Assembly (NCBI GenBank): GCA_963664375.1
Contig: OY761449.1
Coordinates: forward strand, 2,845,695 to 2,909,694
From: Dehalococcoidia bacterium
Lineage (GTDB): Bacteria > Chloroflexota > Dehalococcoidia > Lucifugimonadales > UBA3495
Length of the DNA stretch: 64,000 nucleotides
Reading direction: 5' to 3'
The translations under genes and the position numbers were made by a program. The notes beneath the pieces were generated by a model that was not told the origin of the DNA, searched no databases, and saw nothing but the letters and a program-made list of their open reading frames with translations. Within the stretch, counting starts at the first letter, position 1. Every line of letters starts with the position of its first letter. Shown here piece after piece: positions 1-64,000 of this stretch.

Positions 1-35
1 TCCCTGGTTACTCTTGATTATCGAACGGCCCGCCC

Positions 36-602
36 TTAAAACTCGCGGTACTCGTAAAACGGGAATTCCTTGCGCCCGGGGAAACCCTCAAATTCGTCGT
101 ACAGCAACAGCGGCGACAGATCGGGGTGCCCGTCGAAGGAGACTCCGAACAAATCGTGCGCCTCGCGCTCGTACCAGTCGGCCGCCCGCCATACGCCGGT
201 CACCGACGGCAAAACCGGATCGTCGTAAGGGGCCTCGGTTTTGACCACCAGCGTCCGTTCCGGCTCCAGCGATTGCAATATGTAGACCACCTGGACATTC
301 TCTGGGTAGTCCACCGCCGACATGCACAGCAACATCTTTGCGCCCAGGCGGTCATCGTCCTTCATGGTACGGCAAACGCCCTCGATGTGCTGGCGCTCAA
401 CGGTGACCTGCGGCAGCTCGCGGAGAGTTCCGGGCTGGGGATCGTACGGCTCCAGGGCAGCCAGCATCACGTCAAGCAACGCGAGGGCATCGTCGTTCAG
501 AGAACTGAGATCGGGCCCTTCCGGTTCGGTTTCCTCAACCGCTTCATCAGCGGGGGCGTCCGACGGGCTACTGGCGGCGTCCGGCTGCTCAGGCGTTACC
601 AC
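36..602 (-). CDS. nuoC: NADH-quinone oxidoreductase subunit C
   Basis: 188-aa ORF with a NuoC/Nqo5-type core (VTGVWRAADWYEREAHDLFGVSFDGHPD). It follows nuoA-nuoB on the same strand and ends in TAA. Confidence 0.9.
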   Translation of the reverse strand: MVTPEQPDAASSPSDAPADEAVEETEPEGPDLSSLNDDALALLDVMLAALEPYDPQPGTLRELPQVTVERQHIEGVCRTMKDDDRLGAKMLLCMSAVDYPENVQVVYILQSLEPERTLVVKTEAPYDDPVLPSVTGVWRAADWYEREAHDLFGVSFDGHPDLSPLLLYDEFEGFPGRKEFPFYEYREF

Positions 603-1180
603 TAGCTGCCAGCGTCCTGCATGATTTTCTCCTGCAACTTGATGATGCCGTACAGGAGAGCTTCCGGCCGCGGGGGACAGCCCGGAACGTAGACGTCCAC
701 CGGCACGATGTGGTCAACGCCCATCACGACGGAGTAAGAGCGGTAGTAGGGGCCGCCGTTGGTGGCGCAGCTACCCATGGCGATGACCCATTTCGGCTCC
801 GGCATCTGCTCATAGAGCAGGCGGATGGGTTCCGCCATCTTCTTGACCACCGTGCCCGCCACGATCATCACGTCGGCCTGCCTCGGCGACGGCCAGGTGA
901 CCACGCCGAAGCGGTCGAAATCGTGATGCGCCATGTACGTCGATATCATTTCGATGGCGCAGCAGGCCAGACCGAAGCTGAGCGTCCATAGGGATGACTT
1001 GCGGGCCATGGCAAACAGTTGGTCAGTAGTGGTGGTGATGACCCCCGGCATCCTGTTGCCGATGTTCTCGTCGAACAGGCTGGGGCCGGGCCGGTTGCCC
1101 GTCCCAAGTTCGATCTGGATGGGTTGGCCTCCCGCCGGGCTCAAGGACGGCCGGGGCTGCAACGGACTTACTTCTGCCAT
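602..1180 (-). CDS. nuoB: NADH-quinone oxidoreductase subunit B
   Basis: The track ORF is 602..1405, but the NuoB core ([36 protein letters not shown]) starts well inside it. The ATG at 1180 (MAEVSP...) overlaps the nuoA end by 13 nt. The longer 5' part overlaps nuoA in another frame. Confidence 0.85.
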
Positions 1181-1563
1181 TCGAGCACCCCTTTGCGCCA
1201 GGCGTAGACAATGGCGAACCCAAGCACCGCCAGGAACAGCATCATGGCGTAGAAGGGCAGCGAGGTCACCTGATCCTGGAGGAAAATGACGGCCCAGGGA
1301 AAGAGGAAAACTGCCTCTACGTCGAATATCAGGAACAGGATGGCGAAAATGTAGAAGCGGACGTTGATGTTCGACCAGATGTAGGGCGTGGCCGGAATGC
1401 CGCACTCATAGGTGGTCAGCTTGACCTCGGAGGAGCGCCTGGCCGACAGGATGCGCGAGGCGGTCAACATGCCGATAATGGCGGCGGCGGCAATGAACGC
1501 CGAAACGGCCACGGCCGTCCAGTTTTCGGTGAAGATTTCGGGGTTGAACACTTGGAGAAGCAT
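1168..1563 (-). CDS. nuoA: NADH-quinone oxidoreductase subunit A
   Basis: 131-aa, 3-TM protein with the NuoA motif YECGIP...[23 protein letters not shown]. Confidence 0.9.
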
Positions 1564-1645
1564 ATCTGAGAAAGCTGTTCCACCCGCATTGCCTGTCCCG
1601 AAAGGCAGGCCACGCGCTTTTCAGGCTACTACATTTGGCGCGCCG

Positions 1646-1675
1646 AATATAGCATCAGCCCAAAGCCAGTGTCAA
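1646..1675 (-). promoter_or_regulatory. candidate sigma70-type promoter for nuoABC
   Basis: On the minus strand, TTGACA (1675-1670), an 18-nt spacer, then TATATT (1651-1646), about 80 nt upstream of the nuoA ATG. Confidence 0.4.
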
Positions 1676-1699
1676 TTGAAGCCAGCCGCGTCTTGCGTC

Positions 1700-2485
1700 C
1701 TATCCGTCCGCTGGGTCGCAGTATCGCCAAGCAATTTGGCTGCCGCGGTACTTCCCCGGAACTCTCTTTCGGACATAGTAGTCCCAAGTCTCTTGATCAG
1801 CAGGTTCGCCATCGAATCCATAGAGATAGGGATGATCGGTAGTGCTGCCATAATGCGCAAGTAGCTCAGGAAAATGCTCCTTAGTTGCAGGATGCCAGGC
1901 TGTTGGCCTGAATGCTCCAACAACAACACCCCTGAGATTCGCCAGCACCAAACGGTACTGCCTGGCCCTTTCAACCTTCACTCCCCAAGCGTACCGCACC
2001 GCATCGTAAACCGGGAGTTGGTAAAAAGACCTGTTGACCGTAATCACCATTAACGGCTCTCTGACCTCAAACTCTTCCCCTGCATATTCGTCGATGATCT
2101 CCTCTGCGTGCCTGCTGCCGTAATCGTTTGACCCCTGCCCCCTGACCTTATTGGTAAGACCCGGGTAAGCGTCAATCAAGGCAGCCTCTATCGCGTAGGC
2201 AGTCTTGGGAGAATCAATGCCGTGGCGATGAATTACGTGGGCCACTTCAAGTCCAGCAGCCTCAATTTCCTTGATACGCTGTAGCTTGGGGTCAGACACT
2301 TCATCGGCGCCATCGTCTGGCAGGCCATTGGCATGGGCGAAAACCCTGTTCTTCTGCCCCTTGCCCACGTAGAACGTCTCACCGTTTCGCGGGTCTATCA
2401 GCCGGTAGACGTACCATTTCAGTTGTTCGGCAACGCCTGCCGGAAAACTGTCTCTTGTCGTCACGTTCAGACTCCGTTGCGCCAT
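1700..2485 (-). CDS. GIY-YIG nuclease domain protein (N-terminal GIY-YIG, uncharacterised C-terminal domain)
   Basis: 261 aa. The N-terminus reads WYVYRLIDPRNGETFYVGKGQKNRVFAH, which fits the GIY...YIG pattern. It lies in a visibly AT-richer patch (about 1.6-3.3 kb). Confidence 0.7.
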   Translation of the reverse strand: MAQRSLNVTTRDSFPAGVAEQLKWYVYRLIDPRNGETFYVGKGQKNRVFAHANGLPDDGADEVSDPKLQRIKEIEAAGLEVAHVIHRHGIDSPKTAYAIEAALIDAYPGLTNKVRGQGSNDYGSRHAEEIIDEYAGEEFEVREPLMVITVNRSFYQLPVYDAVRYAWGVKVERARQYRLVLANLRGVVVGAFRPTAWHPATKEHFPELLAHYGSTTDHPYLYGFDGEPADQETWDYYVRKRVPGKYRGSQIAWRYCDPADG

Positions 2486-2534
2486 GGGGCAGAGCGAAAG
2501 GAAAGCCCCTGCCGGTGGAACAGGGGCCTGGGGG

Positions 2535-3092
2535 CTACGGGTTTTGCGATTCTTGCCAACGCTTCACTATCCGTTCAAGGACTTCCTCTGGGACTTCTCC
2601 CGAAGCCGCCTGTATGAATTCTTGTATAGCTTCCTGCTTTAACGCCTCGATGCGCTCTTTGCGTTCTTGCTCCCACCGTTCACGTTCCTGTTCGCGTTCT
2701 TGCTCCCACCGTTCGCGTTCCTGTTCGCGTTCTTGCTCCCGCTGTAGGCGTTCCTGTTCCCGCCGTTCCTGTTCGGCCTTGAAATCAGCCTTGAGCTTTT
2801 CATTCACCCTATACGCCAGAACCATAAGCGTCACCAGTCCTTCCAGCATCGCGGCCGATGCTGTGAAAGTCAAAATCCCCAACGGAGCAATAACTGCCGC
2901 CGCCTTAATTTCTTCCGCCGTTCCCCACGTGGACGCCCCCGACAGCAGGTAGGTGAATCCAAGCGATCCTATGGGGGTAAGCACCACATGGACGTGAAGC
3001 CAATGCTCTGTCCACCATTTCCAGACTTCCAGCCGCCGGATCCCTCTGATTCGTCGCCAAAGGACTAACGCCAGTATTTTTGCGTGGAGCAA
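2535..3092 (-). CDS. membrane protein with a Glu/Arg-rich repeat helix
   Basis: 185 aa with 2-3 predicted TM helices followed by EQEREQERERW x3. The C-terminal EEVLERIVKRWQESQ resembles the C-terminus of the 14850..15194 product. Confidence 0.5.
   Translation of the reverse strand: MLHAKILALVLWRRIRGIRRLEVWKWWTEHWLHVHVVLTPIGSLGFTYLLSGASTWGTAEEIKAAAVIAPLGILTFTASAAMLEGLVTLMVLAYRVNEKLKADFKAEQERREQERLQREQEREQERERWEQEREQERERWEQERKERIEALKQEAIQEFIQAASGEVPEEVLERIVKRWQESQNP
2671..2769 (-). repeat. 33-bp x3 in-frame coding tandem repeat (EQEREQERERW)
   Basis: Three near-identical 33-nt units (gcgttcttgctcccaccgttc[a/g]cgttcctgttc) read directly from the sequence. Confidence 0.85.
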
Positions 3093-3306
3093 AATTCCTT
3101 TCTGTTTCTACCCAACCACTTGCGACCATCCATACCATCGCGGTATAGATCGGATAATTTGATGGTAAGGGTTTATCAGGGCACTGTCAAAGGCCGGGGC
3201 ATAAAGCACGCCAGCAGGATTGTCAGACTGGGGATGACGCGGCATAGCCACCATTGCATCCGTGCCTGCATCAAAAGCCAGACGAAATCCCTACTGTGAA
3301 GCAAAG

Positions 3307-4464
3307 CTACGTCTCTCTTTCGCGCAATTCCGTGGAGGAAATATCCCGCCTGAAACCGGCCTCTTCGATACCCGAAAACATGGGCGCGAACCCGGCTGGC
3401 ACGGGGACGTCTGCCAGCGTGCGGAATTCGCCACCGTCGGCCCGCCCGGCGACTACGAACCTGGCGCCGCCTGCCATCATCTCGGCCAGGGCCAGCATCA
3501 TGGCGTTCTCGCCGCCGTAGTAGCGCGGGGCGACCAGCCGTATCGCGGTGTCCCAACCCAGGAGGAATGTGGTCCCGGGGAAAAGGGCGGCCTTTTTCCG
3601 GAAGGTCTCGGCCCGGGTCAAGACTACAGTGTCGTCTGCCCCGAACTGGCCGAGCCGCCGCTCAATCTCGCCCGTTTCCAGCGGGTGCTTGTCTACGTTG
3701 GTGACCGAAAGCTCGTAGCCGCCGTCCGTCCCGGCCCTTTCGTTCGCTATGGCCATCATCTCCCGGTGCCCCACGTGCACGGGGTTAAAGGAACCGGGCA
3801 ACAGCGCCAGCGGAACCTCGCCCTCCACCTCCAGCGTGCCGTCCGGGCGGCGCACCACCCATCGAGCCTCGCCGCTCAGCAGTTGCTCCAGCGGGCCGGG
3901 GCGGGCCTCCCGTTCCACCTCCAGGCGGTCTCCATTCGTCAGTCCCAGGTCGAGTTCGGCGTCCAGCCCTGAGAATTCCGACAGCGCCCGGACGATGAGC
4001 AGGCTGACGATGTCCTCCTCCCCCGCCCTGTCCCGCAGGCCCTTGTGGAAGGTGAGGGACCAAGTGGCCGTACTATGCTCGTCCCAAGCGGACACAAAGG
4101 CGCGGTGGTCGCCGCGCTTGGGGCGGTCGGTGGCGATGGTGGCGGCGCAGGCCAGACCCACCGGCGGCGAGTCGTCCTCCAGTTGCGAACGGGCCCGCCC
4201 GTAGCAGCGCCGCGCCAGATGCCGGGCCGTCTCGGCGGCGGCGGACTGCGCCGGTTCAAACCCCAGGAATTCCTGCATCGACAGCCGCCCGTAGGGGACA
4301 ACAACCTCAAGGATCGTGCGGGACGCGCCGCTGACACCCAGCAACCAGGCCACCGCCTGCGTACCAGCGCCGGAAACCGCCAAGACTGTCTTGTGGGGAG
4401 TGGAATGCAGTTGTTCGATCCGGGGACGTATTGTTTCCAGCATCATAGGGAGCCAGTCCTCCAA
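3307..4464 (-). CDS. fusion of a CinA/PncC-like domain and a cytidylyltransferase-fold (NadD/NMNAT-like) domain
   Basis: 385 aa. The N-terminal half resembles the CinA C-terminal domain (VSGAGTQAVAWLLGVSGASRTILEVVVPY). The C-terminal half carries the nucleotidyltransferase motif GSFNPVHVGH. Confidence 0.6.
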   Translation of the reverse strand: MEDWLPMMLETIRPRIEQLHSTPHKTVLAVSGAGTQAVAWLLGVSGASRTILEVVVPYGRLSMQEFLGFEPAQSAAAETARHLARRCYGRARSQLEDDSPPVGLACAATIATDRPKRGDHRAFVSAWDEHSTATWSLTFHKGLRDRAGEEDIVSLLIVRALSEFSGLDAELDLGLTNGDRLEVEREARPGPLEQLLSGEARWVVRRPDGTLEVEGEVPLALLPGSFNPVHVGHREMMAIANERAGTDGGYELSVTNVDKHPLETGEIERRLGQFGADDTVVLTRAETFRKKAALFPGTTFLLGWDTAIRLVAPRYYGGENAMMLALAEMMAGGARFVVAGRADGGEFRTLADVPVPAGFAPMFSGIEEAGFRRDISSTELRERET

Positions 4465-4487
4465 CCATCAAAACCCGGATTCACTTT

Positions 4488-4518
4488 TCTGGATTCCCGC
4501 TTTAGCGGGAATGACGGG
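4488..4518. repeat. single unit of the 'gtcattccggcgaaagccggaatcc' hairpin family
   Basis: tctggattcccgctttagcgggaatgacggg. It belongs to the same family as the paired copies at 9.3, 20.5, 48.5 and 58.2 kb. Confidence 0.8.
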
Positions 4519-4558
4519 AAAGATTACCTAACCCGTGTTTTCGCCTGGCAGGGCTGCA

Positions 4559-5125
4559 TCAAGAAGAGCGGTCTATGGCGTCCATGTGGGCGCGGGAATA
4601 GGCAACCTCGCGGCCCTGCTTTTCCGAGTAGATGCGCATCCACTCCTCGGGCACCCGGTTTCGCGCCTCCCGCCACCACAGCGGTTGCCCAGGCCCGACG
4701 GTACGCCCATCCACGACGTCGGCGAGGAAGCAGGTCATGTCGCCGCCGTCCATGGCATTGACTACGGCGCAGTCCAGCCAACCCCAGCAGTCGGCGAACA
4801 GGGGGCTGCCGGTCTTGCCTCTGGAGAATTCGATGGCGGCCAGCTTGTCGCTGTCACGACCTGAGTAAAGTCCAAAATCGCGGATCCACTCCAACTGGCC
4901 CGCCCTGGGAAAGTTCAGGGCAAAGGTCCCGCTGTTGGAGATCATCTCGTGGCTCAGGTTCGACTTGTAAATCTGCACCACCACTCTGGGGTGTTCCGGC
5001 ACAATGGACGCTCCGCCTATGGACAGGCAGAGCTGAGCGTTGTCCTTGCCATCCCAATGGCTGGAAACGGCGGCCAGGGGCGACCACAGGTTCCCCATAA
5101 TCGGGGCAATGTCGCTGTATTCCAT
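4559..5125 (-). CDS. flavin reductase-like (FMN-binding split-barrel) domain protein
   Basis: The track ORF extends to 5194. The ATG at 5125 has GGAGG 8 nt upstream. The sequence pattern is MEYSDIAPIMGNLWSPLAAVSS...GTFALNF. Confidence 0.6.
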   Translation of the reverse strand: MEYSDIAPIMGNLWSPLAAVSSHWDGKDNAQLCLSIGGASIVPEHPRVVVQIYKSNLSHEMISNSGTFALNFPRAGQLEWIRDFGLYSGRDSDKLAAIEFSRGKTGSPLFADCWGWLDCAVVNAMDGGDMTCFLADVVDGRTVGPGQPLWWREARNRVPEEWMRIYSEKQGREVAYSRAHMDAIDRSS

Positions 5126-5242
5126 TCCTGCGCCTCCACTGAACCGTCCGGTCAAGCCATTGCTGACACTAACAAGGTACGCCAAGCAGGACACTATCTC
5201 AAGACGAACAGGGCATTTCCGGGATGACTCTGCACTACCCTT

Positions 5243-5281
5243 TCACCCCCACCCTAGCCCTCCCCCTGAGGGGGAGGGAAC
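5243..5281 (-). repeat. 38-bp REP-like hairpin/G-tract unit
   Basis: tcacccccaccctagccctccccctgagggggagggaac. The G-rich strand is the minus strand. Confidence 0.9.
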
Positions 5282-5341
5282 TTTGTGTGAGATAGTCCAT
5301 AAGCGAGTTCAGCACCGGGGCAGGCGGAGGCCAGCAAAACG

Positions 5342-6406
5342 CTACCAGTCGGGGGAGTGGTCGCGGACATCGTTGTGGGTCAAGCGCCGCTGGTTGGCGC
5401 CGTCGGAGTCCATCACCAGGATTTCGGTCTCTCCGAACAGGTCGGACACGAAAGCAATCCTGTCTCCGTCTGGCGACCATACCGGCTCGGTGTCGGCGGA
5501 GTCGTTGATGGTGAGCCGTTGCGGCGGTTCGTCGTCGTTGGCGTTGGCCGTGTAAATCTCGGCGTTGCCGTCTCTGGTGGTCACAAAGGCCAGGGTATCG
5601 CCGTCCGGCGCCCACGCTGGAGAGTGTTCCTCTTGGTCCGAATTGAGCCAGCGCACCTCGGTTACTTTGCCGCGCCAGTCATCCCCGTCCTCCGGCATGA
5701 CCAGGTAGATGCCGTTGTTGCCGAAGTCGTCCCGAACGAAGGCGATGGCATCCCCGTCCGGCGACCACACCGGATCGCTGTCCACCCCTTCGGTGAGCCG
5801 CAGCAGATTCACGCCGTCGGGGTTGCGGAGCCACAGCCCCTGTTCGTCCTCGCCGCCCCCGCGCGAGAACACCAGCCACTGCCCGTCGGGAGACCAGTCG
5901 CCCAGCATTTCCCGGTCATCCGACGAGGTGATGCGTATCGTCAGAAACTGCGCTGGATCGTCCTCCCCGAACCTGGCTACGAAAACGTCCGACTGGCCTT
6001 CCACCTCAGACACGTAAGCCAGCCCGTCGCCCTCCGAGTTCCAGCGGGGCGATCCCTCGTTTCCTGCCGGGTCGCCGCCGGGCGACATGCGGAGTTCCAG
6101 CCGCTCTTCGCCGGTTCCGAGAACAACCACGTCCCGGTTGCCGTCGGTGGAAACCACGTAGGCGATGCGCTCTCCGTCCGGTGACCAGGTGGGCGCGAAT
6201 GCCGGATCCGGGCCGGAAACAACCCGTTCGTTCTCGCCGGATTCAACGTCGACGGTATACACCTCAGCATCGCCATTCGTCTCCGAGACGTAGACCAACG
6301 GCCGGTCGGAGCCGCCGAACCCGCCGCACGCTACCAGCAGGCAGATTGCCAGCAGGACGGCCGCCAGTACGAATACCCGTCCACCCTCCGGTCTCACCAG
6401 GGACAT
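5342..6406 (-). CDS. TolB-like PD40 beta-propeller lipoprotein
   Basis: 354 aa with a signal peptide and lipobox (LLVACGG). It has repeated SPDG(D/E/Q)xIAFV PD40 motifs, and GGAGG precedes the ATG. Confidence 0.8.
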   Translation of the reverse strand: MSLVRPEGGRVFVLAAVLLAICLLVACGGFGGSDRPLVYVSETNGDAEVYTVDVESGENERVVSGPDPAFAPTWSPDGERIAYVVSTDGNRDVVVLGTGEERLELRMSPGGDPAGNEGSPRWNSEGDGLAYVSEVEGQSDVFVARFGEDDPAQFLTIRITSSDDREMLGDWSPDGQWLVFSRGGGEDEQGLWLRNPDGVNLLRLTEGVDSDPVWSPDGDAIAFVRDDFGNNGIYLVMPEDGDDWRGKVTEVRWLNSDQEEHSPAWAPDGDTLAFVTTRDGNAEIYTANANDDEPPQRLTINDSADTEPVWSPDGDRIAFVSDLFGETEILVMDSDGANQRRLTHNDVRDHSPDW

Positions 6407-6656
6407 TCACGCCTCCCCAATTCCAACACGTATCCCAGTCCACAACGGTCCGGTCACACGACACCAGTCCCGTCGAATTATAGCTGCATGAACGGGGCGC
6501 TTTTCATTGCGCGAGTAAGCGAATTGTGTGGATTTGGCAGCCTTGACAGCAGGAACGGCCCTATCTAGCCTATAAGGGCGCCGCCTCCTGTACCCGGTAC
6601 GGGCGGCGCCGGGGGAGCAATTCACCCGCTAGAGCACGGACAGGGAGGCAGTTGCC

Positions 6657-7907
6657 ATGAAAGCGTTGGTTGGAGCGACATTGATTGACGGCACCGGCGG
6701 CCCGGTCGTCGAGGACTCCGTAGTGCTGCTGGACGGCGACATTATCAGCGGCGTGGGTGTCCGCGGCGCGGTGCCCATCCCGCCCGGCGCGGAGGTTATC
6801 GACATTTCAGGGCTGACGTTGCTGCCCGGCCTGATCGACACCCACGACCACCTGGCCGACAAGAATTACAGCCTGCTCTCCCGGTGGGAAATCGAGGAGC
6901 CCGCATCCCTGGCGCACCTGAAAACCGCCAGGGCCATCGAGGACTCGCTGGCCGCCGGTTACACCACCATCCGCGACGCTGGCGGGCTGGACGCCGGGTT
7001 CAAGCAGGCCATCGCCGAGGGGCTGATCAACGGCCCGCGCCTGGTCTGCGCCGTGTCCATCATCTCGCCCACGGGCGGCATCGGCGACCGCGTCGCGCCC
7101 TCCGGCCACCGCACGGCCTACGCCACCGACCCCATGCGCCCCGTCGGCGTCGCCAACGGCCCCGAGGCCGTCCGCAGCATTGTCCGCGAGATGGTGCGCG
7201 TGGGCGCGGACGTCATCAAGTTCGCCACCACCGGCGGCGCAAGCTCCCGCCAGGGCCACGGCCCCAAGGACATCGCCTTCGGCCCCGATGAGGTTAAGGC
7301 GCTGGTAGACGAGGCTACCAACCTCGGCAAGCTGACCATGTGCCACGCCCTTGGCGGGCCGGGCCTGCGCATGGCCATCGAGAACGGCGTGGGTTCCGTG
7401 GAGCACGGCTGCTACCTGTCCGAGGACCCCGACCTGCTCAAGATGATGGCCGACAACAACACCTTTTTCACTCCCACCTTTGAGGTCTACGAATTCCACT
7501 CAACCATCAGCGCGCCCCACGTCAAGGCCCGGGCCGAGTCGCTGATGCACATCCACCAGGAAAGCCTGCACCGGGCCTTGGAGTCGGGCGCAAAGATTAC
7601 CGCGGGCACCGACGCTGGCGGATTCGTACACGGAGACAACGCCCGCGAGATCGAGCTGATGGTGGAACGCGGACTCACGCCGATGCAGGCCATACAGACC
7701 GCCACCGGCTGGGCCGCCGAGTGCATCGGCCTCGGCAAAGAGATCGGCGCCATCGAAAAGGGCAAGCAGGCCGACCTGCTGGTAGTTGACGGCGACCCGC
7801 TGCGGAACATCGGCGTGCTGCGCGACCGGGAGGCCATCAAGCTGGTGATGCGGGCTGGCGTGGCCTACGTGGACAGGGTTCCAGCCGCTGCGCCGGTGGC
7901 GGCATAG
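6657..7907 (+). CDS. amidohydrolase family protein (metal-dependent hydrolase)
   Basis: 416 aa. LLPGLIDTHDHL supplies the HxH metal ligands, with GTDAG/HGDN motifs downstream. GGGAGG precedes the ATG. Confidence 0.8.
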   Translation: MKALVGATLIDGTGGPVVEDSVVLLDGDIISGVGVRGAVPIPPGAEVIDISGLTLLPGLIDTHDHLADKNYSLLSRWEIEEPASLAHLKTARAIEDSLAAGYTTIRDAGGLDAGFKQAIAEGLINGPRLVCAVSIISPTGGIGDRVAPSGHRTAYATDPMRPVGVANGPEAVRSIVREMVRVGADVIKFATTGGASSRQGHGPKDIAFGPDEVKALVDEATNLGKLTMCHALGGPGLRMAIENGVGSVEHGCYLSEDPDLLKMMADNNTFFTPTFEVYEFHSTISAPHVKARAESLMHIHQESLHRALESGAKITAGTDAGGFVHGDNAREIELMVERGLTPMQAIQTATGWAAECIGLGKEIGAIEKGKQADLLVVDGDPLRNIGVLRDREAIKLVMRAGVAYVDRVPAAAPVAA

Positions 7908-7928
7908 AGTAGGCACGAGTCTACTGGC

Positions 7929-8687
7929 ATGCGCTTCCATGTATTGACGCTGTTCCCGGAGGCTTTCGGCCAGCCCCTCCAATTCAGCATCGTGGCAAGG
8001 GCTGTGCAGCGGGGGCAGGTCGCCATTGAGGTCACCGACATCCGCGACCACACCCACGATGCCCACGGCACCGCCGACGACTACCAGTTCGGTGGGGGAC
8101 ATGGCATGGTGATGAAGCCGGAGCCGGTGTTCGAGGCTACCGAGTCGGCTCTGTCCGGCTATACGGGTAAGCAGCGTGAGGAGATACCCGTCATCCTGAC
8201 GACTCCGCAGGGCGAACTGCTAACGCAGCGGCTAGTGGAAGAGCTGTCGGAAGCGCCCGCCATCGCCATCATCTGCGGCCACTACGCGGGGGTGGACGAG
8301 CGCATCGCCGAGGGCCTTGCAACGCGGCAGGTCAGCACCGGCGACTACGTGCTTACCGGCGGCGAGCTGCCCGCCATGATCATCATTGACGCTGTAACCC
8401 GGCTCCTTCCCGGCGTGGTAGGCTCACCGGGCAGCGTCGCCGGGGATTCCATCACCACGGGCCTGCTGCAACACCCGCTATACACGAGGCCAGCCGAGTA
8501 TCGCGGCATGCCCGTGCCCGACGTGCTGCTGTCCGGGCATCACGCCGAAATCGACCGATGGCGGCGGCGCAAGGCGCTGGAGCGCACCCTGGCCCGCCGC
8601 CCGGACCTGCTGCCGTCGGCCCCGCTGACGGAGGAAGACCGTCGCTACCTTGCCGGGCTGGGATACGAAGAAACGCCCTCGCCCTAA
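7929..8687 (+). CDS. trmD: tRNA (guanine37-N1)-methyltransferase
   Basis: 252 aa: MRFHVLTLFPEAF...DDYQFGGGHGMVMKPEP...LTGGELPAMIIIDAVTRLLPGV. Confidence 0.9.
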   Translation: MRFHVLTLFPEAFGQPLQFSIVARAVQRGQVAIEVTDIRDHTHDAHGTADDYQFGGGHGMVMKPEPVFEATESALSGYTGKQREEIPVILTTPQGELLTQRLVEELSEAPAIAIICGHYAGVDERIAEGLATRQVSTGDYVLTGGELPAMIIIDAVTRLLPGVVGSPGSVAGDSITTGLLQHPLYTRPAEYRGMPVPDVLLSGHHAEIDRWRRRKALERTLARRPDLLPSAPLTEEDRRYLAGLGYEETPSP

Positions 8688-8710
8688 CCCTCTGCTACTG
8701 GGAGAGGGAA
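8673..8710 (-). repeat. REP-like unit overlapping the trmD 3' end
   Basis: acgccctcgccctaaccctctgctactgggagagggaa. The trmD TAA stop (8685-8687) lies inside the ccctaaccc segment. Confidence 0.8.
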
Positions 8711-8740
8711 AGATTTGGGGAGCGGGAACTTGTGAATAAG

Positions 8741-9247
8741 ATGGCAAAGTCTGACTTCAAGTTTCATACCGAATTCCGCATACGCTGGATGGAGTGCGAC
8801 GCCCAAGGCATCGTGTTCAACGGCGCATACTTGGGCTACCTGGAGCTGTCCACCGCCGAGTACTGGCGCAACCTGGGCATCGGCATCTACCACCTGCCGC
8901 GCTCCGGGTTCTTCGACCTGGCGGTAGTCAAGACCACCATCGAGTTCAAGGCCCCGGCGCTGGTAGACGAAATGGTGGCGGCCTACGTCGCAGTCACACG
9001 CATCGGCAACAGCAGCATGGACATGCGGATGGAACTCTATCGTCCCGAACCGGAAAAGCTCCTGACCACCATAGATGCGGTGTACGTCGGCTACGACGCA
9101 GCAACGGCCACCTCCCGGCGGGTGCCGGACGAGTTCCGCGAACTGGTCGGCCACTTCGAGGAGACCGGCGAGGCGCTGCCGCTATCACATTTCCCGACCC
9201 TGGACGAAGCCATGCGCATAGGCGCCAGCGCTGGCATGCCGCGCTGA
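8741..9247 (+). CDS. acyl-CoA thioesterase (4HBT/YbgC-like hotdog fold)
   Basis: The track ORF starts at 8558, inside trmD. The ATG at 8741 gives MAKSDFKFHTEFRIRWMECDAQGIVFNGAYLGYLE, which is typical of the family. Confidence 0.75.
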   Translation: MAKSDFKFHTEFRIRWMECDAQGIVFNGAYLGYLELSTAEYWRNLGIGIYHLPRSGFFDLAVVKTTIEFKAPALVDEMVAAYVAVTRIGNSSMDMRMELYRPEPEKLLTTIDAVYVGYDAATATSRRVPDEFRELVGHFEETGEALPLSHFPTLDEAMRIGASAGMPR

Positions 9248-9314
9248 TAATGACGAGGTCAGTCGCGTCATTATTTTCCGTGAGCTTTTCAACCTGGCAT
9301 GCTTGGCAAGAGCA

Positions 9315-9412
9315 GCGTCATTCCGGCGAAAGCCGGAATCCAGAAGGTTCTTCCACCCCAAAATCGTCCGATTGTCGGGCGGTCTGGATTCCGGCTTTCG
9401 CCGGAATGACGT
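9315..9412. repeat. paired-hairpin element (two inverted 'gtcattccggcgaaagccggaatcc' units)
   Basis: gcgtcattccggcgaaagccggaatccaga ... tctggattccggctttcgccggaatgac. Each arm is itself a hairpin. Confidence 0.85.
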
Positions 9413-9461
9413 GTTGTGGGGCTTGCCACCATTAAGATTCAATTGCCCTATGCTAATGATA

Positions 9462-9634
9462 GGTATTCTCAACGTGTGTTGGTATTGAACGCGATTTGTC
9501 TGCTTGGCCCCGCCGCGTAGGGGCGCACAGCCGTGCGCCCGTGTCTGCGCAGGAGAGAATTGTGCCGGAACCGGGGGCCAGGGCGCACGGCTGTGCGCCC
9601 CTACATGGGAATACCAACACACGCTTAGAATATC
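9462..9634. mobile_element. MITE-like composite with about 25-bp terminal inverted repeats enclosing two 'gtaggggcgcacNNNNgtgcgcccctac' palindromes
   Basis: The left end ggtattctcaacgtgtgttggtatt pairs with the right end aataccaacacacgcttagaatatc. The internal palindromes are at 9517-9540 and 9581-9604. Confidence 0.55.
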
Positions 9635-9649
9635 TAATGATAATATTCG

Positions 9650-9678
9650 TTGACGAAAATCGTAGCAGGGCATAGACT
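9650..9678 (+). promoter_or_regulatory. candidate promoter for the PHP-domain gene
   Basis: TTGACG (9650-9655), 17 nt, then TAGACT (9673-9678). Confidence 0.3.
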
Positions 9679-9731
9679 TGGGAACGTGTCGTTCCTTAAC
9701 TAGCACTGGACGACGGAGGTGCAAGCTCCAA

Positions 9732-10430
9732 ATGGCCCGACTCTTCGACCTGCACATCCACACCACCAAGGGCAGCAGCGACAGCAGCCTTACCCCCGAA
9801 GACATGGTGCTTGAGGCCGACCGGCTGGGACTGCGGGGGCTTTGCATCACCGAGCATGCCGGGCCGTGGGATCGCCACGAATTCCAGAAATTCGCCGCCC
9901 TGCACAGCGTGGTGTTGATCCGGGCGATGGAGGTCGAGACCGACATGGGCCACATGCTCGCCTTCGGCCTCGACCGGTACCAGGCCGGGTTCAACAAGGC
10001 GGCCCAACTGCGCCAGGCCGCGACCGCCGCCGGGGGATTCGTCGTCTCAGCCCACCCGTTCCGTGGAGTGCTCAGCGGCAACGGCAACCGGTCCCGCGCC
10101 CTGATCTACCAGTCCGTTCCCGACGAACTGCCGGAAACGCCCGAGGATGCCCTGGACCACCCGGTCTTCAAGCTGGCCGACGCCGTCGAGGTGGCCAACG
10201 GCGGCACCATCGACCGCGAGAACGAATTCGCCTTCAAGGTCGCCGGACTGTTGGGCCTTCCCGTAACCGGCGGCAGCGACGCCCATTCTCTCCACGGCCT
10301 GGGTAAGTTCTTGACCGAGTTCCACGACGAGATTACCACCGAGGCGGAATTCCTCAAGGCACTGCACTCCGGCCAGTACCATCCCGTGACCGGGCTGCGC
10401 AACGGGGCCGTCAAGCGCTACACTGCCTGA
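9732..10430 (+). CDS. PHP (polymerase/histidinol phosphatase) domain metal-dependent phosphoesterase
   Basis: The internal ATG at 9732 gives MARLFDLHIHTTKGSSDS...ITEHA...GGSDAH, which matches the PHP motifs. Confidence 0.75.
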   Translation: MARLFDLHIHTTKGSSDSSLTPEDMVLEADRLGLRGLCITEHAGPWDRHEFQKFAALHSVVLIRAMEVETDMGHMLAFGLDRYQAGFNKAAQLRQAATAAGGFVVSAHPFRGVLSGNGNRSRALIYQSVPDELPETPEDALDHPVFKLADAVEVANGGTIDRENEFAFKVAGLLGLPVTGGSDAHSLHGLGKFLTEFHDEITTEAEFLKALHSGQYHPVTGLRNGAVKRYTA

Positions 10431-10448
10431 ACCCAAGGCCGTTTAGCA

Positions 10449-10562
10449 GTTCCCTCTCCCTCCGGGGGAGGGTTAGGGTGGGGGCGTCTCCCTGTGGCTG
10501 CAAATTCGCCAATGCCAGCGATTTCACCCTCGCCCCAACCCTCTCCCTCAAGGGAGAGGGAG
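10449..10562. repeat. inverted pair of REP-like units
   Basis: gttccctctccctccgggggagggttagggtgggggcg (10449-10486) faces tcaccctcgccccaaccctctccctcaagggagagggag (10524-10562). Confidence 0.9.
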
Positions 10563-10683
10563 AGTTAAGGGGCCTTGGCCTACCCCCATTCGCTTTTGCT
10601 GACATTTCGCCGTCGAATCCAGGCCAGCTCCGTGCTACACTTTATGCCGCGTCGCCCCAAGTCCGGGCGCAAACGGGAGTGCG

Positions 10684-13623
10684 ATGGCCTCGATTCACCA
10701 ACTGATTTCCCCTCTCGATCAGGTCTACGTTTCGCTGGACCTGGAGACCACCGGCCTCGACTACGAACGGGACACCATCCTCGAAATAGGGGCGGTGCGA
10801 TTTCGCGGCGACGAGGTGCTGGACACCTTCGAGACCTTCGTTAACCCCGGCCGGCCAATCCCCGACCACATACAGCGACTCACTGGCATCCAGCCCAGGC
10901 AGGTGGAGCGGGCGCCCGCGTTTCCGGTAATCGTCGGCGACTTTGCCGAGTTTTTGGGGCCTCACCCCGTTGTCGGGCATAACATCCAGTTCGATCTGCG
11001 GTTTCTGTCCTCCCACGGCCTTCCGGTAGCCAACGCCGCCTTCGACACCATGGATCTGGCGACCGTGTTCCTGCCCAGTTCGCGGCGCTACACGCTCAAG
11101 CACATCGCCGACCAATTCGGCGTGGAACTGCGCAATCACCGGGCGCTGGACGACGCCGTGGGAAGCAAGGAAATATTCCTGCGGCTGCTGCGCCTGGCGG
11201 CGGAGCAGGACGGCGGACTGCTGGCCTACATGTCGGAGATCGCCCGCCGCAGCAACTGGCCGCTCCACCCGGCCCTGTCCGGCCTTGCCGCCGCGCAATC
11301 CACGTCACCGGCATCCGTAGGGCCAACCGGCCTGAACATGGAGCTGCTGGCCCAGAGAGTAGAAGCGCCGGAAAAGCGGCGTCCGGCTGACGATCTGGAA
11401 CACGTGGGCGTTGAGCAAATTCACGGTATGCTGGGCCCGGAGGGCCCCTTCGCCAAGGCATTCGACGGTTTCGAGCACCGCCCGGAGCAGGAAGAAATGC
11501 TCGACACCGTGTCCGACGCCATCTACAACCAGCGCCACTTAGCGGTTGAGGGCGGCACCGGCGTGGGCAAGTCCCTGGCCTACCTGCTTCCGGCGGCCCT
11601 GTTCGCCGTGTCCCGGGGCCAGCGGGTGGTAGTCTCAACCAACACCATCAACTTGCAGGAGCAACTGATCGGCAAGGACATCCCGGCCCTCAAGCAAGTG
11701 CTGGAGGATTCCGGCCTGATGGAGCCCGGCGCACTGAAGGTCGCGCTGCTTAAGGGCAAGGCCAACTACCTCTGCCTGCGCCGCTGGCAGCAACTCTCGC
11801 GCAGCGAACTGTTGACCGCGGACGACGCCAAGCTCCTGTCCAAGACGGCGGTATGGCTGCAAGACACGGCGACAGGCGACCGCGGCGAAATCAACCTGAA
11901 CGGGCGCGAGGTACCAACCTGGAACCACGTATCGGCGGGCGAAAAGGGTTTCTGCCTGGACATGCGGGACGGCTCGCCCTGTTTCCTCCGTGCGGCCCGA
12001 CAGAGGGCCGAGCAGGCCCATATCATCGTCGTCAACCACGCCCTGCTCATGAGCGACATGGTGTTCGAGGGGCTGATACCGGAATACGACACGGTCATCA
12101 TCGACGAGGCCCACCACCTGGAAGAGGCCGCGACCAACCAGTTCGGTTTCGAGATACAGCAGGGCGAGTTCGACCGTATCTGGGAACCGGCCGGGAGGCT
12201 GTGCCTGGGCGTCATGCAGGCGCTGACAGACAACGATCTGGAATCGGGAATCGCTGACACCGGCCAGTCGGTCGCCGCCGCAGTGGAGGCGGAAGCGCCC
12301 CGGCTACGGGAAACGTGGGGACAACTCTTCACTGCCATCGAGGGACTCCACGCCAGCCAGCGAAAGGGGAGAAACCAGCAGCGCCGCCCGAACCGGAGCC
12401 AGGAGGCTGCGCCCTCTCAGGGAGACCAGAACCAGCTCCTTATAACCCCCGATGTCCGCAACTCCCCTGCCTGGTTCGACCTGTATCTGGCGTGGGAGAA
12501 CCTGAACACCCGGCTGGGACAGGCGGGAATCGCCCTACGAAACGTCCGCAACTTCCTCGACGCCAACCGGCTCCCGGCGGCGCAGGACCAGCAAGCCCTG
12601 ATGATGGAGGCGGCCTCGCTGGCCGACGGTCTCGAGGAACTGTCCATGCGTCTGGGTTCCGTCTTGGGCGAAGCATCACCTGCGACGGCCGAACAGGGTT
12701 CAGGCGGCGACGCTTCTGACCAAGCCATACACTGGGTAAACGTGAACCCGTCCCAAGGAACCATCTCCCTGCACTCCGCGCCGCTGGACGTCAGCCCGAT
12801 ACTGGCCGAGAAGCTGTTTGCCGAGAAGGATTGCGTCATCCTTACCAGCGCCACGCTGACCGCCGGGGGCAGTTTCAATTTCCTCAAGCGGCGGCTCGGG
12901 CTGGAGGACGACGCAGGCGAGTTGCTGGTGGGTTCGCCATTCGACTACGAGCGGGCGGCCCAAGCCCTGATTCCCGACGACATGCCCCAGCCCAACGCCA
13001 ACGGCTACGTGGCCGCCACTGCCGACGTGCTGGCCCAACTGGGGCAGCGGTTGCAGGGACGCACCATGGCGCTGTTCACGTCCCACTCATCACTGCGCGC
13101 GGTTGCCCAGCGGTTGCGTTCACAACTGGAGCCCCACGGCATTCCCGTCCTGGCGCAGGGGGTAGACGGGTCGGCGCCATCCGTCATGGCGGCGTTCAGC
13201 GAGGAGCCGGGGAGCGTGCTGCTTGGGACGGCCAGTTTTTGGGAGGGCGTGGACATGCCGTCGGGCCTGCTCAAGGCCCTGGTTATCACTCGTCTGCCGT
13301 TCCAGGTTCCCAGCGACCCCATCGTGCAGCGCCGCTCCGGGCTGTATGACGACCCGTTCAACGAGTATTCCATTCCCAACGCGATACTGCGGTTCCGGCA
13401 GGGCCTGGGCCGGTTGATTCGCAACAAGCACGACAAGGGAACCATCGTGGTGCTGGATTCCAGGATTTCCAGCCACGGATACGGGCAGGCGTTCCGCGAC
13501 TCGATGCCGCCGTGTCATCACACTCCGTGCTTTACCTCCAACGTGGGCATGCTGGCGGAAATGTGGCTCGATGGCGGCCGACAGGCCCGGCAGGGAGGAA
13601 GGCGTGGCAACCGCGGACGTTAG
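10684..13623 (+). CDS. dinG: DinG-family ATP-dependent helicase with an N-terminal DnaQ-like 3'-5' exonuclease domain
   Basis: 979 aa. The Exo I motif is YVSLDLETTGL, the Walker A is GGTGVGKSLAYLLPA, and the DEAH box is IIDEAHHLEE. GGGAG precedes the ATG. Confidence 0.85.
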   Translation: MASIHQLISPLDQVYVSLDLETTGLDYERDTILEIGAVRFRGDEVLDTFETFVNPGRPIPDHIQRLTGIQPRQVERAPAFPVIVGDFAEFLGPHPVVGHNIQFDLRFLSSHGLPVANAAFDTMDLATVFLPSSRRYTLKHIADQFGVELRNHRALDDAVGSKEIFLRLLRLAAEQDGGLLAYMSEIARRSNWPLHPALSGLAAAQSTSPASVGPTGLNMELLAQRVEAPEKRRPADDLEHVGVEQIHGMLGPEGPFAKAFDGFEHRPEQEEMLDTVSDAIYNQRHLAVEGGTGVGKSLAYLLPAALFAVSRGQRVVVSTNTINLQEQLIGKDIPALKQVLEDSGLMEPGALKVALLKGKANYLCLRRWQQLSRSELLTADDAKLLSKTAVWLQDTATGDRGEINLNGREVPTWNHVSAGEKGFCLDMRDGSPCFLRAARQRAEQAHIIVVNHALLMSDMVFEGLIPEYDTVIIDEAHHLEEAATNQFGFEIQQGEFDRIWEPAGRLCLGVMQALTDNDLESGIADTGQSVAAAVEAEAPRLRETWGQLFTAIEGLHASQRKGRNQQRRPNRSQEAAPSQGDQNQLLITPDVRNSPAWFDLYLAWENLNTRLGQAGIALRNVRNFLDANRLPAAQDQQALMMEAASLADGLEELSMRLGSVLGEASPATAEQGSGGDASDQAIHWVNVNPSQGTISLHSAPLDVSPILAEKLFAEKDCVILTSATLTAGGSFNFLKRRLGLEDDAGELLVGSPFDYERAAQALIPDDMPQPNANGYVAATADVLAQLGQRLQGRTMALFTSHSSLRAVAQRLRSQLEPHGIPVLAQGVDGSAPSVMAAFSEEPGSVLLGTASFWEGVDMPSGLLKALVITRLPFQVPSDPIVQRRSGLYDDPFNEYSIPNAILRFRQGLGRLIRNKHDKGTIVVLDSRISSHGYGQAFRDSMPPCHHTPCFTSNVGMLAEMWLDGGRQARQGGRRGNRGR

Positions 13624-14545
13624 CGCCAGCGCAGTTCCGCATACGCTCCGGTTCGACGCCGAGCAGCCCGTTGACTTGGAGGCCAGTCTGCTGGGCGGAC
13701 AGGCGCATCGCTGGCGGAGGGAGAACGGCTGGCACAGCGGCGTCCTGTGGGGCAACCTTGTCGTAACCCGGCAGCAGGGCCAGGCCATCGAATTCGCCAG
13801 CGCGCCAGCTACCCCCGAATCACTGTTGCACAGATTCCGGGAATACCTGCGGCTGGATGACGATCTACCGGCCATCTACGACGCCATCACGGGAGACGCC
13901 AACGTAGCGGCCCAAGTCGAGCGTTATCCTGGGCTGCGGGTGCTGCGGCAGGAACCCTGGGAATGCCTGGTTGCCTACATCTGTTCGGCCAACTCCAACA
14001 TCGAGACCATCCACCTGAACATGGAACGGCTCTCCAACGAATTCGGCTCGCCCCTGAAGCTGGCAAACCCCGATGCAGCGTCCGGCGAGCTATCAACATT
14101 CATGCGCCATTCGTTCCCCACGCCCGTGGACCTGGCAGAGGCAGGGGAGGGCGAACTGCGGCGGCTGAAGCTGGGATTCCGCGCTCCCTACGTTCACCAG
14201 GCGGCGGTGGCCGTGCTGGAGGGCCGCCTCGACTTGCAGCATCTCATCCGTGCGTCCTACGACGAGACAAAGGCGGAACTGATGGCCCTAAAGGGAATCG
14301 GCGACAAGATAGCCGACTGCATCGCGCTCATGTCTCTGGAAAAGCTGGAGGCGTTCCCCATCGACGTCTGGGTGCGCCGCGCCCTGGCCGACTGGTACTT
14401 CCCGGGACAGAAAACGCCGACAAACCGCACGCTGTTGCCATGGGCCCAGGAGTATTTCGGCCGCTACGCCGGGTACGCAAACCAGTACCTTTTCCACGGC
14501 CGCCGGTTACGCGACAAGCAACCGGCGACGAATGAAACTCGATAG
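13604..14545 (+). CDS. ogg: 8-oxoguanine DNA glycosylase (OGG1-type HhH-GPD)
   Basis: The track ORF starts at ATG 13571. The GTG at 13604 has AGGGAGGA 5-6 nt upstream. The HhH-GPD motif ALKGIGDKIADCIALMSLEKLEAFPIDVW contains the catalytic Lys and Asp positions. The gene overlaps the dinG end. Confidence 0.8.
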   Translation: MATADVSASAVPHTLRFDAEQPVDLEASLLGGQAHRWRRENGWHSGVLWGNLVVTRQQGQAIEFASAPATPESLLHRFREYLRLDDDLPAIYDAITGDANVAAQVERYPGLRVLRQEPWECLVAYICSANSNIETIHLNMERLSNEFGSPLKLANPDAASGELSTFMRHSFPTPVDLAEAGEGELRRLKLGFRAPYVHQAAVAVLEGRLDLQHLIRASYDETKAELMALKGIGDKIADCIALMSLEKLEAFPIDVWVRRALADWYFPGQKTPTNRTLLPWAQEYFGRYAGYANQYLFHGRRLRDKQPATNETR

Positions 14546-14849
14546 GGAGTCCCGTCAATTCAGTAGAGTCATCCTCACGGCACAACGCCGGCCTTTGGCC
14601 ATTTCCACGCCCTTATCAGGATTTAGTGGATATACGTCCCTATCGTGAACATCCTTGAATCCAGAATCAGGCAAATTGCTTTCGCGTTGACTTACTCCCC
14701 GGCGAACCCATATCATCGAATTGTCAAGTGACCGAAACCGCGTCAAACATACGACCGTCTAGACCGGCCCAACCAAGGGGTAAGAACTGATAAGACTGAT
14801 TCGCGTCATCGGGCGCACCATAGGCAGCGCGGTCAGCGAAAACATCAGG

Positions 14850-15194
14850 TTGACCGGCAGTGCCTTTTGCTCCCTGTTCGTTCTCTCCTTGATAGCCTGC
14901 TCCCTGGGCGTCCTGTGGTTCGGAGACGGCTGGCATACGCAAGAACCGCTGACCGTGGCGGCCAACATTTCGGGCGTGTCCTTCGCTACCGCAATAACCG
15001 CGATCAGCATCGGAGGGATAATCATGGTAATACCAAAAATCCCAAGGATATTCAGGTGGAAGTCCCTGGAAGAAGGTAGGGAAGAAGGGGAACGGATAGG
15101 AAGGCAGCAAGTTATGGAAGCTGCCGCCGAAGAAGTCACGGAAGAAGCCCTCGAACGAATCAAGGAACGCTTGCGGGAGCAGGAACGTTCCTAG
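14850..15194 (+). CDS. small membrane protein with an acidic C-terminal helix
   Basis: 114 aa from a TTG start (uncertain; the frame is open from 14784). It has 2 TM helices, then EEVTEEALERIKERLREQERS. It lies in an AT-richer patch. Confidence 0.4.
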   Translation: MTGSAFCSLFVLSLIACSLGVLWFGDGWHTQEPLTVAANISGVSFATAITAISIGGIIMVIPKIPRIFRWKSLEEGREEGERIGRQQVMEAAAEEVTEEALERIKERLREQERS

Positions 15195-15207
15195 AGACTA
15201 GCGCATA

Positions 15208-15326
15208 CTCATGATAGGAGTTACGCGGTTGGACAAAAATTCCCTCCTCCTTGAGGGGGAGGGTTAGGGTGGGGGTGAAATCCTCGCATCAGACACCGTA
15301 TCTAACTGCGTAAGTCCTATCATGAG
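15208..15326. mobile_element. MITE-like element B, copy 1 (REP core plus inverted ends)
   Basis: ctcatgataggagttacgcggttgg...REP...gcatcagacaccgta...ctaactgcgtaagtcctatcatgag. It shares its internal sequence with the copies at 26.9 and 56.5 kb. Confidence 0.7.
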
Positions 15327-15332
15327 ACACAA

Positions 15333-15360
15333 GAGCCCCAGCCAACGTTGGCTGGGGCTC
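15333..15360. terminator. perfect 28-nt palindrome between convergent genes
   Basis: gagccccagccaacgttggctggggctc. There is no clear U-tract. Confidence 0.35.
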
Positions 15361-15497
15361 TCAAGATATACGAAATCTCTCGGAGGTATTCTCAAGGTAT
15401 GCCGGCCTTCCAGTTGAACCGCCGATAGCTCTCCCGCTGTTCCTACTGCGAGCTTGTCAAAGGGCGCGGAAATGACAGCTTAATTTGACGACACTCC

Positions 15498-16139
15498 CTA
15501 GAGTGCCTGCCGCAGGAAGTAGAACGCTACCACAACCGCAAGGCTGACCAAGGTAGCCAGCAGGAGAGTCTTGACGAGACTCCCCCGCGCGGAGGACTGG
15601 CGGCGTTGCGCCCTGCGATGGTCCCAGGGCGCGACCTGCCGGCTGGACGACCAGATGCCGCGCTTGGCACGGCGGGCGTTCCGCTCGGCTTGTTCCAGCC
15701 CCAACTCCTGCCCGCCGTACTGGCTGTACCACCGGGCGAGACCATCCTCGACCATGGCCCGGTTGACGGAGCGTTGCGGGCCGAGCGAACGATAATAAAG
15801 GACACCGACCAGCCTTCCGTAGCGGTCGGTGTCTCTTGGTTCCAGCGTTAGATCATCCCTTCCCCGAACCAGACTGCTCAGACGCTCCCTCGCTTCCCGT
15901 CCAAAGTCCTGGTCGTGTTCCGGCGCGTCGATTCCATACAGCCGGACGCGGATTCGCCTGTCTCCGCCGTTTGCGGGCTGGACAATTAGCGAGTCCCCGT
16001 CCTGCACTGAGATGATTCGTACCGGGAAAGGGCGGCCCTCCCGGTAGCTTCCACTGCCGGGCCTTGCCAGTCGGAAAGGCAGGGGCAGCAGCTTAAACGG
16101 CAGGCTCACCAGCCACCACAATATCCGCCCCACAAACAA
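15498..16139 (-). CDS. membrane-anchored thermonuclease (SNase-like) family protein
   Basis: 213 aa: DGDSLIV...IRVRLYGIDAPE...YGRLVGVLY...AERNARRAKRGIWS, with hydrophobic N- and C-termini. Confidence 0.8.
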   Translation of the reverse strand: MFVGRILWWLVSLPFKLLPLPFRLARPGSGSYREGRPFPVRIISVQDGDSLIVQPANGGDRRIRVRLYGIDAPEHDQDFGREARERLSSLVRGRDDLTLEPRDTDRYGRLVGVLYYRSLGPQRSVNRAMVEDGLARWYSQYGGQELGLEQAERNARRAKRGIWSSSRQVAPWDHRRAQRRQSSARGSLVKTLLLATLVSLAVVVAFYFLRQAL

Positions 16140-16157
16140 CGCTGCCGTCTCAGCCGG

Positions 16158-17198
16158 TTAGTTCTGGGTCAACAGCAGCTTGCCGAAGAAGCTGGTTGCC
16201 TCCATCGCCTGGTGCGCGGCGGCGGCATCTGACAGCGGGAAGGCGCGGTCCACCACGGGCCGGACCGCGCCGCGGTTCAGCATTTCCACGATCTGGCGCA
16301 TGTCCTCCTTGGTGCCCATGTAAACCCCGTAGACCTCTTTCTGCTGGCTGAATAGCAGCCCAAGATGCAGCTCGGCCCGCAGTCCGGTGGTAGCGCCACA
16401 AATTCCGTAGCGTCCGCCAGCCCTTAGTGACGCAAATGCCGGGCCGAAGAAATCGGCTCCCACATGGTCAACCACGGCGTCCACGCCCGCCCCGCCGGTA
16501 ATCTCGCGCACGCGCTGGCGGATGTCCTCCTCTGTGTAGTTGATCACCTCGTCTGCGCCCAACTCCCTGGCCTTGGCTGCTTTCTCGGCGGAACTGGTGG
16601 TGGCGATGACCCGTGCGCCGATCACGTCCTTGGCCATCTGGATGGCCGCCGTGCCCACGCCAGCCGACGCGGAGAGCACTAAGACGGTCTGCCAGGGCTT
16701 GAGTTGCAGGCGGCGCACCAGCATGTTCCAGACCGGCAGATAGGTCGTCGGGATGGCCGCGGCCTGTTCGAACGTTACGCCGCCCGTGACCACGTGGGCG
16801 TTGGCGGCGGGAACGCTCAGGTACTCGGCGTAGCTGCCGTCGAGGGCGCTGCCCAGGAACTGTGAGCGGCGGCACAGGTCGTCCTGTCCGGAAAGACAGA
16901 CGGCGCACTGCTGACAGGACAGCCGGGGGTTGATTACCACGCGGTCGCCCTCTTTCAGCCCGGCGACGCCCGCGCCGACCGCTGCAACCTCGCCGGAGCA
17001 GTCGCCGCCGAGGATCAGGGGCGGCGGGAACTGCCTTTCAAGTCCCCGGTCGCCCGCCCTGGTGTAGAGGTCAAGGCGGTTCAGGGCCGTGGCCCGCACC
17101 CGCACCTTCACCTGTCCGGCGGCGGCTTCGGGTTCCGGGCGCTCCCCATAGGTCAAGACTTCCGGGCCGCCGTGCGCCTCTATGTATACCGCTTGCAT
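16158..17198 (-). CDS. zinc-type alcohol dehydrogenase / quinone oxidoreductase (MDR superfamily)
   Basis: The track ORF extends to 17399. The ATG at 17198 gives MQAVYIEAHGGPEVL...GGDCSGEV...SASAGVGTAAIQ. Confidence 0.8.
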   Translation of the reverse strand: MQAVYIEAHGGPEVLTYGERPEPEAAAGQVKVRVRATALNRLDLYTRAGDRGLERQFPPPLILGGDCSGEVAAVGAGVAGLKEGDRVVINPRLSCQQCAVCLSGQDDLCRRSQFLGSALDGSYAEYLSVPAANAHVVTGGVTFEQAAAIPTTYLPVWNMLVRRLQLKPWQTVLVLSASAGVGTAAIQMAKDVIGARVIATTSSAEKAAKARELGADEVINYTEEDIRQRVREITGGAGVDAVVDHVGADFFGPAFASLRAGGRYGICGATTGLRAELHLGLLFSQQKEVYGVYMGTKEDMRQIVEMLNRGAVRPVVDRAFPLSDAAAAHQAMEATSFFGKLLLTQN

Positions 17199-17226
17199 CA
17201 GTGGTTGCCTCCTGCCCTCATTCGGT

Positions 17227-17254
17227 GTAGGGGCGCACAGCAGTGCGCCCCTAC
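17227..17254. repeat. 'gtaggggcgcac...gtgcgcccctac' palindrome
   Basis: gtaggggcgcacagcagtgcgcccctac. It belongs to the same family as 9517-9604. Confidence 0.8.
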
Positions 17255-17266
17255 TGGTGACTGGTT

Positions 17267-17494
17267 TCAGGGACGCCTGCCGTAGAAGCAGTCGTCGCAG
17301 AGGAAAACGATAGCCAGGGCCTCCTCGTGGCTCCCGATGCGGCCGCACTGCGGGACATCCGAGTCCTGGCTCCAGGGCTGATGAAACTTGCCGCCGCACA
17401 TCTGGCAGGAGGTCTCGTTGAACCCGTCCAGGGCTTCCCCGCAGATTACGCAGGACTCCATTTCTCCCTGTTCGATAGGTGATTCCGCCATCAC
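17267..17494 (-). CDS. small Cys-rich (zinc-ribbon-like) protein
   Basis: 75 aa with CxxC...CxxC...C...CxxC spacing. It starts 3 nt after the cca stop. Confidence 0.45.
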   Translation of the reverse strand: MMAESPIEQGEMESCVICGEALDGFNETSCQMCGGKFHQPWSQDSDVPQCGRIGSHEEALAIVFLCDDCFYGRRP

Positions 17495-17496
17495 TC

Positions 17497-18762
17497 TTAC
17501 CTTGTAGCCTTCTCCCTCCCTTTTCCTGTTGGAAAAGGGTTTTCAGGCCGACCGCGGGTCAACAAGTCCCGCGCCAGTGCCCGCTCTTCTACGGTATCCG
17601 ACAGCGCGCCGTCCAGTCTCGCGCAATGCAGGTGGGCGAGTATCTCGCCAACAAGCGGCCCCTGGGGCGCTCCCATCTCCAGCAGGTCATCGCCGGTCAG
17701 ACTGGGGCGAACAAAACGCAATTCGTTGAGGTAGCTCAGCAGGGCGCGCCTCACGAACGGGTCCCCCGTCAACTTGGCTCTGGCTGCAATTGCTTGAGGC
17801 GCGAATGGTTTCAGGATGCAATACAGGCCGGATGGCCGACCGGCCGATTCCCTGACCGCCGTCTCTTTTTCCCGTAGTTCAATGGTATCACGGGCCACCA
17901 TCGCCCATCGCCCGGAGAGCCGCAGCCGCTGGATGACCGCACAGCCATCCGCCTCGCTTAGCGGGCTGAACAGGGCCGCCAGCCATTCGTCGGGGGCAAG
18001 GCGACCGTCATCGCATTCTGCCATTGCGCGGACACCGGCGTCATCGGCCAGGGAGCGGTGCAACCCTGACAGCAACCCCAGCTCCGACGCCCTCAAGAGA
18101 ACACGCCCAGGCTCCGCCTCCTCCAGGACTCTTTCCACCTCGTGCAGCCAGCGGTCTCCGCTTACGGAGTCCATGATGCCCGAGTCAACGGCTGAGGCCA
18201 TTAAATGCAACGTACTATCGTCGATGTGGAATCCGAATCGCTGCTCGTAGCGGACGGCGCGGAACATCCTGGTGGGATCGTCCACGAAACTTTGGGAATG
18301 AAGGACGCGCACTATGCCGGATTCCAGGTCGTCGAGACCGCTCACGGGGTCGAGAATGCCCCTGCCCGCGGGCCAGACTCGCAGGGCCATGGCGTTGACG
18401 GTGAAGTCGCGTCTCGCCAGATCGTCTTCGATGCTGCCCGCCGTTACGCGGGGCAGGCTGCCCGGCTCTGGGTACTCCTCCCTCCGGGCGGTGACCAGAT
18501 CGACCCGGCGCTCGTCGGCAACGACGGTGGACGTCCCAAACTGCGGATGCGCGGTTATCTTGCCCCCGGTTTCCCCGGCGAATCGCTTGGCGATTGCCAC
18601 AGCGTCGCCTTGGACGGAGAAATCCAGGTCGGCTACCGGGGAACCCAGCAGGGCATCCCTCACCGGCCCGCCAACGAGATAAATGCTCACCTCCGCCTCT
18701 TGCGCCAAATCCGCCAGCAAGCGGAACACGCCTTGCCGCCCTTCATCGAGGCCGGCGATCAA
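17497..18762 (-). CDS. cca: CCA-adding enzyme / tRNA nucleotidyltransferase family
   Basis: 421 aa: YLVGGPVRDALLG...DLDF...RRDFTVNAMA. Confidence 0.8.
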   Translation of the reverse strand: MIAGLDEGRQGVFRLLADLAQEAEVSIYLVGGPVRDALLGSPVADLDFSVQGDAVAIAKRFAGETGGKITAHPQFGTSTVVADERRVDLVTARREEYPEPGSLPRVTAGSIEDDLARRDFTVNAMALRVWPAGRGILDPVSGLDDLESGIVRVLHSQSFVDDPTRMFRAVRYEQRFGFHIDDSTLHLMASAVDSGIMDSVSGDRWLHEVERVLEEAEPGRVLLRASELGLLSGLHRSLADDAGVRAMAECDDGRLAPDEWLAALFSPLSEADGCAVIQRLRLSGRWAMVARDTIELREKETAVRESAGRPSGLYCILKPFAPQAIAARAKLTGDPFVRRALLSYLNELRFVRPSLTGDDLLEMGAPQGPLVGEILAHLHCARLDGALSDTVEERALARDLLTRGRPENPFPTGKGREKATR

Positions 18763-18936
18763 AGAGTACAGGCAGAGATTGCGGGCGTGCGAGGACGTGG
18801 GACTGCCTCCATTACGAGCGGGGGATACGGATTTACAACAAGGGTTACGCGCACTCTAATCGGGGCTTGAATTATAACATGTCCGGTTTGCTCTCCCTCT
18901 GCCGGATGATGCTGTGCCATAGGGCCAGCTACCGCT

Positions 18937-18965
18937 TTGACAATACCGGAGGGCGTGGCTAAAAT
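18937..18965 (+). promoter_or_regulatory. near-consensus promoter upstream of the DsbA-like gene
   Basis: TTGACA (18937-18942), 17 nt, then TAAAAT (18960-18965). AGGAGG follows at 19014-19019. Confidence 0.5.
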
Positions 18966-19022
18966 GCTGGCAAGGCGGCGGCCCCCGGCAGGGGCGAAGT
19001 TCCGCCAAAACCAGCAGGAGGC

Positions 19023-19655
19023 ATGAGGATGGCCGAGGCTGAGTTCACATCCTATTACGATTTCCGTTGACCCTTTGTCTACAATGCCAACATGTGGTTG
19101 GCAAAGGTTCGGGAGCTGACCGGGAATCCCATCGAGATTGACTGGCAGCCCTTCTCACTGGCCCAGGTGAACAATAAGGACGGCGACAACGTCTGGGAGA
19201 GGCCCGATGTCGTCAGCGGTAGCGACCCGGTCCTCCTGGCTCACCAGGCCGGATTGGCGATCAAGCGGCAGGGCAAGGAGGCGTTCGAGGCCTATTTCAT
19301 GGCTCTCCTCAAGGCTCGCCATGAGGACAAAGCCGACCTCAACGACCGCGCGGTGATTGATGCAGCCGGCGAAGCCGCAGGCATCGACATGGCACGTTTC
19401 CGCGAGGACATCGCCGACCCTACTTTGTTGGATGAACTGGCGGAAAGCCACACCAAGGCCGTCGACGAGTACGGCGCCTTTGGCGTTCCCACGTTCGTGT
19501 TCGACAACGGGAACTTCGCCTTCCTCAAGATGTTCATCCCGCCCGAAGAGCAGTCGGTCGAGATTTACGACAACCTCATGAAGTCCATGAGCGAGTACGT
19601 CCACGTTGGCGAATTCAAGCGCCCGCAGCCCCCGTGGCCGCATGGGGTCATCTAG
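19023..19655 (+). CDS. DsbA-like thioredoxin-fold protein with an in-frame TGA (19068-19070) at the active-site Cys position (candidate selenoprotein)
   Basis: AGGAGG precedes ATG 19023. The reading MRMAEAEFTSYYDFR-TGA-PFVYNANMWLAK is in frame with the track ORF 19092..19655. D-F-R-[TGA]-P-F-V-Y matches the family D-x-x-C-P-x-x-Y motif. The cis-Pro loop FGVPTFVF is present, and total length is 210 codons. Confidence 0.7.
19072..19107 (+). promoter_or_regulatory. SECIS-like hairpin 3' of TGA 19068
   Basis: CCTTT (19072-76) pairs with AAAGG (19103-07) and GCCAAC (19086-91) pairs with GTTGGC (19097-102). The loop is AUGUG and there is a 9-nt 5' bulge. Confidence 0.5.
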
Positions 19656-20406
19656 GCTCCCCGCCAGCCCGGCCGCCGGTGGCCGGGCACGCAATTCCGC
19701 GTCTTTGCTGGGGTTCCAATTCAGGGACCCCAGTCTTCTTGACCATGCCTTAGTCCACCGCTCCTACTGCAACGAGCACGGACTGGAAGCGTCGGATTCC
19801 TACGAGCGGCTGGAGTTCCTTGGAGACGCGGTAATCGAGCTGGTGATTTCCGAGCTGCTCTACCGGCAATTCCCCGATGCGGACGAGGGCCAGCTCACAA
19901 AGGCGCGGTCTTCGCTGGTCAAGGGAAAAGTCCTGGCGGGAGTGGCCCGCAGGCTGGGTCTGGGCGAAATGCTGAAAGTCGGCCACGGCGTCGAGGAGTC
20001 GGGCGGCAGGGAGCAGGACTCGGTGCTGGCCGCGACGTTTGAGGCCGTGATTGCCGCCGTCTACCTCGACCAGGGTCTCACGGCGGCCCGGGAATTCGTG
20101 TGCCGGAACATGGCCCCGGAACTGACAGACATATCCAGGCTGGGCGCGCCGCCCGAAAACCCCAAGTCCCGGCTCCAGGAACTCTTGCAGGGGCAGGGAT
20201 TGCCTACCCCGGCGTACAGGCCAGCGGGACGCGAGGGGCCTGATCACAGCCCCGTTTTCAGGGTGGAGGCGGTCGTCGGCGACCGGGTAATCGGCCATGG
20301 TCAAGGCGGCAGAAAGGCGGACGCCGAGAAAGCCGCTGCGGAAGATGCGCTGGAGTTGCTCCAGACCGACGAATTTCTGAGGGAGTCCGATACCGAGGGC
20401 GCCTAG
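19642..20406 (+). CDS. rnc: ribonuclease III
   Basis: LLDHALVHRSY...ERLEFLGDAVIELVISE is the RNase III signature, and a C-terminal dsRBD is present. The start is uncertain (ATG 19606 or 19642). Confidence 0.85.
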   Translation: MGSSRLPASPAAGGRARNSASLLGFQFRDPSLLDHALVHRSYCNEHGLEASDSYERLEFLGDAVIELVISELLYRQFPDADEGQLTKARSSLVKGKVLAGVARRLGLGEMLKVGHGVEESGGREQDSVLAATFEAVIAAVYLDQGLTAAREFVCRNMAPELTDISRLGAPPENPKSRLQELLQGQGLPTPAYRPAGREGPDHSPVFRVEAVVGDRVIGHGQGGRKADAEKAAAEDALELLQTDEFLRESDTEGA

Positions 20407-20484
20407 ACGGACATCGCCGGATGTCGTAGCCGCATACGAACCTCCCGCGGCAAAAGGATCCAATTACGCCTGACAGCTTTACTT

Positions 20485-20584
20485 GCGTCATTCCGGCGAA
20501 AGCCGGCATCCAGAGTAGCTCAATCCCGTAGAATGATTTGGACACGGAAACCCCTGGATTCCGGCTTTCGCCGGAATGACGGGG
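20485..20584. repeat. paired-hairpin element
   Basis: gcgtcattccggcgaaagccggcatccaga ... ctggattccggctttcgccggaatgacggg. Confidence 0.85.
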
Positions 20585-20618
20585 GCAATTTTGCGACACG
20601 CCCTAGGCAAATACAGCC

Positions 20619-21572
20619 ATGCTGAGACTCTTTCGACGCAACCGACAGGACGAAAAAAAGGCCACCGAACGGGCGGTCAAACCCAGCCGCGAGCGCTGGT
20701 TCGGCCGCATCGTTGGCCTGCTGCGTTCGCCGCGCCTCGATGACGCAGTCTGGGACGAAATCGAGGAGATACTCATTTCGTCTGACGTGGGCGTGGAGAC
20801 ATCCCTTAGAATCATTGAGCGTCTCAAGGAACAGGTCAGATCCGGGGAGTTGGATTCTCCGGAGGCGGTCACCGAATCGTTGAAACAAGCCCTGACCAGC
20901 GACCTTACGGCGGATTTCGAGGAATTTCTGCCCGGCGACGATGGCGCGGCGAAACCCTACGTAATCCTGATGGTCGGCGTGAACGGGGTTGGCAAGACCA
21001 CCAGCATCGGAAAGCTGGCCCACCATTTCACCGAGTCCGGCAGGAAAGTCGTAATCGGAGCCGCCGACACCTTCCGCGCCGCGGCCGCCGAGCAACTGGA
21101 AATCCTGGGCGACCGCGTGGGCGTTGACGTCATCCGCCACGCCGCTGGCGCCGACCCCGGGGCCGTCGCCTACGATGCCTTCCAGGCCAGCAAGGCCCGC
21201 GGGGCGGACATCCTGATTATCGACACCGCCGGGCGGCTCCACACCAAGTCGAACCTGATGGAGGAACTGCGCAAGATTCACCGGGTGTTGCAGCGGCAGG
21301 ACGCAACCGCTCCCCACGAGGTGATTCTCACGCTGGACGCAACGACCGGCCACAACGGGCTGGCCCAAGCCAAGTCTTTCCGCGAAGCGGTGGACTGCAC
21401 CGGCATTTTCCTCGCCAAGCTGGACGGCACCGCAAGGGGCGGCATTGTCCTCGCAATCCGACAAGAGTTGCAGGTGCCCATTCTGTTTATCGGCACCGGC
21501 GAGGGCATGGCCGACTTTGCTCCATTCGATGCCGACGATTTCGTGGATGCCCTGCTTGAGCCGGTTTCCTGA
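20619..21572 (+). CDS. ftsY: signal recognition particle receptor
   Basis: 317 aa: [39 protein letters not shown]. Confidence 0.9.
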
Positions 21573-21615
21573 CCGGCTTTTCCCCCGCAATTTGTTCCGC
21601 CCTGTCAGGTGACCG

Positions 21616-24000
21616 ATGGCCGACGCTGTACTGTGGTTCCTGACAATTCAGTTGCTGGGCGTGGCGGCGCTCCCTTGGGTCTTCCGGCTCTTCCGGTTCC
21701 TTCCCGACCGCGGCGTGACGCTGGCCAAACCCGCGTCCGTGCTGGTCATCTCCTACCTGGTCTGGGTGTTCGGGCTGGCCCGGCTGCTGCCCAACACGGC
21801 GCTCACCATCTGGATCATCGTCCTCTGCATAATTGTCGCGTCCATGTGGCTGGCCGGGCGCCAATGGGGAGAACTGCGGGAATTCCTCCGTCAACGATGG
21901 CAGTTGATGCTGGCCGGGGAGTTGGTGTTCCTGCTGATGTTCGTGGCCTGGGCATTGGTGGTTTCCGGTTCGCCGGGAATCACCCATACCGAGAAGCCCA
22001 TGGACTTCATGCTGCTGAACGCCGCCCACCAAGCGCGGTATTTCCCGGCGGAGGACGCCTGGCTTTCCGGCCACTCCATCAGCTACTACTACTTCGGCCA
22101 CATCATCGTCGCCACCCTCTCCAAGATGAGCGGCGTAGTGACTTCGGTCGGCTACAACCTGGGCGTCGCCACTGTCCCGGCACTGGCGGGAGCCGTTGCC
22201 TTCGGCCTGCTCTACAACCTGGTTCGGCTGGCGGGGGGCGGCATGCGCTGGGCGCTGGGACTGGGAGCGTCCGCGCCTGCGGTCATCCTGCTGGCGGGAA
22301 ACCTGGCCGGAGCGCTGGAATTCGTGCGCATCCGCGGCTGGGGCGGCGCCGGGTTCTGGGATTGGGCCAGCATCCAGGGGATGGCGGCGCAGGCCGCCGA
22401 GAGCGGCGTGTTTCCCGGAGAGTTCTGGTGGTGGTTCCGCAGCACGCGAATTATCAACACCACTTCCTCGGACGGCGCAACTCTCGACTACACCATCACC
22501 GAATTTCCCGCGTTCAGCTTCCTGCTGGGAGACCTGCACGCCCACGTAATTGCGATCCCGTTCCTGCTGCTGGCCGTCGCAGCCGCCCTGAACGTCTACT
22601 GCTCCGGCGACCGGCTGGAGCTTGCCTGGCTGCGGCGGAACCCGGCGCAGACCGTCTCGGTGGCCCTGGCAGGCGGGGCGCTGGCCTTCATCAACTTCTG
22701 GGATTTTGCCACGTTCATGGCGCTGTTCGCTGCGGCGCTGACGCTCAAGGGATGCCGGGACTACCCCGGTTCTCTGCTCCACGCGGTCAATGGGGCGGCG
22801 TCGGTGTTCCTCCCCTTGTTCCTGCTGGCCATCGTCATGTTCGGGCCGGTGTACTTTTCCTTCAGCGGCCAAACCGACGGGGTGCTGCCCCTGCGGGATG
22901 TAGCCACCAATCCCTTCCACCTGTTCATAGTGTTGGGGCTGTTTATCCTGCCCTGCCTGGCGCTGCTGGCGCAAAAGCTGGGCGGCATCCGCAGGCCGGA
23001 AGGGCCGGACGCTCCCGTGGCGGTGGTGGCCCTGGTGATCGCGGCAACACCCTTCGGGATCTGGATGGCAACTGCGTTCCTGTTCACCATGGTTGCCGAC
23101 GGCGCAGGCGCAGCCCTGGACGATCTGGGCCGCCGCATGGCCCTGGCGTTGCCCGGAGCCATCGTCGTCGGCCTTGGGGCCTACGCGGCTGCTGGCCGGG
23201 CAAGGGGCAACGATGGAGTTGCCATATCCTTCGTGTTGTTGCTCATGGCCCTTGGGTTCTTCCTGGTGATGGTTGCCGACCTCTTCCACATAGTGGACGC
23301 CTTCAGCGGCCCATGGCGGCGGATGAACACCGTTTTCAAGGTCTACTACCAGGCCTGGCTGCTACTCGGGATAGCGGGAACTTTCGCCGTATACGCCCTG
23401 TGGTCAAGCAAGGCGCAGGCCGGGGATACTCGACGCTGGACATCGTTGGCGGCTATGGCCGGAAAATGGGGAGGAGCCGGATTCCTTGCCTTTCTGCTGG
23501 CGGCCTCGTTCTATTACACTCTTGGGGCCGCGCTGGACCGGAGCGGCACACCCTACGAAGGCCGCACCCTCGACGGTCTCGCCTACCTGAAACTGGAGGA
23601 TCCGGCGGAGCATGCCGCCATCGCCTGGCTGCGAGACGACGCGCCGCCGGGCCGGATCTTGGAGGCCGTCGGCGACGATTACAGCAGGTTCGGCAACGTG
23701 TCGGCCAGCACCGGGCTGCCGACCGTGCTGGGCTGGGTCGGCCACGAGCTCCAGTGGCGGGGATCGTCGGAACCCTTCGCTGGCCGGGCCGAGGATGTAT
23801 CAGCCATCTACACGTCCCAAGACCCGGGAGAAGTCCGGCGGTTGCTGGAAAAGTACCAGGTGCGCTACGTTTACCTTGGAAAGAGAGAGCAGGAGAAATA
23901 TGGCGTATCCTCGCTGGAGAATTTCAAGGACTTTCTCAAATCCGTCTTTCAGCAGGATGACGTAGTAGTCTACGAATTTTCGACCATTGCCGAGCCATGA
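21616..24000 (+). CDS. DUF2298 / TIGR03662 'Chlor_Arch_YYY' polytopic membrane protein
   Basis: 794 aa and highly hydrophobic. It carries the diagnostic GHSISYYYFGH motif. Confidence 0.75.
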   Translation: MADAVLWFLTIQLLGVAALPWVFRLFRFLPDRGVTLAKPASVLVISYLVWVFGLARLLPNTALTIWIIVLCIIVASMWLAGRQWGELREFLRQRWQLMLAGELVFLLMFVAWALVVSGSPGITHTEKPMDFMLLNAAHQARYFPAEDAWLSGHSISYYYFGHIIVATLSKMSGVVTSVGYNLGVATVPALAGAVAFGLLYNLVRLAGGGMRWALGLGASAPAVILLAGNLAGALEFVRIRGWGGAGFWDWASIQGMAAQAAESGVFPGEFWWWFRSTRIINTTSSDGATLDYTITEFPAFSFLLGDLHAHVIAIPFLLLAVAAALNVYCSGDRLELAWLRRNPAQTVSVALAGGALAFINFWDFATFMALFAAALTLKGCRDYPGSLLHAVNGAASVFLPLFLLAIVMFGPVYFSFSGQTDGVLPLRDVATNPFHLFIVLGLFILPCLALLAQKLGGIRRPEGPDAPVAVVALVIAATPFGIWMATAFLFTMVADGAGAALDDLGRRMALALPGAIVVGLGAYAAAGRARGNDGVAISFVLLLMALGFFLVMVADLFHIVDAFSGPWRRMNTVFKVYYQAWLLLGIAGTFAVYALWSSKAQAGDTRRWTSLAAMAGKWGGAGFLAFLLAASFYYTLGAALDRSGTPYEGRTLDGLAYLKLEDPAEHAAIAWLRDDAPPGRILEAVGDDYSRFGNVSASTGLPTVLGWVGHELQWRGSSEPFAGRAEDVSAIYTSQDPGEVRRLLEKYQVRYVYLGKREQEKYGVSSLENFKDFLKSVFQQDDVVVYEFSTIAEP

Positions 24001-26834
24001 CGCAATCTGACGCCGAACAAGCCGGGGCGACCTCCGCATCGCTCGCCGACGGGCCGCTGGAAACAGCGGACGATCCCGGTGATCTATTGCCCCAAGAAAC
24101 CGCGTCCGGAGGGGACGGGGGAGAGTCCCCGGAACTCCCTGCGGGTGAGACTGGGGCCAGCGCGCCCACCCGCCGCTGGGGCTGGTACGAGCTGGCCTTC
24201 GCCGCAGTGGTCGTTGCCGCCCTTGGCCTGCGGCTGTTCGAGCTCAGCGGCCGGACGATGCACTACGACGAGGCCATCCACCTGCACTACGCCTGGAGGT
24301 TGGCGAACAGCGCCGGTTCGGTCCTGGGCTGGCCGTGGATTTTCGGCACCGACTACGTGCATTCGGCGTGGATGCATGGCCCTTTCCAGATCGAGATGAC
24401 CGCGTTCATCCTCAAGGTATTCGGCGACACGGATTTCACCGCCCGCCTTGGGTACACGCTATTCGGCACGGCGCTGATAGCGCTGCCCTGGTTCCTGCGC
24501 AATCACATCGGCAGGCAGGGCGCAATCCTGGCAGCCGTGATGCTGGCGCTGTCTCCGGTGCTTCTGTATTTCAGCCGCTTTGGACGCAACGACATCATCA
24601 TGATGTTCTGGGCCGTTGCGCTGTTCACCCTGATGTGGCGCTACCTGCACGACGGTCGGCGGCTGCACCTTTATCTTGCATCCGCAGTCCTGGCCCTCAT
24701 GTTCGCCAGCAAGGAAACGGCCTACCTGCTGGTAGCCATTTTCGGGTTCATCGCGTTCGTGGCGGCCGTTCCTTACGTCCTGCCCTGGCTGAGGCGGAGT
24801 GAATCCCTTAACCGCGAAGGGACGCCGGTAGCGGTGTTCCTGCTGCTGTTCACGCTCACTATCCCGCAATGGTCGGCGCTGATCGGCATGTTTCAGGGGC
24901 TTTTCGGCCTGACGCTGGCCAACCCGGACCCTCTCACCGGGAACAACGTGGCGAATTTCGATGGATCGGCGGGCATGACCGGCGCACCAGCGTGGCAGGG
25001 CAGCGTCCTACCGCTTCCCGTAGTGGACATGCCCTGGATACTCCACGGCGCGTTCGCGGTTGCGGGTCTGGCCGTGCTTTTCTGGCTGGTCAGCCGTGGC
25101 CCGCTGAACTACGCGAGGGTTGTCGGCCTCGTCGGTACTCCGGTGATGAGCACCTTCGCCTTTGCCTGGATAATGTTCCGTCCCTACTCTGGAGTCGATC
25201 CTGACAGCGCGGCCCTGCTGGCCGCCGACTGGGTGATTTTCTGCGTCTCGCTGGCGGTCGCGGCGGGCTTCATATTCTGGAGCCGGTTTCCTGCTGGCAG
25301 GTCGGCCCTGCTGGTTGTCCTGCCGGCCGCGGCCATAACCGTCTACTCCCTGCTGTTCACGCCGGTGCTGAACGTTCCGGGGCTGGTCGACGCGGTTCTC
25401 CCCAGCGGGGTGTCGGCCAGCGGAACGGACACGGGTATGCCGGTCAACTACGTGGTCGCCGCGGCCACCCTGCTGGCTGCGCTGGGCGGTTCGGCGGCCC
25501 TGGGCATCTGGTGGCTGGGCAGGCATTGGCTCATCTGCGCGGCCATTTTCTACGTCATCTGGACTGCCCTGTACACCACCATGTTCACCAACCTGTCCGG
25601 CATTTTCACCGGATTCTGGCAGGGCATGGGGTATTGGATCGCCCAGCAGGACGTGGCCCGCGGCAACCAGCCCTGGTACTACTATTTTGTCGGGATGTCG
25701 GTCTACGAAATACTGCCTTTGGCATTCGGCGTTGTGGGCGTCGTGTATTTCTTGCGGCGCCGGGATACGCTGGGGCTGGCACTGGCCCTCTGGGCCGTCC
25801 TGTCGCTGGCGGCCTACACCGTGGCGACGGAGAAAATGCCCTGGCTGGTGGTGAACATCACCACCCCGTTCATACTCGTCGCCGCCAAATACCTGGGCGA
25901 GATGCTGGAACGGCTGGATTTGCCGTCGATATTGGCGCGGCCAGCACGGGCCTTGAAAGGCGCGCCGCCGTCTGTACCGAGCACCGGCGGCGCTGTGGAA
26001 ATCGGAACGCTGTCGGTGTTCATAACTGTCCCCATGATTGTCCTGATGACCGTATACCTGTTCCTGCAATTGGTCGACCCGGCGCGGCCCTTTGGCTTGG
26101 AACACTGGCTGCTGGCGGCGTCCGCTCTGGCGGCGGCCTTTGTGGCGGCGTTCATTTTTCGCCTGACGGGAAAGGCGAAAGCCGCCCCGGCGGCGGTTCT
26201 GGGGCTGGCGGCCCTGCTGCTGGTGTTCGGCGCAGTGGGCGCGTTCCGGGCGGCCTACACCTACGACGACACCAACGTCGAGGTGATGGTGTACGCGCAA
26301 GGTTCCGCCGACATCAAGGAGACCTACCGGACGTTGGAACAGGAGGTATATCCGCTGGCGGAGGGCGCCCGTCCCGTTAAAGTGGACTACGACGTGTGGT
26401 ACCCGCTGCAATGGTACGTGCGGAAGCACGCGACGGACGGCAGGCTTAATTTCCAGTGCTTCGAGCTGACCTCGGATGAGAGGCCGGGCTGCGTCGTGAT
26501 TCCTGAAAGCCAGCAGGAGGACGGCTCTCTTTCCTTCGGGAACGCCGGTGCCCTGGTGGTCAAGAGCGGGCACGTCGGCGACGATGCCGCAGTGCGGGAG
26601 CAATACCGGAGGCAAGGCCCGTTCAAGGAGCTCCTCTGGTTCCCGGAGTCGTATCGCAGGCCCGACGAAAACCGCGAAGACGAACCGATGCACACCCAAC
26701 TGGCCAAGGATTTCGGTTTCTTCCGGGACTCGGTCTCCAACAGGGAGAAATGGGCCGAGGCCCTCGATTACGTGATTTTCCGGGAGCTCGACACCCCCTG
26801 GTACAGCTCCGAATACTACGCCTACCTGCCTTGA
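23997..26834 (+). CDS. TIGR03663-type polytopic membrane protein (PMT/ArnT-like N-terminus)
   Basis: 945 aa. It has the family-invariant DE (MHYDEAIHL) and HGP (WMHGPF). An ATGA overlap links it to the upstream gene. Confidence 0.7.
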   Translation: MTQSDAEQAGATSASLADGPLETADDPGDLLPQETASGGDGGESPELPAGETGASAPTRRWGWYELAFAAVVVAALGLRLFELSGRTMHYDEAIHLHYAWRLANSAGSVLGWPWIFGTDYVHSAWMHGPFQIEMTAFILKVFGDTDFTARLGYTLFGTALIALPWFLRNHIGRQGAILAAVMLALSPVLLYFSRFGRNDIIMMFWAVALFTLMWRYLHDGRRLHLYLASAVLALMFASKETAYLLVAIFGFIAFVAAVPYVLPWLRRSESLNREGTPVAVFLLLFTLTIPQWSALIGMFQGLFGLTLANPDPLTGNNVANFDGSAGMTGAPAWQGSVLPLPVVDMPWILHGAFAVAGLAVLFWLVSRGPLNYARVVGLVGTPVMSTFAFAWIMFRPYSGVDPDSAALLAADWVIFCVSLAVAAGFIFWSRFPAGRSALLVVLPAAAITVYSLLFTPVLNVPGLVDAVLPSGVSASGTDTGMPVNYVVAAATLLAALGGSAALGIWWLGRHWLICAAIFYVIWTALYTTMFTNLSGIFTGFWQGMGYWIAQQDVARGNQPWYYYFVGMSVYEILPLAFGVVGVVYFLRRRDTLGLALALWAVLSLAAYTVATEKMPWLVVNITTPFILVAAKYLGEMLERLDLPSILARPARALKGAPPSVPSTGGAVEIGTLSVFITVPMIVLMTVYLFLQLVDPARPFGLEHWLLAASALAAAFVAAFIFRLTGKAKAAPAAVLGLAALLLVFGAVGAFRAAYTYDDTNVEVMVYAQGSADIKETYRTLEQEVYPLAEGARPVKVDYDVWYPLQWYVRKHATDGRLNFQCFELTSDERPGCVVIPESQQEDGSLSFGNAGALVVKSGHVGDDAAVREQYRRQGPFKELLWFPESYRRPDENREDEPMHTQLAKDFGFFRDSVSNREKWAEALDYVIFRELDTPWYSSEYYAYLP

Positions 26835-26890
26835 GGCAAATAAGGTCAAGTCCTATACTGGAAGCGCGACGAATCGCGAAAGCGCAATAA

Positions 26891-26988
26891 CGAATAGAGC
26901 TTACGCAGTTGAGCAAAAATTCCCTCTCCCTTGAGGGAGAGGGTGAGGGTGAGGGTGAAACCCCAACTGCGTAACTCCTAAACGAATA
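26891..26988. mobile_element. MITE-like element B, copy 2 (shorter)
   Basis: cgaatagagcttacgcagttgagcaaaaat-REP-ccccaactgcgtaactcctaaacgaata. Confidence 0.65.
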
Positions 26989-27040
26989 CTGTATGAGCGC
27001 CGCGTCCCGGACTCGATACGGGTTGCAAGGTCTCTTAACC

Positions 27041-27080
27041 GTTCCCTCTCCCTCCGGGAGAGGGTCAGGGTGAGGGCGTC
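27041..27080 (+). repeat. REP-like unit
   Basis: gttccctctccctccgggagagggtcagggtgagggcgtc. Confidence 0.9.
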
Positions 27081-28329
27081 CCCTTACTCTCGCAGGAACG
27101 AAAGATGCCGCTTTGACGTTCACCTTGTCCGCAAAAGGCGATTGTCACACACCCTCCAAGAATCTGGTTTTCTAAATCTAACGGCACTCCCAAAGGCGTT
27201 TGAGCAGGAACATCCATTGATTACCGCCAAATGGCATCTGTGGCTGGGTATCGCTGTCAGCGTGGTAATGCTGCTATTCTTGGCCTGGCAGGTCTATCAG
27301 TTTGACGACCCATCGGGGCTGATCGACGAGCTGGCCGAGGCCAATTACATCTTCCTGATCCCGGCCGTAGCGGTCTATTTCGTCGGCGTCTGGTTCCGTG
27401 CCTTGCGCTGGCAATTCCTGTTGAACCCGCTGCGGTACTTCCCCGTGAAACGGCTCTATCCGGTGGTGGTCATCGGCTACACTGCCAACAACCTGCTGCC
27501 CATGCGGCTCGGCGAGTTGGTGCGCTCCTACTACCTGGCGCGGCAGGAAAACTTCAGCGCCAGCTCCGCCCTCGGTAGCGTTGCCGTCGAGCGGGTGTTC
27601 GACGGCCTGACCCTGATCGTACTGGTGGCCGTAACGGTGCCCTGGCTGCTACTGCTGGGAGCGTTTGACTGGACCGCCGGAGTATCGCAGGGAACCGCCG
27701 CGGTATTGGCGGGGGTCGTGCTGTTCGTGTTCGGCGGGTTCCTGCTGCTTTTCACCCTCCTGGCCGTGTGGCAGGGATTCTCCGACCTGGTGCAGCGGCT
27801 GCTTTCCATGCTGCCGGGCAGGCTCGGCGGTCTGGCGCTGCGTTTCTACATTTCATTCGCCGCGGCGCTGAGCATCCTGGACTCTCCGCGCAAGCACCTG
27901 GCATTGATCGCCCTCTCGCTGCCCATCTGGTTCTGTGAATTCATTGTCTACTACCTGGTCTCCTACACCTTCGATATAGGCTCTCACTTCGATTCGCAAG
28001 TGACGTACATTCTCGCAATCGCCCTGCTGACCGCCACGTCCAACCTGGCAACTGGCATACCCAGCGCCATCGGCGGCATCGGCCCCTTCGAGGTCGTCGC
28101 CCAGCAAACCCTGGTGGCCCTCGGCGTGGGCGTGGGTGTGGCCGTTGATTACGCCCTGGTGGTGCACCTGGTGGCATTGTGGCTGCCCGTGAACGCCGTG
28201 GGGCTGGCGATCCTCTGGAAGCAGAACTTGAACCTGCGGCAGCTGGTCCGTGACCCGACGCCGGAGGAAAGCGGGCCGGTTGCCGAGTCGCCTTCCGTGA
28301 ATTCATCCCCCGCGGGAGGAAGCTCATGA
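27070..28329 (+). CDS. UPF0104 / LPG-synthase-TM (flippase-like) membrane protein
   Basis: The pattern FRALRWQFLL...GYTANNLLPMRLGELVRSYYL fits the family. The first about 50 codons of the track ORF run through a REP unit, so the true start may be TTG 27217. Confidence 0.65.
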   Translation: MRASPYSRRNERCRFDVHLVRKRRLSHTLQESGFLNLTALPKAFEQEHPLITAKWHLWLGIAVSVVMLLFLAWQVYQFDDPSGLIDELAEANYIFLIPAVAVYFVGVWFRALRWQFLLNPLRYFPVKRLYPVVVIGYTANNLLPMRLGELVRSYYLARQENFSASSALGSVAVERVFDGLTLIVLVAVTVPWLLLLGAFDWTAGVSQGTAAVLAGVVLFVFGGFLLLFTLLAVWQGFSDLVQRLLSMLPGRLGGLALRFYISFAAALSILDSPRKHLALIALSLPIWFCEFIVYYLVSYTFDIGSHFDSQVTYILAIALLTATSNLATGIPSAIGGIGPFEVVAQQTLVALGVGVGVAVDYALVVHLVALWLPVNAVGLAILWKQNLNLRQLVRDPTPEESGPVAESPSVNSSPAGGSS

Positions 28330-29651
28330 GGGTCGGAATCATCGGCGGCGGCGTGGCCGGGCTGGCGGCGGCCTATGACCTGACGGCCCGCGGGCATTAC
28401 GCCGAGGTCTTCGAGGTTGCTCCGTTCCTCGGCGGGCAGGCGTCCACCTTTCCCGTGGGCGGCGGGCAGTTGGAACGCGGCTACCACCACCTGTTCGTCA
28501 GCGACACCGCCATCACCGAACTGATCCACGAGCTCGGGCTGGGCGACAAGCTGGCCTGGCTGGAGTCCAAGGTTGGCCTATACCACGACGGCCGGATCTG
28601 GGACTTCTCCACGCCAATGGACTTGCTCAAGTTCAAGCCGCTGTCCCTATGGCAGCGGCTGCGCGTCGGGCTGTGGACGCTGCGCCTACAACGCACCGCC
28701 GATTACAGCAGGTTCGAGGACATCACGGCCCGCGACTGGCTGTCCAGCCACATGGGGCGCGAGGCATACGAGGTGCTGTTCGAGCCGCTGTTGCGCGGCA
28801 AGTTCGGCGACCACTTCGACCAGGTGAGCATGACCTGGTTCTGGGGCAAGGTTCGCCTTCGCGTCGCCTCCCGCGGCAAGACGCTGCAAAAGGAACGCCT
28901 CGGCTACCCCATGGGGAGTTTCGGCGAGGTTATCGACACCCTGGCCAGCCGCATCACACAGCAGGGCGGCGACGTGCATACCTCGGCCTTCGTCAGCCAG
29001 GTGCTGATGGAGGACGGCAAGGCGACGGGGCTCAGGGTGCAGTTGGGCCGGGACGCAGAGCCGGAGGAACGTCAATACGACGTGGTCATCGCCACTACGC
29101 CGTCCTACGTGTTCACGCGGCTGGTTCCGCCCATGCCCGACGATTACCAGCGGATGCTGACCGACGTTAGCTACCTGTCGGCGGTGCTGCTGGTGCTGGA
29201 GCTTGACCGCCCGCTGACCGCCAAGTACTGGCTGAACATCGCCGACAACGAGATGCCCTTTGTCGGGGTAATTGAGCACACCAACATGATCGACAAGTCC
29301 CTGTACGGGGGAAAGCACGTCGTCTACATCAGCAACTATCCCGACCGCGAAAGCGACCTGTACAAGATGGAGCCGGAGGAATTGCTGGATCTGTTCGTGC
29401 CTCACCTGCGCAAGCTCAACCCCCACTTCGACCGCTCCTGGGTGCAGGGCTACCACCACCACCGGGTGGACGGGGCTCAGCCCATCATCGGCAGGAATTA
29501 CAGCCAGCGCATTCCGCCGCACCGGACGCCGGTGGACGGCCTTTACCTGGCCAACACCACGCAGATTTTCCCCGAAGACCGCGGCACCAACTACTCCATC
29601 CGCATGGGCCGCCAGGTAGCGCAGATGGTGATGGACGACTACCACGCCTGA
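28326..29651 (+). CDS. NAD(P)/FAD-dependent oxidoreductase (amine-oxidase/phytoene-desaturase-like)
   Basis: 441 aa. The N-terminal VGIIGGGVAGLAAAYDL...EVFE...GGQ is a dinucleotide-binding motif. An ATGA overlap links it to the upstream gene. Confidence 0.7.
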   Translation: MRVGIIGGGVAGLAAAYDLTARGHYAEVFEVAPFLGGQASTFPVGGGQLERGYHHLFVSDTAITELIHELGLGDKLAWLESKVGLYHDGRIWDFSTPMDLLKFKPLSLWQRLRVGLWTLRLQRTADYSRFEDITARDWLSSHMGREAYEVLFEPLLRGKFGDHFDQVSMTWFWGKVRLRVASRGKTLQKERLGYPMGSFGEVIDTLASRITQQGGDVHTSAFVSQVLMEDGKATGLRVQLGRDAEPEERQYDVVIATTPSYVFTRLVPPMPDDYQRMLTDVSYLSAVLLVLELDRPLTAKYWLNIADNEMPFVGVIEHTNMIDKSLYGGKHVVYISNYPDRESDLYKMEPEELLDLFVPHLRKLNPHFDRSWVQGYHHHRVDGAQPIIGRNYSQRIPPHRTPVDGLYLANTTQIFPEDRGTNYSIRMGRQVAQMVMDDYHA

Positions 29652-29674
29652 ACAACGGCCAGAGTCATCTGGCA

Positions 29675-29712
29675 GTTCCCTCTCCCTTCGGGAGAGGGTT
29701 AGGGTGAGGGCG
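29675..29712 (+). repeat. REP-like unit
   Basis: gttccctctcccttcgggagagggttagggtgagggcg. Confidence 0.9.
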
Positions 29713-29750
29713 TCCTCTCTTTCGACGCCAAACTGCTGAAGGGCAGGATT

Positions 29751-29778
29751 TCACCCCCACCCTAGCCCTCCCCCTGAG
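29751..29778 (-). repeat. left half of a REP-like unit interrupted by the IS
   Basis: tcacccccaccctagccctccccctgag ends at the IS boundary. Confidence 0.8.
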
Positions 29779-30885
29779 ACGCTTGATGCACATTAACAAC
29801 TGAAAAGATCAAGGAAAGCGCCGGGGATGGCTTATGCTGACCTTACCCGCTCAAAGGAGGCCGGCAGCCATGAACCTGGACACTTTCATGGTGGCATTGT
29901 ATACCATCGTGGATGACCTCTATCAGGCCAATATCGCCCCCCTTATGCCGGTTCGCTGCGGCCCCAAGCCACGGCTCTCTGACAGCGAGATGCTGACCCT
30001 GGCCCTTTGCGCCCAGTGGCAGGGCGCATCGGAACGGGCCTTCCTCCGTTACGCCGCCCAGCACTGGCGCGGCTATTTCCCCAACCTGACCACGCAAAGC
30101 GCCTGCAACCGCCGCATCCGCAAACTGGCTTGGGCCTTGGCCGCGCTGGCTCAGGAGGCGGCCCGGGAACTGGCGGCTCACGCCGCCCCCTTTCAGGTGG
30201 TGGATACCGTGCCGCTGCCCCTGATGCGCCGTTGCCGCGGCCGGAAACACAAGCTCTTTGGAACCGAAGCCGACATAGGCCGGGGCGGCGCCGACCGGGA
30301 CTGGTATTACGGCTGCAAGCTGATGCTGGCGGCCACGAATCAAGGGGTGATCACCGGCTTCCTGCTGTCTCCGGCCAGCACCGAAGACCATTGGGCCGCC
30401 GAAGCCTTCTTCTGCTGGCGGGCCGACCCTCTGGGTACTCCCGTATCCCCGCAGGAAATGCCGCCCCGCCGCAACGGGCAAAAACACGTGGGACCCAAAG
30501 GCCCGCAATGGCCGCAGTACGGCCCAGGGGAGCCGGCGGCGGCGCCGTACCTGGGGGACAACGGTTTCTTCGGGGCCGGATGGCAACCGCGCTGGCTACG
30601 CCAGTATGGAGCGGCGGTGCTGGCGCCCGGCAATTACGTCGGGGAGAGGGCGAAACACTGGCGAAGCAGGCACCGCTCGCGGTTGCAGGTGGTGGAGACG
30701 GTCAACGGGTCGCTGGAGCAGGTCTTCCACCTGCATTTCCCCGAGGCCCGCAGCGTGTGGGGGCTGCTGACCCGGGTGTCGGCCAAGGTGGCGGCTCTGA
30801 ATCTGGGGATCCAAGTCAACCGGCAATTGGGCCGCCCCGATTTGGCTCTCGCCACTCTTTTCAGTTGTTAATGTACATCAAGCGT
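29779..30885 (+). mobile_element. IS982-family-like insertion sequence (1107 bp)
   Basis: The 29-bp terminal inverted repeats acgcttgatgcacattaacaactgaaaag and cttttcagttgttaatgtacatcaagcgt match at 28 of 29 positions. There is a single transposase ORF and the ends begin with AC. Confidence 0.8.
29834..30871 (+). CDS. DDE transposase (IS982-like)
   Basis: LDTFMVALYTIVDDLY, LSDSEMLTLALCAQWQG, VDTVPLPL, YYGCKLMLAATNQGVITGF, YLGDNGF, VVETVNGSLEQ. An alternative start is ATG 29870. The stop lies inside the right inverted repeat. Confidence 0.75.
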   Translation: MLTLPAQRRPAAMNLDTFMVALYTIVDDLYQANIAPLMPVRCGPKPRLSDSEMLTLALCAQWQGASERAFLRYAAQHWRGYFPNLTTQSACNRRIRKLAWALAALAQEAARELAAHAAPFQVVDTVPLPLMRRCRGRKHKLFGTEADIGRGGADRDWYYGCKLMLAATNQGVITGFLLSPASTEDHWAAEAFFCWRADPLGTPVSPQEMPPRRNGQKHVGPKGPQWPQYGPGEPAAAPYLGDNGFFGAGWQPRWLRQYGAAVLAPGNYVGERAKHWRSRHRSRLQVVETVNGSLEQVFHLHFPEARSVWGLLTRVSAKVAALNLGIQVNRQLGRPDLALATLFSC

Positions 30886-30900
30886 TCAGGGGGAGGGGAC
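30886..30900 (-). repeat. right half of the interrupted REP-like unit
   Basis: tcagggggaggggac directly abuts the right IS end. Confidence 0.8.
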
Positions 30901-31015
30901 TTTTGAGATGGTTTCTAAATGTTGCAAATATTGTGCCGTCGGGTACAATCTAGCGTAGCCAAACGGGGCAAGCCATCCGAGTGGGCAATGCCCGGACGAT
31001 CCAAAGGAGCATACA

Positions 31016-31264
31016 GTGGCGTCGGAACTTAATCCTGTTGAAAACGAAATCCAGAATCCCGGCGAGACCCGCCGGAGTTTCTTGGTCAAACTGGGCATCG
31101 GCGCAGCAGCGCTGGGCTTGGCGGCCGGGGCCTTGTCATCGCTGCGCGGCGTCGGCGGGAGCGGCAGTGCAACCTCAATGAACGCGGAGTTCCCCGGCGA
31201 AGACTCCATCTTCCATCCTGCGGTAGACCCGCGGCAGGACCCCCGGCGTACCGATAACCTGTAA
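31016..31264 (+). CDS. small twin-arginine (Tat) signal protein
   Basis: 82 aa from a GTG start with AAGGAG 7 nt upstream. ETRRSFLVKLGIGAAALGLAA is the Tat motif. Only about 40 residues follow the signal. Confidence 0.55.
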   Translation: MASELNPVENEIQNPGETRRSFLVKLGIGAAALGLAAGALSSLRGVGGSGSATSMNAEFPGEDSIFHPAVDPRQDPRRTDNL

Positions 31265-31363
31265 TCGTCGAAACAACAACCGCGCTCTCAATGGCCCTGC
31301 TTCCGGGTTGAACCCGGGGCGGGCCATTGCTGCTACATGGAGGCCACAAGAGGAGGACGAAAG

Positions 31364-32230
31364 ATGCCCGAAGCAAGGCTGACCGTCGGCAACGTGGAAA
31401 TCCTCTCCCTCAACGACAACGAGTCGGCGCTCCCCCTAAGCGACGTGTTTCCCGATGTCCCCGCCGAAGCATGGGCGCCCTACCAGGAGCGCTACCCCGG
31501 CGGTTTCAGGGACAACCACCTGCTGGCGCATTTCGAGTGCTACCTGATCCGGTCGGAGGGGCAGACCATCCTGGTGGACACCGGCGTCGGCGGCGCTGCC
31601 ACCAACCCGAACTCCATCGAGGCCATGACCGGCGGCGTAGAGGGCCGGCTGTTGCAGGAATTGAGTTCCGCGGGCGTGAGTCCCGGCGACATCGACACCG
31701 TGTTTTTCAGCCATCTCCACTTCGACCACGTAGGGTGGAACGTCACCCACGTGCCCGGCGACGCGCCCAGGGCCACGTTCCCCAACGCGCGGTACGTGGC
31801 GCACCGCGCCGACTGGGAAGTATTCCAGCAGCCCGAGGTGATGGAGCTGTTCCCGCCCCACTGGGACTATGCCCTTGGCCCGTTGCAGCACTTGGGCGTG
31901 CTGGACCTGCTGGGCGGCGAGCGGGCGCTGACCGGCGAGATAACCGCCATCCCGACGCCGGGGCATACGCCCGGCTCCATGAGTCTGGCCATCGTTTCCG
32001 GCGGCCAGCGCGCCTACATCCTGGGCGACGTCTTTCACGGGCCGACGCAAGTTACCGAGACAAGCTGGAAATTCAGTTTCGACATGGACGGCGATCAGGG
32101 TGTCGCCACCCGCACAGCGATGATCGAACGGGCGGAGTCGGAGGACGCCATCATCGCCATCTGCCATCACGGCGGATTCGGCCGGGTCGTCCGCGCCGAT
32201 GGCCGACGGTACTGGCAACTGGTGTCCTGA
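31364..32230 (+). CDS. MBL-fold metallo-hydrolase
   Basis: GAGGAGG lies 7 nt upstream of ATG 31364. The motif is FFSHLHFDHVGWN. It is a paralog of 50571..51407. Confidence 0.8.
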   Translation: MPEARLTVGNVEILSLNDNESALPLSDVFPDVPAEAWAPYQERYPGGFRDNHLLAHFECYLIRSEGQTILVDTGVGGAATNPNSIEAMTGGVEGRLLQELSSAGVSPGDIDTVFFSHLHFDHVGWNVTHVPGDAPRATFPNARYVAHRADWEVFQQPEVMELFPPHWDYALGPLQHLGVLDLLGGERALTGEITAIPTPGHTPGSMSLAIVSGGQRAYILGDVFHGPTQVTETSWKFSFDMDGDQGVATRTAMIERAESEDAIIAICHHGGFGRVVRADGRRYWQLVS

Positions 32231-32305
32231 CGCCTGGGCATCGAGTCTTCCCTCCGGGAGAAGGCCAGAACGAAGGCGTTGCCCTGCCTGCACAGGTCCC
32301 CTAAA

Positions 32306-32430
32306 TTCTCCCTCTCCCTTGAGGGAGAGGGTTGGGGGGAGGGTGCAATCGCGGGCGTCAGTACCATTCGACAAGCTCATGGTGAGCCTGTCGAACCACG
32401 CCCTAACCCTCCCCCGGAGGGAGAGGGAAC
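32306..32430. repeat. inverted REP pair flanking a 'ttcgacaagctc...gtgagcctgtcgaacc' repeat
   Basis: ttctccctctcccttgagggagagggttggggggaggg ... ccctaaccctcccccggagggagagggaac. It sits at the convergent ends of the MBL gene and mutL. Confidence 0.85.
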
Positions 32431-32445
32431 TTCAAAGGGCCTTGC

Positions 32446-34191
32446 CTACCTGCGCCCAAACTCCCGCTCCACGTGGTAGGAGCTGAAATGGACCATGGTG
32501 GGGCGACCGTGGGGGCAGGTGTGGGGGTTGGCCGTCGCTTCCAACTGCTCCAGCAGCGCCCGCATCTCGGCGTCGGAGAGCGCCTGCCCGGCCCTCACTG
32601 CGGCGTGGCACGAGATTGACGCGGCCATCACATCCTCTTTCTGCCGCGTCAGGCCCTCCAGCGTGGCCATGTCCAGGATGTCTATCAGCGCCTTGGCTGG
32701 GTCGTCCATGGACAGCACGGACGGCACCGAACGCAGGAGGTAGCCCCGCTCGCCGAACGGTTCCAGTCGGAATCCGTAGTCGGTGACGGCCTGCATGTTG
32801 TCCTCGAGGGTCGTCGCATGGGTGGGGGTCAACTCAACGTTCACTGGCGCAAGCAATGGCTGCGAGGCGGACTTGCGCTCCTCGCGTTCGGCGCAGATGC
32901 GGTCATAAATGGTTCTCTCATGAGCGGCGTGCTGGTCGACCAGGTACATTCCCTCCGGCCCCTCGGCCACGATGTAGGTCAGTTTGAGTTGGCCCACTAC
33001 CCGCAGCGGCACCGCCGGGCGGCCCAGCAAAGGCAGCGTTTCGCCAACCGGCGCGCCTGTCTGGAGCGGTGGGCTGGCCCCGCCGCCACCGAACCCTGAG
33101 ACCGGCATTCTCCCAAACCCGGCGCCGCTGCTACCGCCAAACGAACGGAACCCCGATGAGTTCCCCTGTTCGGGCGATGGGACGGCGGTGGGCACCGGCG
33201 AGTCGGACACCAGCGCGGCCCTCACCGCCCTCTGCGTCAGTGAGAACACCCGGTTCTCATTGTGGAAACGCACCTCCCGCTTGGCCGGATGGGAATTGAC
33301 ATCGACATCGGCGTAGGGAATCACCAGGTTGACGGCCGCCACGGGATAGCGCTTCACTTGCAGCAGACCGCTGTAAGCCTCCTCCACGGCAAAGGACAGC
33401 ATCCGGCTCTGGACCAGCCGGCGGTTGACGAAGAACGTCAGGTAGGTGCGGTTGGCGCGGCTGATGCTTGGCGCGGCGGCGAACCCCTCGACGGCGTACC
33501 CCGTCTCGTTATCCTCAGCGTCTACCTCTAGCATGCCCTGGGCCACCTGGGAACCGTAGACGGACAGCAGGGCCTCACGGGGCTGGCCGTTGCCCGGAGT
33601 CGTCAGGGAGGTCCGGCCATCGTTCACCAGCCGGAAACGGATTTCCGGGAAGGCCAGGGAATAGCGGCTGACCAGTTCCTGCACTCTGGATGTCTCGGCT
33701 TGGGCAGAACGGAGAAACTTGCGGCGCGCAGGCTGGTTGCCGAAAAGGTCAGAAACCTCGATGACGGTGCCCGCGGCGCATCCCTCGCTGCCCTCGTCAA
33801 CAACCTCGCCCCACTCCAGCGCCCTGCGGGAGCCGACCGTCTCGTCGCGGGTACGGGTGAGGACGGAGACTTTGGACACGGCGGCGATGCTGGGCAGGGC
33901 CTCGCCGCGGAACCCCATGGTGGAAACGCGGTCAAGCTGCTCAGCGTCGGTCAGCTTGCTGGTGGCGTGGCGATGGAACGCCAGGGGCAACTCGTCGGCG
34001 GGTATTCCCGCGCCGTCGTCTGCGACCCGGATCAGGCCGGTACCGCCGCCGCGGATTTCGACGGTGATCTGACTCGCACCGGCGTCAATGGAGTTCTCAA
34101 GCAACTCCTTGACCACCGACACGGGCCGCTCGACGACCTCGCCTGCGGCGATCCTGGCAGCCAGATCGGGGGGCAGAACCCTAATGGGCAC
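32446..34191 (-). CDS. mutL: DNA mismatch repair protein MutL
   Basis: 581 aa from a GTG start: IRVLPPDLAARIAAGEVVERPVSVVKELLENSIDAGA. Confidence 0.9.
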   Translation of the reverse strand: MPIRVLPPDLAARIAAGEVVERPVSVVKELLENSIDAGASQITVEIRGGGTGLIRVADDGAGIPADELPLAFHRHATSKLTDAEQLDRVSTMGFRGEALPSIAAVSKVSVLTRTRDETVGSRRALEWGEVVDEGSEGCAAGTVIEVSDLFGNQPARRKFLRSAQAETSRVQELVSRYSLAFPEIRFRLVNDGRTSLTTPGNGQPREALLSVYGSQVAQGMLEVDAEDNETGYAVEGFAAAPSISRANRTYLTFFVNRRLVQSRMLSFAVEEAYSGLLQVKRYPVAAVNLVIPYADVDVNSHPAKREVRFHNENRVFSLTQRAVRAALVSDSPVPTAVPSPEQGNSSGFRSFGGSSGAGFGRMPVSGFGGGGASPPLQTGAPVGETLPLLGRPAVPLRVVGQLKLTYIVAEGPEGMYLVDQHAAHERTIYDRICAEREERKSASQPLLAPVNVELTPTHATTLEDNMQAVTDYGFRLEPFGERGYLLRSVPSVLSMDDPAKALIDILDMATLEGLTRQKEDVMAASISCHAAVRAGQALSDAEMRALLEQLEATANPHTCPHGRPTMVHFSSYHVEREFGRR

Positions 34192-34200
34192 AATCGTCCG

Positions 34201-34638
34201 CTAAAAGAGAGGGACTATGGTGCCCTTGGCCCGGTACTGCTTGTCCTCGGAGGTGCCCGTCGCGACGAAATCCTGCACGATGCGGTAGATCCGTTCCATT
34301 TCCTTGTCCGGGGAACGCTTGAAGAAGTAAGGAGGCACCCATACTCCGCCAAATGCGGCCACCACCTCGGGGTAGTCGTCGATCACAAAGTCCGGCTCGA
34401 ATGGCACGCCCAGCTCCTCCAGGCGCTCGTGGAAATGGTGGGTTGGCTTCTCGTAAACCCCGCTGACGTAGGGTTCGAGCTGGTGCTTTTCTATAACCTC
34501 CCACCTTTCTCCCATTCCTGACCAGATGTAGATCTGGTGATTCTCGTCCAGCAACGCCTGAAAGGTTTCCTTGGTCTGGGGCCGGAGGCTGTTGTCCAGC
34601 CCCAGTATGGTGTAATCAACGTCAAAAAAGATATTCAT
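34201..34638 (-). CDS. HAD-superfamily hydrolase-like protein
   Basis: The internal ATG at 34638 gives MNIFFDVDYTIL, which is the DxD motif I. The stop lies 9 nt before the mutL start. Confidence 0.55.
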   Translation of the reverse strand: MNIFFDVDYTILGLDNSLRPQTKETFQALLDENHQIYIWSGMGERWEVIEKHQLEPYVSGVYEKPTHHFHERLEELGVPFEPDFVIDDYPEVVAAFGGVWVPPYFFKRSPDKEMERIYRIVQDFVATGTSEDKQYRAKGTIVPLF

Positions 34639-34821
34639 TCGCCGTATCAAGCCCTTCCAGTTCCGGCTTTCCCCCGCCAAGGACATCAACGGCCCTGGTC
34701 AGCAAAGGGATACCACTAGAGTATATTACAATCCGCCAAATGAATCAGCACCGGCGAGGCAACTTGACGACGCTCCCTGACGGACGCCGCGCATTGGTCA
34801 CGCGAGGAAGATGCCTGGGAA

Positions 34822-34961
34822 GTGTTTGCAAACCACAGACGGGCCAGAAATAGCCTGCAAAATCCCCTCTCCCTTGAGGGAGAGGGTTAGGGTGAGGGTG
34901 AACTCCCTGCATCAAATGACGCGGCTGTGCCCAATTCTTCCCGCCAATTGAGTTTGCAAAC
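34822..34961. repeat. REP core (34862-34900) flanked by gtttgcaaac palindromes
   Basis: gtttgcaaac occurs at 34824-33 and 34952-61. The core is atcccctctcccttgagggagagggttagggtgagggtg. Confidence 0.6.
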
Positions 34962-34966
34962 ATGGC

Positions 34967-35326
34967 CTACCCAGCCGCGGCTACCACCGAGTCGAGGACA
35001 GCCGCGCCACCCCCGACGAACAGTTGGTCTCCGACGCGCATCATGGGCCGCCTGACCAGCTTTGGTTCCTGCAACATCAGGCGGACCATCTCGTCTTCGG
35101 AAAGTTCCTGTCCGGCCAGGCCCATCTGCTTCAGACTGGGACTGCGGCGGGCGAAAATCTGATCAATGCCCGCGATAGCAGCCATCTCCCTTACCTCTGC
35201 TTCGGTGAAGGATTCCTTGAAATAGTCACGTTCATTGACTGCCAGGTCATTTTGCAGGAGAAACTCTCTCGCTTTCCGGCAGGTGGATCAACGGGGCCAC
35301 CAATAGAGATTTACAGGCTGGCTCAT
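34967..35326 (-). CDS. ArsC/Spx-family thioredoxin-fold protein with an in-frame TGA (35290-35288) replacing the first Cys of CxxC (candidate selenoprotein)
   Basis: ATG 35326 gives MSQPVNLYWWPR-TGA-STCRKAREFLLQNDLAVNERDYF...EVRE, joining in frame to the track ORF 34967..35185 (MAAIAG...LVRRPMM). Total length is 119 codons, the normal size for the family. Confidence 0.75.
35239..35282 (-). promoter_or_regulatory. SECIS-like hairpin 3' of TGA 35290
   Basis: In the mRNA, GCGAGAGA-GUU-UCUCCUGC (35272-35254) forms 8 pairs with one mismatch. An outer stem CUGCC/GGCAG spans 35282-78 and 35243-39. Confidence 0.5.
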
Positions 35327-35443
35327 GGTGTCCTCTTCTTGCGATTTGAGACCGCGCTTGGCTGATGTGACCGTCGCCATTTTATACCGGCGAGCGGCCT
35401 CCGAAAAACAGCACCCGCGCCAATTGGCGGGGTTTTTCAATAA

Positions 35444-35470
35444 TTCCCTCTCCCTCAATGGAGAGGGAGA
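35444..35470. repeat. REP hairpin core without the G-tract tail
   Basis: ttccctctccctcaatggagagggaga. Confidence 0.7.
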
Positions 35471-35504
35471 ATGAAAAGGCCCAGCGTGCCAATTGGCCGT
35501 AGTT

Positions 35505-38069
35505 TCAGGCCACATCGCGGGCCTTTTGCTGTAGTTCGTACAGCTTGTTCAGCGCCTCCAGGGGAGTCATGCTCGACAAGTCCAGCGACTTGACTGCGTC
35601 CGAAAGCTCCTGGCCCGGGGCGAACATCGACAGTTGTTGCGATGGCGTTCCCCGTCCCGGGCTGGCCCGGCCCGCGCCGCGCCGTGATTCCAGGTCGTCC
35701 AGCACCTCCCAAGCGCGGTTGACCACGCCGGGCGGCATCCCGGCGAGGCGGGCGACGTGAACGCCGTAGCTCCGGTCGGCCCCGCCGGGCACAATGCGGT
35801 GCAGGAAGACCACGTCGCTGCCCTCTTCCGCCACGGCCACGCTGAGGTTCCGGACGCCGGGGAGCGACGCGGCCAGTTGCGTCAGTTCGTGGTAGTGCGT
35901 GGCGAACAGCGTCTTGCATCCCAGCCTGGGATCGTTGTGGATGTGTTCAATGACCGACCGGGCGATAGACAGGCCGTCGTAGGTACTGGTTCCCCGGCCA
36001 ATCTCGTCCAGGATTACCAGCGATCTCGGCGTGGCCTGGTTCAGTATGGCGGCGGTCTCGACCATCTCCACCATAAAGGTCGACTGCCCGGTTGCCAGAT
36101 CGTCCTGCAACCCCACTCGCGTGAAGATGCGATCCACCAGGCCGATGCGGGCCTCGGCGGCCGGCACGAAACTGCCCACCTGGGCCAGCAGGGTGATGAG
36201 CGCCACCTGCCGGATGTAGGTGGACTTGCCCGCCATGTTGGGGCCGGTAATCACCAGTACCCTGGCCTCGCCGGACAACTCTACGTCGTTTGGCACGTAC
36301 CGGCCCGCGGGCAGAACGCGCTCGACGACGGGATGGCGTCCCTCCCGAATGCGGATTACCGGGCCGTCGTCAACCACTGGCCGCACGTACCCGTTGTCCA
36401 CGGCCGCCTGGGCCAGTCCGGCAAAAACGTCGGCCTGCGCGATGGCGTATGACGAGCGCGCGATCACTGCGGCAGATTCAGCCACCTGGGCACAGACGCG
36501 CCGGTAGACCTCGCCCTCCGCCTCGGCCAGCCTTTCGCGGGCGTTCAGGGCGAGGGACTCGTACTCCTTGAGTTCCGGCACGATGTACCGCTCGGCGTTG
36601 GTAAGCGTCTGCCGCCTGATGTAATCGTCGGGCAGGCTGCCGGTCTGGGACTTGGACACCTCGATGTAGTAGCCGAAAACCTGGTTGTAGCCGACTTTCA
36701 GGGAACGGACGCCGGTTCTTTCCCGCTCCTTCTGTTCCAGTCCCGCGATGTACTGCCGGGCGTTGACGCTGGCGTTTTTCAGCTCGTCGATCTCATCGGA
36801 GAAGCCTTGGCGAATCACGTTCCCTTCGCCGACACTGCCGGAAGGCTCCGGCTCGATGGCGGCCTCGATGAGCGCGACGACCTCGGGGGCGGGAACGAGT
36901 TCGGCCCTGAGCCACTGCATCGCCGGGCCGAGGGCATCGAGCTGCTCCCGCAGAAATGGTATGGCCTCGAGCCCCGACTTGAGCGCCAGCAACTCGCGGG
37001 GCGCGACCGACCCGGCCACTACCCGGCCCATGATGCGTTCCAGGTCGGCCACCCCGGAAAGTACCGCCGCAACTTCTCCGCGAATGATACCGTCCCGAAA
37101 GAGACAGTCCACGGCATCTAGCCTTTGTTCCACCTCGGCCAGGTTGAGCAGCGGTTGCCCCAGCCAGCGACGGAGCAGCCTCGCGCCCATGACCGTGCGC
37201 GTGCGGTCTATGGCAGCCAGCAGCGATAGTTCCCGTTCCTGCCCGCGGCCGCCCTCGAACAGCTCCAGGTTGCGGCGGGTGCGGGCATCGAGGGCCATGA
37301 AACGCTGCGTCGAATAGACCGCCAGGTTGTTCAACTGCACCTTCGCCGACTTCCTGGTACGGTCGAGATATTCGACGATGCTGCCAGCGGCGATGACCGC
37401 CCGCGGCAGCCCCTCGCAGCCGAACGACTCCAGGGTGCGAGCGTTCAGGTGGGACAGCAGGGCCGCTGCCGCCTGTTCAAAGTCGATTCTCCGGTCATCC
37501 AAGGAAGTGAGACGCCACGGCCCGTCGGGAATGTCCACATCCGCCGCCACGCCATCGTGCGCCAGTATCTCGGAGGGCGAAATCCGGCCCAGCTCCAGGG
37601 GCAGTTCGGCGAGGGGTATTTCCGTGGCGGCAAACTCGCCGGTAGTAATGTCGGCGTAGGCCAGGCCCGCGTGTTCGCCATCAACCGCCACCGCGGCCAG
37701 GTAGTTGTTCACCTGCTGGTCCAGCAGCGAGTCCTCGAACACCGTCCCCGGCGTCACCACCCGCACCACGTCGCGGTCTACGATCCCTTTGGACGCCGCC
37801 GGGTCGCTGAGCTGCTCGCAAATGGCTACCTGGTGTCCTTTTCGCACCAGCCGGACGAGATACGGCTCCAGCGAGTGGGCTGGCACGCCCGCCATCGGCA
37901 CCCGGAGATTCCTGCCGAGGTTGCGGCCAGTGAGGGTGATGTCCAGCTCGCGGGCGACCAAACGGGCGTCGTCGTCGAACGTCTCGTAGAAGTCGCCCAT
38001 ACGAAACAGGACGATGGAATCCCGGTAGGCATCCTTGATTTTCAGGTATTGGCGGCGTATGGGAGTCAC
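35505..38069 (-). CDS. mutS: DNA mismatch repair protein MutS
   Basis: 854 aa from a GTG start: TPIRRQYLKIKDAYRDSIVLFRMGDFYETF and Walker A GPNMAGKSTY. Confidence 0.92.
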   Translation of the reverse strand: MTPIRRQYLKIKDAYRDSIVLFRMGDFYETFDDDARLVARELDITLTGRNLGRNLRVPMAGVPAHSLEPYLVRLVRKGHQVAICEQLSDPAASKGIVDRDVVRVVTPGTVFEDSLLDQQVNNYLAAVAVDGEHAGLAYADITTGEFAATEIPLAELPLELGRISPSEILAHDGVAADVDIPDGPWRLTSLDDRRIDFEQAAAALLSHLNARTLESFGCEGLPRAVIAAGSIVEYLDRTRKSAKVQLNNLAVYSTQRFMALDARTRRNLELFEGGRGQERELSLLAAIDRTRTVMGARLLRRWLGQPLLNLAEVEQRLDAVDCLFRDGIIRGEVAAVLSGVADLERIMGRVVAGSVAPRELLALKSGLEAIPFLREQLDALGPAMQWLRAELVPAPEVVALIEAAIEPEPSGSVGEGNVIRQGFSDEIDELKNASVNARQYIAGLEQKERERTGVRSLKVGYNQVFGYYIEVSKSQTGSLPDDYIRRQTLTNAERYIVPELKEYESLALNARERLAEAEGEVYRRVCAQVAESAAVIARSSYAIAQADVFAGLAQAAVDNGYVRPVVDDGPVIRIREGRHPVVERVLPAGRYVPNDVELSGEARVLVITGPNMAGKSTYIRQVALITLLAQVGSFVPAAEARIGLVDRIFTRVGLQDDLATGQSTFMVEMVETAAILNQATPRSLVILDEIGRGTSTYDGLSIARSVIEHIHNDPRLGCKTLFATHYHELTQLAASLPGVRNLSVAVAEEGSDVVFLHRIVPGGADRSYGVHVARLAGMPPGVVNRAWEVLDDLESRRGAGRASPGRGTPSQQLSMFAPGQELSDAVKSLDLSSMTPLEALNKLYELQQKARDVA

Positions 38070-38126
38070 GACAAGGCGTTCCAGCGGGGAATGATAGTCC
38101 CCATTCTATAACAAGAATATATGCGC

Positions 38127-38267
38127 CTAAGAGTGTGTTTAATAAGTTCCCTCTCCCTCCGGGGGAGGGTTAGGGTGGGGGCGTACCCCTGATTGCTCAG
38201 GAACGGCGGATGCGTCTGAAACCCGCTCTTTGTCAGTGAACCGAACCTATTAAACACTCTCTTAGAG
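38127..38267. mobile_element. MITE-like element A, copy 1 (141 bp)
   Basis: Inverted ends are ctaagagtgtgtttaataagtt and aacctattaaacactctcttag. The interior (REP plus cgtacccctgattgctcaggaacg...) is nearly identical to 60226..60364. Confidence 0.8.
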
Positions 38268-38343
38268 GGTTTTTCCAAAGCCCATTTCACCCGCAATGAG
38301 CAGGCTGTGTTGATATATGTCATTCCTGATAACACGAAGAGGA

Positions 38344-38380
38344 CGCCCTCACCCTAACCCTCTCCCGGAGGGAGAGGGAA
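38344..38380 (-). repeat. REP-like unit
   Basis: cgccctcaccctaaccctctcccggagggagagggaa. Confidence 0.9.
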
Positions 38381-38480
38381 TTGGTCGCACACCCCCTTTT
38401 AAGGCGATGAGTTCACTTGAAGAAAAAAGGCCCCTTCTCCTGTGGGAAAGGGCCGGTATTTCGGTGGGTGCTGAGGCGAG

Positions 38481-39251
38481 CTACTCTTTCCAGAAGCGCT
38501 CTTCCTTGAACCGCCAGCCCTGCGGGGGCAGCTTGGCCTTCATGTCTTCGATCATTCCGGGGTGGCCGCAGGCGTAGACCAGGGTGTCGTCCTTGGGCAA
38601 GTGATATTTCTCCAGGTATTCCTCGGCGATGGCATTGACTCGGCCCGTCTGTCCCTTCCAGCTCTCGTTCTTGGGATCGCCGGGGCGGCTTATGGTAGGT
38701 ATGAACCTGACCACGTCCGGGTGCTTCTCAGCCAACTCGGCGAATTCCACGTCGTAGGTGAGCTCGTCGTAGTGGCTGGCTCCCAGCAAAATGTAAAACA
38801 CATGGCCCTCGCGATTGTTGTGAAGGTGGTCGCGAACCATGCTGACGGAGGGCGAAACTCCGGTAACGGTAGACAGCATGAAATGGTGATGCGCCTTTTG
38901 GTCCATGGTGAAAATGCCCTTGGCCCGCGGCCGGATGGACATGGCGTCGCCCAGTTGCAGGTTCCACATCAGCGGGGTGAGTTCGCCGTCGTGGACCAGC
39001 TCCACGAAAACTTCCAGCGCGTTTTCGTGGGGAGCGGAGGCAATGGAGTAGGCCCGCTCTATCGGCCCCAGGCCAAGGGTGCAGTATTGGCCCGGCTTGA
39101 AATTGAACGACCCGCCCTCCTCGGGCTCGAACCGCATCACCATCAGGTCTTCCGTGATGTCCCGGCGCTCGACCAGGTATGCCTTCGGGAAAGCAGGATT
39201 GGGGGAGAGGTCTACGTCGCTGACTCTCCCGGTGGCCGTCGTCTCTACCAT
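38481..39251 (-). CDS. ferredoxin-NADP reductase-like FAD/NAD(P)-binding oxidoreductase
   Basis: 256 aa: FKPGQYCTLGL...RAYSIAS is the FAD-binding RxYS motif. GAGGAGG precedes the ATG. Confidence 0.75.
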   Translation of the reverse strand: MVETTATGRVSDVDLSPNPAFPKAYLVERRDITEDLMVMRFEPEEGGSFNFKPGQYCTLGLGPIERAYSIASAPHENALEVFVELVHDGELTPLMWNLQLGDAMSIRPRAKGIFTMDQKAHHHFMLSTVTGVSPSVSMVRDHLHNNREGHVFYILLGASHYDELTYDVEFAELAEKHPDVVRFIPTISRPGDPKNESWKGQTGRVNAIAEEYLEKYHLPKDDTLVYACGHPGMIEDMKAKLPPQGWRFKEERFWKE

Positions 39252-39332
39252 CGTATATCCCGCCTCCTCTTCACCTGATGTGCCTTTCAGAATCGGAACC
39301 CGTGGAATAAGGGCAAACTGAACGGGCTTTGA

Positions 39333-42161
39333 TTATTCGTCTTGCGTTCTTATCAATCGGGCTGGCCGGACATCCAGCCCGGGCAGCATCGGCGCCGGGT
39401 CGAATTCCTCGCTGGCCTCCATGTCGATTGCCAGTTGGCCGAACAGCGCGGTGGAGGCCACCATACCCCGCGGCAGACCGGCATCGAACCTTGCCACGCC
39501 CGGCAACTGGCCGTCGGCGGTCTGCACCGCAACTTTGGCGCCTTCGGGCAGGCCCAGGGACGCCGCGTCGTCAGGGTTGACGTCGACCCACTCCTCACGC
39601 TTGATGCGGTTGCGCTTCCCCTTGACAATTTCCATCTCACGATTCTGTTGCAACAGGACCCGTCCCGGCGCGAACCATAGGCCGTACCCCTCCGGCAATT
39701 CGGGCGCTGAAGCGAACAGCGAGGGAGTCAGCGGTATCGCCTTCATGTCGGAGAAGCCGTCGCTGTACAGGGCGGCGGTGCCAGGGTGGCCGGGTTCAGG
39801 GCAGGGCCATTGCAGCCCCTTGTGCTGTTTGCTCGCGTACAGCACCTGCGTGGGCTGGGGGCTTTCCAGTTGCGTCCTCAGAACTAGAGAACCCTCGCTT
39901 TCCAGCCTGCGATGGGAAATTCCGCCGTAGATGGGGGCTACCCTGGCGATTTCATCCATGATTTCCGCGGGCGTCAAAGATGGAAGGGCGTCCGGTTTTA
40001 TGCGTTGCGCCAGTTCCGTCAGCACGTGGCCTTCCGGCCTTGCTCCCGTTTCCCTGCGCGAAGCGGGGTTCAACCGTTGCACCCGGCGCTCCAGGTTGGT
40101 AAAGGTGCCGTCCTTTTCGGCAAAGGTCGGACGGGGCAGCACCACGTCGGCCCGCTGGGCCAGCGGGGTGAGGAAAGTGTCGTGCACCACCAGCAGGTCG
40201 AGATTGCCGAAAGCGTTGAATGCGTCGCCGATCTTTCCGTTGGTGAAATTGGGGCTGTCTCCAATGACCACCGTCGCCTTCAGTTTGCCGCTCGCGGCCG
40301 CGTCAACCATCTGCGCCACGGGCAGACCGGGAGCGTCCGGGAGCGCAGCGCCCCACGCCGACTCCAAGGCCGCGCGGTCGTCCGCATCGGATACCCGGCG
40401 GTAGCCGGGCAGGCGGTCGGGGACGCAGCCCACGTCCCAGGCGCCCTGTTCGTTGGCGCCGCGACGCATGGGATAGAGACCGGTGCCCGGCCGGCCGATG
40501 TTGCCGGTCAACAGGGCCAGGTTGACCATCGTGAGCACGCAGTTCCGGCTCTGAGTCCGGTCGATATTGTCCAGCCCGTATACAACGGCGGCTTCTGCGG
40601 CTTCTGCGAACATGCGGGCGGCAGCAGCGATTTGTTCCTCTGAGACCCGGGTTTCCTCAACGATTTCCGCCATTTCCCGGGAGCGCAGTGAATAACGGAG
40701 GGTGGCGGGGCTCTCGCAGTTCTCCTCCAGCCATTCTTCGCGTTCCAGCCCCTGGTCAACGATGCTCCTCAGGATGCCAGCCAGCAGCGTCAGCTCGGTG
40801 CCGGGCGCCGGGCGCAGCCAGATGTGGGCGTAGCGGGTCAGCTCAACCTCGCGGGAGTCAATCACTACCAGCTTTGTGTTCTTACGGGCGGCCCGCTTGA
40901 TGGGAACGGCAACCACGTTCTGCTCTTCGGTGACGTTGGTGTTGAACGCCAGAATACAACCCGCCCGCTCCAAGTCCCAGATGGGGTTGGTGGCCGCCGC
41001 CACCCCCAGCGAATCCTCCAGACCCAGCACCAGCTCCGGGTCGAGATTGGAGGTGTGGTCAACGTTGTTGGTGCCCATCACCACCCTGGCGAATTTCTGC
41101 GCCAGGTAATGCTCCTCGTTGGTGCTGGTGGGCGAGGTGAGCAGCGCGAACTCATCGCCGTTCACACTTGCGAGACGCTCGGCCACAAAATCCAGCGCCT
41201 CGTCCCACGTAGCTTCAACCAGAGCATCCCCCCGGCGTATAAGCGGCGTCTGGAGACGGGCGGAGTCGTTGACGAATTCCAGGCCGAACTTGCCCTTGAA
41301 ACATGCCTGGCCCTGGTTGGCCGGGGAGTTGATTTCCGGGACTGCCCGGATTAGCTCATCCTTGCCGTTGAACTCCAGGTTCAACTGGCAACCCACGGGA
41401 CAGTGGGGGCAGATGGAGCGCTCGACGCGACGCGCCTTCTCCCACTTGTGGCCCCTTTCCACCAGTGCGCCCACCGGGCATACGTCGATGCAGGAGCCGC
41501 AGAACTCGCAACCCGACTCCAGCAGCGACGTGCCGAAGGATGTCCCCACCAGGGCCTGGCCGCTCCGCTCGGTGAAGCCGATGGCGTCATCGCCCCGCAA
41601 CTCCTCGCAGGCGCGAACGCAACGCCCGCAGACTATGCAGAGGTTGTAGTCGCGGTCGTAAAAGGGATCGGACACCTCGAGGGGAATGTCGCGGTACTTG
41701 TAGCCCAGCGGCGACTCGAGGTTCATGCCCAGGTAGCGAACGGTGTCCTTGAGTTCGCAACGCTCGTTCTTGGGGCAGGTAACGCAGCGGTCGTTGACCG
41801 AAACGTGGCGAAGGCATACGTCGCTGGGGCCGCAGATGTCGATGCGATGGCAGGTCAGGCAGCCGTTGGGATGCTCGGCGATCAGCATCTCCATCACGGA
41901 ACGGCGCAACTGGTCCACGGCCGGGATCTGGTTATGCACCACCATCCCGTCCGCCACGGGCAGCGTGCAGGCCGCCGGGTATCCGCGCTGCCCTTCCACC
42001 TCGACGACGCACATCCGGCAGGCCGCGTAGGGCTTCATGCCGGGGTGGTAGCAGAGGTAAGGCAGGTAGAGACCCGCGTCAATGGCCGCCTCAAGGACCA
42101 TCTTGCCGGGCTGGGTGGTCACCTCAACGCCGTCTATGCTTATGGTGATGTCGTCGGGCAT
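39333..42161 (-). CDS. NuoG/FdhA-like Fe-S molybdopterin-oxidoreductase-fold subunit
   Basis: 942 aa with an N-terminal 2Fe-2S region (CYHPGMKPYAACRMCVVE) and 4Fe-4S motifs, followed by a MopB fold. The FDH active-site region reads GTNNVDHTSNLDP, with no Cys and no TGA. Confidence 0.75.
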   Translation of the reverse strand: MPDDITISIDGVEVTTQPGKMVLEAAIDAGLYLPYLCYHPGMKPYAACRMCVVEVEGQRGYPAACTLPVADGMVVHNQIPAVDQLRRSVMEMLIAEHPNGCLTCHRIDICGPSDVCLRHVSVNDRCVTCPKNERCELKDTVRYLGMNLESPLGYKYRDIPLEVSDPFYDRDYNLCIVCGRCVRACEELRGDDAIGFTERSGQALVGTSFGTSLLESGCEFCGSCIDVCPVGALVERGHKWEKARRVERSICPHCPVGCQLNLEFNGKDELIRAVPEINSPANQGQACFKGKFGLEFVNDSARLQTPLIRRGDALVEATWDEALDFVAERLASVNGDEFALLTSPTSTNEEHYLAQKFARVVMGTNNVDHTSNLDPELVLGLEDSLGVAAATNPIWDLERAGCILAFNTNVTEEQNVVAVPIKRAARKNTKLVVIDSREVELTRYAHIWLRPAPGTELTLLAGILRSIVDQGLEREEWLEENCESPATLRYSLRSREMAEIVEETRVSEEQIAAAARMFAEAAEAAVVYGLDNIDRTQSRNCVLTMVNLALLTGNIGRPGTGLYPMRRGANEQGAWDVGCVPDRLPGYRRVSDADDRAALESAWGAALPDAPGLPVAQMVDAAASGKLKATVVIGDSPNFTNGKIGDAFNAFGNLDLLVVHDTFLTPLAQRADVVLPRPTFAEKDGTFTNLERRVQRLNPASRRETGARPEGHVLTELAQRIKPDALPSLTPAEIMDEIARVAPIYGGISHRRLESEGSLVLRTQLESPQPTQVLYASKQHKGLQWPCPEPGHPGTAALYSDGFSDMKAIPLTPSLFASAPELPEGYGLWFAPGRVLLQQNREMEIVKGKRNRIKREEWVDVNPDDAASLGLPEGAKVAVQTADGQLPGVARFDAGLPRGMVASTALFGQLAIDMEASEEFDPAPMLPGLDVRPARLIRTQDE

Positions 42162-42173
42162 TTCGCTCCCTTG

Positions 42174-42210
42174 TTTCCCGCTTCCCTTGGGAAAGGGTTA
42201 GGGTGAGGGC
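42174..42210 (+). repeat. degenerate REP-like unit between the nuoF-like and nuoG-like genes
   Basis: tttcccgcttcccttgggaaagggttagggtgagggc. Confidence 0.7.
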
Positions 42211-42226
42211 CTTCCCCTGCCGGATG

Positions 42227-43963
42227 CTACCGGCGGGAACGCGCCGGCGAGTATCTCGGTTGATTGCAGACGCCCGTGGGACAGGTGTGCCTGAGAATAT
42301 GATCTTCGAACTCTCCGGGGAAATACCGCAGGGCGGACGACACGGGATTGAATCCCAACTGGCCGTGTCCGCAGAGGGAACCGGCCTGCATGTTCTCGCC
42401 GGTGCGCCGCATCAGGTCCAGGTCTTCCGGCTCGCCCTGGAGGTCGCAGATGCGTTCCAGCACCTCCAGCAGGTGGCTCATGCCCATCCGGCACGGGAAG
42501 CACTTGCCGCAGGACTCGTATTGGCAGAAGGCAACAAGGGCGCGCGTCAAATCGACGACGCAGGTGTCTTCGTCGGCGGCGATGATGCCGCCGGAGCCCA
42601 GTATGGCGCCAGCGCTGCGCAGCACGTCGAAGTCGAGGATCAGGTCCACGTTGTCCGCGCCAAGCACGCCGCCCAAGGGGCCGCCGGTCTGGAGGAATTT
42701 CAGCTTCTTGCCGCCGCGGATACCGCCGGCCGCATCGTACAGCACGTCTTTGAGGTTGATACCGAGGGGCACTTCCATCATGCCGGTATAGTTCAGCGCC
42801 CCGGACAGGCACAGGATGGCCGTGCCGGTGCTGCGGTCGTGGCCGATGCCAGCGAACCACTCGCCGCCGCGGGACATTATTTCCGGCACGTAGGACAGCG
42901 TCTTGACGTTGTTGATATTGGTGGGCCGCCCGAACAGTCCGAACTGCGCCGGGAAGGGCGGACGGAAGCGGGGCATGGCCCGCTTGCCCTCGATGGCCTC
43001 CATCAGGGCGCTTTCCTCTCCGGCCACGTAGGAATCCCCGGTCAGGGCAACCTCGATATCAAAGTCAAAGCCGGAACCCAGAATGTCCTCGCCCAGCAAG
43101 CCGAGCTCCTGGGCCTGGGCAACCGCGGCGCGGCAACGGTCAATGGGGCCGTCGTGGCCGTGGCGGATGAAGATGTATCCCTTGCTGGCGCCGGTGGCAT
43201 AGCCGCAGAGGATGACGCCCTCAACCAGCGTGTGCGGGTCGCTTTCCAGGATGGCCTTGTCGTTGAACGCCCCGGGGTCACCCTCTTCGCAGTTGCAGAG
43301 CACGTACTTGTCCCGCGACGGATTGCCCGCCAGGAAGCGCCACTTGGTCGCCGTGGGGAAGGCTGCGCCGCCACGCCCGCGGAGTCCCGACTCGTTCACC
43401 TGCTGGAGGGCATCGTCGGGGGTCATTTCCGTCAGCGCCCGGTTGAGCGCCCGGTACCCCCCGTTGGCGATGTACTGGTAAATGTCCAGCGGGTCGATGT
43501 TGCCCGCGTTACGCAGCGCAACGCGGTTTTCCCAAGCCCGCATAGGGTGTAGAGCGAGATCCCTCAACCCGGCGGGAGGAACAAAATTGTCGTCGGCATC
43601 GGGAGGGGCGAGATAGCCCAGCGCCAGCTCGGTAACCGGCTGGCCTCCGGCGACGTGGCCCGCCACGACTTCACCGGCGCGCTCCGGGTCAAAGTTTCCG
43701 TAGAACACGCGCGGCCCTCCCGGAAGCTGCACGTCCAGCAGCGGCTCGGCAAAGCAAAGTCCGATGCACCCGACTTCGGAAAGTCGGGCGTCCACGCCCC
43801 GGCTCTCCAGGGCCGACCGCAGTACCTCTACCACCTCAATGCCCCCGGCGGCCTGCCCGCACAGGGCCGTGCCCACCCTGAGCCATGGCCGTTCGGCCTC
43901 CGACTCCCAGCGCCGCAGGGCCTCTCGCTCCAGTTGCTCAAAACTAGCGGGCATGGACTTCAT
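42227..43963 (-). CDS. NuoF-like NADH-binding FMN/4Fe-4S subunit with an N-terminal thioredoxin-like ferredoxin extension
   Basis: GLRGRGGAAFPTATKW and ESCGKCFPCR are NuoF motifs, and about 150 extra N-terminal residues are present. The start is taken at MKSMPASF (43963); the track ORF runs to 44044. Confidence 0.8.
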   Translation of the reverse strand: MKSMPASFEQLEREALRRWESEAERPWLRVGTALCGQAAGGIEVVEVLRSALESRGVDARLSEVGCIGLCFAEPLLDVQLPGGPRVFYGNFDPERAGEVVAGHVAGGQPVTELALGYLAPPDADDNFVPPAGLRDLALHPMRAWENRVALRNAGNIDPLDIYQYIANGGYRALNRALTEMTPDDALQQVNESGLRGRGGAAFPTATKWRFLAGNPSRDKYVLCNCEEGDPGAFNDKAILESDPHTLVEGVILCGYATGASKGYIFIRHGHDGPIDRCRAAVAQAQELGLLGEDILGSGFDFDIEVALTGDSYVAGEESALMEAIEGKRAMPRFRPPFPAQFGLFGRPTNINNVKTLSYVPEIMSRGGEWFAGIGHDRSTGTAILCLSGALNYTGMMEVPLGINLKDVLYDAAGGIRGGKKLKFLQTGGPLGGVLGADNVDLILDFDVLRSAGAILGSGGIIAADEDTCVVDLTRALVAFCQYESCGKCFPCRMGMSHLLEVLERICDLQGEPEDLDLMRRTGENMQAGSLCGHGQLGFNPVSSALRYFPGEFEDHILRHTCPTGVCNQPRYSPARSRR

Positions 43964-44450
43964 CCTGGCGCGGAGTTGACGGCGCATCATCCCGCAGCAG
44001 CCCGGAGACACGTTCGGCGGCGGAATGCGGGGTGACCCGGCCAATCAGGTGATGGTCTACGGACATCACCGGGGCAAGCGAACATGCGCCCAGGCAGGTG
44101 TTGAACCGGACGGACAGCCGGTGATCGGGGCGTTCACCCTCGTCTTCCAGGCCGGACGCCTCCAGCACGGCCTTCACCACCGCCATCGAGCCCATCAGGT
44201 GGCAGGAAGCGCCCCAGCAGACCTCGACCTGGCGCTCGGCGGGCGGCTGGAAACGAAAGTTGGGGTAGAAGGACGCAACCGCCCACACGTCGTTGACAGT
44301 AGCGCCCATAAAGTCGGCCACCAGTTCAACGGCTTCGCGGGGGATGTAGTGCAGTTCGTCTTCGACAGCCAACAGCGAGGACAAAACAGTTACGGTAGGC
44401 TGCGGCTGCCCCCGGACGGCCCGGTCTATCCTTTGTTCCAGACCATCCAT
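43944..44450 (-). CDS. NuoE-like 2Fe-2S subunit
   Basis: VCWGASCHLMG...CLGACSLAPVM. ATG 44450 (MDGLEQ) has AGGAG upstream; the track ORF runs to 44498. Confidence 0.75.
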   Translation of the reverse strand: MDGLEQRIDRAVRGQPQPTVTVLSSLLAVEDELHYIPREAVELVADFMGATVNDVWAVASFYPNFRFQPPAERQVEVCWGASCHLMGSMAVVKAVLEASGLEDEGERPDHRLSVRFNTCLGACSLAPVMSVDHHLIGRVTPHSAAERVSGLLRDDAPSTPRQDEVHAR

Positions 44451-44615
44451 TCGGCAAGACTCCTGGGTACGAAAGCCGATACCGCCCCGCCGGTTCACGG
44501 GGATGGCATCGCTTTCCCTATCCCATTCGTGAAAGAATTTACAATCGTTCCGATACTACCATACCGCCGGATTCCCGTTCAACACAGAGCAGCCATCAAT
44601 TACGGCCATCAGCAC

Positions 44616-44653
44616 GGAAAAGCGACAGGAGCGAGCGCACGGCCCGCTCCTGT
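44616..44653 (-). terminator. candidate intrinsic terminator after the UGSC gene
   Basis: On the minus strand, ACAGGAGCG-11 nt-CGCTCCTGT is followed by CGCUUUUCC, 44 nt after the stop. Confidence 0.4.
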
Positions 44654-44696
44654 TTGCTATGGCCGGGTCTCACCGGGCCGCGCCGTCGGTACAGGT

Positions 44697-45263
44697 CTAC
44701 TCCACGCGGGCCACGCTGCCCAGCAGGATGCGCTCGACCTCCGGCAGCAGGGCCTCGGCGCGCTCGCGGCATTCATCGTCCGAGAGGCTGGACAGGGGAT
44801 GGGGAGCAACGGCGTACTCGTAGTCCGGCACGCCCATCATGCGGGTCATGGCCTTGGCGGTGTTGTTGAAAACGTGGGTGATGATGGACGCGGTGGGCAG
44901 GCCCAGGCGCTCCATTTCGATTCCGTCGTGCACACTGCACGAGCTGCATGAGCCTCAATCACCCACCCCAGTGATCAGCACGTCCACGCCGTTGAGCATA
45001 TCCTCAACGACGTCCGGCTTGGTCGGAAGGGAGGCGGAATGCTTGTTGAACATACGGACTTCCTTCAGTCCGTGCCTTTCCTGCAACATGCGGCCCAGTT
45101 CGTTGAGAACCTTGTCGGAGTTGGCCTTGGAGTTTTCCAGCAATCCGAGGGTCTTGCCCTCCAGCGAGCTGGGGCGGTCGTTGAGCCGGAAATCCCCCAC
45201 CTGGAGTTCCAGGCCCGCGGGATTCACAAGCCTGACGTTCCTGACCATAACCGTGTCTGCCAT
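44697..45263 (-). CDS. GrdB-like 'UGSC' protein with an in-frame TGA (44957-44955) in a U-x-x-C-x-x-C motif (candidate selenoprotein)
   Basis: Track ORFs 44955..45263 and 44697..44933 are in one frame, separated only by TGA plus 7 codons: ...VDVLITGVGD-TGA-GSCSSCSVHDGIEMERLGLPTASI.... AGGAGG lies 9 nt before ATG 45263. Total length is 188 codons. Confidence 0.75.
44926..44942 (-). promoter_or_regulatory. SECIS-like hairpin 3' of TGA 44957
   Basis: In the mRNA, UCGUGCA-GUG-UGCACGA is a perfect 7-bp stem starting 12 nt after the UGA. Confidence 0.5.
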
Positions 45264-45296
45264 GATGACACCTCCTGTAAGCTGTAAGTTCGCGGT

Positions 45297-45668
45297 TTAT
45301 CCAGTTATCCGTTCATCTACCGGAATCTGCCGTATACGGCCGTCGCGCCCTCCGGTGATGACTTTCGCCACGTAACGCGCTCTGCCCCCGACGGTGTCCT
45401 GATTTAGCCCGGAGGAGATTTCTCGGCGGTCCCGCCGACTCATCGAATCCATGGCGTTGATGATCAGTTCGCGGCCTTTTTGAATATTCTCGGTGTTCGG
45501 GTTCAACAATATTTGCTCGGCCAGGGCTTCCCTCTCTGTGTCGCCTTCGAGCTTGAGTTGCAGATTTCGCTCCGCGATGTGTTTTGTGACCACGGAGCGC
45601 ACCGAAATCAACAGGCCGACGGCGGCCAGAACCAAGGCCGCCCAAGTGAGCATCTCTCTCAATTCCAT
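45297..45668 (-). CDS. single-TM protein of unknown function
   Basis: ATG 45668 gives MELREMLTWAALVLAAVGLLISV followed by a charged soluble part. It starts 1 nt after the upstream stop, in an AT-richer stretch. Confidence 0.4.
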   Translation of the reverse strand: MELREMLTWAALVLAAVGLLISVRSVVTKHIAERNLQLKLEGDTEREALAEQILLNPNTENIQKGRELIINAMDSMSRRDRREISSGLNQDTVGGRARYVAKVITGGRDGRIRQIPVDERITG

Positions 45669-45669
45669 T

Positions 45670-46080
45670 TCAGTCGCTCTCGTCATTGCCGAATCGCAGG
45701 AAAGGGCGGCTGTCAGCGATGTGGCGATTGTAACGCTCACAAGCATGAAGTCCAAATACCACCATGATTACGGCGATGGCTATCACGCCGCTGCCCGTAA
45801 GGGATTTGCCTTCCGAGGCAGCGAACCCAAAGGCAACGGCCAAGATTATGCTTAACGGTATAGCCAGTCCGAAAAGAGCTATGTTCCTGGACGACAACCC
45901 TATGGTAATTGTATACATTGAGGCCGCCAGTGTCACCGTCTGATCGCTGACGGTTTGGGTTTCCCACAATTCCAGAACCAGGGGAAGCAGGGGAAGCAGC
46001 AGGTGCAACAGGATAGAGAGAAAGAAGTTCTCCCATTTTTTCGGCAAGGACGGAATACGGTGTCCTGTGGAGGGTTTCAC
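45670..46080 (-). CDS. about 4-TM membrane protein of unknown function
   Basis: The track ORF (to 46404) overlaps the upstream gene. GTG 46080 is the first plausible start after that gene's stop (46107). The hydrophobic segments are FFLSILLHLLLPLLPLVL, IALFGLAIPLSIILAVAFGF and VIAIAVIMVVFGL. Confidence 0.4.
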   Translation of the reverse strand: MKPSTGHRIPSLPKKWENFFLSILLHLLLPLLPLVLELWETQTVSDQTVTLAASMYTITIGLSSRNIALFGLAIPLSIILAVAFGFAASEGKSLTGSGVIAIAVIMVVFGLHACERYNRHIADSRPFLRFGNDESD

Positions 46081-46106
46081 TGCTGCGTCCCTGAAGCTCG
46101 CGTCGC

Positions 46107-47144
46107 TTACCCTGCCACCTCGATCTTTCGCGTGCGAATCTGGTAGTTGGTGGTGTCGATGATGGCGCTGTTGCGGCCGCCGGTGCCGCCGCCCATCACG
46201 ATGATGATGTCCTCCGGTTCGCGGGAGCAGCGGCGCAGGATCTGGTCGTCGCCCTCGCGCTCCGGCCCCTGCGCCACACCCAAGCGGATGAGCTCGGCCT
46301 GGGGGCGGGCGGCGTGCTCCATCAGGTAGTCCTGGATGCCTCGCCGCGTCCAGCCGTCGTCGCCCAGCGTGATGGCGTGCTCCGGACCGAACACCAGGGC
46401 CCACTGGGCAGGGAAGCGCCAGGCCAGACTGGCGCTCTTGAGCGTGTCCGCGACCGACGCAAGGATGACCTCGCCGGTCTGCCCGTAGGCGTTGTTGACC
46501 GTGATGGGGTTGTAGGCCACGGCGATGGTGACGGTGCTGTCCCCAGCCTGAAACCCGCGGCTGACGTGCAGCGGCTCCCAGGGCGAGTCCTCTTCGTTTT
46601 CGGCGAAGGTGAGCGTGTACTTGCTGGGGTTGCCCAATGTGCCCCTGTCGAGGATTCCCGGGCGGGCCTCAAAGCCGTTCATAAAGCAGAGGCGCACCGC
46701 TCGCCCGATACAGGCGTTGGCGCGGTTGCCGGGGCCGAAGATGCCGTCGCGGGAGTTCATCTCCAGGGTGTGGCGGATGGGGCCGTTGACGATCATCAGA
46801 ATGGCCGGGGAACTGGTGGACGACGCGGCCATGTTGACGTAGTTCTTTTCCTCGTCCAGCGTCCGCAACGCGGTGGTCAGGACGGGAAAGTACTCGGGCA
46901 GGCACCCGGCCATGACGGCGTTGGCCGCGGCGTTCTCCGACGTGAGCACGCGGCGGCGCATGTCGAAGGTAATGATCTCCTCCTCGCCGGTCATGCCGGA
47001 AAGCTCCAGCATCTCCCGCACCTTGTACTCCACCGGCGGCACCACCGGCAGGCCGTCGCTCCACCCCAGCCGGTAGCATTCCTCGATGATTTCCACGGTG
47101 TCGCTGGTTTCAATGATGCGGGAACTCTGCGCGTCTGTGGTCAT
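46107..47144 (-). CDS. conserved hypothetical protein (345 aa), first gene of the UGSC unit
   Basis: ATG 47144 (MTTDAQSS) has GAGGA 8 nt upstream. GC and codon use look native, and no motif was recognised (GWSDGLPVVPPVEYKVREML...AVMAGCLPEYFPV...NGPIRH...GPGNRANACIGRAVRL). Confidence 0.6.
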   Translation of the reverse strand: MTTDAQSSRIIETSDTVEIIEECYRLGWSDGLPVVPPVEYKVREMLELSGMTGEEEIITFDMRRRVLTSENAAANAVMAGCLPEYFPVLTTALRTLDEEKNYVNMAASSTSSPAILMIVNGPIRHTLEMNSRDGIFGPGNRANACIGRAVRLCFMNGFEARPGILDRGTLGNPSKYTLTFAENEEDSPWEPLHVSRGFQAGDSTVTIAVAYNPITVNNAYGQTGEVILASVADTLKSASLAWRFPAQWALVFGPEHAITLGDDGWTRRGIQDYLMEHAARPQAELIRLGVAQGPEREGDDQILRRCSREPEDIIIVMGGGTGGRNSAIIDTTNYQIRTRKIEVAG

Positions 47145-47504
47145 AATTTCATCCTCTTGCAGGTCTTTGGCGGCGCAGTCCGCGCAAAGAGAATCGCGGC
47201 GGGCCGAACCGCCGCGATTATAGCAGAGCTTGTACCGGAGACCGGCAAACGAGTGGGGTATCCCCAACCCAGCTAATTACCGGCGTCCAAGCCCGAAAAG
47301 GCTGGGATTTGGACTGTTAGGAGCAAGTCGCCACCCTTAGGGATATAGACTGATATACTGGACACAAGTTCAAGCGGTTGGAGATTTCACCCTCGCCTCC
47401 GCTTTCACCGGGGCAGACTTTATCTTTTCAAAAGGTGGATGAAAAGGTTCACAATCGCTCTCAATGCGCGGCTTTTAGCCCGGACTGAAAGAGGATACAG
47501 AGAA

Positions 47505-47939
47505 ATGTTGAGAACGTGTCATTCCCAAGCAGGGGCAAGCCAGTGGGAGGCGGAAAACCCGGGCGTCCCGCACCCCTTGGACGTTGCCGCACGGCTGGAC
47601 GAACTCCGCGCTATGCAGGACGGCTGGCTCGACGGCGACGGGATCGCGCCCCCGCACGACGGCTTGGACTGGCTGGCCGGCACCTTCAGCCGCTGCTACT
47701 CCGGTACCGTCCCTTTGCCGCGCATCTATCCTACTGAAGAGGGCGGCGTCAGGATGGAATGGGACCACAACGCCAACGTCATCATCCTGGAAATCGACCT
47801 GAGCGCCCGCGCCGGAGACTGGCTCTGGTTCGACAGAAACTCGGACAGCTATCAAGAGCGCCGTCTTGACCTTGACGACATTGCCAACTGGCAATGGATG
47901 GCGTCTGAAATCGGAGACAAGATTTCTGAGCGGCAATGA
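47505..47939 (+). CDS. hypothetical protein (upstream partner of the two-gene module)
   Basis: The track ORF starts at 47439. ATG 47505 has GAGGA 9 nt upstream. Sequence: ...LRAMQDGWLDGDGIAPP...PRIYPTEEGGVRMEWDHNANVIILEIDL. Confidence 0.45.
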   Translation: MLRTCHSQAGASQWEAENPGVPHPLDVAARLDELRAMQDGWLDGDGIAPPHDGLDWLAGTFSRCYSGTVPLPRIYPTEEGGVRMEWDHNANVIILEIDLSARAGDWLWFDRNSDSYQERRLDLDDIANWQWMASEIGDKISERQ

Positions 47940-48319
47940 ACGAAACCACACTCCTTCACCGCCAGATACATCCGTCGTGGCTGCGGTATGACGGCGACCC
48001 CAACACCCAAGCCTTCAAGCCGACGCGGAAGGACAACGGTTTGCTCTCTTGCTACGACGGAGACTTGATAACGGCGGGAGATTCCTGGAAACACTACACA
48101 GGCCAACTGATGCTCAGTTCCGTAGGCGCAGTGTCGGTGACAGTGTCCGAATGTTTCGAGCAGGAACTGCCGGTTATCCCGGACCCCTCGCCTTTCCCCG
48201 AACACGTCCTCATAGATTTCAGGGGCTTAACACGGCGTGAAATCGAGCAAAAGGCGGACGCGCTCAAGAAGGCCGCCACTGCCCGCGGCTGGACATTCGG
48301 CCCGGTTGCCCAACCCTGA
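47936..48319 (+). CDS. hypothetical protein (downstream partner)
   Basis: 127 aa with an ATGA overlap to the upstream gene. Sequence: LHRQIHPSW...AFKPTRKDNGLLSCY...VSECFEQ. Confidence 0.45.
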   Translation: MNETTLLHRQIHPSWLRYDGDPNTQAFKPTRKDNGLLSCYDGDLITAGDSWKHYTGQLMLSSVGAVSVTVSECFEQELPVIPDPSPFPEHVLIDFRGLTRREIEQKADALKKAATARGWTFGPVAQP

Positions 48320-48486
48320 ACGCCGCCTGAACCGCCGGAGACGCAAGGGGTTGATCCCCGCGTCCATCGCTGGTGGGCCCTGCCCATGCACTTCTACCAT
48401 GCCGATGTTCTAGGTAATGGGGAATCACGCCCCGCCATAGGGAATGTCGTCAAATTGGCTTCCCGGAGGTGCAGCGGGTTCCTATC

Positions 48487-48667
48487 CGTCATTCCGCCTT
48501 CAGCCGGAATCCAGAATCATTGCAGCCCAATACCGTCTTTCTCTTGTTGGAAACGACTGGATTCCCGCTCCTGAGCTTGTCGAAGGGCGCGGGAATGACG
48601 GCATTTGGAGCAATACCAACGCACGCCGGGAATACCGGCAATTTCCGGCTTTCGCCGGGATGACGGG
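48487..48667. repeat. cluster of three hairpin-family units plus a 'gagcttgtcgaagggc' motif
   Basis: gtcattccgccttcagccggaatccaga, ctggattcccgctcctgagcttgtcgaagggcgcgggaatgacgg, tttccggctttcgccgggatgacggg. Confidence 0.8.
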
Positions 48668-48682
48668 ATATGACGCTACCCT

Positions 48683-49576
48683 CTAAACGTTGAGTCGCAG
48701 CTGGACGCCCGCCTTTTCCTCCTGGATGCGGGCTACGGCGTCGGAGTCCTCGGGGCCGTAGCCGCGGAACATGGCCTCTACGTGTCGCTGGTCTACCAGG
48801 TTGGAGAGGTCCATGGGGACGCCGTACTCGCGGCCCAGGTCGGTGGCCAGGCGCACGTCCTTGGCGGCCAGGGCGGTGGCGAAGCCGGGCTCGAAGTTGC
48901 CCTGGAACAGGAATCGGGAGAATTTTTCGGTCAGCCGACGGGAGCTGCCGGAACTGTGGGCTATTACGTCGGCCAGCGTCGCCAGGTCAACGCCCGCCTT
49001 GACGCCCAGCGTCAGGGCCTCGGACAGCAGCACGCCGATGCCCATGCTCATCAGGTTGTTGCAAATCTTGCAGACGGAGCCAGCGCCTATGTCGCCGCAG
49101 TAGACCACGTGGCTGCCGATGGCGCCCAAGGTGGACTCGAAACGGTCAAAGGTAGCGCGGTCGCCGCCGACCATCACGGCCAGGGTACCCGCCGCCGCGC
49201 CGTAGGTGCCGCCGCTGACCGGCGAGTCCAGCAGCGTCACGCCGCGGGCGGCGCATTCATGGTGCAGGTTCCGCACCACCGTCGGCGAGTTGGTGGAGAG
49301 GTCGAAGACTACCGTTCCGTCAGCGGCGCCCGCCAGGATTCCGTCCTCGCCCGCTATTACCGCCTCTACGTCCCTGGGAACGGGGAGGCTGGTTAGGACC
49401 GCGTCGTTGTCCGGGACGGCCGCCCTGGGACTGTCCGCCCATTCGGCGCCCATCTCCAGCAGGTTGGTTGCGGCCTCGCGACGCAGGTCGTGAACGGTTA
49501 GCCGGTGGCCGGCCTTGATCAGATTGGCGGCCATCGGATTGCCCATGTTGCCGGTTCCGATGAACCCTAGTTTCAT
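48683..49576 (-). CDS. NAD(P)-dependent 3-hydroxyisobutyrate/6-phosphogluconate dehydrogenase-family oxidoreductase
   Basis: ATG 49576 gives MKLGFIGTGNMGNPMAANL with GGAGAG upstream. The track ORF's extra 87 N-terminal codons only read through the tandem repeat. Confidence 0.8.
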   Translation of the reverse strand: MKLGFIGTGNMGNPMAANLIKAGHRLTVHDLRREAATNLLEMGAEWADSPRAAVPDNDAVLTSLPVPRDVEAVIAGEDGILAGAADGTVVFDLSTNSPTVVRNLHHECAARGVTLLDSPVSGGTYGAAAGTLAVMVGGDRATFDRFESTLGAIGSHVVYCGDIGAGSVCKICNNLMSMGIGVLLSEALTLGVKAGVDLATLADVIAHSSGSSRRLTEKFSRFLFQGNFEPGFATALAAKDVRLATDLGREYGVPMDLSNLVDQRHVEAMFRGYGPEDSDAVARIQEEKAGVQLRLNV

Positions 49577-50510
49577 CCTGCTCTCTCCTGTCTCCCGGTG
49601 TGCGTCCGTATTGTGGCCGTCCGGGACCACTGCCTCCTTGCGGGCGTCCGTATTGAGGCCGTCCGGAACCACTGTCTCCCGGTGGGCGTCCGTATTGAGG
49701 CCGTCCGGGGCCACTGTCTCCCGGTGACCGAGCGGGTTGAGGCCGTCCGGGACCACTGTCTGCTTGTGAGCGATCCGGTTGAGGCCGCCGCGAGTCGCCG
49801 GGTGTACCCCGTCCGCCCTGGGGCTGCCGGGGGGCATTGGCGGCGTCGGCGTTGCGGGGGCGGAGCCGCGGAGTGTCCTCGCCCAAGTCCTCGGGGCCGT
49901 AATCGCCGACGTTTTCGCGGCGGTACGGCGGCGCGTAGCCGCTGGGCGCAGCCCGGTTAGTTCCCTCTCCCTGCGAGGGAGGGTTAGGGTGGGCGCGTCC
50001 TTCCCCGCGGGCCGCCTGCTCGTCGAACGTCTCCTTGGCGATGCGGAAGGCGTTTACCGCGGCGGGCATCCCTCCGTAGAAAATCATCTGCGCGATGATC
50101 TCGGAGATTTCCTCCTGGGTAACGCCGATGTGCAGCGCGCCGGTAATGTGCCGCTTGATCATCTGGGGGCTGTGTCCCAGGACCACCAGCGCGGCGATGG
50201 TGCACAGGCTGCGGGTGCGCAGGTCGACGGCGGGGCGGTTGTAAATCTCGCCGTAGATTACCTGGTCCACCAACTGCATCACGTCGGGAGCAAGCTCCAT
50301 CATGGCGGCGGGCGGCTCAGGGTTGTTGTCCGGGCCGTAGTAGAGCATCCTGAATTCGGCGGCAGCCTCTTCCAGGTCTACTTCCTCCAGGACTAATTCG
50401 TACCCCTCGTCATCCCCTAAATCTCCGGCTTCCGCGTCGTCCTCGTCCGGGGGCTGATAGGGACGCAGATAGGGGTCATCCTCATCGTATTGAGTTGTCA
50501 CTGCCTTCAC
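49320..50510 (-). CDS. carboxymuconolactone decarboxylase (AhpD-like) domain protein with an uncertain 3' end
   Basis: The CMD core is DLRTRSLCTIAALVVLG...HITGALHIGVTQEEISEIIAQMIFYGGMPAAVNAF. After the domain the frame stays open through a REP unit and the 42-bp array, then 257 nt into the next gene. Confidence 0.55.
   Translation of the reverse strand: MKAVTTQYDEDDPYLRPYQPPDEDDAEAGDLGDDEGYELVLEEVDLEEAAAEFRMLYYGPDNNPEPPAAMMELAPDVMQLVDQVIYGEIYNRPAVDLRTRSLCTIAALVVLGHSPQMIKRHITGALHIGVTQEEISEIIAQMIFYGGMPAAVNAFRIAKETFDEQAARGEGRAHPNPPSQGEGTNRAAPSGYAPPYRRENVGDYGPEDLGEDTPRLRPRNADAANAPRQPQGGRGTPGDSRRPQPDRSQADSGPGRPQPARSPGDSGPGRPQYGRPPGDSGSGRPQYGRPQGGSGPGRPQYGRTPGDRREQDETRVHRNRQHGQSDGRQSDQGRPPANRSRPASRGRNQPAGDGRRMGGQSQGGRPGQRRGPNQPPRSQGRRGGNSGRGRNPGGRR
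49586..49800. repeat. 42-bp tandem repeat, about 5 copies
   Basis: The anchor ggccgtccgg recurs at 49615, 49657, 49699 and 49741, with a degenerate copy at 49783. The unit is about gcgtccgtattgaggccgtccggaaccactgtctcccggtgg. Confidence 0.85.
49959..49996 (+). repeat. REP-like unit inside the CMD-domain ORF
   Basis: agttccctctccctgcgagggagggttagggtgggcgc, translated in frame as ...AHPNPPSQGEGTN.... Confidence 0.8.
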
Positions 50511-50522
50511 CTTGCTGGGGTT

Positions 50523-50561
50523 TCACCCCCACCCTAACCCTCCCCCTGAGGGGGAGGGGAC
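50523..50561 (-). repeat. REP-like unit
   Basis: tcacccccaccctaaccctccccctgagggggaggggac. Confidence 0.9.
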
Positions 50562-50570
50562 TTGTCGTCC

Positions 50571-51407
50571 CTAGAGAATGTGCCAGTAGCGGCGGCCTTC
50601 CTTCCTGATTACGCGGCCGATGTGATCGTCTGGATGGAAGTGGCCGGCGGCGATCACGATGTTCTCGGTCTCGGCGCGGTCGAGGATACGCTCGCGGTTG
50701 CGCTGGCTGTCCTCTTTGTCGGTGTCCACGCCAGCGGTCCAGTCGGGGCGCTCCACCTGCACCTTGCTGTGCAGCAGGTCGCCGACGACCATGGCGCGCT
50801 CACCGTTGGATGTTATGTCGATAACCATGTGGCCGGGCGTGTGGCCCGACGCTGTGAGCATCTTGACCTCTCCGGTGATGGTGTGCTCGTCATCGACCAG
50901 GTCCATGGTTCCCATGCCCTCCAGGGGCACCACGCTGTTGGTGACCTGCGGGGCGCTGCCGATGACGTCGGGCTTGGTGAAATGCTCCCAGTCCAGCCGC
51001 GGCACCAGGTAGCGGGCCTTGGGGAATGTCGCCGCAGGCTGTTCGCCGGTATAGTCCACGTTCCAGCCCACGTGGTCGCCGTGCAGGTGCGTGTGGGCTA
51101 CCACGTCGATGTCCTCCGGGTTGACGCCCTTGAGCCGCAACTGGTTCACCAGGTCGCCGGTGCGGTTGCCGCGCTCCGGGTGCGGGCCGGGGCCCATGCC
51201 GGTGTCGACCATGATGGTCTTGCCTTCGGAGCGCAGAAAGAAATGCAGGTAGTAGAGCTGGAGCTGGCCGCACTCCAGGGCATGCTGATGGTCGGCCCAG
51301 TCGGGCTCCGCGGTGGTCGGGAACATCATCCACGGGTCGCGGGGCGGCGGCACCATGTCAAGCACCGCTACGATGTCAACGTTGCCGATGGTTATCTGGC
51401 CTGCCAT
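50571..51407 (-). CDS. MBL-fold metallo-hydrolase (paralog of 31364..32230)
   Basis: 278 aa with HTHLHGDHVGWN. GAGGAGG precedes the ATG. Confidence 0.8.
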   Translation of the reverse strand: MAGQITIGNVDIVAVLDMVPPPRDPWMMFPTTAEPDWADHQHALECGQLQLYYLHFFLRSEGKTIMVDTGMGPGPHPERGNRTGDLVNQLRLKGVNPEDIDVVAHTHLHGDHVGWNVDYTGEQPAATFPKARYLVPRLDWEHFTKPDVIGSAPQVTNSVVPLEGMGTMDLVDDEHTITGEVKMLTASGHTPGHMVIDITSNGERAMVVGDLLHSKVQVERPDWTAGVDTDKEDSQRNRERILDRAETENIVIAAGHFHPDDHIGRVIRKEGRRYWHIL

Positions 51408-51422
51408 GCCGGGCCTCCTCGT

Positions 51423-51935
51423 CTAGTACTGAATAAGGGATACGATGTCCCGCCCCTGGAGCTTGCTGCGCCCGTCCAGGAAAGCGAGTTCGATTACGAC
51501 GGCCAGTTTCACCACCTCACCGCCGCATGCCTCCACGAGCTGCGAGGCAGCCGACAGGGTGCCGCCGATGGCCAGCAGGTCGTCAATGACCAGGGCGCGC
51601 TGGCCCGGGGCGATGCCGTCGGAGTGGATTTCGAGGGTGTTGGAGCCGTATTCCAGGTCATACTCTACGGAGTGCGTATCGGAGGGAAGTTTGCCCGCCT
51701 TGCGAACCGGCACCAGCGGCTTGCCCAGTTGCCGAGCCAGCGGAGCGCCGAAAATGAAACCGCGGGACTCCACTGCGACGATGGCGTCGAAATCGGCGTC
51801 GCCGCACTTGCCCGCCAACTGGCCCAGCGCGTGATCGAACGCCTCCGGACTTGCCAGCAGGGGAGTGATGTCCCTGAAAATTATGCCCGGCTCCGGAAAG
51901 TCCGGGATGTCGCGTATGTAGTCTTTCAAATCCAT
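51423..51935 (-). CDS. apt: adenine phosphoribosyltransferase
   Basis: 170 aa: IRDIPDFPEPGIIFRDITPLL...ALVIDDLLAIGGT. Confidence 0.9.
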   Translation of the reverse strand: MDLKDYIRDIPDFPEPGIIFRDITPLLASPEAFDHALGQLAGKCGDADFDAIVAVESRGFIFGAPLARQLGKPLVPVRKAGKLPSDTHSVEYDLEYGSNTLEIHSDGIAPGQRALVIDDLLAIGGTLSAASQLVEACGGEVVKLAVVIELAFLDGRSKLQGRDIVSLIQY

Positions 51936-52126
51936 GACGGCAGGAATTCATCCATTTTCGTAGTCGGGCGCGCCTTCGGTCAGAAAAGCGCGGGCCTCCA
52001 AATACCGGCCAAATACCGGCGGGGAGCGCGGGCAGTGTATGTCACGCCCTATTTTCAGTCAACCCGAAACTGCCACGAGCGTCCTGACCGAATGGCTGAA
52101 CAAGCTGAAAAAGGTCTCATCACGGT

Positions 52127-52155
52127 TTGACTTACGTTCTTATGGTCAATATAAT
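52127..52155 (+). promoter_or_regulatory. consensus sigma70-type promoter
   Basis: TTGACT (52127-32), exactly 17 nt, then TATAAT (52150-55). Confidence 0.6.
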
Positions 52156-52161
52156 TGAGGG

Positions 52162-52228
52162 AGCTTTCGTGTTTGACCCTGCTGAACCATCAGCTTTTGG
52201 ATAGCCCCGCTGCTGTGGGGCTTTTTTC
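52162..52228 (+). ncRNA. candidate about 65-nt transcript (sRNA or leader/attenuator) between the promoter and the terminator
   Basis: It is bounded by the promoter above and the terminator below. It has an internal hairpin GCUGA-ACCA-UCAGC (52181-94). No family was recognised. Confidence 0.35.
52203..52228 (+). terminator. rho-independent terminator
   Basis: AGCCCC-gctgctgt-GGGGCT followed by a run of T. No plus-strand gene lies upstream. Confidence 0.6.
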
Positions 52229-52321
52229 TAGTGTCCGGTTCGCTGGCGCAATTTTCGGGGGACGGCACGGAGGGCCTTGAGGCATTACAGGCAGTGCCCG
52301 CGGAGCGGCGGGCTGGCTGTT

Positions 52322-52396
52322 GCCCCTGTGGCGCAATGGAAGCGCAGTCGATTTGTAATCGACAGGTTAGGGGTTCGAATCCCCTCTGGGGCTCCA
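52322..52396 (+). tRNA. tRNA-Thr (anticodon TGT), CCA encoded
   Basis: Manual cloverleaf: acceptor GCCCCTG/CTGGGGC with one T-T mismatch, D stem GCGC/GCGC, anticodon arm GTCGA-TTTGTAA-TCGAC, T arm AGGGG-TTCGAAT-CCCCT. Confidence 0.85.
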
Positions 52397-52490
52397 AATC
52401 GCACTTGACCGTTCCGGCGGCCACGCAACCTGGCGCCGGATGATTGCGCCCCGGCGGGCGGATGTGCGAATATGGACAGGTCTCAATCCT

Positions 52491-52578
52491 GGAGGGGTGG
52501 GTGAGTGGTTAAAGCCACCAGACTGTAAATCTGGCGTCCGGAAGGGCTTCGCAGGTTCGAATCCTGCCCCCTCCACCA
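52491..52578 (+). tRNA. tRNA-Tyr (anticodon GTA), long variable arm, CCA encoded
   Basis: Acceptor GGAGGGG/CCCCTCC, anticodon arm CCAGA-CTGTAAA-TCTGG, T loop GGTTCGAATCC. Confidence 0.9.
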
Positions 52579-52655
52579 GAAACCGGGATCGGGCCCGTGA
52601 GCGCATCGCAGGCCAACAGCCGTGCGCTCACGAACCGGCTTTTACATTCTCATAA

Positions 52656-52730
52656 GCCCAGATAGCTCAGCGGTAGAGCACGTTCTTGGTAAGAACGGGG
52701 TCGGCGGTTCAATCCCGCCTCTGGGCTCCA
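52656..52730 (+). tRNA. tRNA-Thr (anticodon GGT), CCA encoded
   Basis: Acceptor GCCCAGA/TCTGGGC, anticodon arm CGTTC-TTGGTAA-GAACG, T loop GGTTCAATCC. It lies directly upstream of tuf, as thrT-tufB does in E. coli. Confidence 0.9.
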
Positions 52731-52797
52731 GTAAATGAACATAACAGTTGCAGGGAATCCGAACTAATTCGCTTACGCAGGGAGGACACGGCACAAG

Positions 52798-53982
<1,185 letters not shown>

Positions 53983-53995
53983 AATGTCCGCCGTA

Positions 53996-54100
53996 ATTCC
54001 CCTGTCCCTATGGGAAAGGGTCGCCAAAAATCCCCTCTCCCTCTGTGGAGAGGGGTGCCACAAATCCCCTCTCCCTCTGGGAGAGGGTCAGGGTGAGGGC
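53996..54100 (+). repeat. three tandem REP-like hairpins; the last carries a full G-tract tail
   Basis: cccctgtccctatgggaaaggg, cccctctccctctgtggagagggg, cccctctccctctgggagagggtcagggtgagggc. Confidence 0.85.
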
Positions 54101-54108
54101 ATAAAGTA

Positions 54109-54279
54109 ATGGCCAGGAAAAACGCCGACATACGGCAGATTATCACGTTGCAGTGCGGCGACTGCCGGGAGCGGAACTACACGTCGATGAAGAACCGGCG
54201 TAACGACCCGCAGCGCCTGGAGCTGCGCAAGTACTGCTCCCGCTGCCGCAGCCACCGCGCGCACCGCGAAGTGAGATAG
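54109..54279 (+). CDS. rpmG: 50S ribosomal protein L33
   Basis: This 56-aa ORF is too short for the track. Hand translation gives [56 protein letters not shown]. Confidence 0.9.
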
Positions 54280-54283
54280 GGCC

Positions 54284-54535
54284 ATGGCCAGGGCCGGCAG
54301 CTCGCGCGCCCAGCGAATCCTCGCCCCGTCGGGGGGCGGCCGCGTCACGCCCGTTCAGTTCATACGCGAGACGTATGACGAACTGCGGAAATGTGTCTGG
54401 CCCAGCCGGGAGGAAACTGCGCGCCTGACCATGGTGGTAATCGTGCTTTCCGTGGCGGCCGGTTTCTTCCTCGGAGGACTGGACCGCGTGTTTGCCGAGC
54501 TGTTCAACCGGGTCATCTTTGGCCTCGGGCTGTAG
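54284..54535 (+). CDS. secE: preprotein translocase subunit SecE
   Basis: 83 aa: FIRETYDELRKCVWPSREE followed by one TM helix. The start is uncertain. Confidence 0.85.
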   Translation: MARAGSSRAQRILAPSGGGRVTPVQFIRETYDELRKCVWPSREETARLTMVVIVLSVAAGFFLGGLDRVFAELFNRVIFGLGL

Positions 54536-54630
54536 GGCCGGAATCAGGCCGCGCCGCGCCTAGGGAGTAGCCATCGCCCCCGGCCTGCCAATCGGGCTGG
54601 GGGCGTGATTCATAAGTCGGGAAGGTTCGC

Positions 54631-55215
54631 ATGACGAACGCCTACGACATTTCGGAAATCGACGACCAGTTGCAGGATATGCGCTGGTACATCGTGCACA
54701 CTTACTCTGGCCAGGAAGACCTGGTGGAGAAAAACCTGAACCTGCGCATCAACAGCCTCGACATGGAAGACCGCATCAAGCAGGTGCTGGTCCCCACCGA
54801 GGAAGAAGTCGTGTTCAAGGACGGCAAGCGCCGCTCCGAGCGAAAGAAGCTGTTCCCGGGGTACATCCTCGTCCAGATGAGCATGGACGACGAGAGCTGG
54901 TACGCCGTGCGAAACACCCCCGGAGTGACCGGGTTCGTTTCCACCGAGGACGAGCGGGACAGCCGTCCCAAGCCTGTGCCCCTCGAGGACAAGCAGATAG
55001 AGGACATCCTGAGACAGGTGGAATCGGATTCCACCCGCGTCAAGATCGCGCTGGAACGGGGCGAGACCGTCCGCATCACCGAAGGGCCTTTCGTGGACTT
55101 CATCGGCGCAATCAACGACGTGGACGAGAGCAAGGGCAAGGTGCGGGTTCTTGTCTCGTTCTTTGGACGGGAAACTCCTGTCGAACTGGATTTCCTCCAG
55201 GTCGAGAGAATCTAG
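54631..55215 (+). CDS. nusG: transcription termination/antitermination factor NusG
   Basis: 194 aa: RWYIVHTYSGQEDLVEKNL with a KOW region (GETVRITEGPFVDFIGAI). Confidence 0.92.
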   Translation: MTNAYDISEIDDQLQDMRWYIVHTYSGQEDLVEKNLNLRINSLDMEDRIKQVLVPTEEEVVFKDGKRRSERKKLFPGYILVQMSMDDESWYAVRNTPGVTGFVSTEDERDSRPKPVPLEDKQIEDILRQVESDSTRVKIALERGETVRITEGPFVDFIGAINDVDESKGKVRVLVSFFGRETPVELDFLQVERI

Positions 55216-55292
55216 CCCGCCGGAACGCATCGGATCATAATCACAGGCGGCCGTAGCAATTTGCCGCCGTCCAACGCCGTCAGGAGAGCCAA

Positions 55293-55721
55293 GTGGCGAA
55301 GAAAATCCGCGCAATCATCAAGCTGCAACTGGAAGCCGGAAAGGCCAGCCCGGCCCCGCCGGTGGGCCCGGCGCTGGGCCAGCACGGCGTGAACATCATG
55401 GGCTTTGTCAAGGAGTACAACGCCCGCACCGCCAATGACGCCGGAACCATCGTCCCGGTACACCTGACGGTCTACGAAGACCGCTCGTTCTCCTTCGTTA
55501 CCCGCACCCCTCCGGCGTCCGACCTCCTGCGGAGGGCAGCGGGGGTCGATAGGGGATCCTCGGACATCCGGCAGGGGCGCGTCGGAACCATAAGCCGCGA
55601 TGCCCTGCGGGAGATAGCCCAGGCCAAGCTGCCCGACCTCAACGCTGGCAGCGTGGACGAGGCCATGTTGATAATCGAAGGCACAGCCCGCAGTATGGGC
55701 ATACAAGTTTCTGGAGAATAG
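55293..55721 (+). CDS. rplK: 50S ribosomal protein L11
   Basis: GTG start with AGGAGAG upstream: [29 protein letters not shown]. Confidence 0.95.
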
Positions 55722-55723
55722 CA

Positions 55724-56440
55724 ATGCCCAGCAGAAGTCGCCGCTACAGCAATGTCGCCGAGAGGGTTGACCCCGACCGGCCCTATTCGCCGGTGGAAGC
55801 AATTGAGCTGCTCAAGGACGTTTCCACCGCCAAGTTCGACGAAACGGTGGAGTTCCACCTGAGAACCAACGTCGACCCGCGCCACGCCGACCAGATGGTT
55901 CGCGGAGTGGTCAGCATGCCCCACGGCTTGGGCAAGACCGTGCGGGTGCTGGTGTTCACCGGCGCCGACGGCGGTGAGATCGCCCGGCAGGCTGGCGCGG
56001 ACTACGTGGGCGAGGACGACCTCATCGAGCGCATCGAGGGCGGCTGGGTCGATTTCGACGTCGGGCTGGCCACGCCACAGATAATGCCGAAGATCGGCAA
56101 GCTGGGCCGTATCCTGGGCCGCCGGGGCCTCATGCCCAACCCCCGCTCCGGCACCATGGTGCAGCCCCAGGACCTGCCGAGGGCGATCCAGGAAGCCAAG
56201 GGCGGCAGGACGGAATACCGCACGGATCGCACGGCGATCATTCATTGCGCCATCGGCAAGATCAGCTTCGAGACCAACATGCTGCTCGGCAACCTCGCGG
56301 CGCTTACCTACGCCGTCATCCAGGACCGTCCGGCAGCACTCAAGGGCCAGTATTTCCGCTCGGCCTATCTGTCCTCCAGCATGGGCCCCAGCATCGGAGT
56401 AGACCTGACCGCTTTGCAGGCATTGCGTCCCGAGGACTAG
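55724..56440 (+). CDS. rplA: 50S ribosomal protein L1
   Basis: 238 aa: FDETVEFHLRTNVDPRHADQMVRG. Confidence 0.95.
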   Translation: MPSRSRRYSNVAERVDPDRPYSPVEAIELLKDVSTAKFDETVEFHLRTNVDPRHADQMVRGVVSMPHGLGKTVRVLVFTGADGGEIARQAGADYVGEDDLIERIEGGWVDFDVGLATPQIMPKIGKLGRILGRRGLMPNPRSGTMVQPQDLPRAIQEAKGGRTEYRTDRTAIIHCAIGKISFETNMLLGNLAALTYAVIQDRPAALKGQYFRSAYLSSSMGPSIGVDLTALQALRPED

Positions 56441-56458
56441 CCGGATAGAATTCAAACA

Positions 56459-56572
56459 TACAAGACTTACGCAGTTGAGCAAAAATCCCCTCCCCCTCGA
56501 GGGGGAGGGTCAGGGTGGGGGTGAAATCCCACGCATCAGACACCGTACCCAGTTGCGTAACTCCTAACACAA
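56459..56572. mobile_element. MITE-like element B, copy 3
   Basis: acaagacttacgcagttgagcaaaaat-REP-gtgaaatcccacgcatcagacaccgtacccagttgcgtaactcctaac. Confidence 0.7.
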
Positions 56573-56661
56573 TCGAATATCCGACGCCGGAGACAGCGGG
56601 TCCCATCGGGGTAATGGCCAGGCCGCCCGCCGAGGCGCGACGACAAAAACAGGGATTTCGC

Positions 56662-56698
56662 ATGCCCTGCGCCGCGTCTTTATGCCGGTGCAGGGCAT
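56662..56698 (+). promoter_or_regulatory. hairpin in the rplJ 5' leader (possible L10 autoregulatory leader)
   Basis: ATGCCCTGC-19 nt-GCAGGGCAT. The assignment is by position only. Confidence 0.25.
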
Positions 56699-56729
56699 TT
56701 GCTTTCATAGTCATTTCGGGAGGTGAGAA

Positions 56730-57257
56730 TTGCCAACACAGCAGAAAATGGACCGGGTTGAGGAACTGAAGGATCAGTTGGAGCGCAGCACCATCACCTT
56801 CAGCGCCGACTACACGCGGACCACGGTGAACCAGATGACCGAATTGCGGCGCGCAATGCGTGGCGGGGGCATCGAATTCACTGTAGTGAAGAACACCCTG
56901 ATGTACCTGGCGGCCGACCAGGCTGGCAAACCCCAGGTCAAGGATATCGTGCAGGGCCCCAGCGCAGTGGCCTTCGGGTACGACGATCCCGCGGCGGCGG
57001 CCAAGACGATCTCGGATTACGCCAGGGCCAACGCCAACTCCTTCAGCATCCGCGGCGCAGTGATGGGGGACGGCGCGGCGCTGGGGCCGGAAGGCGTAAC
57101 CCGCCTGGCCACGCTGCCGCCCAAGCCAGTGATGCTAGCCACCCTGCTGGCCCAGATGCAAGCGCCCATGGCCCGGCTGGTCGGGGCCTTGAATGGCCCG
57201 GTACAGAATCTGGACAACGTGCTGCGAGCCAGAATGCGCCAGATGGAAGAAGAGTAG
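56730..57257 (+). CDS. rplJ: 50S ribosomal protein L10
   Basis: TTG start with GGGAGGTGA upstream: STITFSADYTRTTVNQMTELRRAMR...EFTVVKNTL. Confidence 0.9.
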   Translation: MPTQQKMDRVEELKDQLERSTITFSADYTRTTVNQMTELRRAMRGGGIEFTVVKNTLMYLAADQAGKPQVKDIVQGPSAVAFGYDDPAAAAKTISDYARANANSFSIRGAVMGDGAALGPEGVTRLATLPPKPVMLATLLAQMQAPMARLVGALNGPVQNLDNVLRARMRQMEEE

Positions 57258-57299
57258 CGAGGGCTTTAACCCAAATCCGAAGAAACGAGGAATGAAGTA

Positions 57300-57686
57300 A
57301 TGCCACTGACCAAAGACGAAATCATCAGCGCCATCAAGGAAATGAACGTGGTAGACCTGGCCGACCTGGTCAAGTCGCTGGAAGAGGAATTCGGCGTGAC
57401 TGCCGCCGCGCCGATGGCCGTCGCTGCCGCCCCCGTAGCGGGAGATGCCGCCGCCGCGCCGGCCGAGGAAGAGAAGACCGAGTTCGAGGTTCGCATCGTC
57501 GAGATCGGCCCCAACAAGATCAACGTCATCAAGGCCGTGCGGGAAGTGACCTCCCTCGGTCTGCGCGAAGCCAAGGAACTGGTGGAGTCCGCCCCGGCAG
57601 CCGTCAGGGAGGACGCCCCGAAGGACGAGGCCGACGGCATCAAGGCCAAGCTCGAAGAGGCTGGCGCCGTCGTCGAGGTAAAGTAG
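57300..57686 (+). CDS. rplL: 50S ribosomal protein L7/L12
   Basis: 128 aa: EFGV...AAAP linker...[24 protein letters not shown]. Confidence 0.95.
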
Positions 57687-57715
57687 CCACATCCGCAGGC
57701 GCCGGGAGGATTGTA

Positions 57716-57949
57716 ATGGGCCGCAAGGACAGGGAACGATTCCTCCGCATGAAAGCAGACAACCCGGACTACCAGGGTTTTCGGGGGACAACAGCCGTGG
57801 CCGTCCCACCCCCTCCTCCGGCGCCTGTAACCGAGTCGGTGGCCTGCTCGGTGTGCAACCGGCGCCGGAACGTCAACGTTGACAACCTGCCCGAAGACCG
57901 CGCCACCTACGTGTGCCTCAGGTGCCAGGAGGAGCAGCAGGCCGCATAG
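57716..57949 (+). CDS. small CxxC...CxxC zinc-ribbon protein
   Basis: 77 aa with GGGAGGA 6 nt before the ATG. It contains CSVCNRR...CLRCQEE and occupies the position usually taken by rpoB. Confidence 0.55.
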   Translation: MGRKDRERFLRMKADNPDYQGFRGTTAVAVPPPPPAPVTESVACSVCNRRRNVNVDNLPEDRATYVCLRCQEEQQAA

Positions 57950-57963
57950 ACAGTGGGTAACAA

Positions 57964-58001
57964 ATCCCCTCTCCCTCCGGGAGAGGGCCAGGGTGAGGGC
58001 G
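57964..58001 (+). repeat. REP-like unit
   Basis: atcccctctccctccgggagagggccagggtgagggcg. Confidence 0.9.
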
Positions 58002-58025
58002 TCCCCTCTCTCTCCAAATCAGGCC

Positions 58026-58074
58026 GGGACAAAAGACCGCGCCCGAAAGCGTTTCGGGCGCGGTCTTTTGTCCC
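58026..58074. terminator. perfect 23-bp-stem hairpin between convergent units
   Basis: gggacaaaagaccgcgcccgaaa-gcg-tttcgggcgcggtcttttgtccc. Confidence 0.5.
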
Positions 58075-58099
58075 ATCGAAGTGCCTCTGCATCACCTTT

Positions 58100-58139
58100 T
58101 CACCCCCACACTAACCCTCCCACTCAAGGGAGAGGGAAC
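58100..58139 (-). repeat. REP-like unit
   Basis: tcacccccacactaaccctcccactcaagggagagggaac. Confidence 0.85.
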
Positions 58140-58148
58140 TATTTGGCT

Positions 58149-58250
58149 CCGTCATTCCGGCGAAAGCAGGAATCCAGGAGTGTCCGATGGACAAAGCATG
58201 GTGAGTCCGTCGATTAGTTCTGGATTCCGGCTTTCGCCGGAATGACGGGT
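58149..58250. repeat. paired-hairpin element
   Basis: ccgtcattccggcgaaagcaggaatccagga ... tctggattccggctttcgccggaatgacggg. Confidence 0.85.
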
Positions 58251-58305
58251 TAATTTGACGGCACTGCTAATCCTGCGAATCCTGATTCAGGCAAACTCTC
58301 CTTCC

Positions 58306-59709
58306 CTACCGGAAAAGGGGGAGCTGGCTGTCCAGATATTCGTAGGCCGTGTTGAACTGCATCTCGCCGCCGGGCCCTCCCATGACCTCCTCGTATTCAA
58401 CGAGGATATCCGGTTGGAGCGGCCGGTCGCCCACCCAGTTCCCGGCGGGGGTGAACCAACGCGCCGTGGGAATGTAGATGGCCGAGCCGTCGCTGAGGGA
58501 GACAAGCTCGTAGGTTGAGCCTTCCCCGGCTGAGGGCATGCCAACCAGCGTCGCCCGGCCAGCCTCGCGCAATGCGGCTGCAACCGCCTCCGCCTCACCG
58601 ATGGTCTGATCGTCAATCAGCACTGCGACCGGCAGTTCATCCAGCGAAAGGCGCCGGTCATCCTCCGGCAGCACATGTTCTCCGGGTACTCCATCCCGGC
58701 CCTCGACCGTCATGAACACTGCCCCAGGCGCCAGAAACTGCGATGCCACCTCCGCGGCGGCATCCGCCGAACCTCCCGGATTGAATCTCAGGTCGAGAAT
58801 CAGGGCCAGCGCATCAAACCTTTTCAGTTCCTCCAAGGCGTCAAAGACCTGCTGCCCGGTATTGTCGCGGAACCTGTGAATCCGTAGGTACCCTATCCCG
58901 CCCTGGGTTAGCCGGGTGGAAATGCTTTGCAGCTCCACGTTGCCGCGAAACACCTCGAGCTCCAACGGTTCCGGCTCCGAATCCCGCTCCAGCGTGAGCA
59001 GCACCTTGGTGCCTTCGTCGCCCTTTATCCTGTCGCCGACCTCGCGGGGCGTGGCGCCAGCCACTGGCTCCCGTTCTACCGCAGTGAGGACATCACCGGG
59101 CTCGATTCCGGCTTTTTCGGCGGGAGAGTCTGGAAACGGATTTAGCAGAATTCGGCCTTCGCGGGATTCGACCCTTGCCCCTATGCCAACATAGGATCCT
59201 TCCGTCAGGCTATCAAGTTGTTCCCGGGCTTCCGGCGCCTGTTCTGCGGTCAGATAGCCGGACGCCCTTTCAGGGAGGGCTTCCATCAGGCCCCTGATCA
59301 GCATGGCGGCGGTCTCGCCGTCGATGCCGTCCGGGTTCCCGGCGCGATACAACTGGGCGGCCCTCCACACGTCAACCATCCCGCCGGGAATGTTGTCCGG
59401 CACCTGGCCTCTCATCCGGCCTACCTGAACGAGAAAGGGGTACGGTTCGATTTCCCCCAACGCCATGATGCGATTTATGGCGCCCCCGGCAACGGCGTCC
59501 TCGTCAAGCGCATCGGGCACCGCGTAGTTGGCAACCAGAACGTCCCAGGCTTCCCAAACCAGGGCCATGTCTTCCGTTTCGCTTGAAACGTCGGCCTCAT
59601 CATCGCCCGCCGGTACGCCTTGCGAGCACCCAGCAGCGGCGAGGAGCGCTAGGGATAGAAGCAACATTAGGGAGAAAAGCGCAGTCTTGGAGCGGGCTGG
59701 AAATCTCAA
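58306..59709 (-). CDS. S41-family C-terminal processing peptidase with a PDZ domain (lipoprotein)
   Basis: The PDZ region is GIGARVE...PAEKAGIEPGDVL and the S41 motif is LILDLRFNPGGS. The track ORF runs to 59865. TTG 59709 has AGGTGG upstream and gives a clean signal peptide ending at the lipobox LLAAAGC. ATG 59751 is an alternative start. Confidence 0.75.
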   Translation of the reverse strand: MRFPARSKTALFSLMLLLSLALLAAAGCSQGVPAGDDEADVSSETEDMALVWEAWDVLVANYAVPDALDEDAVAGGAINRIMALGEIEPYPFLVQVGRMRGQVPDNIPGGMVDVWRAAQLYRAGNPDGIDGETAAMLIRGLMEALPERASGYLTAEQAPEAREQLDSLTEGSYVGIGARVESREGRILLNPFPDSPAEKAGIEPGDVLTAVEREPVAGATPREVGDRIKGDEGTKVLLTLERDSEPEPLELEVFRGNVELQSISTRLTQGGIGYLRIHRFRDNTGQQVFDALEELKRFDALALILDLRFNPGGSADAAAEVASQFLAPGAVFMTVEGRDGVPGEHVLPEDDRRLSLDELPVAVLIDDQTIGEAEAVAAALREAGRATLVGMPSAGEGSTYELVSLSDGSAIYIPTARWFTPAGNWVGDRPLQPDILVEYEEVMGGPGGEMQFNTAYEYLDSQLPLFR

Positions 59710-59883
59710 TTCTAAATCCCACCTGGTATTGGGTGTTTGGGCGCGAACCATTTTAACAAACCGCCCGTGCCGAAAACGGATTGTCCGGTCATTGCCAGCC
59801 ATTTGGACTGACGGTACACTGGCCGTGAGACTGGCGCGCTTGGCCGTTTGCCAGGCACATACCATACGAATGAGAGACGGGAG

Positions 59884-60204
59884 ATGTCTTCAATGATCAA
59901 AGTAACGGTCCTGTACCCCAACGATGAGGGAAAGTCGTTCAATTTTGACTACTGGTCGGGAACTCACATGGAAGTCGTTCACCGGCTGCTGGATCCCATG
60001 GGCCTGCAACGCAGCGAACTGGAAAAGGGCGTTTCCGCCGCAGACCCCAACGCGCCAGCGCCTTTCGTCGCTATGGCCAATCTGTACTTCAACACCGCCG
60101 ACGAGGTGCACGAGGGCTTCAAGACGCACGGGCGGGAAATCCTGGGGGACATCAAGAATTACACCGACATCTCCCCCCAATACCAGATAAGCGAAATCCT
60201 CTAG
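59884..60204 (+). CDS. EthD-family protein
   Basis: ATG 59884 gives MSSMIKVTVLYPNDEGKSFNFDYWSGTHMEVV...NLYFNTADE, which fits the TIGR02118-like pattern. Confidence 0.65.
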   Translation: MSSMIKVTVLYPNDEGKSFNFDYWSGTHMEVVHRLLDPMGLQRSELEKGVSAADPNAPAPFVAMANLYFNTADEVHEGFKTHGREILGDIKNYTDISPQYQISEIL

Positions 60205-60225
60205 CGGGGAAACGGGCCGGAAATC

Positions 60226-60364
60226 CTGAGAGGGTGTTTAATAAGTTCCCTCTCCCTCCGGGGGAAGGTTAGGGTGGGGGCGTACCCCTGGTTGCTCAGG
60301 AACGACAGACGCTCCGGAAATCCGCTCTTTGACAGTGAACCGAACTTATTAAACACTCTCTGAG
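60226..60364. mobile_element. MITE-like element A, copy 2 (139 bp)
   Basis: cctgagagggtgtttaataagtt-REP-cgtacccctggttgctcaggaacgacagacgc...aacttattaaacactctctgag. A solo end-like copy lies at 60379-60397. Confidence 0.8.
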
Positions 60365-60460
60365 ATGGAGCGGGCGGCCTGAGAGGGTGTGTGACGTATC
60401 CATTTCGCTTTCTGATTTGCGGGATCTCTCAGGGGGCGGTGTTTCTGTAAGTACAGGGTA

Positions 60461-60498
60461 CGCCCTCACCCTAACCCTCTCCCGGAGGGAGAGGGAAC
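60461..60498 (-). repeat. REP-like unit
   Basis: cgccctcaccctaaccctctcccggagggagagggaac. Confidence 0.9.
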
Positions 60499-60601
60499 TT
60501 GTCATACCATCTGAACCTCGAGACCGCCCGCACTGTTCTTGGGCGGCTTGCCTGGGAAATGGCCGCCCGGCTATCAACACTGAACGTTTGGGAGTCCAGC
60601 C

Positions 60602-62278
60602 ATGGCGACGCCAGCTACGGGCAATGGCAGCAGTTCCGACTCCAACCTGGAGCAGCTTTCCGAGCGGCTCATCGGCGAACACTGGAACTTTTACCCCACG
60701 GCGGGGTCGCGCATCGGGCGGCATGAATTCGACGGCAGACTGCCAGATCTGACCCCGGGCAACATCAGCCGGCGGAAACGGGAAATCCGGCGCGGCCTGT
60801 CGGACGTGCAGTCCCTGGAAAGCGCCCCACTGAGCGACGAAGAACGGCTCTCGCGGCGGATGCTGGAGCTTTTCCTGCAACGGGAACTGTTTACGTTCGA
60901 GGAGTTGCGGCCACTGGAAAACAATCCGATGCGCCAGGCGGGTTTCCTGAACGTCGGCAATTACGTCCGGCGGGACTACGCGCCATTGGAGGAGCGACTG
61001 CGCGCCGCCACATCGGCGCTGAAAGAGGTCCCCGAATTTCTGAGCGTCCTGGATGCAGCCCTGCGGGACGACCTCTCGCGGCATATCGTCGATATGAGCG
61101 TGGAGAGCTACGGCGGGATGGCGCAGTTCTACCGGAATGAACTCGCCTCTTTTGCCAACGAGGTCGATGACAAGCAGATAGCCGCCGACTTTGCCTCGTC
61201 AATCGCGGGGGCCGCGGCAGCCCTTGACGGGTTCGTGGAAAAGCTCAAGCTCCGGGCCCGCGCGGCGGACAACGACTTCGCCATCGGCAGCAACCTATAT
61301 TCCAGGATGCTGGCTACCGGAGAGGGCCTCGATCTGCCTCTGGAGCGCGTTGCCTCCATCGGCCAGGCGAACCTGGAGGAGAACCTGACGCGGCTAAGGG
61401 AGGTAGCCGCCTCCATCGCGCCGGACAAATCCGTGCAGCAGATCGTTGACGAAGTCAGCAGAACCCACCCTACGGCCCAGGGACTCATACCGGACACCAG
61501 GGAGTTGCTGGAGGACATCAGGCGCGCCCTCCTCGATCACGACATCATCTCGCTGCCGTCGGAAGACCGCTGCCAGGTCATAGAGACTCCCACCTACATG
61601 CGTTACGCCTTTGCCGCCATGGACAGCGCCGGAGCCCTGGAAACCGAGGCGACGGAGTCGTTCTACTACGTCACGCCGGTCGAGGATCACTGGACGCCGG
61701 AACAGGCGGAGGAGTGGCTGTCAAAGTTCGACTACAACACGCTCAGGATTATCTCGATACACGAGGTGTTCCCCGGTCACTTCGTGCATCACCTGCACAA
61801 CCGCTATGGCCGTGCACTGCCGCTAGTAAACCGGGTAGCCACTTCTTATGCGTTCACCGAGGGCTGGGCTCACTACACCGAGCAGATGATGCTGGAAACG
61901 GACTACGGCGCTGGCAGGCCCGAGTTGCTGTTGACGCAACTGCTGGAGGCGCTGGTGCGAAACTGCCGCTACGTGTGCTCGGTGGCCATGCACACCGGGG
62001 ATATGACGGTCGATGAAGCCACGCAGTTCTTTATGGACAACGCCTTCATGGCCGAGTATCCGTCCAGGCGGGAGGCGTTGCGGGGGACATTCGACCCCGG
62101 TTACCTCAACTACACTCTGGGCAAACTGATGATCCTCAAGCTCAGGGACGACTACCGGCGCGAACGCAACGGCGACTACAGCCTGAGGGGGTTCCACGAC
62201 CGCCTGCTTTCCTACGGCGCGCCGCCGCTTCCCCTGCTCAGAAAAGTCATGCTCTCAGGAGACAGCGCACCCCTGTAG
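60602..62278 (+). CDS. DUF885-family protein
   Basis: 558 aa: FYYVTPVEDHW...ISIHEVFPGHFVHHL...GWAHYTEQMM. GGGAG precedes the ATG. Confidence 0.7.
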   Translation: MATPATGNGSSSDSNLEQLSERLIGEHWNFYPTAGSRIGRHEFDGRLPDLTPGNISRRKREIRRGLSDVQSLESAPLSDEERLSRRMLELFLQRELFTFEELRPLENNPMRQAGFLNVGNYVRRDYAPLEERLRAATSALKEVPEFLSVLDAALRDDLSRHIVDMSVESYGGMAQFYRNELASFANEVDDKQIAADFASSIAGAAAALDGFVEKLKLRARAADNDFAIGSNLYSRMLATGEGLDLPLERVASIGQANLEENLTRLREVAASIAPDKSVQQIVDEVSRTHPTAQGLIPDTRELLEDIRRALLDHDIISLPSEDRCQVIETPTYMRYAFAAMDSAGALETEATESFYYVTPVEDHWTPEQAEEWLSKFDYNTLRIISIHEVFPGHFVHHLHNRYGRALPLVNRVATSYAFTEGWAHYTEQMMLETDYGAGRPELLLTQLLEALVRNCRYVCSVAMHTGDMTVDEATQFFMDNAFMAEYPSRREALRGTFDPGYLNYTLGKLMILKLRDDYRRERNGDYSLRGFHDRLLSYGAPPLPLLRKVMLSGDSAPL

Positions 62279-62428
62279 CTACGGGCAATCAGGCTGCCGC
62301 CGCGGGGATACGTTGGCTCATGAGTGATGATTAAGCCCGTGACAGACGATATAGAAATTCCGCATAGCTAATTTGTGACGAAAAGCGTAATATGGACTAC
62401 GGATGACCGAATCGGTAAAGATGGTGCT

Positions 62429-62839
62429 TCAGTCCATACCAGGCGGGACAATTGAATAGAATCCCCACATAAATGCCCAGAGTAGGGTGGTTATCCCAGA
62501 TACGGTACAAATGACCTGTATCAAGAAGAAAAATTGCATCCGGTCTAGGAGTTTCCGCTTGTCTCCGATGCTGTTCGCCGCAGGCATCAACACTGCAGAA
62601 CCAACAACTCCACCATAGACTGACAGGCCTAGGAAAAGAAAAAGAGGTACGAGGAAACGGTACGGTTGATCTACTACCAGCCTTTGCTCGCCGACGGCAA
62701 GAAATGAAATCGCCGGGAATGCTCCCGCAATAGAAGCGGCCTCCAAGACGGTTGAGATTGTGAGGATGTTGTGACCAACGGATTCAAGAGCCTGACGCCG
62801 GGGAGGCGCCCCTGCTCGGCGCCTCATAAGCGTAACCAA
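62429..62839 (-). CDS. small multi-TM protein of unknown function
   Basis: 136 aa, hydrophobic. It lies in a clearly AT-richer region (about 62.3-63.1 kb). Confidence 0.4.
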   Translation of the reverse strand: MVTLMRRRAGAPPRRQALESVGHNILTISTVLEAASIAGAFPAISFLAVGEQRLVVDQPYRFLVPLFLFLGLSVYGGVVGSAVLMPAANSIGDKRKLLDRMQFFFLIQVICTVSGITTLLWAFMWGFYSIVPPGMD

Positions 62840-63057
62840 CCGGGATAGCGAAAGATGGCAAACATGACCAGCAGAACAAAGGGGACAAGCAACCCTGACA
62901 GAACTTGATACGCCTTAACTTCATAAGCGTCAATCAGCGCGAAAGACAAAGGGCCAAACCAGCACACAACAGCAAAAAACACAAACACATCCGACCTTGT
63001 CAGACGGAATTTCCTATCGGTTTTTTTTGGCGTGCTCGATCTAATGTCGGAGTGCAT
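62824..63057 (-). CDS. small 2-TM protein of unknown function
   Basis: 77 aa. Its 3' end overlaps the downstream gene's start by 16 nt. Confidence 0.35.
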   Translation of the reverse strand: MHSDIRSSTPKKTDRKFRLTRSDVFVFFAVVCWFGPLSFALIDAYEVKAYQVLSGLLVPFVLLVMFAIFRYPGWLRL

Positions 63058-63223
63058 CTTTCACACCTGCTGATTGGGTAGGGACAAGTCGCCGTATTAC
63101 CGAAAGCATACCATAGGGGCATGTGGCAATTCCACAACGCCTAGCGGTCACTCAAAGGGGCCATCACCCATAAGCGGACGAAACTCATCGCGAGCGCCAC
63201 GTGGGTTCGGGACGCCGTCCGGT

Positions 63224-63928
63224 TCAGACACGGAACGTAATCTTGCGGAAGGCCTCGCCGTAGGTTCCTCCCGAGTCTCCCACTCCTTCCTCGCCGAGTT
63301 GGAGGATGAACTGGTCTACCTCCCCGTCGGTGTGGCCTTCCATGCGAGTCCTGGCGACCTTTACGGCCCGTCCCTTGGCGGCCATTGCCGAGTCGATGGC
63401 GATGTGGGTGTTGGGCGTCTCCGTTCCCCAGAACAGCACCGTTCCGGTCTTGTGTGGCTCCAGCCCTTCGTCGCGCCACAGTTCCTCGAAGTGCAGATGA
63501 TCTCGGGCGCAGGGGAAGACCGCGTCCAGAGTGACTTGCCCGGTGATGCGGTGGTCGCGATGCCAGGCCAGGTTCTTCCGGTATGGCTCGGGGCAGATTA
63601 CGACGTCAGGGCGCATCTGCCGGATCTGTCTCACCAGTTCCTTGCGAAAGTCGTCGGTGTCTTCGAGACTCCCGTCGGGCCGGCCAAGGTTCACCAGTTC
63701 CTGCACTCCGAGTTCCTCAACGGCGCTTGACTGCTCCTTCGAGCGTTGGGCCACGAGTTCGGCTGCGGATACGGCGCCATCGGTCGTTCCCTTTCCCCCG
63801 TCGGTGCAAACCACGTAGCGAACGGTGGCGCCGTCGCTGATCCACCGCGCGATTGTGCCAGCGCACCAGAACTCGGAGGCGTTGGGATGGGGCGTGACTA
63901 CCAGCACCCGGTTTGGCGTGTCAGTCAT
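63224..63928 (-). CDS. PIG-L/LmbE-family deacetylase-like protein
   Basis: 234 aa: VLVVTPHPNASEF...VVCTDGGKGT...H..H. The canonical HPDD is replaced here by HPNA. AGGAGG precedes the ATG. Confidence 0.65.
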   Translation of the reverse strand: MTDTPNRVLVVTPHPNASEFWCAGTIARWISDGATVRYVVCTDGGKGTTDGAVSAAELVAQRSKEQSSAVEELGVQELVNLGRPDGSLEDTDDFRKELVRQIRQMRPDVVICPEPYRKNLAWHRDHRITGQVTLDAVFPCARDHLHFEELWRDEGLEPHKTGTVLFWGTETPNTHIAIDSAMAAKGRAVKVARTRMEGHTDGEVDQFILQLGEEGVGDSGGTYGEAFRKITFRV

Positions 63929-64000
63929 CTGGTCGATCCTCCTGGCGTTTCGATGGGGCCGACGGTCTCACCGTAGTTGTCCATTCGGCCAGGACCACCG
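63925..64000 (-). CDS. 3' end of an unidentified upstream gene (partial)
   Basis: The open frame ...GGPGRMDNYGETVGPIETPGGSTR ends in a TGA that overlaps the next ATG (ATGA). Confidence 0.3.
   Translation of the reverse strand, partial: GGPGRMDNYGETVGPIETPGGSTR

Follow-up and report, generated by a model that had tools for sequence, protein, structure and literature searches.

The 64-kb window (the whole stretch of Dehalococcoidia DNA analysed) carries numerous copies of a 38-nt repeat, most of them between genes; some are housed in short elements bounded by terminal inverted repeats, and one is interrupted by an IS982-family insertion sequence (Table 1).

Copies and anatomy of the repeat

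The unit consists of a pyrimidine arm CCCTCTCCC, a loop, a purine arm GGGAGAGGG, a TTA loop and a mirror arm GGGTGAGGG; the first two arms form the 9-bp hairpin of the preliminary description, and its reading of the G-rich strand as G3-N3-G3-N3-G3-N3-G3 is likewise present. In the window, 20 sites match the 21-nt G-rich core GGGAGAGGGTTAGGGTGAGGG with ≤3 mismatches (shuffles predict 0.02). With an nhmmer profile, 23 copies score E<1e-5, and about five hairpin-only remnants are found as well (at 35441, 53995 and 54027, and more weakly at 38431 and 32247). The density originally reported is thus real, every position then listed coinciding with a copy or a remnant, but the claim that nearly every intergenic gap is filled was overstated: 16 of 44 gaps of at least 40 bp (36%) are occupied. 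Repeat copies account for 19 of the 24 canonical G-quadruplex (G4) motifs in the window, and a G-variant, GGGGGAGGGTTAGGGTGGGGG (10 copies), is lineage-specific. As first described, one copy supplies the stop codon of trmD (TAA at 8685-8687, in loop 2 of copy 8672), another lies in frame inside an ORF (copy 49958; the peptide PSGYAPPYRRENV downstream is conserved in a sister species), and a third (29746) is split by the IS982 element but intact in strains L085-L087.

Table 1. Positions in the window of repeat copies (TM, triplex motif) and associated elements
Feature	Coordinates	Strand	Evidence and remarks
TM copy, G-variant, TGAAA tail	5241..5284	-	nhmmer E=1.6e-12; arms CCCTCCCCC/GGGGGAGGG/GGGTGGGGG
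TM copy, degenerate purine arm; loop 2 gives trmD stop codon	8672..8712	-	nhmmer
TM copy, G-variant, CGT tail; left partner of inverted pair	10448..10491	+	nhmmer
TM copy, A-variant, TGAAAT tail; right partner of 10448 copy	10520..10563	-	nhmmer
TM copy, G-variant, within MITE-1 copy (about 15208-15326)	15237..15283	+	nhmmer
TM copy, A-variant, within 84-bp MITE-1 (26897-26980)	26918..26963	+	nhmmer; empty site in L085/L086
MITE-1, 84 bp, inverted repeats TTACGCAGTTG ... CAACTGCGTAA, TM inside	26897..26980	+	strain-dependent presence
TM copy, A-variant, CGT tail	27041..27083	+	nhmmer
TM copy, A-variant, CGT tail; left partner of a pair	29674..29717	+	nhmmer
TM copy, G-variant, cut in loop 1 by IS982; other arm 30886-30903	29746..29778	-	nhmmer
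IS982-family insertion sequence in TM loop	29780..30885	+	NF033520 E=4e-36; 30-nt terminal inverted repeats
TM copy, A-variant; left partner of pair, convergent gene ends	32307..32350	+	nhmmer
TM copy, degenerate Hoogsteen arm; right partner of 32307 copy	32399..32432	-	nhmmer
TM copy, A-variant; 42 nt as in E. coli	34861..34906	+	nhmmer; missing in L085/L086
Hairpin-only unit, collapsed inverted TM pair	35441..35467	+	full pair in L085 and L087
TM copy, G-variant, within MITE-2 (38126-38269)	38144..38188	+	nhmmer
TM copy, A-variant, CGT tail; right partner of pair	38339..38382	-	nhmmer
TM copy, decayed pyrimidine arm	42174..42216	+	nhmmer; 8-9 differences in 43 nt between strains
TM copy, in frame in CMD-domain ORF (ORF on minus strand)	49958..49998	+	nhmmer
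TM copy, G-variant, TGAAA tail	50519..50563	-	nhmmer
Two hairpin-only units, tuf-rpmG gap	53995..54054	+	nhmmer
TM copy, A-variant, tuf-rpmG gap	54062..54104	+	nhmmer
TM copy, G-variant, within MITE-1 (about 56462-56566), rplA-rplJ gap	56484..56528	+	nhmmer
TM copy, A-variant; left partner of pair, convergent gene ends	57962..58006	+	nhmmer
Separate terminator-like hairpin, perfect 23-bp stem, T-runs both sides, between 57962/58098 pair	58026..58074	.	
TM copy, G-variant with 2 substitutions; right partner of 57962 copy	58098..58138	-	nhmmer
TM copy, G-variant, within MITE-2 (60225-60368)	60243..60287	+	nhmmer
TM copy, A-variant; right partner of pair	60456..60500	-	nhmmer; single hairpin remains in L004

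Family membership and the third arm

Judged by its sequence, the repeat belongs to the BoxC/PIT/TM-ECO family of intrastrand triplex motifs (Hoyne et al. 2000; Holder et al. 2015, PMC4666352) and not a new element. A 42-nt stretch of copy 34861 recurs unchanged (42/42) in over 3000 genomes of E. coli, and the TM pattern taken from Holder et al. (2015; PMC4666352) has 10 strict and 15 relaxed matches in the window. Common to both are the three-arm anatomy, intergenic placement without orientation bias, inverted pairs of two subtypes with the pair architecture and 'palindrome effect' described in E. coli, pairs that collapse to hairpins, and a link with structural differences between strains. 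The host here belongs to the Chloroflexota, whereas the 262 published genomes are proteobacterial (PMC4666352); subtypes are told apart by loop 1 and the 3′ tail, not by loop 2; the G-variant, with its compensated triplet, is specific to this lineage; and some copies lie in elements with inverted repeats and target duplication and copies occur in phage contigs, neither of which was found in the 2015 study (PMC4666352).

The strict published pattern gives a density of 0.16 copies per kb and the profile one of about 0.36, against 0.005 per kb in E. coli K-12. The genome of the published record holder is, we assume, about 4.8 Mb, the basis of the figure of about 0.03 per kb given for it. That record stands at 143 copies (PMC4666352).

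Position 4 of the purine arm and position 6 of the third (Hoogsteen) arm are concordant in 22 of 23 copies (12 A/A, 10 G/G, one exception); the 20 cleanest copies comprise 11 A/A, 9 G/G and no mixed pairs (Fisher p=6e-6), and each state is found in both tail subfamilies. Among environmental copies, A at position 4 goes with A or T at position 6, and G with G in four of five types. A few founder subfamilies, instead of repeated selection, could account for this covariation, and both G substitutions would stabilize a G4 too. Because the covarying positions are G4 loop positions, which have no reason to covary, the third G arm makes better sense as the putative Hoogsteen arm of a purine-motif triplex (class II) than as half of a G4. 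As single-stranded DNA the unit can fold into an intrastrand triplex of this class (a hairpin joined by a third strand through Hoogsteen pairing), and this is probably the selected fold. For E. coli DNA oligonucleotides, the G4 alternative was weighed and rejected by NMR in favor of a triplex (PMC4666352); in vivo, DMS footprinting published for E. coli detected no stable triplex.

The competition between hairpin and G4 originally proposed is partly supported, in that the motif is formally present and the G-variant is predicted to form a G4, but covariation and the E. coli NMR favor the triplex. The ViennaRNA G4 model prefers the G4 for the G-variant (-26.5 vs -20.5 kcal/mol for the hairpin) and the hairpin for the canonical variant (-21.2 vs -12.6 kcal/mol for the G4). 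Bacterial G4 regulatory motifs share the G3+N1-7 pattern repeated four times (loops in the G-variant are short, 1-3-1); unlike them, the repeat always couples it to a complementary C arm, has covarying loop positions and lacks a transcription-strand bias, and its E. coli version is a triplex by NMR.

Recent gain, mobility and instability

The nearest sister species has no copy at a syntenic 20.7-kb locus, as opposed to eight in the aligned part of the window (43-64 kb), and its gaps are 100-300 bp shorter precisely where the window carries copies. The copies are thus recent insertions, and no conserved 3′-end function depends on them.

The 84-bp MITE-1 at 26897 has an empty site in L085 and L086 and is flanked by an 8-bp direct repeat, AACGAATA; the same TM adjoins the left inverted repeat of the MITE-2 family at two loci. 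The empty site of MITE-1 is the one clean insertion polymorphism with target duplication found, and it concerns a composite element. MITE-1 and MITE-2 resemble bacterial MITEs (such as Correia, ERIC and RUP) in their terminal inverted repeats and size (84-145 bp), MITE-1 also in its insertion polymorphism and 8-bp duplication. The 38-nt unit, in contrast, shows neither inverted termini nor target duplication when bare, and is an internal module common to at least two unrelated MITE frames. The 64-kb window contains no matching transposase; the ends of IS982 (absent from L085-L087) are unlike those of the MITEs. Likeness to REP/BIME elements, which are mobilized by RAYT transposases, extends to short GC-rich imperfect palindromes in high copy, location in gaps with gene 3′ ends, common inverted pairs or clusters, and frequent targeting by insertion sequences. 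Unlike REPs, the repeat lacks the conserved 5′ GTAG (G-T-Y alone is conserved upstream), has an additional third arm, is accompanied by no RAYT gene in the window, and is nearly identical across phyla rather than species-specific.

Of the 11 structural breakpoints between strains of about 96% identity, 9 fall in TM-bearing gaps (36% expected, p=0.003), and inverted pairs are reduced to plain hairpins in some strains (sites 35441 and 60456). An IS5-like element sits between a TM pair in L086. Divergence among strains is lower in TM cores than in the flanks (4.5% vs 6.4%, p=8e-4), which hints at constraint or gene conversion, neither needed by a purely junk element. The excess of structural differences, the pair collapses, the insertion sequences within a loop and between paired copies, and a concordant published E. 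coli comparison (PMC4666352) would suit a triplex-forming DNA hotspot of recombination, kept for generating variation (Holder et al. 2015). We consider this improbable: any recently inserted mobile repeat shows such a link with no need of a selected function, selection for variability, being second-order, is weak, and E. coli showed no stable triplex in vivo.

Gene ends, transcripts and the preferred reading

On environmental contigs, copies occupy 28 of 61 convergent, 97 of 284 co-directional and 5 of 48 divergent gaps (divergent vs convergent, p=5e-5; strands from a composition-based caller validated on the window alone, with 44 genes right, 0 wrong and 14 missed); in the window, none of five divergent gaps carries one. 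The proximity to gene ends noted earlier thus holds as preferential placement in gaps containing one. Orientation relative to transcription is unbiased: the ratio of sense to antisense is 15:8 in the window (p=0.21), so that the two-thirds first reported was correctly counted but does not differ from 50%, and 63:66 among 129 environmental copies. By the preliminary description's own reasoning this speaks against a strand-specific RNA role. Adjacent copies are in plus-then-minus order in six of seven cases (p=0.001), their Hoogsteen arms pointing inward; such pairs were said to mark convergent gene ends, which is true of 32307/32399 and 57962/58098 but not of 10448/10520, where the genes are co-directional.

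The proposal of a 3′-end function for the G-rich strand (termination, RNA stability or processing) fares poorly. That strand has no U-tract after the hairpin; the hairpin scores as terminator-like in the C-rich orientation only, at three units (copies 56484 and 57962, hairpin-only 54027). At the convergent pair 57962/58098, the obvious candidate for a terminator is the separate perfect hairpin with T-runs. PIT elements in E. coli have no terminator activity (cited in PMC4666352). Since purine-motif triplexes reportedly do not form in RNA (PMC4666352), a transcript could adopt only the hairpin or the G4, and a switch between them in 3′ untranslated regions would draw on the prevalence of repeats among G4 motifs, the fold predicted for G-variant RNA, the enrichment near gene ends and the sense-oriented window copies, 7-98 nt past stop codons (from copy and gap coordinates). 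We regard it as very improbable, given unbiased orientation in the window, environmental contigs and E. coli, the missing U-tract and terminator activity, a sister species lacking copies at all eight orthologous sites, presence that varies among strains, and covariation falling on G4 loops.

A strand-symmetric GC hairpin, which forms from either strand (about -21 kcal/mol as RNA), could instead shield upstream mRNA from 3′ exonucleases or insulate transcription units, the third arm being incidental. REP elements are an established precedent for such mRNA protection. Unbiased orientation, enrichment in convergent and co-directional gaps with depletion in divergent ones, the slightly greater conservation of cores and the collapse of pairs to exactly a hairpin all agree with this function. 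It leaves unexplained the conservation and covariation of the third arm as well as the near-invariant loops, the sister species does without the units, and selection against promoter insertions predicts the location bias equally well; we consider it unlikely, though less so than the switch or the hotspot.

The reading we prefer, with a probability of roughly 0.6, is that of a BoxC-family repeat, recently multiplied in this uncultured Dehalococcoidia lineage, which is mobile, unstable and probably selfish in the manner of REPs and MITEs, and not a G4 switch at gene ends. At least some copies would move as passengers of short elements that are bounded by terminal inverted repeats and leave a target-site duplication, and bare units presumably spread by the same route. 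Copies would build up where insertion is tolerated, in gaps where a gene has its 3′ end rather than in divergent, promoter-only ones, and would decay through deletions between the palindromic cores of paired copies, leaving a plain hairpin; any effect on transcripts would stem from that strand-symmetric hairpin rather than from a strand-specific G4. For the BoxC/PIT/TM-ECO family, what is new is the phylum (Chloroflexota), a density 5 to 30 times those published, the MITE-like embedding and the presence in phage contigs.

Identity and anatomy of the repeat

The repeat that recurs between the genes of the window is best read as a member of the known BoxC/PIT/TM-ECO family, recently multiplied in a new phylum. 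To our knowledge, neither function nor mode of spread has been established in the roughly 30 years that the family has been known. A full-text search with GGGAGAGGG led to a paper on the E. coli repeat BoxC, which was found again as a "potential intrastrand triplex" (PIT) element and is now called TM-ECO (Holder et al. 2015, PMC4666352). The published pattern, CCCTCNCCC-N3-6-GGGNGAGGG-N3-GGGNGAGGG (PMC4666352), has 10 exact matches in the window, a number that rises to 15 when Hoogsteen position 6 may be any base. Copy 34861 (copies are named by their start in the window) matches sequence in 3237/5426 complete E. coli genomes at 100% over 41-42 nt, a stretch that takes in the loops and the 3′ TGAA, and is the same sequence as TM-ECO no. 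2 in Table 1 of PMC4666352; because of this identity and the pattern matches, the family is to be regarded as already known. TM-ECO was reported in 262 genomes, solely of Proteobacteria, with a maximum of 143 copies per genome (23 in E. coli K-12), never beside mobility functions and never on phages (PMC4666352). What is new here is the identical 42-nt sequence in a Chloroflexota genome, at densities that exceed the published values 5- to 30-fold (0.16 per kb by the strict published pattern, 0.36 per kb by profile).

The preliminary description of the window had pointed to a dense repeat, and this is borne out: the core GGGAGAGGGTTAGGGTGAGGG occurs 20 times with at most three mismatches, where dinucleotide shuffles predict 0.02, and an nhmmer profile built from the core matches finds 23 copies at E<1e-5, 21 of them intergenic, in sequence of 59-65% G+C. 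The profile also detects hairpin-only units (35441, 53995, and 54027, with weaker ones at 38431 and 32247); together, full copies and hairpin-only units recover every position first listed. Spacing and anatomy rule out a CRISPR, a tandem array, and an ordinary terminator, and an Rfam search of the window at gathering thresholds returned three tRNAs and no match at the repeats.

Every copy comprises a pyrimidine arm (C), a purine arm (R), and a mirror, or Hoogsteen, arm (H). The arms occur in a first state (CCCTCTCCC / GGGAGAGGG / GGGTGAGGG; A-variant) and a second, lineage-specific one carrying GGGGGAGGG / GGGTGGGGG (G-variant). Purine position 4 equals Hoogsteen position 6 in 22/23 copies (12 A/A and 10 G/G); among the 20 cleanest there are 11 A/A, 9 G/G, and none mixed (Fisher test, p=6e-6), and the 3′-tail subfamilies CGTCCCCT and TGAAAT each contain both arm states. 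The pyrimidine arm follows in part, with C in five G-variant copies and T (a T.G pair) in six. The rule also holds in 85 additional copies from environmental contigs, although these vary little. In an antiparallel purine-motif triplex the two positions are in contact (A·A:T to G·G:C); in a G-quadruplex (G4) reading they are loop bases. This isomorphic change of triplet is indirect evidence for a class II purine-motif triplex.

The repeat had been described as a hairpin arm overlapping a canonical G4 motif, with the two folds in competition. The motif is present (four G3 tracts, loops of 1-7 nt), and of the window's 24 canonical G4 motifs 19 are TM copies, a caution for G4 surveys of bacterial genomes, where many "canonical" motifs can be BoxC repeats. 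ViennaRNA with a G4 term, a model outside which triplexes fall, gives the A-variant RNA a hairpin of -21.2 versus a G4 of -12.6 kcal/mol, and the G-variant RNA a G4 of -26.5 versus a hairpin of -20.5 kcal/mol; since G4 is favored for the G-variant, competition is predicted to be physically possible for 10 copies. With E. coli DNA oligonucleotides, G4 was considered and then rejected on the strength of 18 sharp imino NMR signals, which favor a triplex (PMC4666352). Covariation compatible with a triplex, together with the published biophysics, makes a triplex likelier than a G4 to have shaped the third arm.

The window holds six TM pairs, all with Hoogsteen arms inward. Three (10448/10520, 29674/29746, and 57962/58098) combine a CGT-tail with a TGAAA(T)-tail copy, two are CGT/CGT, and one (32307/32399) sets a TGCAAT tail against a degenerate one. 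Adjacent copies are ordered plus then minus, Hoogsteen arms inward, in 6/7 cases (p=0.001). The E. coli family likewise has this order, inverted pairs that combine two subtypes, and intergenic copies free of orientation bias relative to genes; its subtypes are set by loop 2, whereas those of the window differ in loop 1 and the 3′ tail. Seven TM units lie within 1.2 kb of one environmental contig (Ga0209281_1000145), TTA-loop and CCG-loop types alternating in opposite orientation as a BIME-like array.

Placement relative to genes

Against a curated gene map, the G-rich strand is sense in 15 copies and opposite in 8 (p=0.21). By gap type, occupancy is 13/34 (co-directional), 3/5 (convergent), and 0/5 (divergent); units are present in 16 of the 44 gaps that measure 40 bp or more, so the earlier phrase "nearly every intergenic gap" was too strong. 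The environmental sample consists of 153 loci containing the exact motif. Gene strands there were assigned by an amino-acid-composition-based caller, which made zero wrong strand calls on the window, with TM units masked, a step that removes bias against divergent gaps; a longest-ORF caller was set aside after it miscalled the high-GC window (tuf, for example, on the wrong strand). Co-directional gaps in this sample hold 63 sense and 66 antisense units (p=0.86), and occupancy is 28/61 for convergent, 97/284 for co-directional, and 5/48 for divergent gaps (convergent versus divergent, p=5e-5).

Occupancy and the even orientation together therefore indicate that units favor gaps with a gene end and have no strand preference. 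The proposed link to gene ends survives in the first respect and fails in the second, just as the reported two-thirds sense orientation is correct as a count and not as a bias. The one-strand bias relative to transcription expected of a G4 regulatory element is absent from both the window and the environmental contigs; because of this, and because a sister species lacks the units, a strand-specific RNA G4 switch is disfavored. A strand-symmetric hairpin effect of the units on transcripts is possible.

Termination by the repeat had also been suggested. Read in the G-rich orientation, the hairpin leads into TTAGGGTGAGGG (TTAGGG...) in place of the direct U-tract of an intrinsic terminator; just three units score as terminator-like, and these only on the other strand (full copies 56484 and 57962 and the hairpin-only unit 54027). 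The hairpin enclosed by pair 57962/58098 (see table) looks, from its sequence, like a bidirectional intrinsic terminator.

Pair 10448/10520, previously placed at convergent gene ends, lies between co-directional genes. Copy 8672 does supply the trmD stop codon, within loop 2, and copy 49958 does lie in frame in an ORF with a CMD domain, where the peptide downstream is kept in the sister species. Two tandem repeats were also found in coding sequence (see table).

Coordinates of features in the window and, where a locus is named, in other contigs
Feature	Coordinates	Remarks
MITE-1, polymorphic copy	26897-26980	84 bp
MITE-2	38126-38269; 60225-60368	
IS982-family element	29780-30885	inserted exactly in hairpin loop 1 of copy 29746
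Hairpin	58026-58074	perfect 23-bp stem, T-runs on both sides; between convergent genes, flanked by TM pair 57962/58098
rplA-rplJ gap	56441-56729	contains a 105-bp MITE-1 with TM
Second palindromic family	9316-9411; 58149-58248; strain locus L001, 4608-4761	CGTCATTCCGGCGAAAGCCGGAATCCAGA and inverted partner
Third repeat type	9460-9636	palindromes GTAGGGGCGCACAGCCGTGCGCCC / GGGCGCACGGCTGTGCGCCCCTAC nested in a 27-nt inverted repeat
Tandem repeat	49588-49797	four 42-bp units, PGDSGPGRPQYGRP-like peptides; long ORF downstream of CMD domain; overlaps annotated start region of NAD_binding_2 gene
Tandem repeat	2655-2783	33-bp units, inside ORF
DinG-type helicase	10684-13623	N-terminal RNase T-like exonuclease domain; adjoins OGG; about 19-22 kb upstream of MutL and MutS genes
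BIME-like array	environmental locus L184, 1-1197	

Strain variation and mobile frames

A single metagenome assembly (ENA ERZ21830300) supplies seven strain loci that share about 96% identity with the window and carry TM copies mostly at the same sites. Copy 26918 lies within an 84-bp segment (MITE-1) with ends TTACGCAGTTG...CAACTGCGTAA, with the direct repeat AACGAATA on either side; in strains L085 and L086 the site is empty and contains a single AACGAATA. This segment thus shows the inverted repeats, 8-bp duplication, and presence/absence polymorphism of a MITE. The same frame encloses copies 15237 and 56484, and a second frame (MITE-2, ends GAGAGTGTTTAATAAG) encloses copies 38144 and 60243 and shows the inverted repeats only. 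Target duplications were not recognizable at the remaining MITE-1 and MITE-2 copies, no further polymorphic MITE-1 insertion was found in the seven strain loci, and the bare 38-nt units do not show this combination of inverted repeats, target duplication, and polymorphism. A search of the 64 kb for a cognate IS found that the ends of the resident IS982 element (ACGCTTGATGCACATTAAC...) differ from those of both frames. Unlike REP/RAYT systems, the units have no conserved 5′ GTAG, conservation outside the core being limited to an upstream G-T-Y, and no Y1 transposase (RAYT gene) was present among the ORFs scanned within the window.

The repeats are sites of structural change. At 35441, where the window has a hairpin-only unit, L085 and L087 show a full inverted pair, and pair 60243/60456 is collapsed to a hairpin in L004; such collapse is the "palindrome effect" of Holder et al. 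(PMC4666352), and the strain-level structural variability is a further likeness to the E. coli family. Copy 34861 is missing from L085 and L086, a duplicated copy near 32271-32343 is additional in L086 and L087, and in L002 a TM pair takes the place of 928 bp of other window sequence. Structural breakpoints fall in TM-bearing gaps in 9/11 cases, versus 36% expected (p=0.003). The cores themselves diverge less between strains than their 100-nt flanks (4.5% versus 6.4%, p=8e-4), in a comparison restricted to orthologous alignments with paralogous matches left out.

IS insertions seem to be drawn to TM repeats. The reported splitting of copy 29746 is due to an IS982 element with 30-nt inverted ends, and the copy is intact, without the IS, in three other strains. 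Two 345-aa ORFs, at 29834 and 46107, were considered as two copies of one IS and proved unrelated; only the first is the IS982 transposase. L086 carries an IS5-like element (DUF4096 + DDE_Tnp_1) between pair 38144/38339.

Other palindromic repeats share the window. The copy of a second family at 58141-58301 is missing in L002 and L004, and an additional copy, with GGTGTCGTCAAATTA...TAATTTGACGACACC at its ends, is present in L001 at window position 48443-48456; the family therefore looks like another MITE. Repeats of a third type make up the 430-bp gap after a thioesterase gene, where there is no TM.

Origin and distribution

The window's ribosomal protein L1 shares 90% identity with its counterpart in Dehalococcoidia MAG OZ241328.1 (locus L005, the nearest species and syntenic sister) and 70-73% with those of other Dehalococcoidia/SAR202 MAGs. 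Window 43-64 kb aligns collinearly with L005 (74-84% nucleotide identity); in L005 and in five more Dehalococcoidia loci TM copies number zero, and the gaps of L005 are 100-300 bp shorter at TM sites (tuf-rpmG, rplA-rplJ, after rplL, and before the DUF885 gene). The repeat was thus gained after the split from the sister species. The rplA-rplJ gap, the usual place of the L10 leader, has no Rfam match, and the sister species has about 110 bp less there. Look-ups of exact proteins gave no match for DinG or TrmD; with DinG, OGG, MutL, and MutS present, DNA repair is well represented among the genes of the window.

Contigs with the exact motif number at least 120 among JGI metagenomes and 33 in IMG/VR, and have 41-69% G+C. 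Among environmental loci 8 kb or longer, the median is 2 copies and the maximum 5, each locus having been chosen for having one. Three IMG/VR contigs (L094, L098, and L103) have 3-5 copies per 10-15 kb by profile, set between genes for tape-measure, tail, terminase, and portal proteins (PHROG E-values 1e-20 to 1e-70); L103 has an inverted pair between terminase and portal. Copies in phage structural-gene modules set this distribution apart from that of the 2015 study, which had no phage association (PMC4666352).

In the best reading, the repeat behaves like a selfish REP/MITE-like element, carried at least partly by small transposable frames, tolerated downstream of genes, and lost through deletion between the palindromic cores of inverted pairs. 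A bolder proposal, to which we give only about three chances in ten, is that the BoxC/triplex unit is a conserved cargo or recognition module of cross-phylum non-autonomous mobile elements, carried between lineages by phages and multiplying in MITE frames. As far as we know, how BoxC spreads has been an open question since the 1990s. The repeat is here partly embedded in MITE-like elements, one of them polymorphic with a target duplication, and spread of the element becomes testable in a natural strain population; if the proposal is true, this Dehalococcoidia population would provide the first direct view of BoxC spread, through a polymorphic insertion with inverted repeats and an 8-bp duplication.

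What the first reader, a model, noticed from the sequence alone, without database searches (positions are those of the whole stretch)
18937..19655. DsbA-like gene with an in-frame UGA at the active-site cysteine position: candidate selenoprotein truncated by ORF calling
The ORF track starts this gene at ATG 19092, which would remove the N-terminal active-site strand and helix of a DsbA fold. Upstream there is a TTGACA-17-TAAAAT promoter (18937-18965), a perfect AGGAGG (19014-19019) and ATG 19023. Reading from that ATG gives MRMAEAEFTSYYDFR-TGA-PFVYNANMW..., exactly in frame with the called ORF. The string D-F-R-[TGA]-P-F-V-Y coincides with the D-x-x-C-P-x-(C/x)-Y active-site motif of DsbA/FrnE-type thioredoxin-fold proteins. 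The cis-Pro loop GVPTFVF is present further on. Immediately 3' of the TGA the mRNA can form a two-part hairpin (19072-19107) with loop AUGUG about 24 nt from the UGA. TGA is an ordinary stop elsewhere in the window.
Basis: partly seen in the sequence, partly recalled or inferred. Interest (0 to 1): 0.8.

Follow-up and report, generated by a model that had tools for sequence, protein, structure and literature searches.

The report
Truncated DsbA-like selenoprotein gene
This is very probably a real selenoprotein gene: a small DsbA-fold redox enzyme whose only reactive residue is a selenocysteine encoded by an in-frame UGA, which gene callers cut short; the kind is already catalogued, so the find is sound but not surprising.

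Summary
The in-frame TGA at 19068-19070 lies exactly where full-length homologs have the active-site Cys (YDFR-C-PFVY), and where the nucleophilic Cys sits in the solved relatives DR2335 and Rv2466c. All 82 Sec-type loci examined (the window plus 81 fetched loci) keep TGA there. All have a GGAGG and a start codon exactly 13 codons upstream, and a conserved upstream peptide that shows synonymous drift. A 7-bp hairpin (19085-19103, -10 kcal/mol) lies 14 nt after the UGA. It folds better than about 96-99.8% of synonymous recodings, has two covarying pairs, and decays in the two Cys-type loci sequenced. The window holds two more TGA-interrupted genes from listed selenoprotein families (UGSC, ArsC). 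A genome carrying the ortholog (UBA1141) is published as a Sec user with 49 selenoproteins. Corrections: the conserved start is ATG 19029, not 19023; AGGAGG is at 19016-19021; the proposed lower stem is not conserved. No sel genes or tRNA-Sec lie in the window, so Sec machinery in this genome is inferred. DsbA-like selenoproteins, including a DxxUP form, are already listed, so this is a new member of a known kind. Its biochemical function is unknown.

The parts
18937..18965 (+). sigma-70-like promoter TTGACA-17 nt-TAAAAT
   Evidence: Consensus scan: 11 of 12 matches, 0.2 expected by chance. A TTGACW-N16-18-TANNNT motif lies within 220 nt upstream in 70 of 84 homologous loci. Function is inferred, not shown.
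19016..19021 (+). Shine-Dalgarno AGGAGG, 7 nt before ATG 19029
   Evidence: Direct reading and position check. A GGAGG-like motif lies at the same distance from the conserved start in the 17 loci whose upstream sequence was printed.
19029..19655 (+). Full coding sequence of the DsbA-like selenoprotein (208 aa, Sec14; TAG stop 19653-19655). ATG 19023 is an in-frame alternative two codons upstream.
   Evidence: A start codon lies 13 codons before the TGA/TGY in 84 of 84 loci. Pfam DSBA 67.6 bits and Rv2466c-like 35.5 bits with U replaced by C. Aligned with 210-aa Cys homologs.
19068..19070 (+). In-frame TGA read as selenocysteine (active-site nucleophile position)
   Evidence: Aligned with Cys in YDFR-C-PFVY homologs, with Cys24 of DR2335 and with the first Cys of the CPWC motif in Rv2466c. 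TGA in 82 of 82 Sec-type loci; TGT and TGC in the two Cys-type loci. In the model of a Cys homolog the residue is at the N-cap of helix alpha-1.
19065..19067 (+). Invariant CGT (Arg) codon immediately 5' of the UGA
   Evidence: CGT in 81 of 81 sequences, although CGT is only about 10% of Arg codons in these genes and other invariant Arg positions use 4-6 codons. Its role is unexplained.
19085..19103 (+). SECIS-like hairpin: stem 19085-19091 with 19097-19103, loop AUGUG 19092-19096, starting 14 nt after the UGA
   Evidence: dG -10.0 kcal/mol, z -3.1. Zero synonymous variation at codons +7 and +11. Native fold matched by only 1-20 of 500 synonymous recodings in 15 of 16 distinct variants; pair 18-36 is U-A x66 and C-G x16 with no mismatch. 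Covariation score 0.261 against 0.140 in shuffles, 0 of 500 reaching it. Weaker in the Cys-type loci, -5.4 and -7.0.
19482..19493 (+). cis-Pro loop G-V-P-T of the thioredoxin fold
   Evidence: G154, V155, P156 and T157 are invariant in the alignment. Strand follows the loop in the model.
44697..45263 (-). Context evidence: second selenoprotein gene, UGSC family. ATG 45263, TGA 44957-44955, TAG 44699-44697; hairpin UCGUGCA-GUG-UGCACGA at 44942-44926.
   Evidence: NCBIfam NF041046 'UGSC family (seleno)protein' 145.8 bits against cutoff 125. Pfam UGSC 188.9 bits. Hairpin -8.9 kcal/mol. Closer relatives are truncated to about 103 aa at the same point.
34967..35326 (-). Context evidence: third TGA-interrupted gene, ArsC family (MSQPVNLYWWPR-U-STCRKA...), TGA 35290-35288
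   Evidence: Refined scan and translation. Pfam ArsC 57.9 bits against cutoff 24, from profile position 1. The hairpin is less clear.

Best explanation
The gene at 19029-19655 encodes a cytoplasmic, 208-residue DsbA-fold protein of the single-nucleophile kind. Its nearest relatives are DR2335 of Deinococcus and, more distantly, Rv2466c. The only redox-active residue is a selenocysteine at position 14, encoded by UGA 19068-19070. Translation starts at ATG 19029, behind the AGGAGG. When the ribosome reaches the UGA, the hairpin 14 nt downstream (19085-19103) recruits SelB with Sec-tRNA(Sec), Sec is inserted, and translation continues to TAG 19653. The 187-aa ORF from ATG 19092 is an artefact of treating UGA as a stop. 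Chemically, the selenolate sits at the N-cap of helix alpha-1 next to the cis-Pro loop and has no resolving Cys. It would therefore attack a disulfide, a mixed disulfide or an electrophile and be regenerated by a low-molecular-weight thiol or a partner protein, in the monothiol style shown for DsbA-Mrx1 enzymes. Shown here: the Sec/Cys alignment, conservation of the TGA, the conserved upstream start and peptide, selection on the hairpin, the fold, and the position of the residue. Inferred: actual Sec insertion, SelB binding, the presence of Sec machinery in this genome, the cytoplasmic location, and the substrate.
For: TGA aligns with the Cys of full-length homologs and of solved relatives. 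TGA is present in 82 of 82 Sec-type loci, while flanking codons drift synonymously (GAT/GAC, TTC/TTT, CCN, GTN), so both sides are translated in one frame. A start codon lies 13 codons upstream in 84 of 84 loci, with a GGAGG before it in the 17 loci printed. The N-terminal extension adds 19 bits to the Pfam DSBA score. The hairpin is frozen at synonymous sites, beats synonymous recodings (mean z -2.3), has two covarying pairs and is weaker in the Cys-type loci. It meets the published bSECIS limits on loop size, stem length, 16-37 nt spacing (21 nt here) and MFE of -7.5 or lower. P0016's 'W' at this position is a TGA called under another code. Two more TGA-interrupted genes of listed selenoprotein families lie in the window. 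TGA is a normal stop elsewhere. UBA1141, which carries the ortholog as L047, is a BSepDB Sec user with 49 selenoproteins, and BSepDB entry requires at least two Sec-pathway genes. SelA and SelB are reported as common in sponge-symbiont bins. In the model of a Cys homolog (pLDDT 88.6) the Cys is at the N-cap of alpha-1. The best structural match is DR2335, TM 0.78. 76 of 82 Sec-type proteins have no Cys. The monothiol mechanism is documented for Rv2466c and NCgl2478.
Against: No selA, selB, selD or tRNA-Sec was found in the 64-kb window, and not every ORF was scanned, so the machinery is not shown for this genome. The window's loop AUGUG has its G at position 3, not in the first two loop positions as the consensus bSECIS model asks; the GUGU variants in other lineages do comply. 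No Rfam family matches the hairpin. Over 51-66 nt the fold is no better than shuffles; only the 19-nt core stands out. There are no protein-level data. The closest structural relative has no known function, so the chemistry is by analogy.
Confidence: 0.9

Rival explanations
1. The TGA is a true stop. The functional product is the 187-aa protein that starts at ATG 19092, and the upstream 13-15 codons are a short leader peptide or non-coding.
For: Every public annotation found calls the gene this way, at 187-195 aa. ATG 19092 exists and is in frame.
Against: The truncated product lacks strand beta-1 and the active-site turn of the fold. The upstream peptide FT-YYDFR is conserved at the protein level with synonymous drift. 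A conserved start lies 13 codons before the TGA, with GGAGG before it, in Sec-type and Cys-type loci alike. Codon 24 is not a conserved ATG: 32 of 82 Sec-type loci have GTG/Val there (plus L082). Cys-type homologs are made as one 210-aa protein.
Confidence: 0.03
2. The UGA is read through without selenocysteine, for example by near-cognate Trp or Cys insertion promoted by the hairpin and the UGA-C context, or by a lineage-specific reassignment.
For: Sec machinery was not found in the window. One database entry translates the codon as W. UGA followed by C is known from general knowledge to be a leaky context.
Against: TGA terminates Pfam-verified genes in the same window, so there is no reassignment. 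The 'W' entry is only a different code used by a gene caller. The codon sits on a catalytic Cys position, where Trp would abolish function. Three genes of three listed selenoprotein families carry the TGA at redox positions. A genome with the ortholog is published as Sec-utilising.
Confidence: 0.05
3. It is a pseudogene or an assembly error: a Cys codon (TGT/TGC) mutated or miscalled to TGA.
For: A single base separates TGA from TGT or TGC.
Against: The same TGA occurs in 82 of 82 Sec-type loci. The exact 187-aa product recurs on 5 contigs. The rest of the gene is under strong purifying selection, with 74% mean column identity.
Confidence: 0.01

Closest known systems
DsbA-like selenoprotein family (Zhang, Fomenko & Gladyshev 2005, Sargasso Sea, PMC1088965; Peng et al. 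2016, PMC5029168); 'form 2', motif DxxUP, PF01323, in the 2026 review PMC13188914
   Same: PF01323 DsbA fold with Sec at the active-site Cys position, a downstream stem-loop, and Cys homologs. The window's D-F-R-U-P fits the DxxUP motif listed for form 2.
   Different: It is not the classical form 1 (UxxC): the motif here is U-P-F-V with no resolving Cys. [quoted passage not shown] No NCBIfam model covers this protein.
DR2335 of Deinococcus radiodurans (PDB 7dk9; C24S mutant 7dka), a single-Cys DsbA-like protein
   Same: It is the best sequence match (E 1.9e-16) and the best fold match (TM 0.78, 29% identity). Its single active-site Cys in FDFL-C-PYAW aligns with the Sec, there is no second Cys in the motif, and the alignment covers nearly the whole of both proteins.
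   Different: It uses Cys, not Sec, and comes from a different phylum. No function or expression data are reported for it.
Rv2466c / NCgl2339 / NCgl2478 (DsbA-Mrx1 cluster; Pfam PF22234 Rv2466c-like)
   Same: Pfam Rv2466c-like 35.5 bits against cutoff 27, and a fold match at TM about 0.68. These are DsbA-fold reductases that are not oxidases. They reduce mixed disulfides by a monothiol mechanism that needs only the N-terminal nucleophile.
   Different: Those enzymes have C-P-W/F-C with a resolving Cys and depend on mycothiol. Here the motif is U-P-F-V, 76 of 82 Sec-type proteins have no Cys at all, and the reductant is unknown.
Bacterial SECIS consensus model (Zhang & Gladyshev; summarised in PMC13188914)
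   Same: Loop of 4-5 nt, stem of 6-7 bp, 21 nt from the UGA to the loop, and MFE -10 kcal/mol all fall within the model's limits. A GU dinucleotide lies in the loop.
   Different: In the window variant the G is at loop position 3 rather than 1-2. The stem changes register between lineages: a continuous 7 bp with loop AUGUG, or a GUGU/AUGU tetraloop with or without a bulged U.

Membership tests
Bacterial selenoprotein gene (UGA-Sec with SECIS) | In-frame UGA aligned with Cys in homologs, with coding conservation on both sides | tested here: met
   Alignment A1. TGA in 82 of 82 Sec-type loci and TGT/TGC in two Cys-type loci. Synonymous drift on both sides of the codon.
Bacterial selenoprotein gene (UGA-Sec with SECIS) | Stem-loop just 3' of the UGA: loop 3-9 nt, stem 4-16 bp, 16-37 nt from UGA to loop, MFE -7.5 kcal/mol or lower | tested here: met
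   7-bp stem, 5-nt loop, 21 nt spacing, -10.0 kcal/mol. Conserved beyond coding constraint.
Bacterial selenoprotein gene (UGA-Sec with SECIS) | [quoted passage not shown] | tested here: inconclusive
   The window loop AUGUG and the AUGU variants have G at position 3. The GUGU variants in other lineages have G at position 1.
Bacterial selenoprotein gene (UGA-Sec with SECIS) | selA, selB, selD and tRNA-Sec in the same genome | not testable with these tools
   None found in the 64-kb window; not every ORF was scanned and the rest of the genome is not available. Indirect support: two more TGA-interrupted selenoprotein-family genes in the window, and the ortholog-carrying UBA1141 is listed as a Sec user.
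Bacterial selenoprotein gene (UGA-Sec with SECIS) | Selenium shown in the protein | not testable with these tools
   Needs 75Se labelling or mass spectrometry.
DsbA-like thioredoxin fold (Pfam PF01323) | Profile score above the gathering threshold, thioredoxin fold with helical insertion, and a cis-Pro loop | tested here: met
   67.6 bits against 25.6. Model of a Cys homolog with pLDDT 88.6 and DsbA-family structural hits. GVPT is invariant.
Classical DsbA oxidase | CxxC dithiol motif | tested here: not met
   The motif is U-P-F-V (C-P-F-V in Cys forms); 76 of 82 Sec-type proteins have no Cys.
Classical DsbA oxidase | Export signal / periplasmic location | tested here: not met
   Only 13 residues precede the Sec, and strand beta-1 begins at residue 6 of the model, so there is no room for a signal peptide. 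No signal-peptide predictor was run.
DsbA-like selenoprotein form 1 | UxxC motif | tested here: not met
   U-P-F-V; form 1 as defined.
DsbA-like selenoprotein form 2 | DxxUP motif in a PF01323 domain | tested here: met
   D-F-R-U-P; definition.
DsbA-like selenoprotein form 2 | Sequence relatedness to the reference member MDP6049977.1 | not testable with these tools
   The accession could not be retrieved with the tools available.
Rv2466c-like / DsbA-Mrx1 cluster (PF22234) | Profile score above threshold | tested here: met
   35.5 bits against 27.
Rv2466c-like / DsbA-Mrx1 cluster (PF22234) | C-P-W/F-C signature with a resolving Cys | tested here: not met
   U-P-F-V; signature as described.
UGSC family (seleno)protein (second gene, 44697-45263, minus strand) | NCBIfam NF041046 equivalog score above cutoff, with U/C in the UGSC motif | tested here: met
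   145.8 bits against 125. The motif D-U-G-S-C lies at the TGA.

The most novel reading that the evidence does not exclude
This could be the type example of a distinct, lineage-wide class: a Cys-free, mono-selenol DsbA-fold enzyme kept as a core gene next to cca, rnc and ftsY across SAR202 and sponge-associated Dehalococcoidia. Its chemistry would differ from dithiol oxidoreductases, for example a low-molecular-weight-thiol-coupled reductase or an isomerase or transferase of the kappa-GST/HCCA-isomerase type. Its recoding signal might include a previously unrecognised 5' determinant, the invariant CGU codon before the UGA, together with a SECIS that tolerates register shifts.
Probability: 0.2. 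Interest if true: 0.5.

Novelty: new member of a known kind. Interest (0 to 1): 0.3.

Why it matters
The practical point concerns annotation. Every public copy of this gene that I retrieved is truncated to 187-195 aa, or carries a Trp at the Sec position. Source names range from 'hypothetical protein' to 'protein-disulfide isomerase-like protein with CxxC motif', which the protein does not have. No NCBIfam model exists that would let an annotation pipeline recover the Sec form. The gene is conserved in at least 80 species-level Dehalococcoidia/SAR202 genomes, so the error is systematic. Three selenoprotein genes in 64 kb fit published reports that this clade is among the most selenoprotein-rich bacteria, which bears on selenium demand in marine and sponge-associated Chloroflexota. 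Biochemically the protein has one selenol and no thiol, and its nearest solved relative, DR2335, has no known function. A Sec/Cys pair of natural homologs would therefore be a clean system for asking what this DsbA subfamily does.

Tried and rejected
Rfam, at gathering thresholds over the whole window and at permissive E-values over 19000-19200, gave only three tRNAs and chance hits, with no SECIS family. ARAGORN found no tRNA-Sec in the window.

Pfam scans of 20 ORFs, chosen for sizes near SelA, SelB or SelD or for closeness to the second TGA gene, found no sel genes.

NCBIfam has no model for the DsbA-like protein.

Folding 51-66 nt after the UGA gave energies no better than shuffles.

My first scan for TGA-bridged genes used thresholds that missed the target itself. 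A refined scan was needed.

No BSepDB supplements were held as text. Peng 2016's held supplements listed DsbA-like selenoproteins only as one undivided family, with no DxxUP form. I therefore could not confirm by sequence that the published 'form 2' is this family.

I considered using the remaining protein search to find SelA, SelB or SelD on the same chromosomes. I rejected this because, without a Dehalococcoidia seed sequence, the 120 listed hits would come from other phyla.
Full report
**1. The observation**

- The called ORF runs 19092..19655.
- Translating from ATG 19023 gives MRMAEAEFTSYYDFR*PFVYNANMW..., continuous with that ORF, with the stop at TGA 19068-19070.
- The promoter-like TTGACA-17-TAAAAT is at 18937-18965. 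It matches 11 of 12 consensus positions, and one site was found against 0.2 expected in shuffles.
- GVPT, the cis-Pro loop, is present and invariant in homologs.

Two details need correcting.
- AGGAGG is at 19016-19021. That is only 1 nt before ATG 19023 but 7 nt before the second ATG at 19029.
- In 84 of 84 homologous loci a start codon lies exactly 13 codons before the TGA or Cys codon. A GGAGG precedes it in the 17 loci whose upstream sequence was printed. The 15-codon start occurs in only 3 loci.

The real start is therefore almost certainly ATG 19029. The product is 208 aa with the recoded residue at position 14.

**2. The UGA sits on the active-site cysteine**

With the TGA read as Cys, the Pfam DSBA score rises from 48.4 to 67.6 bits. 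The match then begins at profile position 5 instead of 30, and Rv2466c-like (PF22234) also passes its threshold.

A search of about 5.8 billion proteins found 853 relatives in two length classes.
- The 210-aa proteins read ...YDFRCPFVYNA..., and their Cys falls exactly on the TGA.
- The 187-195-aa proteins all begin just after that codon.

One apparent exception, P0016, has Trp at the site. At the DNA level it is a TGA that a gene caller read under another code.

Against solved structures, the residue aligns with Cys24 of DR2335 (FDFL-C-PYAW). That Cys is mutated in the companion entry 7dka. It also aligns with the first Cys of the CPWC motif in Rv2466c.

An AlphaFold model of a natural Cys homolog (pLDDT 88.6, pTM 0.86) shows strand beta-1 at residues 6-10, the Cys at residue 14, and helix alpha-1 at 15-31. 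This is the canonical nucleophile position of the thioredoxin fold. The best fold match is DR2335, with TM 0.78.

**3. Conservation of the UGA**

A scan of one genome per species returned 459 relatives. The best 80 are all Dehalococcoidia, SAR202 or other Chloroflexota MAGs, at 64-96% protein identity to the window.
- All 80 have TGA at this codon, inside a conserved [YF]DFR-TGA-PFVY context. Counting the window and L082, that makes 82 of 82 Sec-type loci.
- Codons on both sides drift synonymously (GAT/GAC, TTC/TTT, CCN, GTN). Both sides are therefore translated in one frame.
- The two Cys-type loci for which DNA was fetched carry TGT and TGC. One of them, L081, lies in the same neighbourhood as the window: CCA-adding enzyme, this gene, RNase III, FtsY.

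This rules out a pseudogene or a sequencing error.

**4. The downstream RNA**

The core hairpin is UGCCAAC-AUGUG-GUUGGCA at 19085-19103. It starts 14 nt after the UGA and folds at -10.0 kcal/mol with z = -3.1.

Evidence that the RNA itself is under selection:
- **Frozen synonymous sites.** Variation is zero at codons +7 (GCC, 41 of 41) and +11 (GCA, 64 of 64). Neighbouring four-fold sites run at 1.3-1.9 bits.
- **Linked changes.** Codon +10 splits TTG/CTG 40:40, tracking the AAC-to-GCC change at codon +7 with one exception.
- **Recoding test.** I recoded codons +5 to +12 synonymously using the family's own codon usage. The native RNA was matched or beaten by only 1-20 of 500 recodings in 15 of 16 distinct variants, with mean z -2.3. 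Native energies cluster near -10 kcal/mol, against means of -4.2 to -7.0 for recodings.
- **Covariation.** The outer pair is U-A in 66 loci and C-G in 16, with no mismatch. On 18 representative sequences, the shifted register pairs 87% of cells. It has two pairs with compensatory double changes and a covariation score of 0.261 against 0.140 in shuffles. No shuffle of 500 reached that score, and all slid controls were lower. The window's own register gives 79% paired cells.
- **Register shifts.** Lineages use three solutions: a continuous 7-bp stem with loop AUGUG, a GUGU or AUGU tetraloop with a bulged U, or a GUGU tetraloop without that bulged U.
- **Cys forms.** The two Cys-type loci fold at only -5.4 and -7.0 kcal/mol.

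The element meets the published bSECIS limits for loop size, stem length, spacing (21 nt against 16-37) and energy.

It departs from that model in one respect: in the window variant the loop G is at position 3, not 1-2. Rfam has no matching family.

**5. Can this organism make selenocysteine?**

This is the weakest link. The window contains no tRNA-Sec. No selA, selB or selD turned up among the 20 ORFs scanned, and the rest of the genome was not available. Four lines of indirect evidence point the same way.
- **TGA is an ordinary stop here.** It ends Pfam-verified genes such as MutS, an LPG-synthase-like gene and an amine oxidase, so the code is not reassigned.
- **Two more TGA-interrupted genes lie in the window, both from listed selenoprotein families.**
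  - A UGSC-family gene lies at 45263-44697 on the minus strand, with TGA at 44957-44955 in the motif D-U-G-S-C. It scores 145.8 bits against NCBIfam 'UGSC family (seleno)protein', cutoff 125.
  - That gene has a 7-bp hairpin with loop GUG 12 nt after its TGA. Its closer relatives are truncated at the same point.
  - An ArsC-family gene has TGA at 35290-35288 in ...WWPR-U-STCRKA.... It scores Pfam ArsC 57.9 bits from profile position 1.
- **Published lists include this clade.** BSepDB ranks 'Dehalococcoidia bacterium UBA1141', with 49 selenoprotein genes, among its ten most selenoprotein-rich organisms. UBA1141 is my locus L047, which carries the TGA ortholog. A second UUID-named Dehalococcoidia MAG has 46. 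Only species with at least two Sec-pathway genes were admitted.
- **Sponge symbionts commonly carry the machinery.** SelA and SelB co-occur in most sponge-symbiont bins of various phyla. The window's protein cluster includes entries from Geodia barretti material.

The Sec trait is patchy within Chloroflexi. It is present in Dehalogenimonas, Sphaerobacter and Anaerolinea, and absent from Dehalococcoides.

**6. What the protein probably does**

Only 13 residues precede the Sec, and beta-1 begins at residue 6 of the model. There is no room for a signal peptide, so the protein is most likely cytoplasmic.

The motif is U-P-F-V with no resolving Cys, and 76 of 82 Sec-type proteins contain no Cys at all. 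It therefore cannot work as a dithiol oxidase like DsbA.

The characterised relatives Rv2466c and NCgl2478 are reductases, not oxidases. They reduce mixed disulfides by a monothiol mechanism that needs only the N-terminal nucleophile.

By analogy I propose a mono-selenol reductase, or possibly an isomerase or transferase. It would be regenerated by a low-molecular-weight thiol or by a partner protein. This step is inference only. The closest relative, DR2335, is described as having a single conserved Cys and no reported function.

**7. Comparison with what is known, and novelty**

DsbA-like selenoproteins were reported from the Sargasso Sea in 2005 with a UxxC motif. They were counted in 41 organisms in 2016. 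The 2026 review lists a 'form 2' with motif DxxUP in PF01323, and the window's D-F-R-U-P fits it.

I could not compare sequences with the reference accession. That entry is oddly labelled as a crotonase-family protein, so membership of form 2 rests on the motif alone.

Truncated annotation of bacterial selenoprotein genes is a recognised problem. The finding is therefore a correct call of a new member of a known kind, not a new kind.

**8. Smaller points that remain unexplained**

- The Arg codon directly before the UGA is CGT in every Sec-type locus. CGT is only about 10% of Arg codons in these genes, and other invariant Arg positions use 4-6 codons. One Cys-type locus has CGC there.
- None of the 82 Sec-type genes ends in TGA; the stops are TAG in 62 and TAA in 20. 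For comparison, TGA ends 22 of the 56 greedily chosen ORFs in the window.
- Both counts are inflated by shared ancestry among the loci.

**Verdict**

- Observation confirmed, interpretation supported.
- Confidence that this is a selenoprotein gene truncated by ORF calling: 0.9.
- Interest 0.3, because the family, the mechanism and the clade's richness in selenoproteins are already published.

Noticed in passing
window 44697-45263 (minus strand); TGA 44957-44955: A second selenoprotein gene. It belongs to the UGSC family (NF041046, 145.8 bits against cutoff 125) and is split by gene calling into 102-aa and 78-aa ORFs. It has an AGGAGG before ATG 45263, and a hairpin UCGUGCA-GUG-UGCACGA at 44942-44926.
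   Followed up: yes
window 34967-35326 (minus strand); TGA 35290-35288: A third TGA-interrupted gene, from the ArsC family (Pfam 57.9 bits against cutoff 24), with WWPR-U-STCRKA at the position of the family's N-terminal Cys. Only a 72-aa C-terminal ORF is called. The hairpin after the TGA is weak or unclear.
   Followed up: partly
window 19065-19067 and the same codon in L001-L080 and L082: The Arg codon immediately 5' of the UGA is CGT in every Sec-type locus. CGT is only about 10% of Arg codons in these genes, and other invariant Arg positions use 4-6 codons. It may be a 5' context requirement for recoding.
   Followed up: partly
L001-L080, L082 and window 19653-19655: None of the 82 Sec-type DsbA-like genes terminates with TGA (TAG 62, TAA 20). 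In the window, TGA ends 22 of the 56 greedily chosen ORFs. The count is not corrected for shared ancestry.
   Followed up: no
window 39333-42161 and 42227-44044 (minus strand): A 942-aa molybdopterin formate-dehydrogenase-like gene (2Fe-2S, 4Fe-4S and molybdopterin domains) and a NuoF-like gene lie directly downstream of the UGSC selenoprotein gene. The FdhA-like ORF has no in-frame TGA, so if it is a formate dehydrogenase it is not a Sec form.
   Followed up: partly
window 17497-21572 and L081: The gene order CCA-adding enzyme (divergent), DsbA-like gene, RNase III, FtsY is shared between the window and the Cys-type locus L081. The DsbA-like stop overlaps the called RNase III ORF (19606-20406).
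   Followed up: partly
protein clusters P0001-P0134: All database copies of the Sec-type protein that I saw are truncated or carry W at the Sec position. Some are named 'protein-disulfide isomerase-like protein with CxxC motif', although the family has no CxxC. One cluster member is filed under the sponge Geodia barretti (CAI8008426.1), presumably symbiont DNA in a host assembly.
   Followed up: no
window 52322-53982: tRNA-Thr(TGT), tRNA-Tyr(GTA) and tRNA-Thr(GGT) lie directly upstream of an EF-Tu gene (52798-53982). This is ordinary translation-gene context, and there is no tRNA-Sec here.
   Followed up: yes

Follow-up and report, generated by a model that had tools for sequence, protein, structure and literature searches.

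Three small thiol-redox genes with in-frame UGA codons, almost certainly read as selenocysteine, in Dehalococcoidia DNA

We analyzed a window of 64,000 nucleotides and found an in-frame TGA at the position of the catalytic Cys in three small redox genes, which encode a DsbA-like, an ArsC/Spx-like, and a UGSC-family protein. In all three genes, the Pfam domain (DsbA-like, ArsC-like, and UGSC) extends over both sides of the TGA, and Cys-containing homologues in all three families place Cys opposite it. An earlier note on this DNA had claimed that each of these TGAs replaces a nucleophilic Cys, and the alignments with the redox Cys of the homologues bear this out. Across related Dehalococcoidia/SAR202 sequences, taken from genomes and from metagenomes, the TGA is kept in 67 of 67 for the ArsC-like gene, 46 of 46 for UGSC, and 62 of 63 for the DsbA-like gene. 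These TGA-bearing relatives have 53–97% protein identity, the flanking reading frame is intact, and the coding sequence is conserved on both sides. On the strength of these sequence comparisons, the in-frame UGA of the three genes almost certainly encodes selenocysteine. We suggest, with a probability of about 0.93, that the window is Dehalococcoidia DNA, related to the SAR202 cluster, with three thiol-redox selenoproteins whose UGA codons would be decoded by SelB in the SECIS-dependent manner. All three families have already been catalogued as selenoproteins, and the window genes are further members of them. Since earlier work has described both these families and the selenium-rich habit of the lineage, the finding is correct but ordinary, except for the truncation of these genes in public annotation.

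The DsbA-like gene lies at 19029..19655 on the plus strand and ends with a TAG stop at 19653–19655. The putative Sec codon, TGA at 19068..19070, is in the motif YYDFR-U-PFVY, so that the DxxUP motif of DsbA-like selenoprotein form 2 is present as D-F-R-U-P. The Pfam DSBA model PF01323 matches across the TGA with E = 1.7e-18 and 67.6 bits (gathering score 25.6), while a search of NCBIfam models with this protein gave no match. The single related sequence without TGA, among 63 distinct ones, has TGC. The Sec aligns with the Cys of 210-aa orthologues carrying DFRCPFVY, one of which is in the same gene neighborhood. A Shine–Dalgarno sequence, AGGAGG, is found at 19016..19021, 7 nt before ATG 19029. 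An in-frame ATG also occurs 6 nt earlier, at 19023, but it is only 1 nt from the Shine–Dalgarno sequence, and the homologues begin with MA[DE]xxF, so the start is probably at 19029. The good ribosome-binding site claimed by the earlier note for the upstream start is present in all three genes, but the start of the DsbA-like gene is more likely 19029 than 19023. The SECIS-like hairpin is at 19085..19103 on the same strand, nt 18–36 counted from the U of the UGA, with 7 bp, the loop AUGUG, and G27-U28 inside the loop.

The ArsC/Spx-like gene, of 119 codons, is on the minus strand at 34967..35326, with its TAG stop at 34969–34967, and belongs to a conserved block of genes next to mutS/mutL. The Shine–Dalgarno sequence AGAGGA (35331..35336) is 4 nt before ATG 35326, and a GAGG box is conserved at the same place upstream of the homologues. 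The predicted Sec codon, at 35288..35290, is in the motif WWPR-U-STCRKA; it is TGA in the window and at all 67 Dehalococcoidia/SAR202/Chloroflexota species loci, and no Cys variant was found among these loci. The SECIS-like hairpin (35254..35272, minus strand) covers nt 19–37 from the U of the UGA, and its loop can be drawn as GUU or AGUUU. The protein matches Pfam ArsC, PF03960, with E = 1.3e-15 and 57.9 bits (gathering score 24). It contains the UxxC motif but scores below the cutoff of NCBIfam NF041106, 'ArsC family (seleno)protein' (42.5 vs 85 bits), and also below that of TIGR01617, the Spx/MgsR RNA-polymerase-binding regulator (66.8 vs 75.05 bits), and hence represents a divergent subfamily. 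The closest solved structure is Spx (E = 1.7e-11), in which Cys10 of the CxxC is opposite the Sec. Is this protein, then, a member of an unmodelled, Sec-only subfamily, acting as a selenenylsulfide-switch regulator or reductase and obligately selenium-dependent throughout the class? The scores below both NCBIfam cutoffs, the UGA at every one of the 67 loci, and the redox-sensing regulator Spx as the nearest solved relative point in this direction, but we consider this proposal, drawn from sequence comparison, rather unlikely.

The UGSC gene (44697..45263, minus strand; stop TAG at 44699–44697) has 188 codons and the motif GVGD-U-GSCSSC. Its Shine–Dalgarno sequence, AGGAGG at 45271..45276, is 7 nt before ATG 45263. 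The putative Sec codon at 44955..44957 is TGA in the window and at all 45 syntenic species loci examined, and the Sec is opposite the Cys of GDCGSC in actinobacterial homologues, which bear the NCBI name 'UGSC family (seleno)protein'. The protein scores 145.8 bits against NCBIfam NF041046, UGSC_fam, above the cutoff of 125, and matches Pfam PF24696 with E = 1e-55; a search of solved structures gave no solved homologue. The gene directly precedes a NuoE/NuoF/molybdopterin-oxidoreductase cluster, an arrangement kept in at least 46 Dehalococcoidia species. The UGSC family is reported to be among the most abundant marine selenoprotein families. The SECIS-like hairpin at 44926..44942 on the minus strand, nt 16–32 from the U of the UGA, has 7 bp and the loop GUG.

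Do these hairpins look like bacterial SECIS elements? In the published bSECIS model, the apical loop has 3–9 nt, the upper stem has 4–16 bp, the distance from UGA to loop is 16–37 nt, and the free energy is −7.5 kcal/mol or lower. The DsbA-like, ArsC-like, and UGSC hairpins have this geometry; their loops measure 5, 3, and 3 nt and are 21, 22–23, and 19 nt away from the UGA, respectively, and each stem has seven positions. The loop sequences AUGUG, GUU, and GUG given by the earlier note were found again, but its statement that the hairpins begin 20–25 nt after the UGA was not; the stems begin at 12–15 nt, and the apical loops at 19–23 nt. The GU of the apical loop is 23–28 nt from the U of the UGA in all three genes. 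The folding energies of the DsbA-like (−10.0 kcal/mol) and UGSC (−8.9 kcal/mol) hairpins are below the threshold, whereas the canonical hairpin of the window ArsC-like gene, at −6.1 kcal/mol, is above it. The early G that the model calls for is present in the loops of UGSC (GUG) and the ArsC-like gene (GUU or AGUUU). Unlike the consensus model, the DsbA-like loop in the window, AUGUG, has G in the third position and none in the first two, while the GUGU variants of its homologues do agree with the rule. The strict filter is passed by 8.2% of the 1,595 TGA trinucleotides in the window and, among the three genes, only by UGSC. An architecture defined post hoc from what the hairpins share (seven stacked positions with at most one mismatch, and a 3–5 nt loop containing GU that starts 18–24 nt after the UGA) is found in all three genes and at 3.6% of the window TGAs.

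The earlier note had named hairpins that score no better than shuffled controls as an outcome against its reading, and by energy alone, this is what we see. The folding energies of the three hairpins were not separated from those of dinucleotide shuffles (z = −0.5, −1.1, and −2.0) or of synonymous recodings (z = −1.7 to +0.5). By contrast, the covariation observed in the ArsC-like and DsbA-like hairpins was reached by 0 of 500 shuffles in each case. In the ArsC-like alignment, 98.7% of cells are paired, and 17 cells show double compensatory changes (C-G to U-A in 15 and A-U to G-C in 2). The loop G27-U28 is invariant, and synonymous sites vary less in the hairpin (entropy 0.23) than in the other codons of the gene (0.70). 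The window copy has one A22×C34 mismatch; besides its canonical hairpin, it has an alternative fold at −9.2 kcal/mol and reaches −14.4 kcal/mol with a nonconserved outer helix. The helix of the DsbA-like family is 96.9% paired, and the pair 18:36 changes from C-G in 32 sequences to U-A in 19; most of the homologues have the loop GUGU or AUGU and a one-base bulge in the stem. The Cys-form DsbA genes fold more weakly at this place, with −4.7 to −7.0 vs −9.65 ± 1.0 kcal/mol. In UGSC, the hairpin is kept through frozen synonymous sites (p < 1e-5); of 118 sliding windows, the one at codons +5 to +9 has the lowest relative synonymous entropy, 0.03, compared with 0.62 in the remaining codons. The compensatory changes, the frozen synonymous sites, and the weaker folds of the Cys forms support selection on the hairpins as RNA. 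It is covariation, not stability, that validates these putative elements. In a GC-rich genome, a SECIS is thus poorly tested by the stability of its hairpin and well tested by covariation and synonymous-site constraint.

The SECIS of E. coli fdhF is a hairpin just 3′ of the UGA, in which G23 and U24 of the apical loop are bound by SelB. From this paradigm, SelB with Sec-tRNA(Sec) and GTP is predicted to bind the hairpin inside the coding sequence of each window gene and to bring selenocysteine to a ribosome that has reached the UGA, after which translation would go on to the TAG stop. The Sec would then be the attacking nucleophile in each product, in U-P-F-V of the monothiol DsbA-like protein, U-x-x-C of the Spx/ArsC-like protein, where the two residues may form a selenenylsulfide pair, and U-G-S-C. 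Gene-calling programs of the standard kind read the UGA as a stop and give N-terminally truncated or split products.

The public protein sets of NCBI, ENA, and JGI do hold truncated products, with 187 aa for the DsbA-like gene, 96 aa for the ArsC-like gene, and fragments of 102 and 72 aa for UGSC, so the under-calling predicted by the earlier note is real. That note also placed called starts within the hairpin loops. This is correct for ATG 19092, in the DsbA-like loop, at which the public annotation begins; in the UGSC hairpin, the first base of GTG 44933 is the last one of the loop, but the public 72-aa fragment is called from a later ATG. Across hundreds of Dehalococcoidia/SAR202 MAGs, the public products of three conserved redox proteins lack the catalytic residue. 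Since these proteins are present in public sets only in truncated or split form, functional inference and pangenome counts will be wrong at these loci, and the lineage affected is the abundant marine and sponge-associated Dehalococcoidia/SAR202.

No selA, selB, selD, or tRNA-Sec (selC) gene was found in the 64-kb window or across 1.77 Mb of flanking sequence from related loci; as this covers only a part of the genome, the negative result says little. The suggestion that the genome is rich in selenoproteins is supported indirectly. BSepDB (2026), which is restricted to species having the Sec pathway, lists Dehalococcoidia MAGs with 46–49 selenoprotein genes, namely 49 in UBA1141 and 46 in the isolate 10f4566d.... 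A UBA1141 contig (locus L067) has TGA-containing orthologues of two of the window genes, ArsC-like and UGSC, in the same gene order. Our results lend independent support to a recent report, made at the database level, that certain Dehalococcoidia rank with the bacteria richest in selenoproteins. In nucleotide sequence, the window genome is about 88% identical to L009, the closest GTDB representative that was found, and 96–97% identical to the ENA ERZ21830300 contigs.

Could the TGAs be genuine stops, in pseudogenes or through sequencing or assembly errors? The public gene callers read them in this way and report truncated products, but the same TGA occurs in 46–67 independent species-level genomes and also in metagenomes, with the frame and catalytic motif kept on both sides, and it is identical in four related strains; this explanation is extremely improbable. 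The chance that UGA is a sense codon for Trp or Gly genome-wide, under a variant genetic code, is just as slight. The W that stands at the TGA position in the database translations P0047, P0087, P0136, and P0271 most likely comes from translation table 4 calls. Moreover, TGA terminates 11 of the 47 window ORFs, at lengths that agree with those of their homologues, so it is an ordinary stop elsewhere and its recoding is site-specific; all the in-frame TGAs stand opposite a redox Cys and none opposite Trp or Gly.

If the UGA were read through by near-cognate insertion of Cys or Trp rather than selenocysteine, or recoded by a machinery other than SelB, the hairpin would be a general readthrough stimulator. 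The Sec genes not seen in the window and flanks, and the deviation of two of the three hairpins from the strict bSECIS model, would fit such a process. We nevertheless consider it very unlikely, as these are known selenoprotein families with UGA exactly where the published motifs put Sec, the apical-loop GU is about as far from the UGA as in E. coli, and the clade member UBA1141 is included in BSepDB with its Sec-pathway organisms. Furthermore, 12.6% of the bacterial selenoprotein genes accepted in BSepDB are also without a canonical SECIS. It is even less probable that each locus makes two separate products, namely a small peptide from its upstream part and a protein from an internal ATG or GTG, with the hairpin regulating re-initiation. 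Starts do occur in or beside two of the loops (ATG 19092 and GTG 44933), and gene callers accept such starts. However, they have no Shine–Dalgarno sequence, and the downstream products would be without the catalytic motif (DFR-C/U-P, C/U-xx-C, or C/U-GSC), which is part of a single chain in the full-length Cys homologues. The internal start also varies, with ATG replaced by GTG in many DsbA-like homologues and ArsC-like calls of 89–99 aa from varied starts. Selenocysteine insertion at the UGA by SelB is thus the reading that we prefer.

How do these genes compare with known systems? As in E. coli fdhF, the hairpin directly follows the UGA within the coding sequence, and its small loop carries GU, at nt 27–28 for the DsbA-like and ArsC-like genes and at nt 23–24 for UGSC, the same positions as in fdhF itself. 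Unlike fdhF, the window hairpins have no sequence similarity to it and no obvious bulged U, and the contact with SelB is a predicted one. The DsbA-like protein resembles DsbA-like selenoprotein form 2 (PF01323, motif DxxUP), tabulated in a 2026 review (PMC13188914), in its DSBA fold, D-F-R-U-P motif, and single nucleophile without a resolving Cys; its nearest solved relatives are the DSBA-domain proteins 7dk9/7dka and Rv2466c-type proteins. The ArsC-like U-S-T-C-R-K-A corresponds to C10-x-x-C13-R-K-A of Spx on the ArsC fold. It shares this fold and the UxxC motif with the arsenate reductase-like selenoproteins of NF041106 but, unlike these, scores under the curated cutoff. UBA1141 and the isolate 10f4566d... 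belong to the same class, Dehalococcoidia, but the window genome is that of a different species. The UGSC protein has the U-G-S-C motif, the length of about 180 aa, and the Cys forms of its family (NF041046/PF24696), from which it differs in nothing substantive.

Three open reading frames within 19023–45263 are each broken by a single in-frame TGA, as the earlier note had described, although its coordinates needed small corrections. The DsbA-like gene (+ strand) starts at ATG 19023 or 19029 and continues as MAEAEFTSYYDFR-TGA(19068)-PFVYNANMWLAK... to a TAG at 19655; the predicted translation across the interruption is FTSYYDFR-U-PFVYNANMWLAK. The ArsC/Spx-like gene (− strand, hereafter ArsC-like) runs from ATG 35326 through MSQPVNLYWWPR-TGA(35290)-STCRKAREFLL... 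to TAG 34967, with a predicted junction WWPR-U-STCR. The UGSC-family gene (− strand, 188 codons) runs from ATG 45263 through ...VLITGVGD-TGA(44957)-GSCSSCSVHDG... to TAG 44697, giving the predicted stretch GVGD-U-GSCSSCSVHDGIEMER. A Shine-Dalgarno box precedes the start of each gene, as had been claimed. That of the DsbA-like gene, at 19016–19021, leaves 1 nt before ATG 19023 and 7 nt before ATG 19029; the homologues begin MA[DE]xxF. Because of this spacing and this N-terminus, ATG 19029 is the likelier start.

The genes were matched to families with Cys put in place of the TGA, and all three Pfam matches span the TGA position. The DsbA-like protein matches DSBA (PF01323, 1.7e-18) and no NCBIfam model. 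The UGSC protein matches Pfam UGSC (PF24696, 1e-55) and NCBIfam NF041046, 'UGSC family (seleno)protein', at 145.8 bits (cutoff 125). The ArsC-like protein matches Pfam ArsC (PF03960, 1.3e-15) and scores 42.5 bits with NF041106 (cutoff 85) and 66.8 bits with TIGR01617 (cutoff 75.05). The prediction that annotation would under-call these genes was correct, since public protein collections, NCBI among their sources, carry DsbA-like forms truncated to 187–194 aa, ArsC-like forms truncated to 89–99 aa, and UGSC proteins split into 102- and 72-aa fragments. Exact-protein look-ups of the 942-, 256- and 234-aa proteins of the window returned no record.

Several contigs of the ENA long-read metagenome assembly ERZ21830300 match the window at 96–97% identity. 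A protein scan with the ArsC-like sequence, using one genome per GTDB species, gave 68 loci, every one of them in a Dehalococcoidia, SAR202 or Chloroflexota MAG; nucleotide identity is about 88% for the closest (L009). The 90% cluster of the DsbA-like fragment includes one sequence listed under the sponge Geodia barretti, a hint of sponge association for some relatives.

Several lines of evidence support the reading of the three TGAs as selenocysteine codons, as the earlier note had proposed. At the TGA position, full-length DsbA-like orthologues of 210 aa have Cys (DFR-C-PFVY), and one such Cys form shares the neighbourhood of helicase, OGG, ADH, poly(A) polymerase, DsbA, RNase III and FtsY genes. 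Likewise, actinobacterial UGSC proteins read GD-C-GSC, and the ArsC-like position falls on Cys10 in the CxxC of Spx. The TGA itself is conserved: it is present in 67/67 species loci of the ArsC-like gene, flanked by WWPR-*-S[TSA]CRK. The UGSC gene, recoverable from 45 of these loci because gene order is conserved, has it in 45/45, and among the distinct DsbA-like sequences from a metagenome scan 62 have TGA and one has TGC. A genome-wide reassignment of TGA is excluded because TGA terminates 11 of the 47 ORFs in the window. A few database translations read W at the TGA position, most likely as a result of gene calling under translation table 4. The selenocysteine reading is further supported by the comparative hairpin evidence described below.

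The other stops in the window are TAG (28 of 47 ORFs) and TAA (8). TAG is thus the commonest despite a G+C content of 62.5%, at which TGA would normally be expected to dominate, and all three selenoprotein genes terminate at TAG. The codon before the UGA (19065–19067, +, DsbA-like; 35293–35291, −, ArsC-like; 44960–44958, −, UGSC) is nearly frozen synonymously across species in two families, as GAT in UGSC (entropy 0.0) and CGT in ArsC-like (entropy 0.04), and it is CGT in the window copy of the DsbA-like gene. The nucleotide directly before the UGA is therefore U in each of the three window copies, which may be a context requirement for selenocysteine insertion.

The earlier note had also claimed that the three UGAs are followed by SECIS-like hairpins of one architecture. 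Counting the U of UGA as nt 1, the DsbA-like stem spans nt 18–36 with loop AUGUG and GU at 27–28 (−10.0 kcal/mol for the hairpin alone), the ArsC-like stem nt 19–37 with loop GUU/AGUUU and GU at 27–28 (−6.1 kcal/mol), and the UGSC stem nt 16–32 with loop GUG and GU at 23–24 (−8.9 kcal/mol). Scored by energy, they are no better than shuffled controls: against dinucleotide shuffles, z was −0.5, −1.1 and −2.0 over the 60 nt that follow the UGA of each gene, and folding against 2,000 synonymous recodings with the codon usage of the window gave z = −1.7 to +0.5, neither significant. Thermodynamics alone does not distinguish the three hairpins. A strict bSECIS filter after published constraints, requiring a perfect stem and a G among the first two loop bases, is passed by the UGSC hairpin alone, with a background of 8.2% of 1,595 window TGAs. 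The shared architecture, found in 3/3 genes vs. 3.6% of window TGAs, is suggestive, but this test is post hoc and not independent, because the architecture was defined from these same three genes.

The decisive evidence for the predicted hairpins is comparative. Since the three share no sequence, only a generic shape, a joint covariance model would have no discriminating power, and covariation was assessed family by family. The 7-bp ArsC-like helix is paired in 98.7% of cells. It shows a compensatory change from C-G to U-A in 15 sequences, where a coupled Ala-to-Val replacement is balanced by a synonymous Leu codon, and another from A-U to G-C in two; the observed covariation was reached by 0/500 shuffles. 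In the window copy this helix has an A22xC34 mismatch, which five other sequences share. An outer helix (nt 9–15 with 46–52) that stabilises the window fold was discarded because it is not conserved in homologues. In the DsbA-like family, 96.9% of helix cells are paired, pair 18:36 is C-G in 32 sequences and U-A in 19, and the covariation was again reached by 0/500 shuffles. Furthermore, the hairpin region folds at −9.65 ± 1.0 kcal/mol in Sec forms, whereas five distinct Cys forms take a different small hairpin at −4.7 to −7.0 kcal/mol. The UGSC hairpin is nucleotide-invariant across the sequences compared; codons +5 to +9 reach the minimum over 118 sliding windows, with a relative synonymous entropy of 0.03 vs. 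0.62 in the remainder of the gene. Variation among the strains (L001–L007) is too small to test the hairpins.

Neither the window nor 1.77 Mb of fetched flanks contained a selA, selB, selD or tRNA-Sec gene. As the flanks mostly represent this one region in syntenic form, they are uninformative on the remaining genome. By Rfam and ARAGORN the window has just three tRNAs, all ordinary, and neither it nor any fetched locus has a tRNA-Sec. A weak test, tblastn of all fetched loci with approximate E. coli SelD and SelA queries, gave no matches. A crude codon-usage scan of 457 eligible in-frame TGAs in the window gave no convincing further read-through gene; at its final thresholds, the short ArsC-like gene was itself unlisted.

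Within 39333–45263 (−), the UGSC gene is followed directly downstream by a cluster of NuoE-like (2Fe-2S), NuoF-like (51K) and 942-aa molybdopterin oxidoreductase genes, an arrangement also seen in relatives (loci L009–L074, positions about 1–1000). At least 46 Dehalococcoidia species keep the order UGSC, Nuo-like/oxidoreductase cluster, FNR-like reductase, mutS, ArsC-like, mutL. The gene of the 942-aa protein has no in-frame TGA, and the protein has NNVDHTSNLDPE at the position presumed, from the E. coli FdhF motif, to correspond to the catalytic Sec/Cys-His of formate dehydrogenases; it is probably not a formate dehydrogenase. Just upstream of UGSC are two conserved genes without a Pfam match, 46107–47267 (−) and 45297–45755 (−). 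Orthologues of the former (342–346 aa, 94% identity) share a 90% cluster with the unrelated 102-aa UGSC fragment, which looks like a database clustering artefact.

A REP-like intergenic element of about 45–60 nt, TTCCCTCTCCC-TNNG-GGGAGAGGG-TTAGGGTGAGGGCG, in which a G-rich tail follows a hairpin, is abundant, with about 25 copies in the window. Examples are 10434–10491, 15225–15282, 26900–26965, 27026–27083, 29660–29717, 32288–32353, 34843–34908, 35424–35489, 38131–38188, 38338–38386, 50518–50566, 54049–54106, 56466–56531, 57949–58006, 60230–60287 and 60455–60503. Copies are found in either orientation, often form inverted pairs separated by about 160 nt (38129/38343, 60236/60456), flank the ArsC-like gene on both sides, and give recurring 'SLSLEGEGxGEG' strings in six-frame translation. 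A second short intergenic repeat, TTCCGGCTTTCGCCGGAATGACG, forms a small hairpin and has at least five copies (9389–9423, 20559–20593, 48643–48677, 58225–58259; inverted, 58149–58192). A tandem array of 42-nt period (49588–49797, 4–5 units of 14 aa) lies near the 5′ end of an NAD_binding_2 family ORF (48683–49837, −), and a separate 33-nt array is at 2655–2783. The ORF 29834–30871 (+, 345 aa) weakly matches a DDE transposase family (PF13612, under the gathering score), and the related ENA loci stop short of it.

How do these genes compare with known selenoproteins? DsbA-like and ArsC-like selenoproteins have been on record since 2006, and UGSC proteins account for 8.2% of marine selenoprotein genes. 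Two Dehalococcoidia MAGs, with 49 and 46 genes, rank among the ten largest bacterial selenoproteomes in BSepDB (2026); the 49-gene MAG is UBA1141, on whose contig L067 both the ArsC-like and the UGSC gene have orthologues with the TGA. In the same database, 12.6% of accepted entries are without a canonical SECIS, and the departure of two of the three window hairpins from the strict model is consistent with this. The sole mildly unusual element is the ArsC-like protein, which is below both curated thresholds and is found only in the Sec form across the class. The three genes add new members to known selenoprotein families, and their lineage had been reported before as rich in selenoproteins. 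They are an exact fit to motifs tabulated in a 2026 review (PMC13188914): UGSC for the 'UGSC-containing protein' (NF041046), DxxUP for the 'DsbA-like protein form 2' (PF01323), and UxxC for the 'arsenate reductase-like protein' (NF041106).
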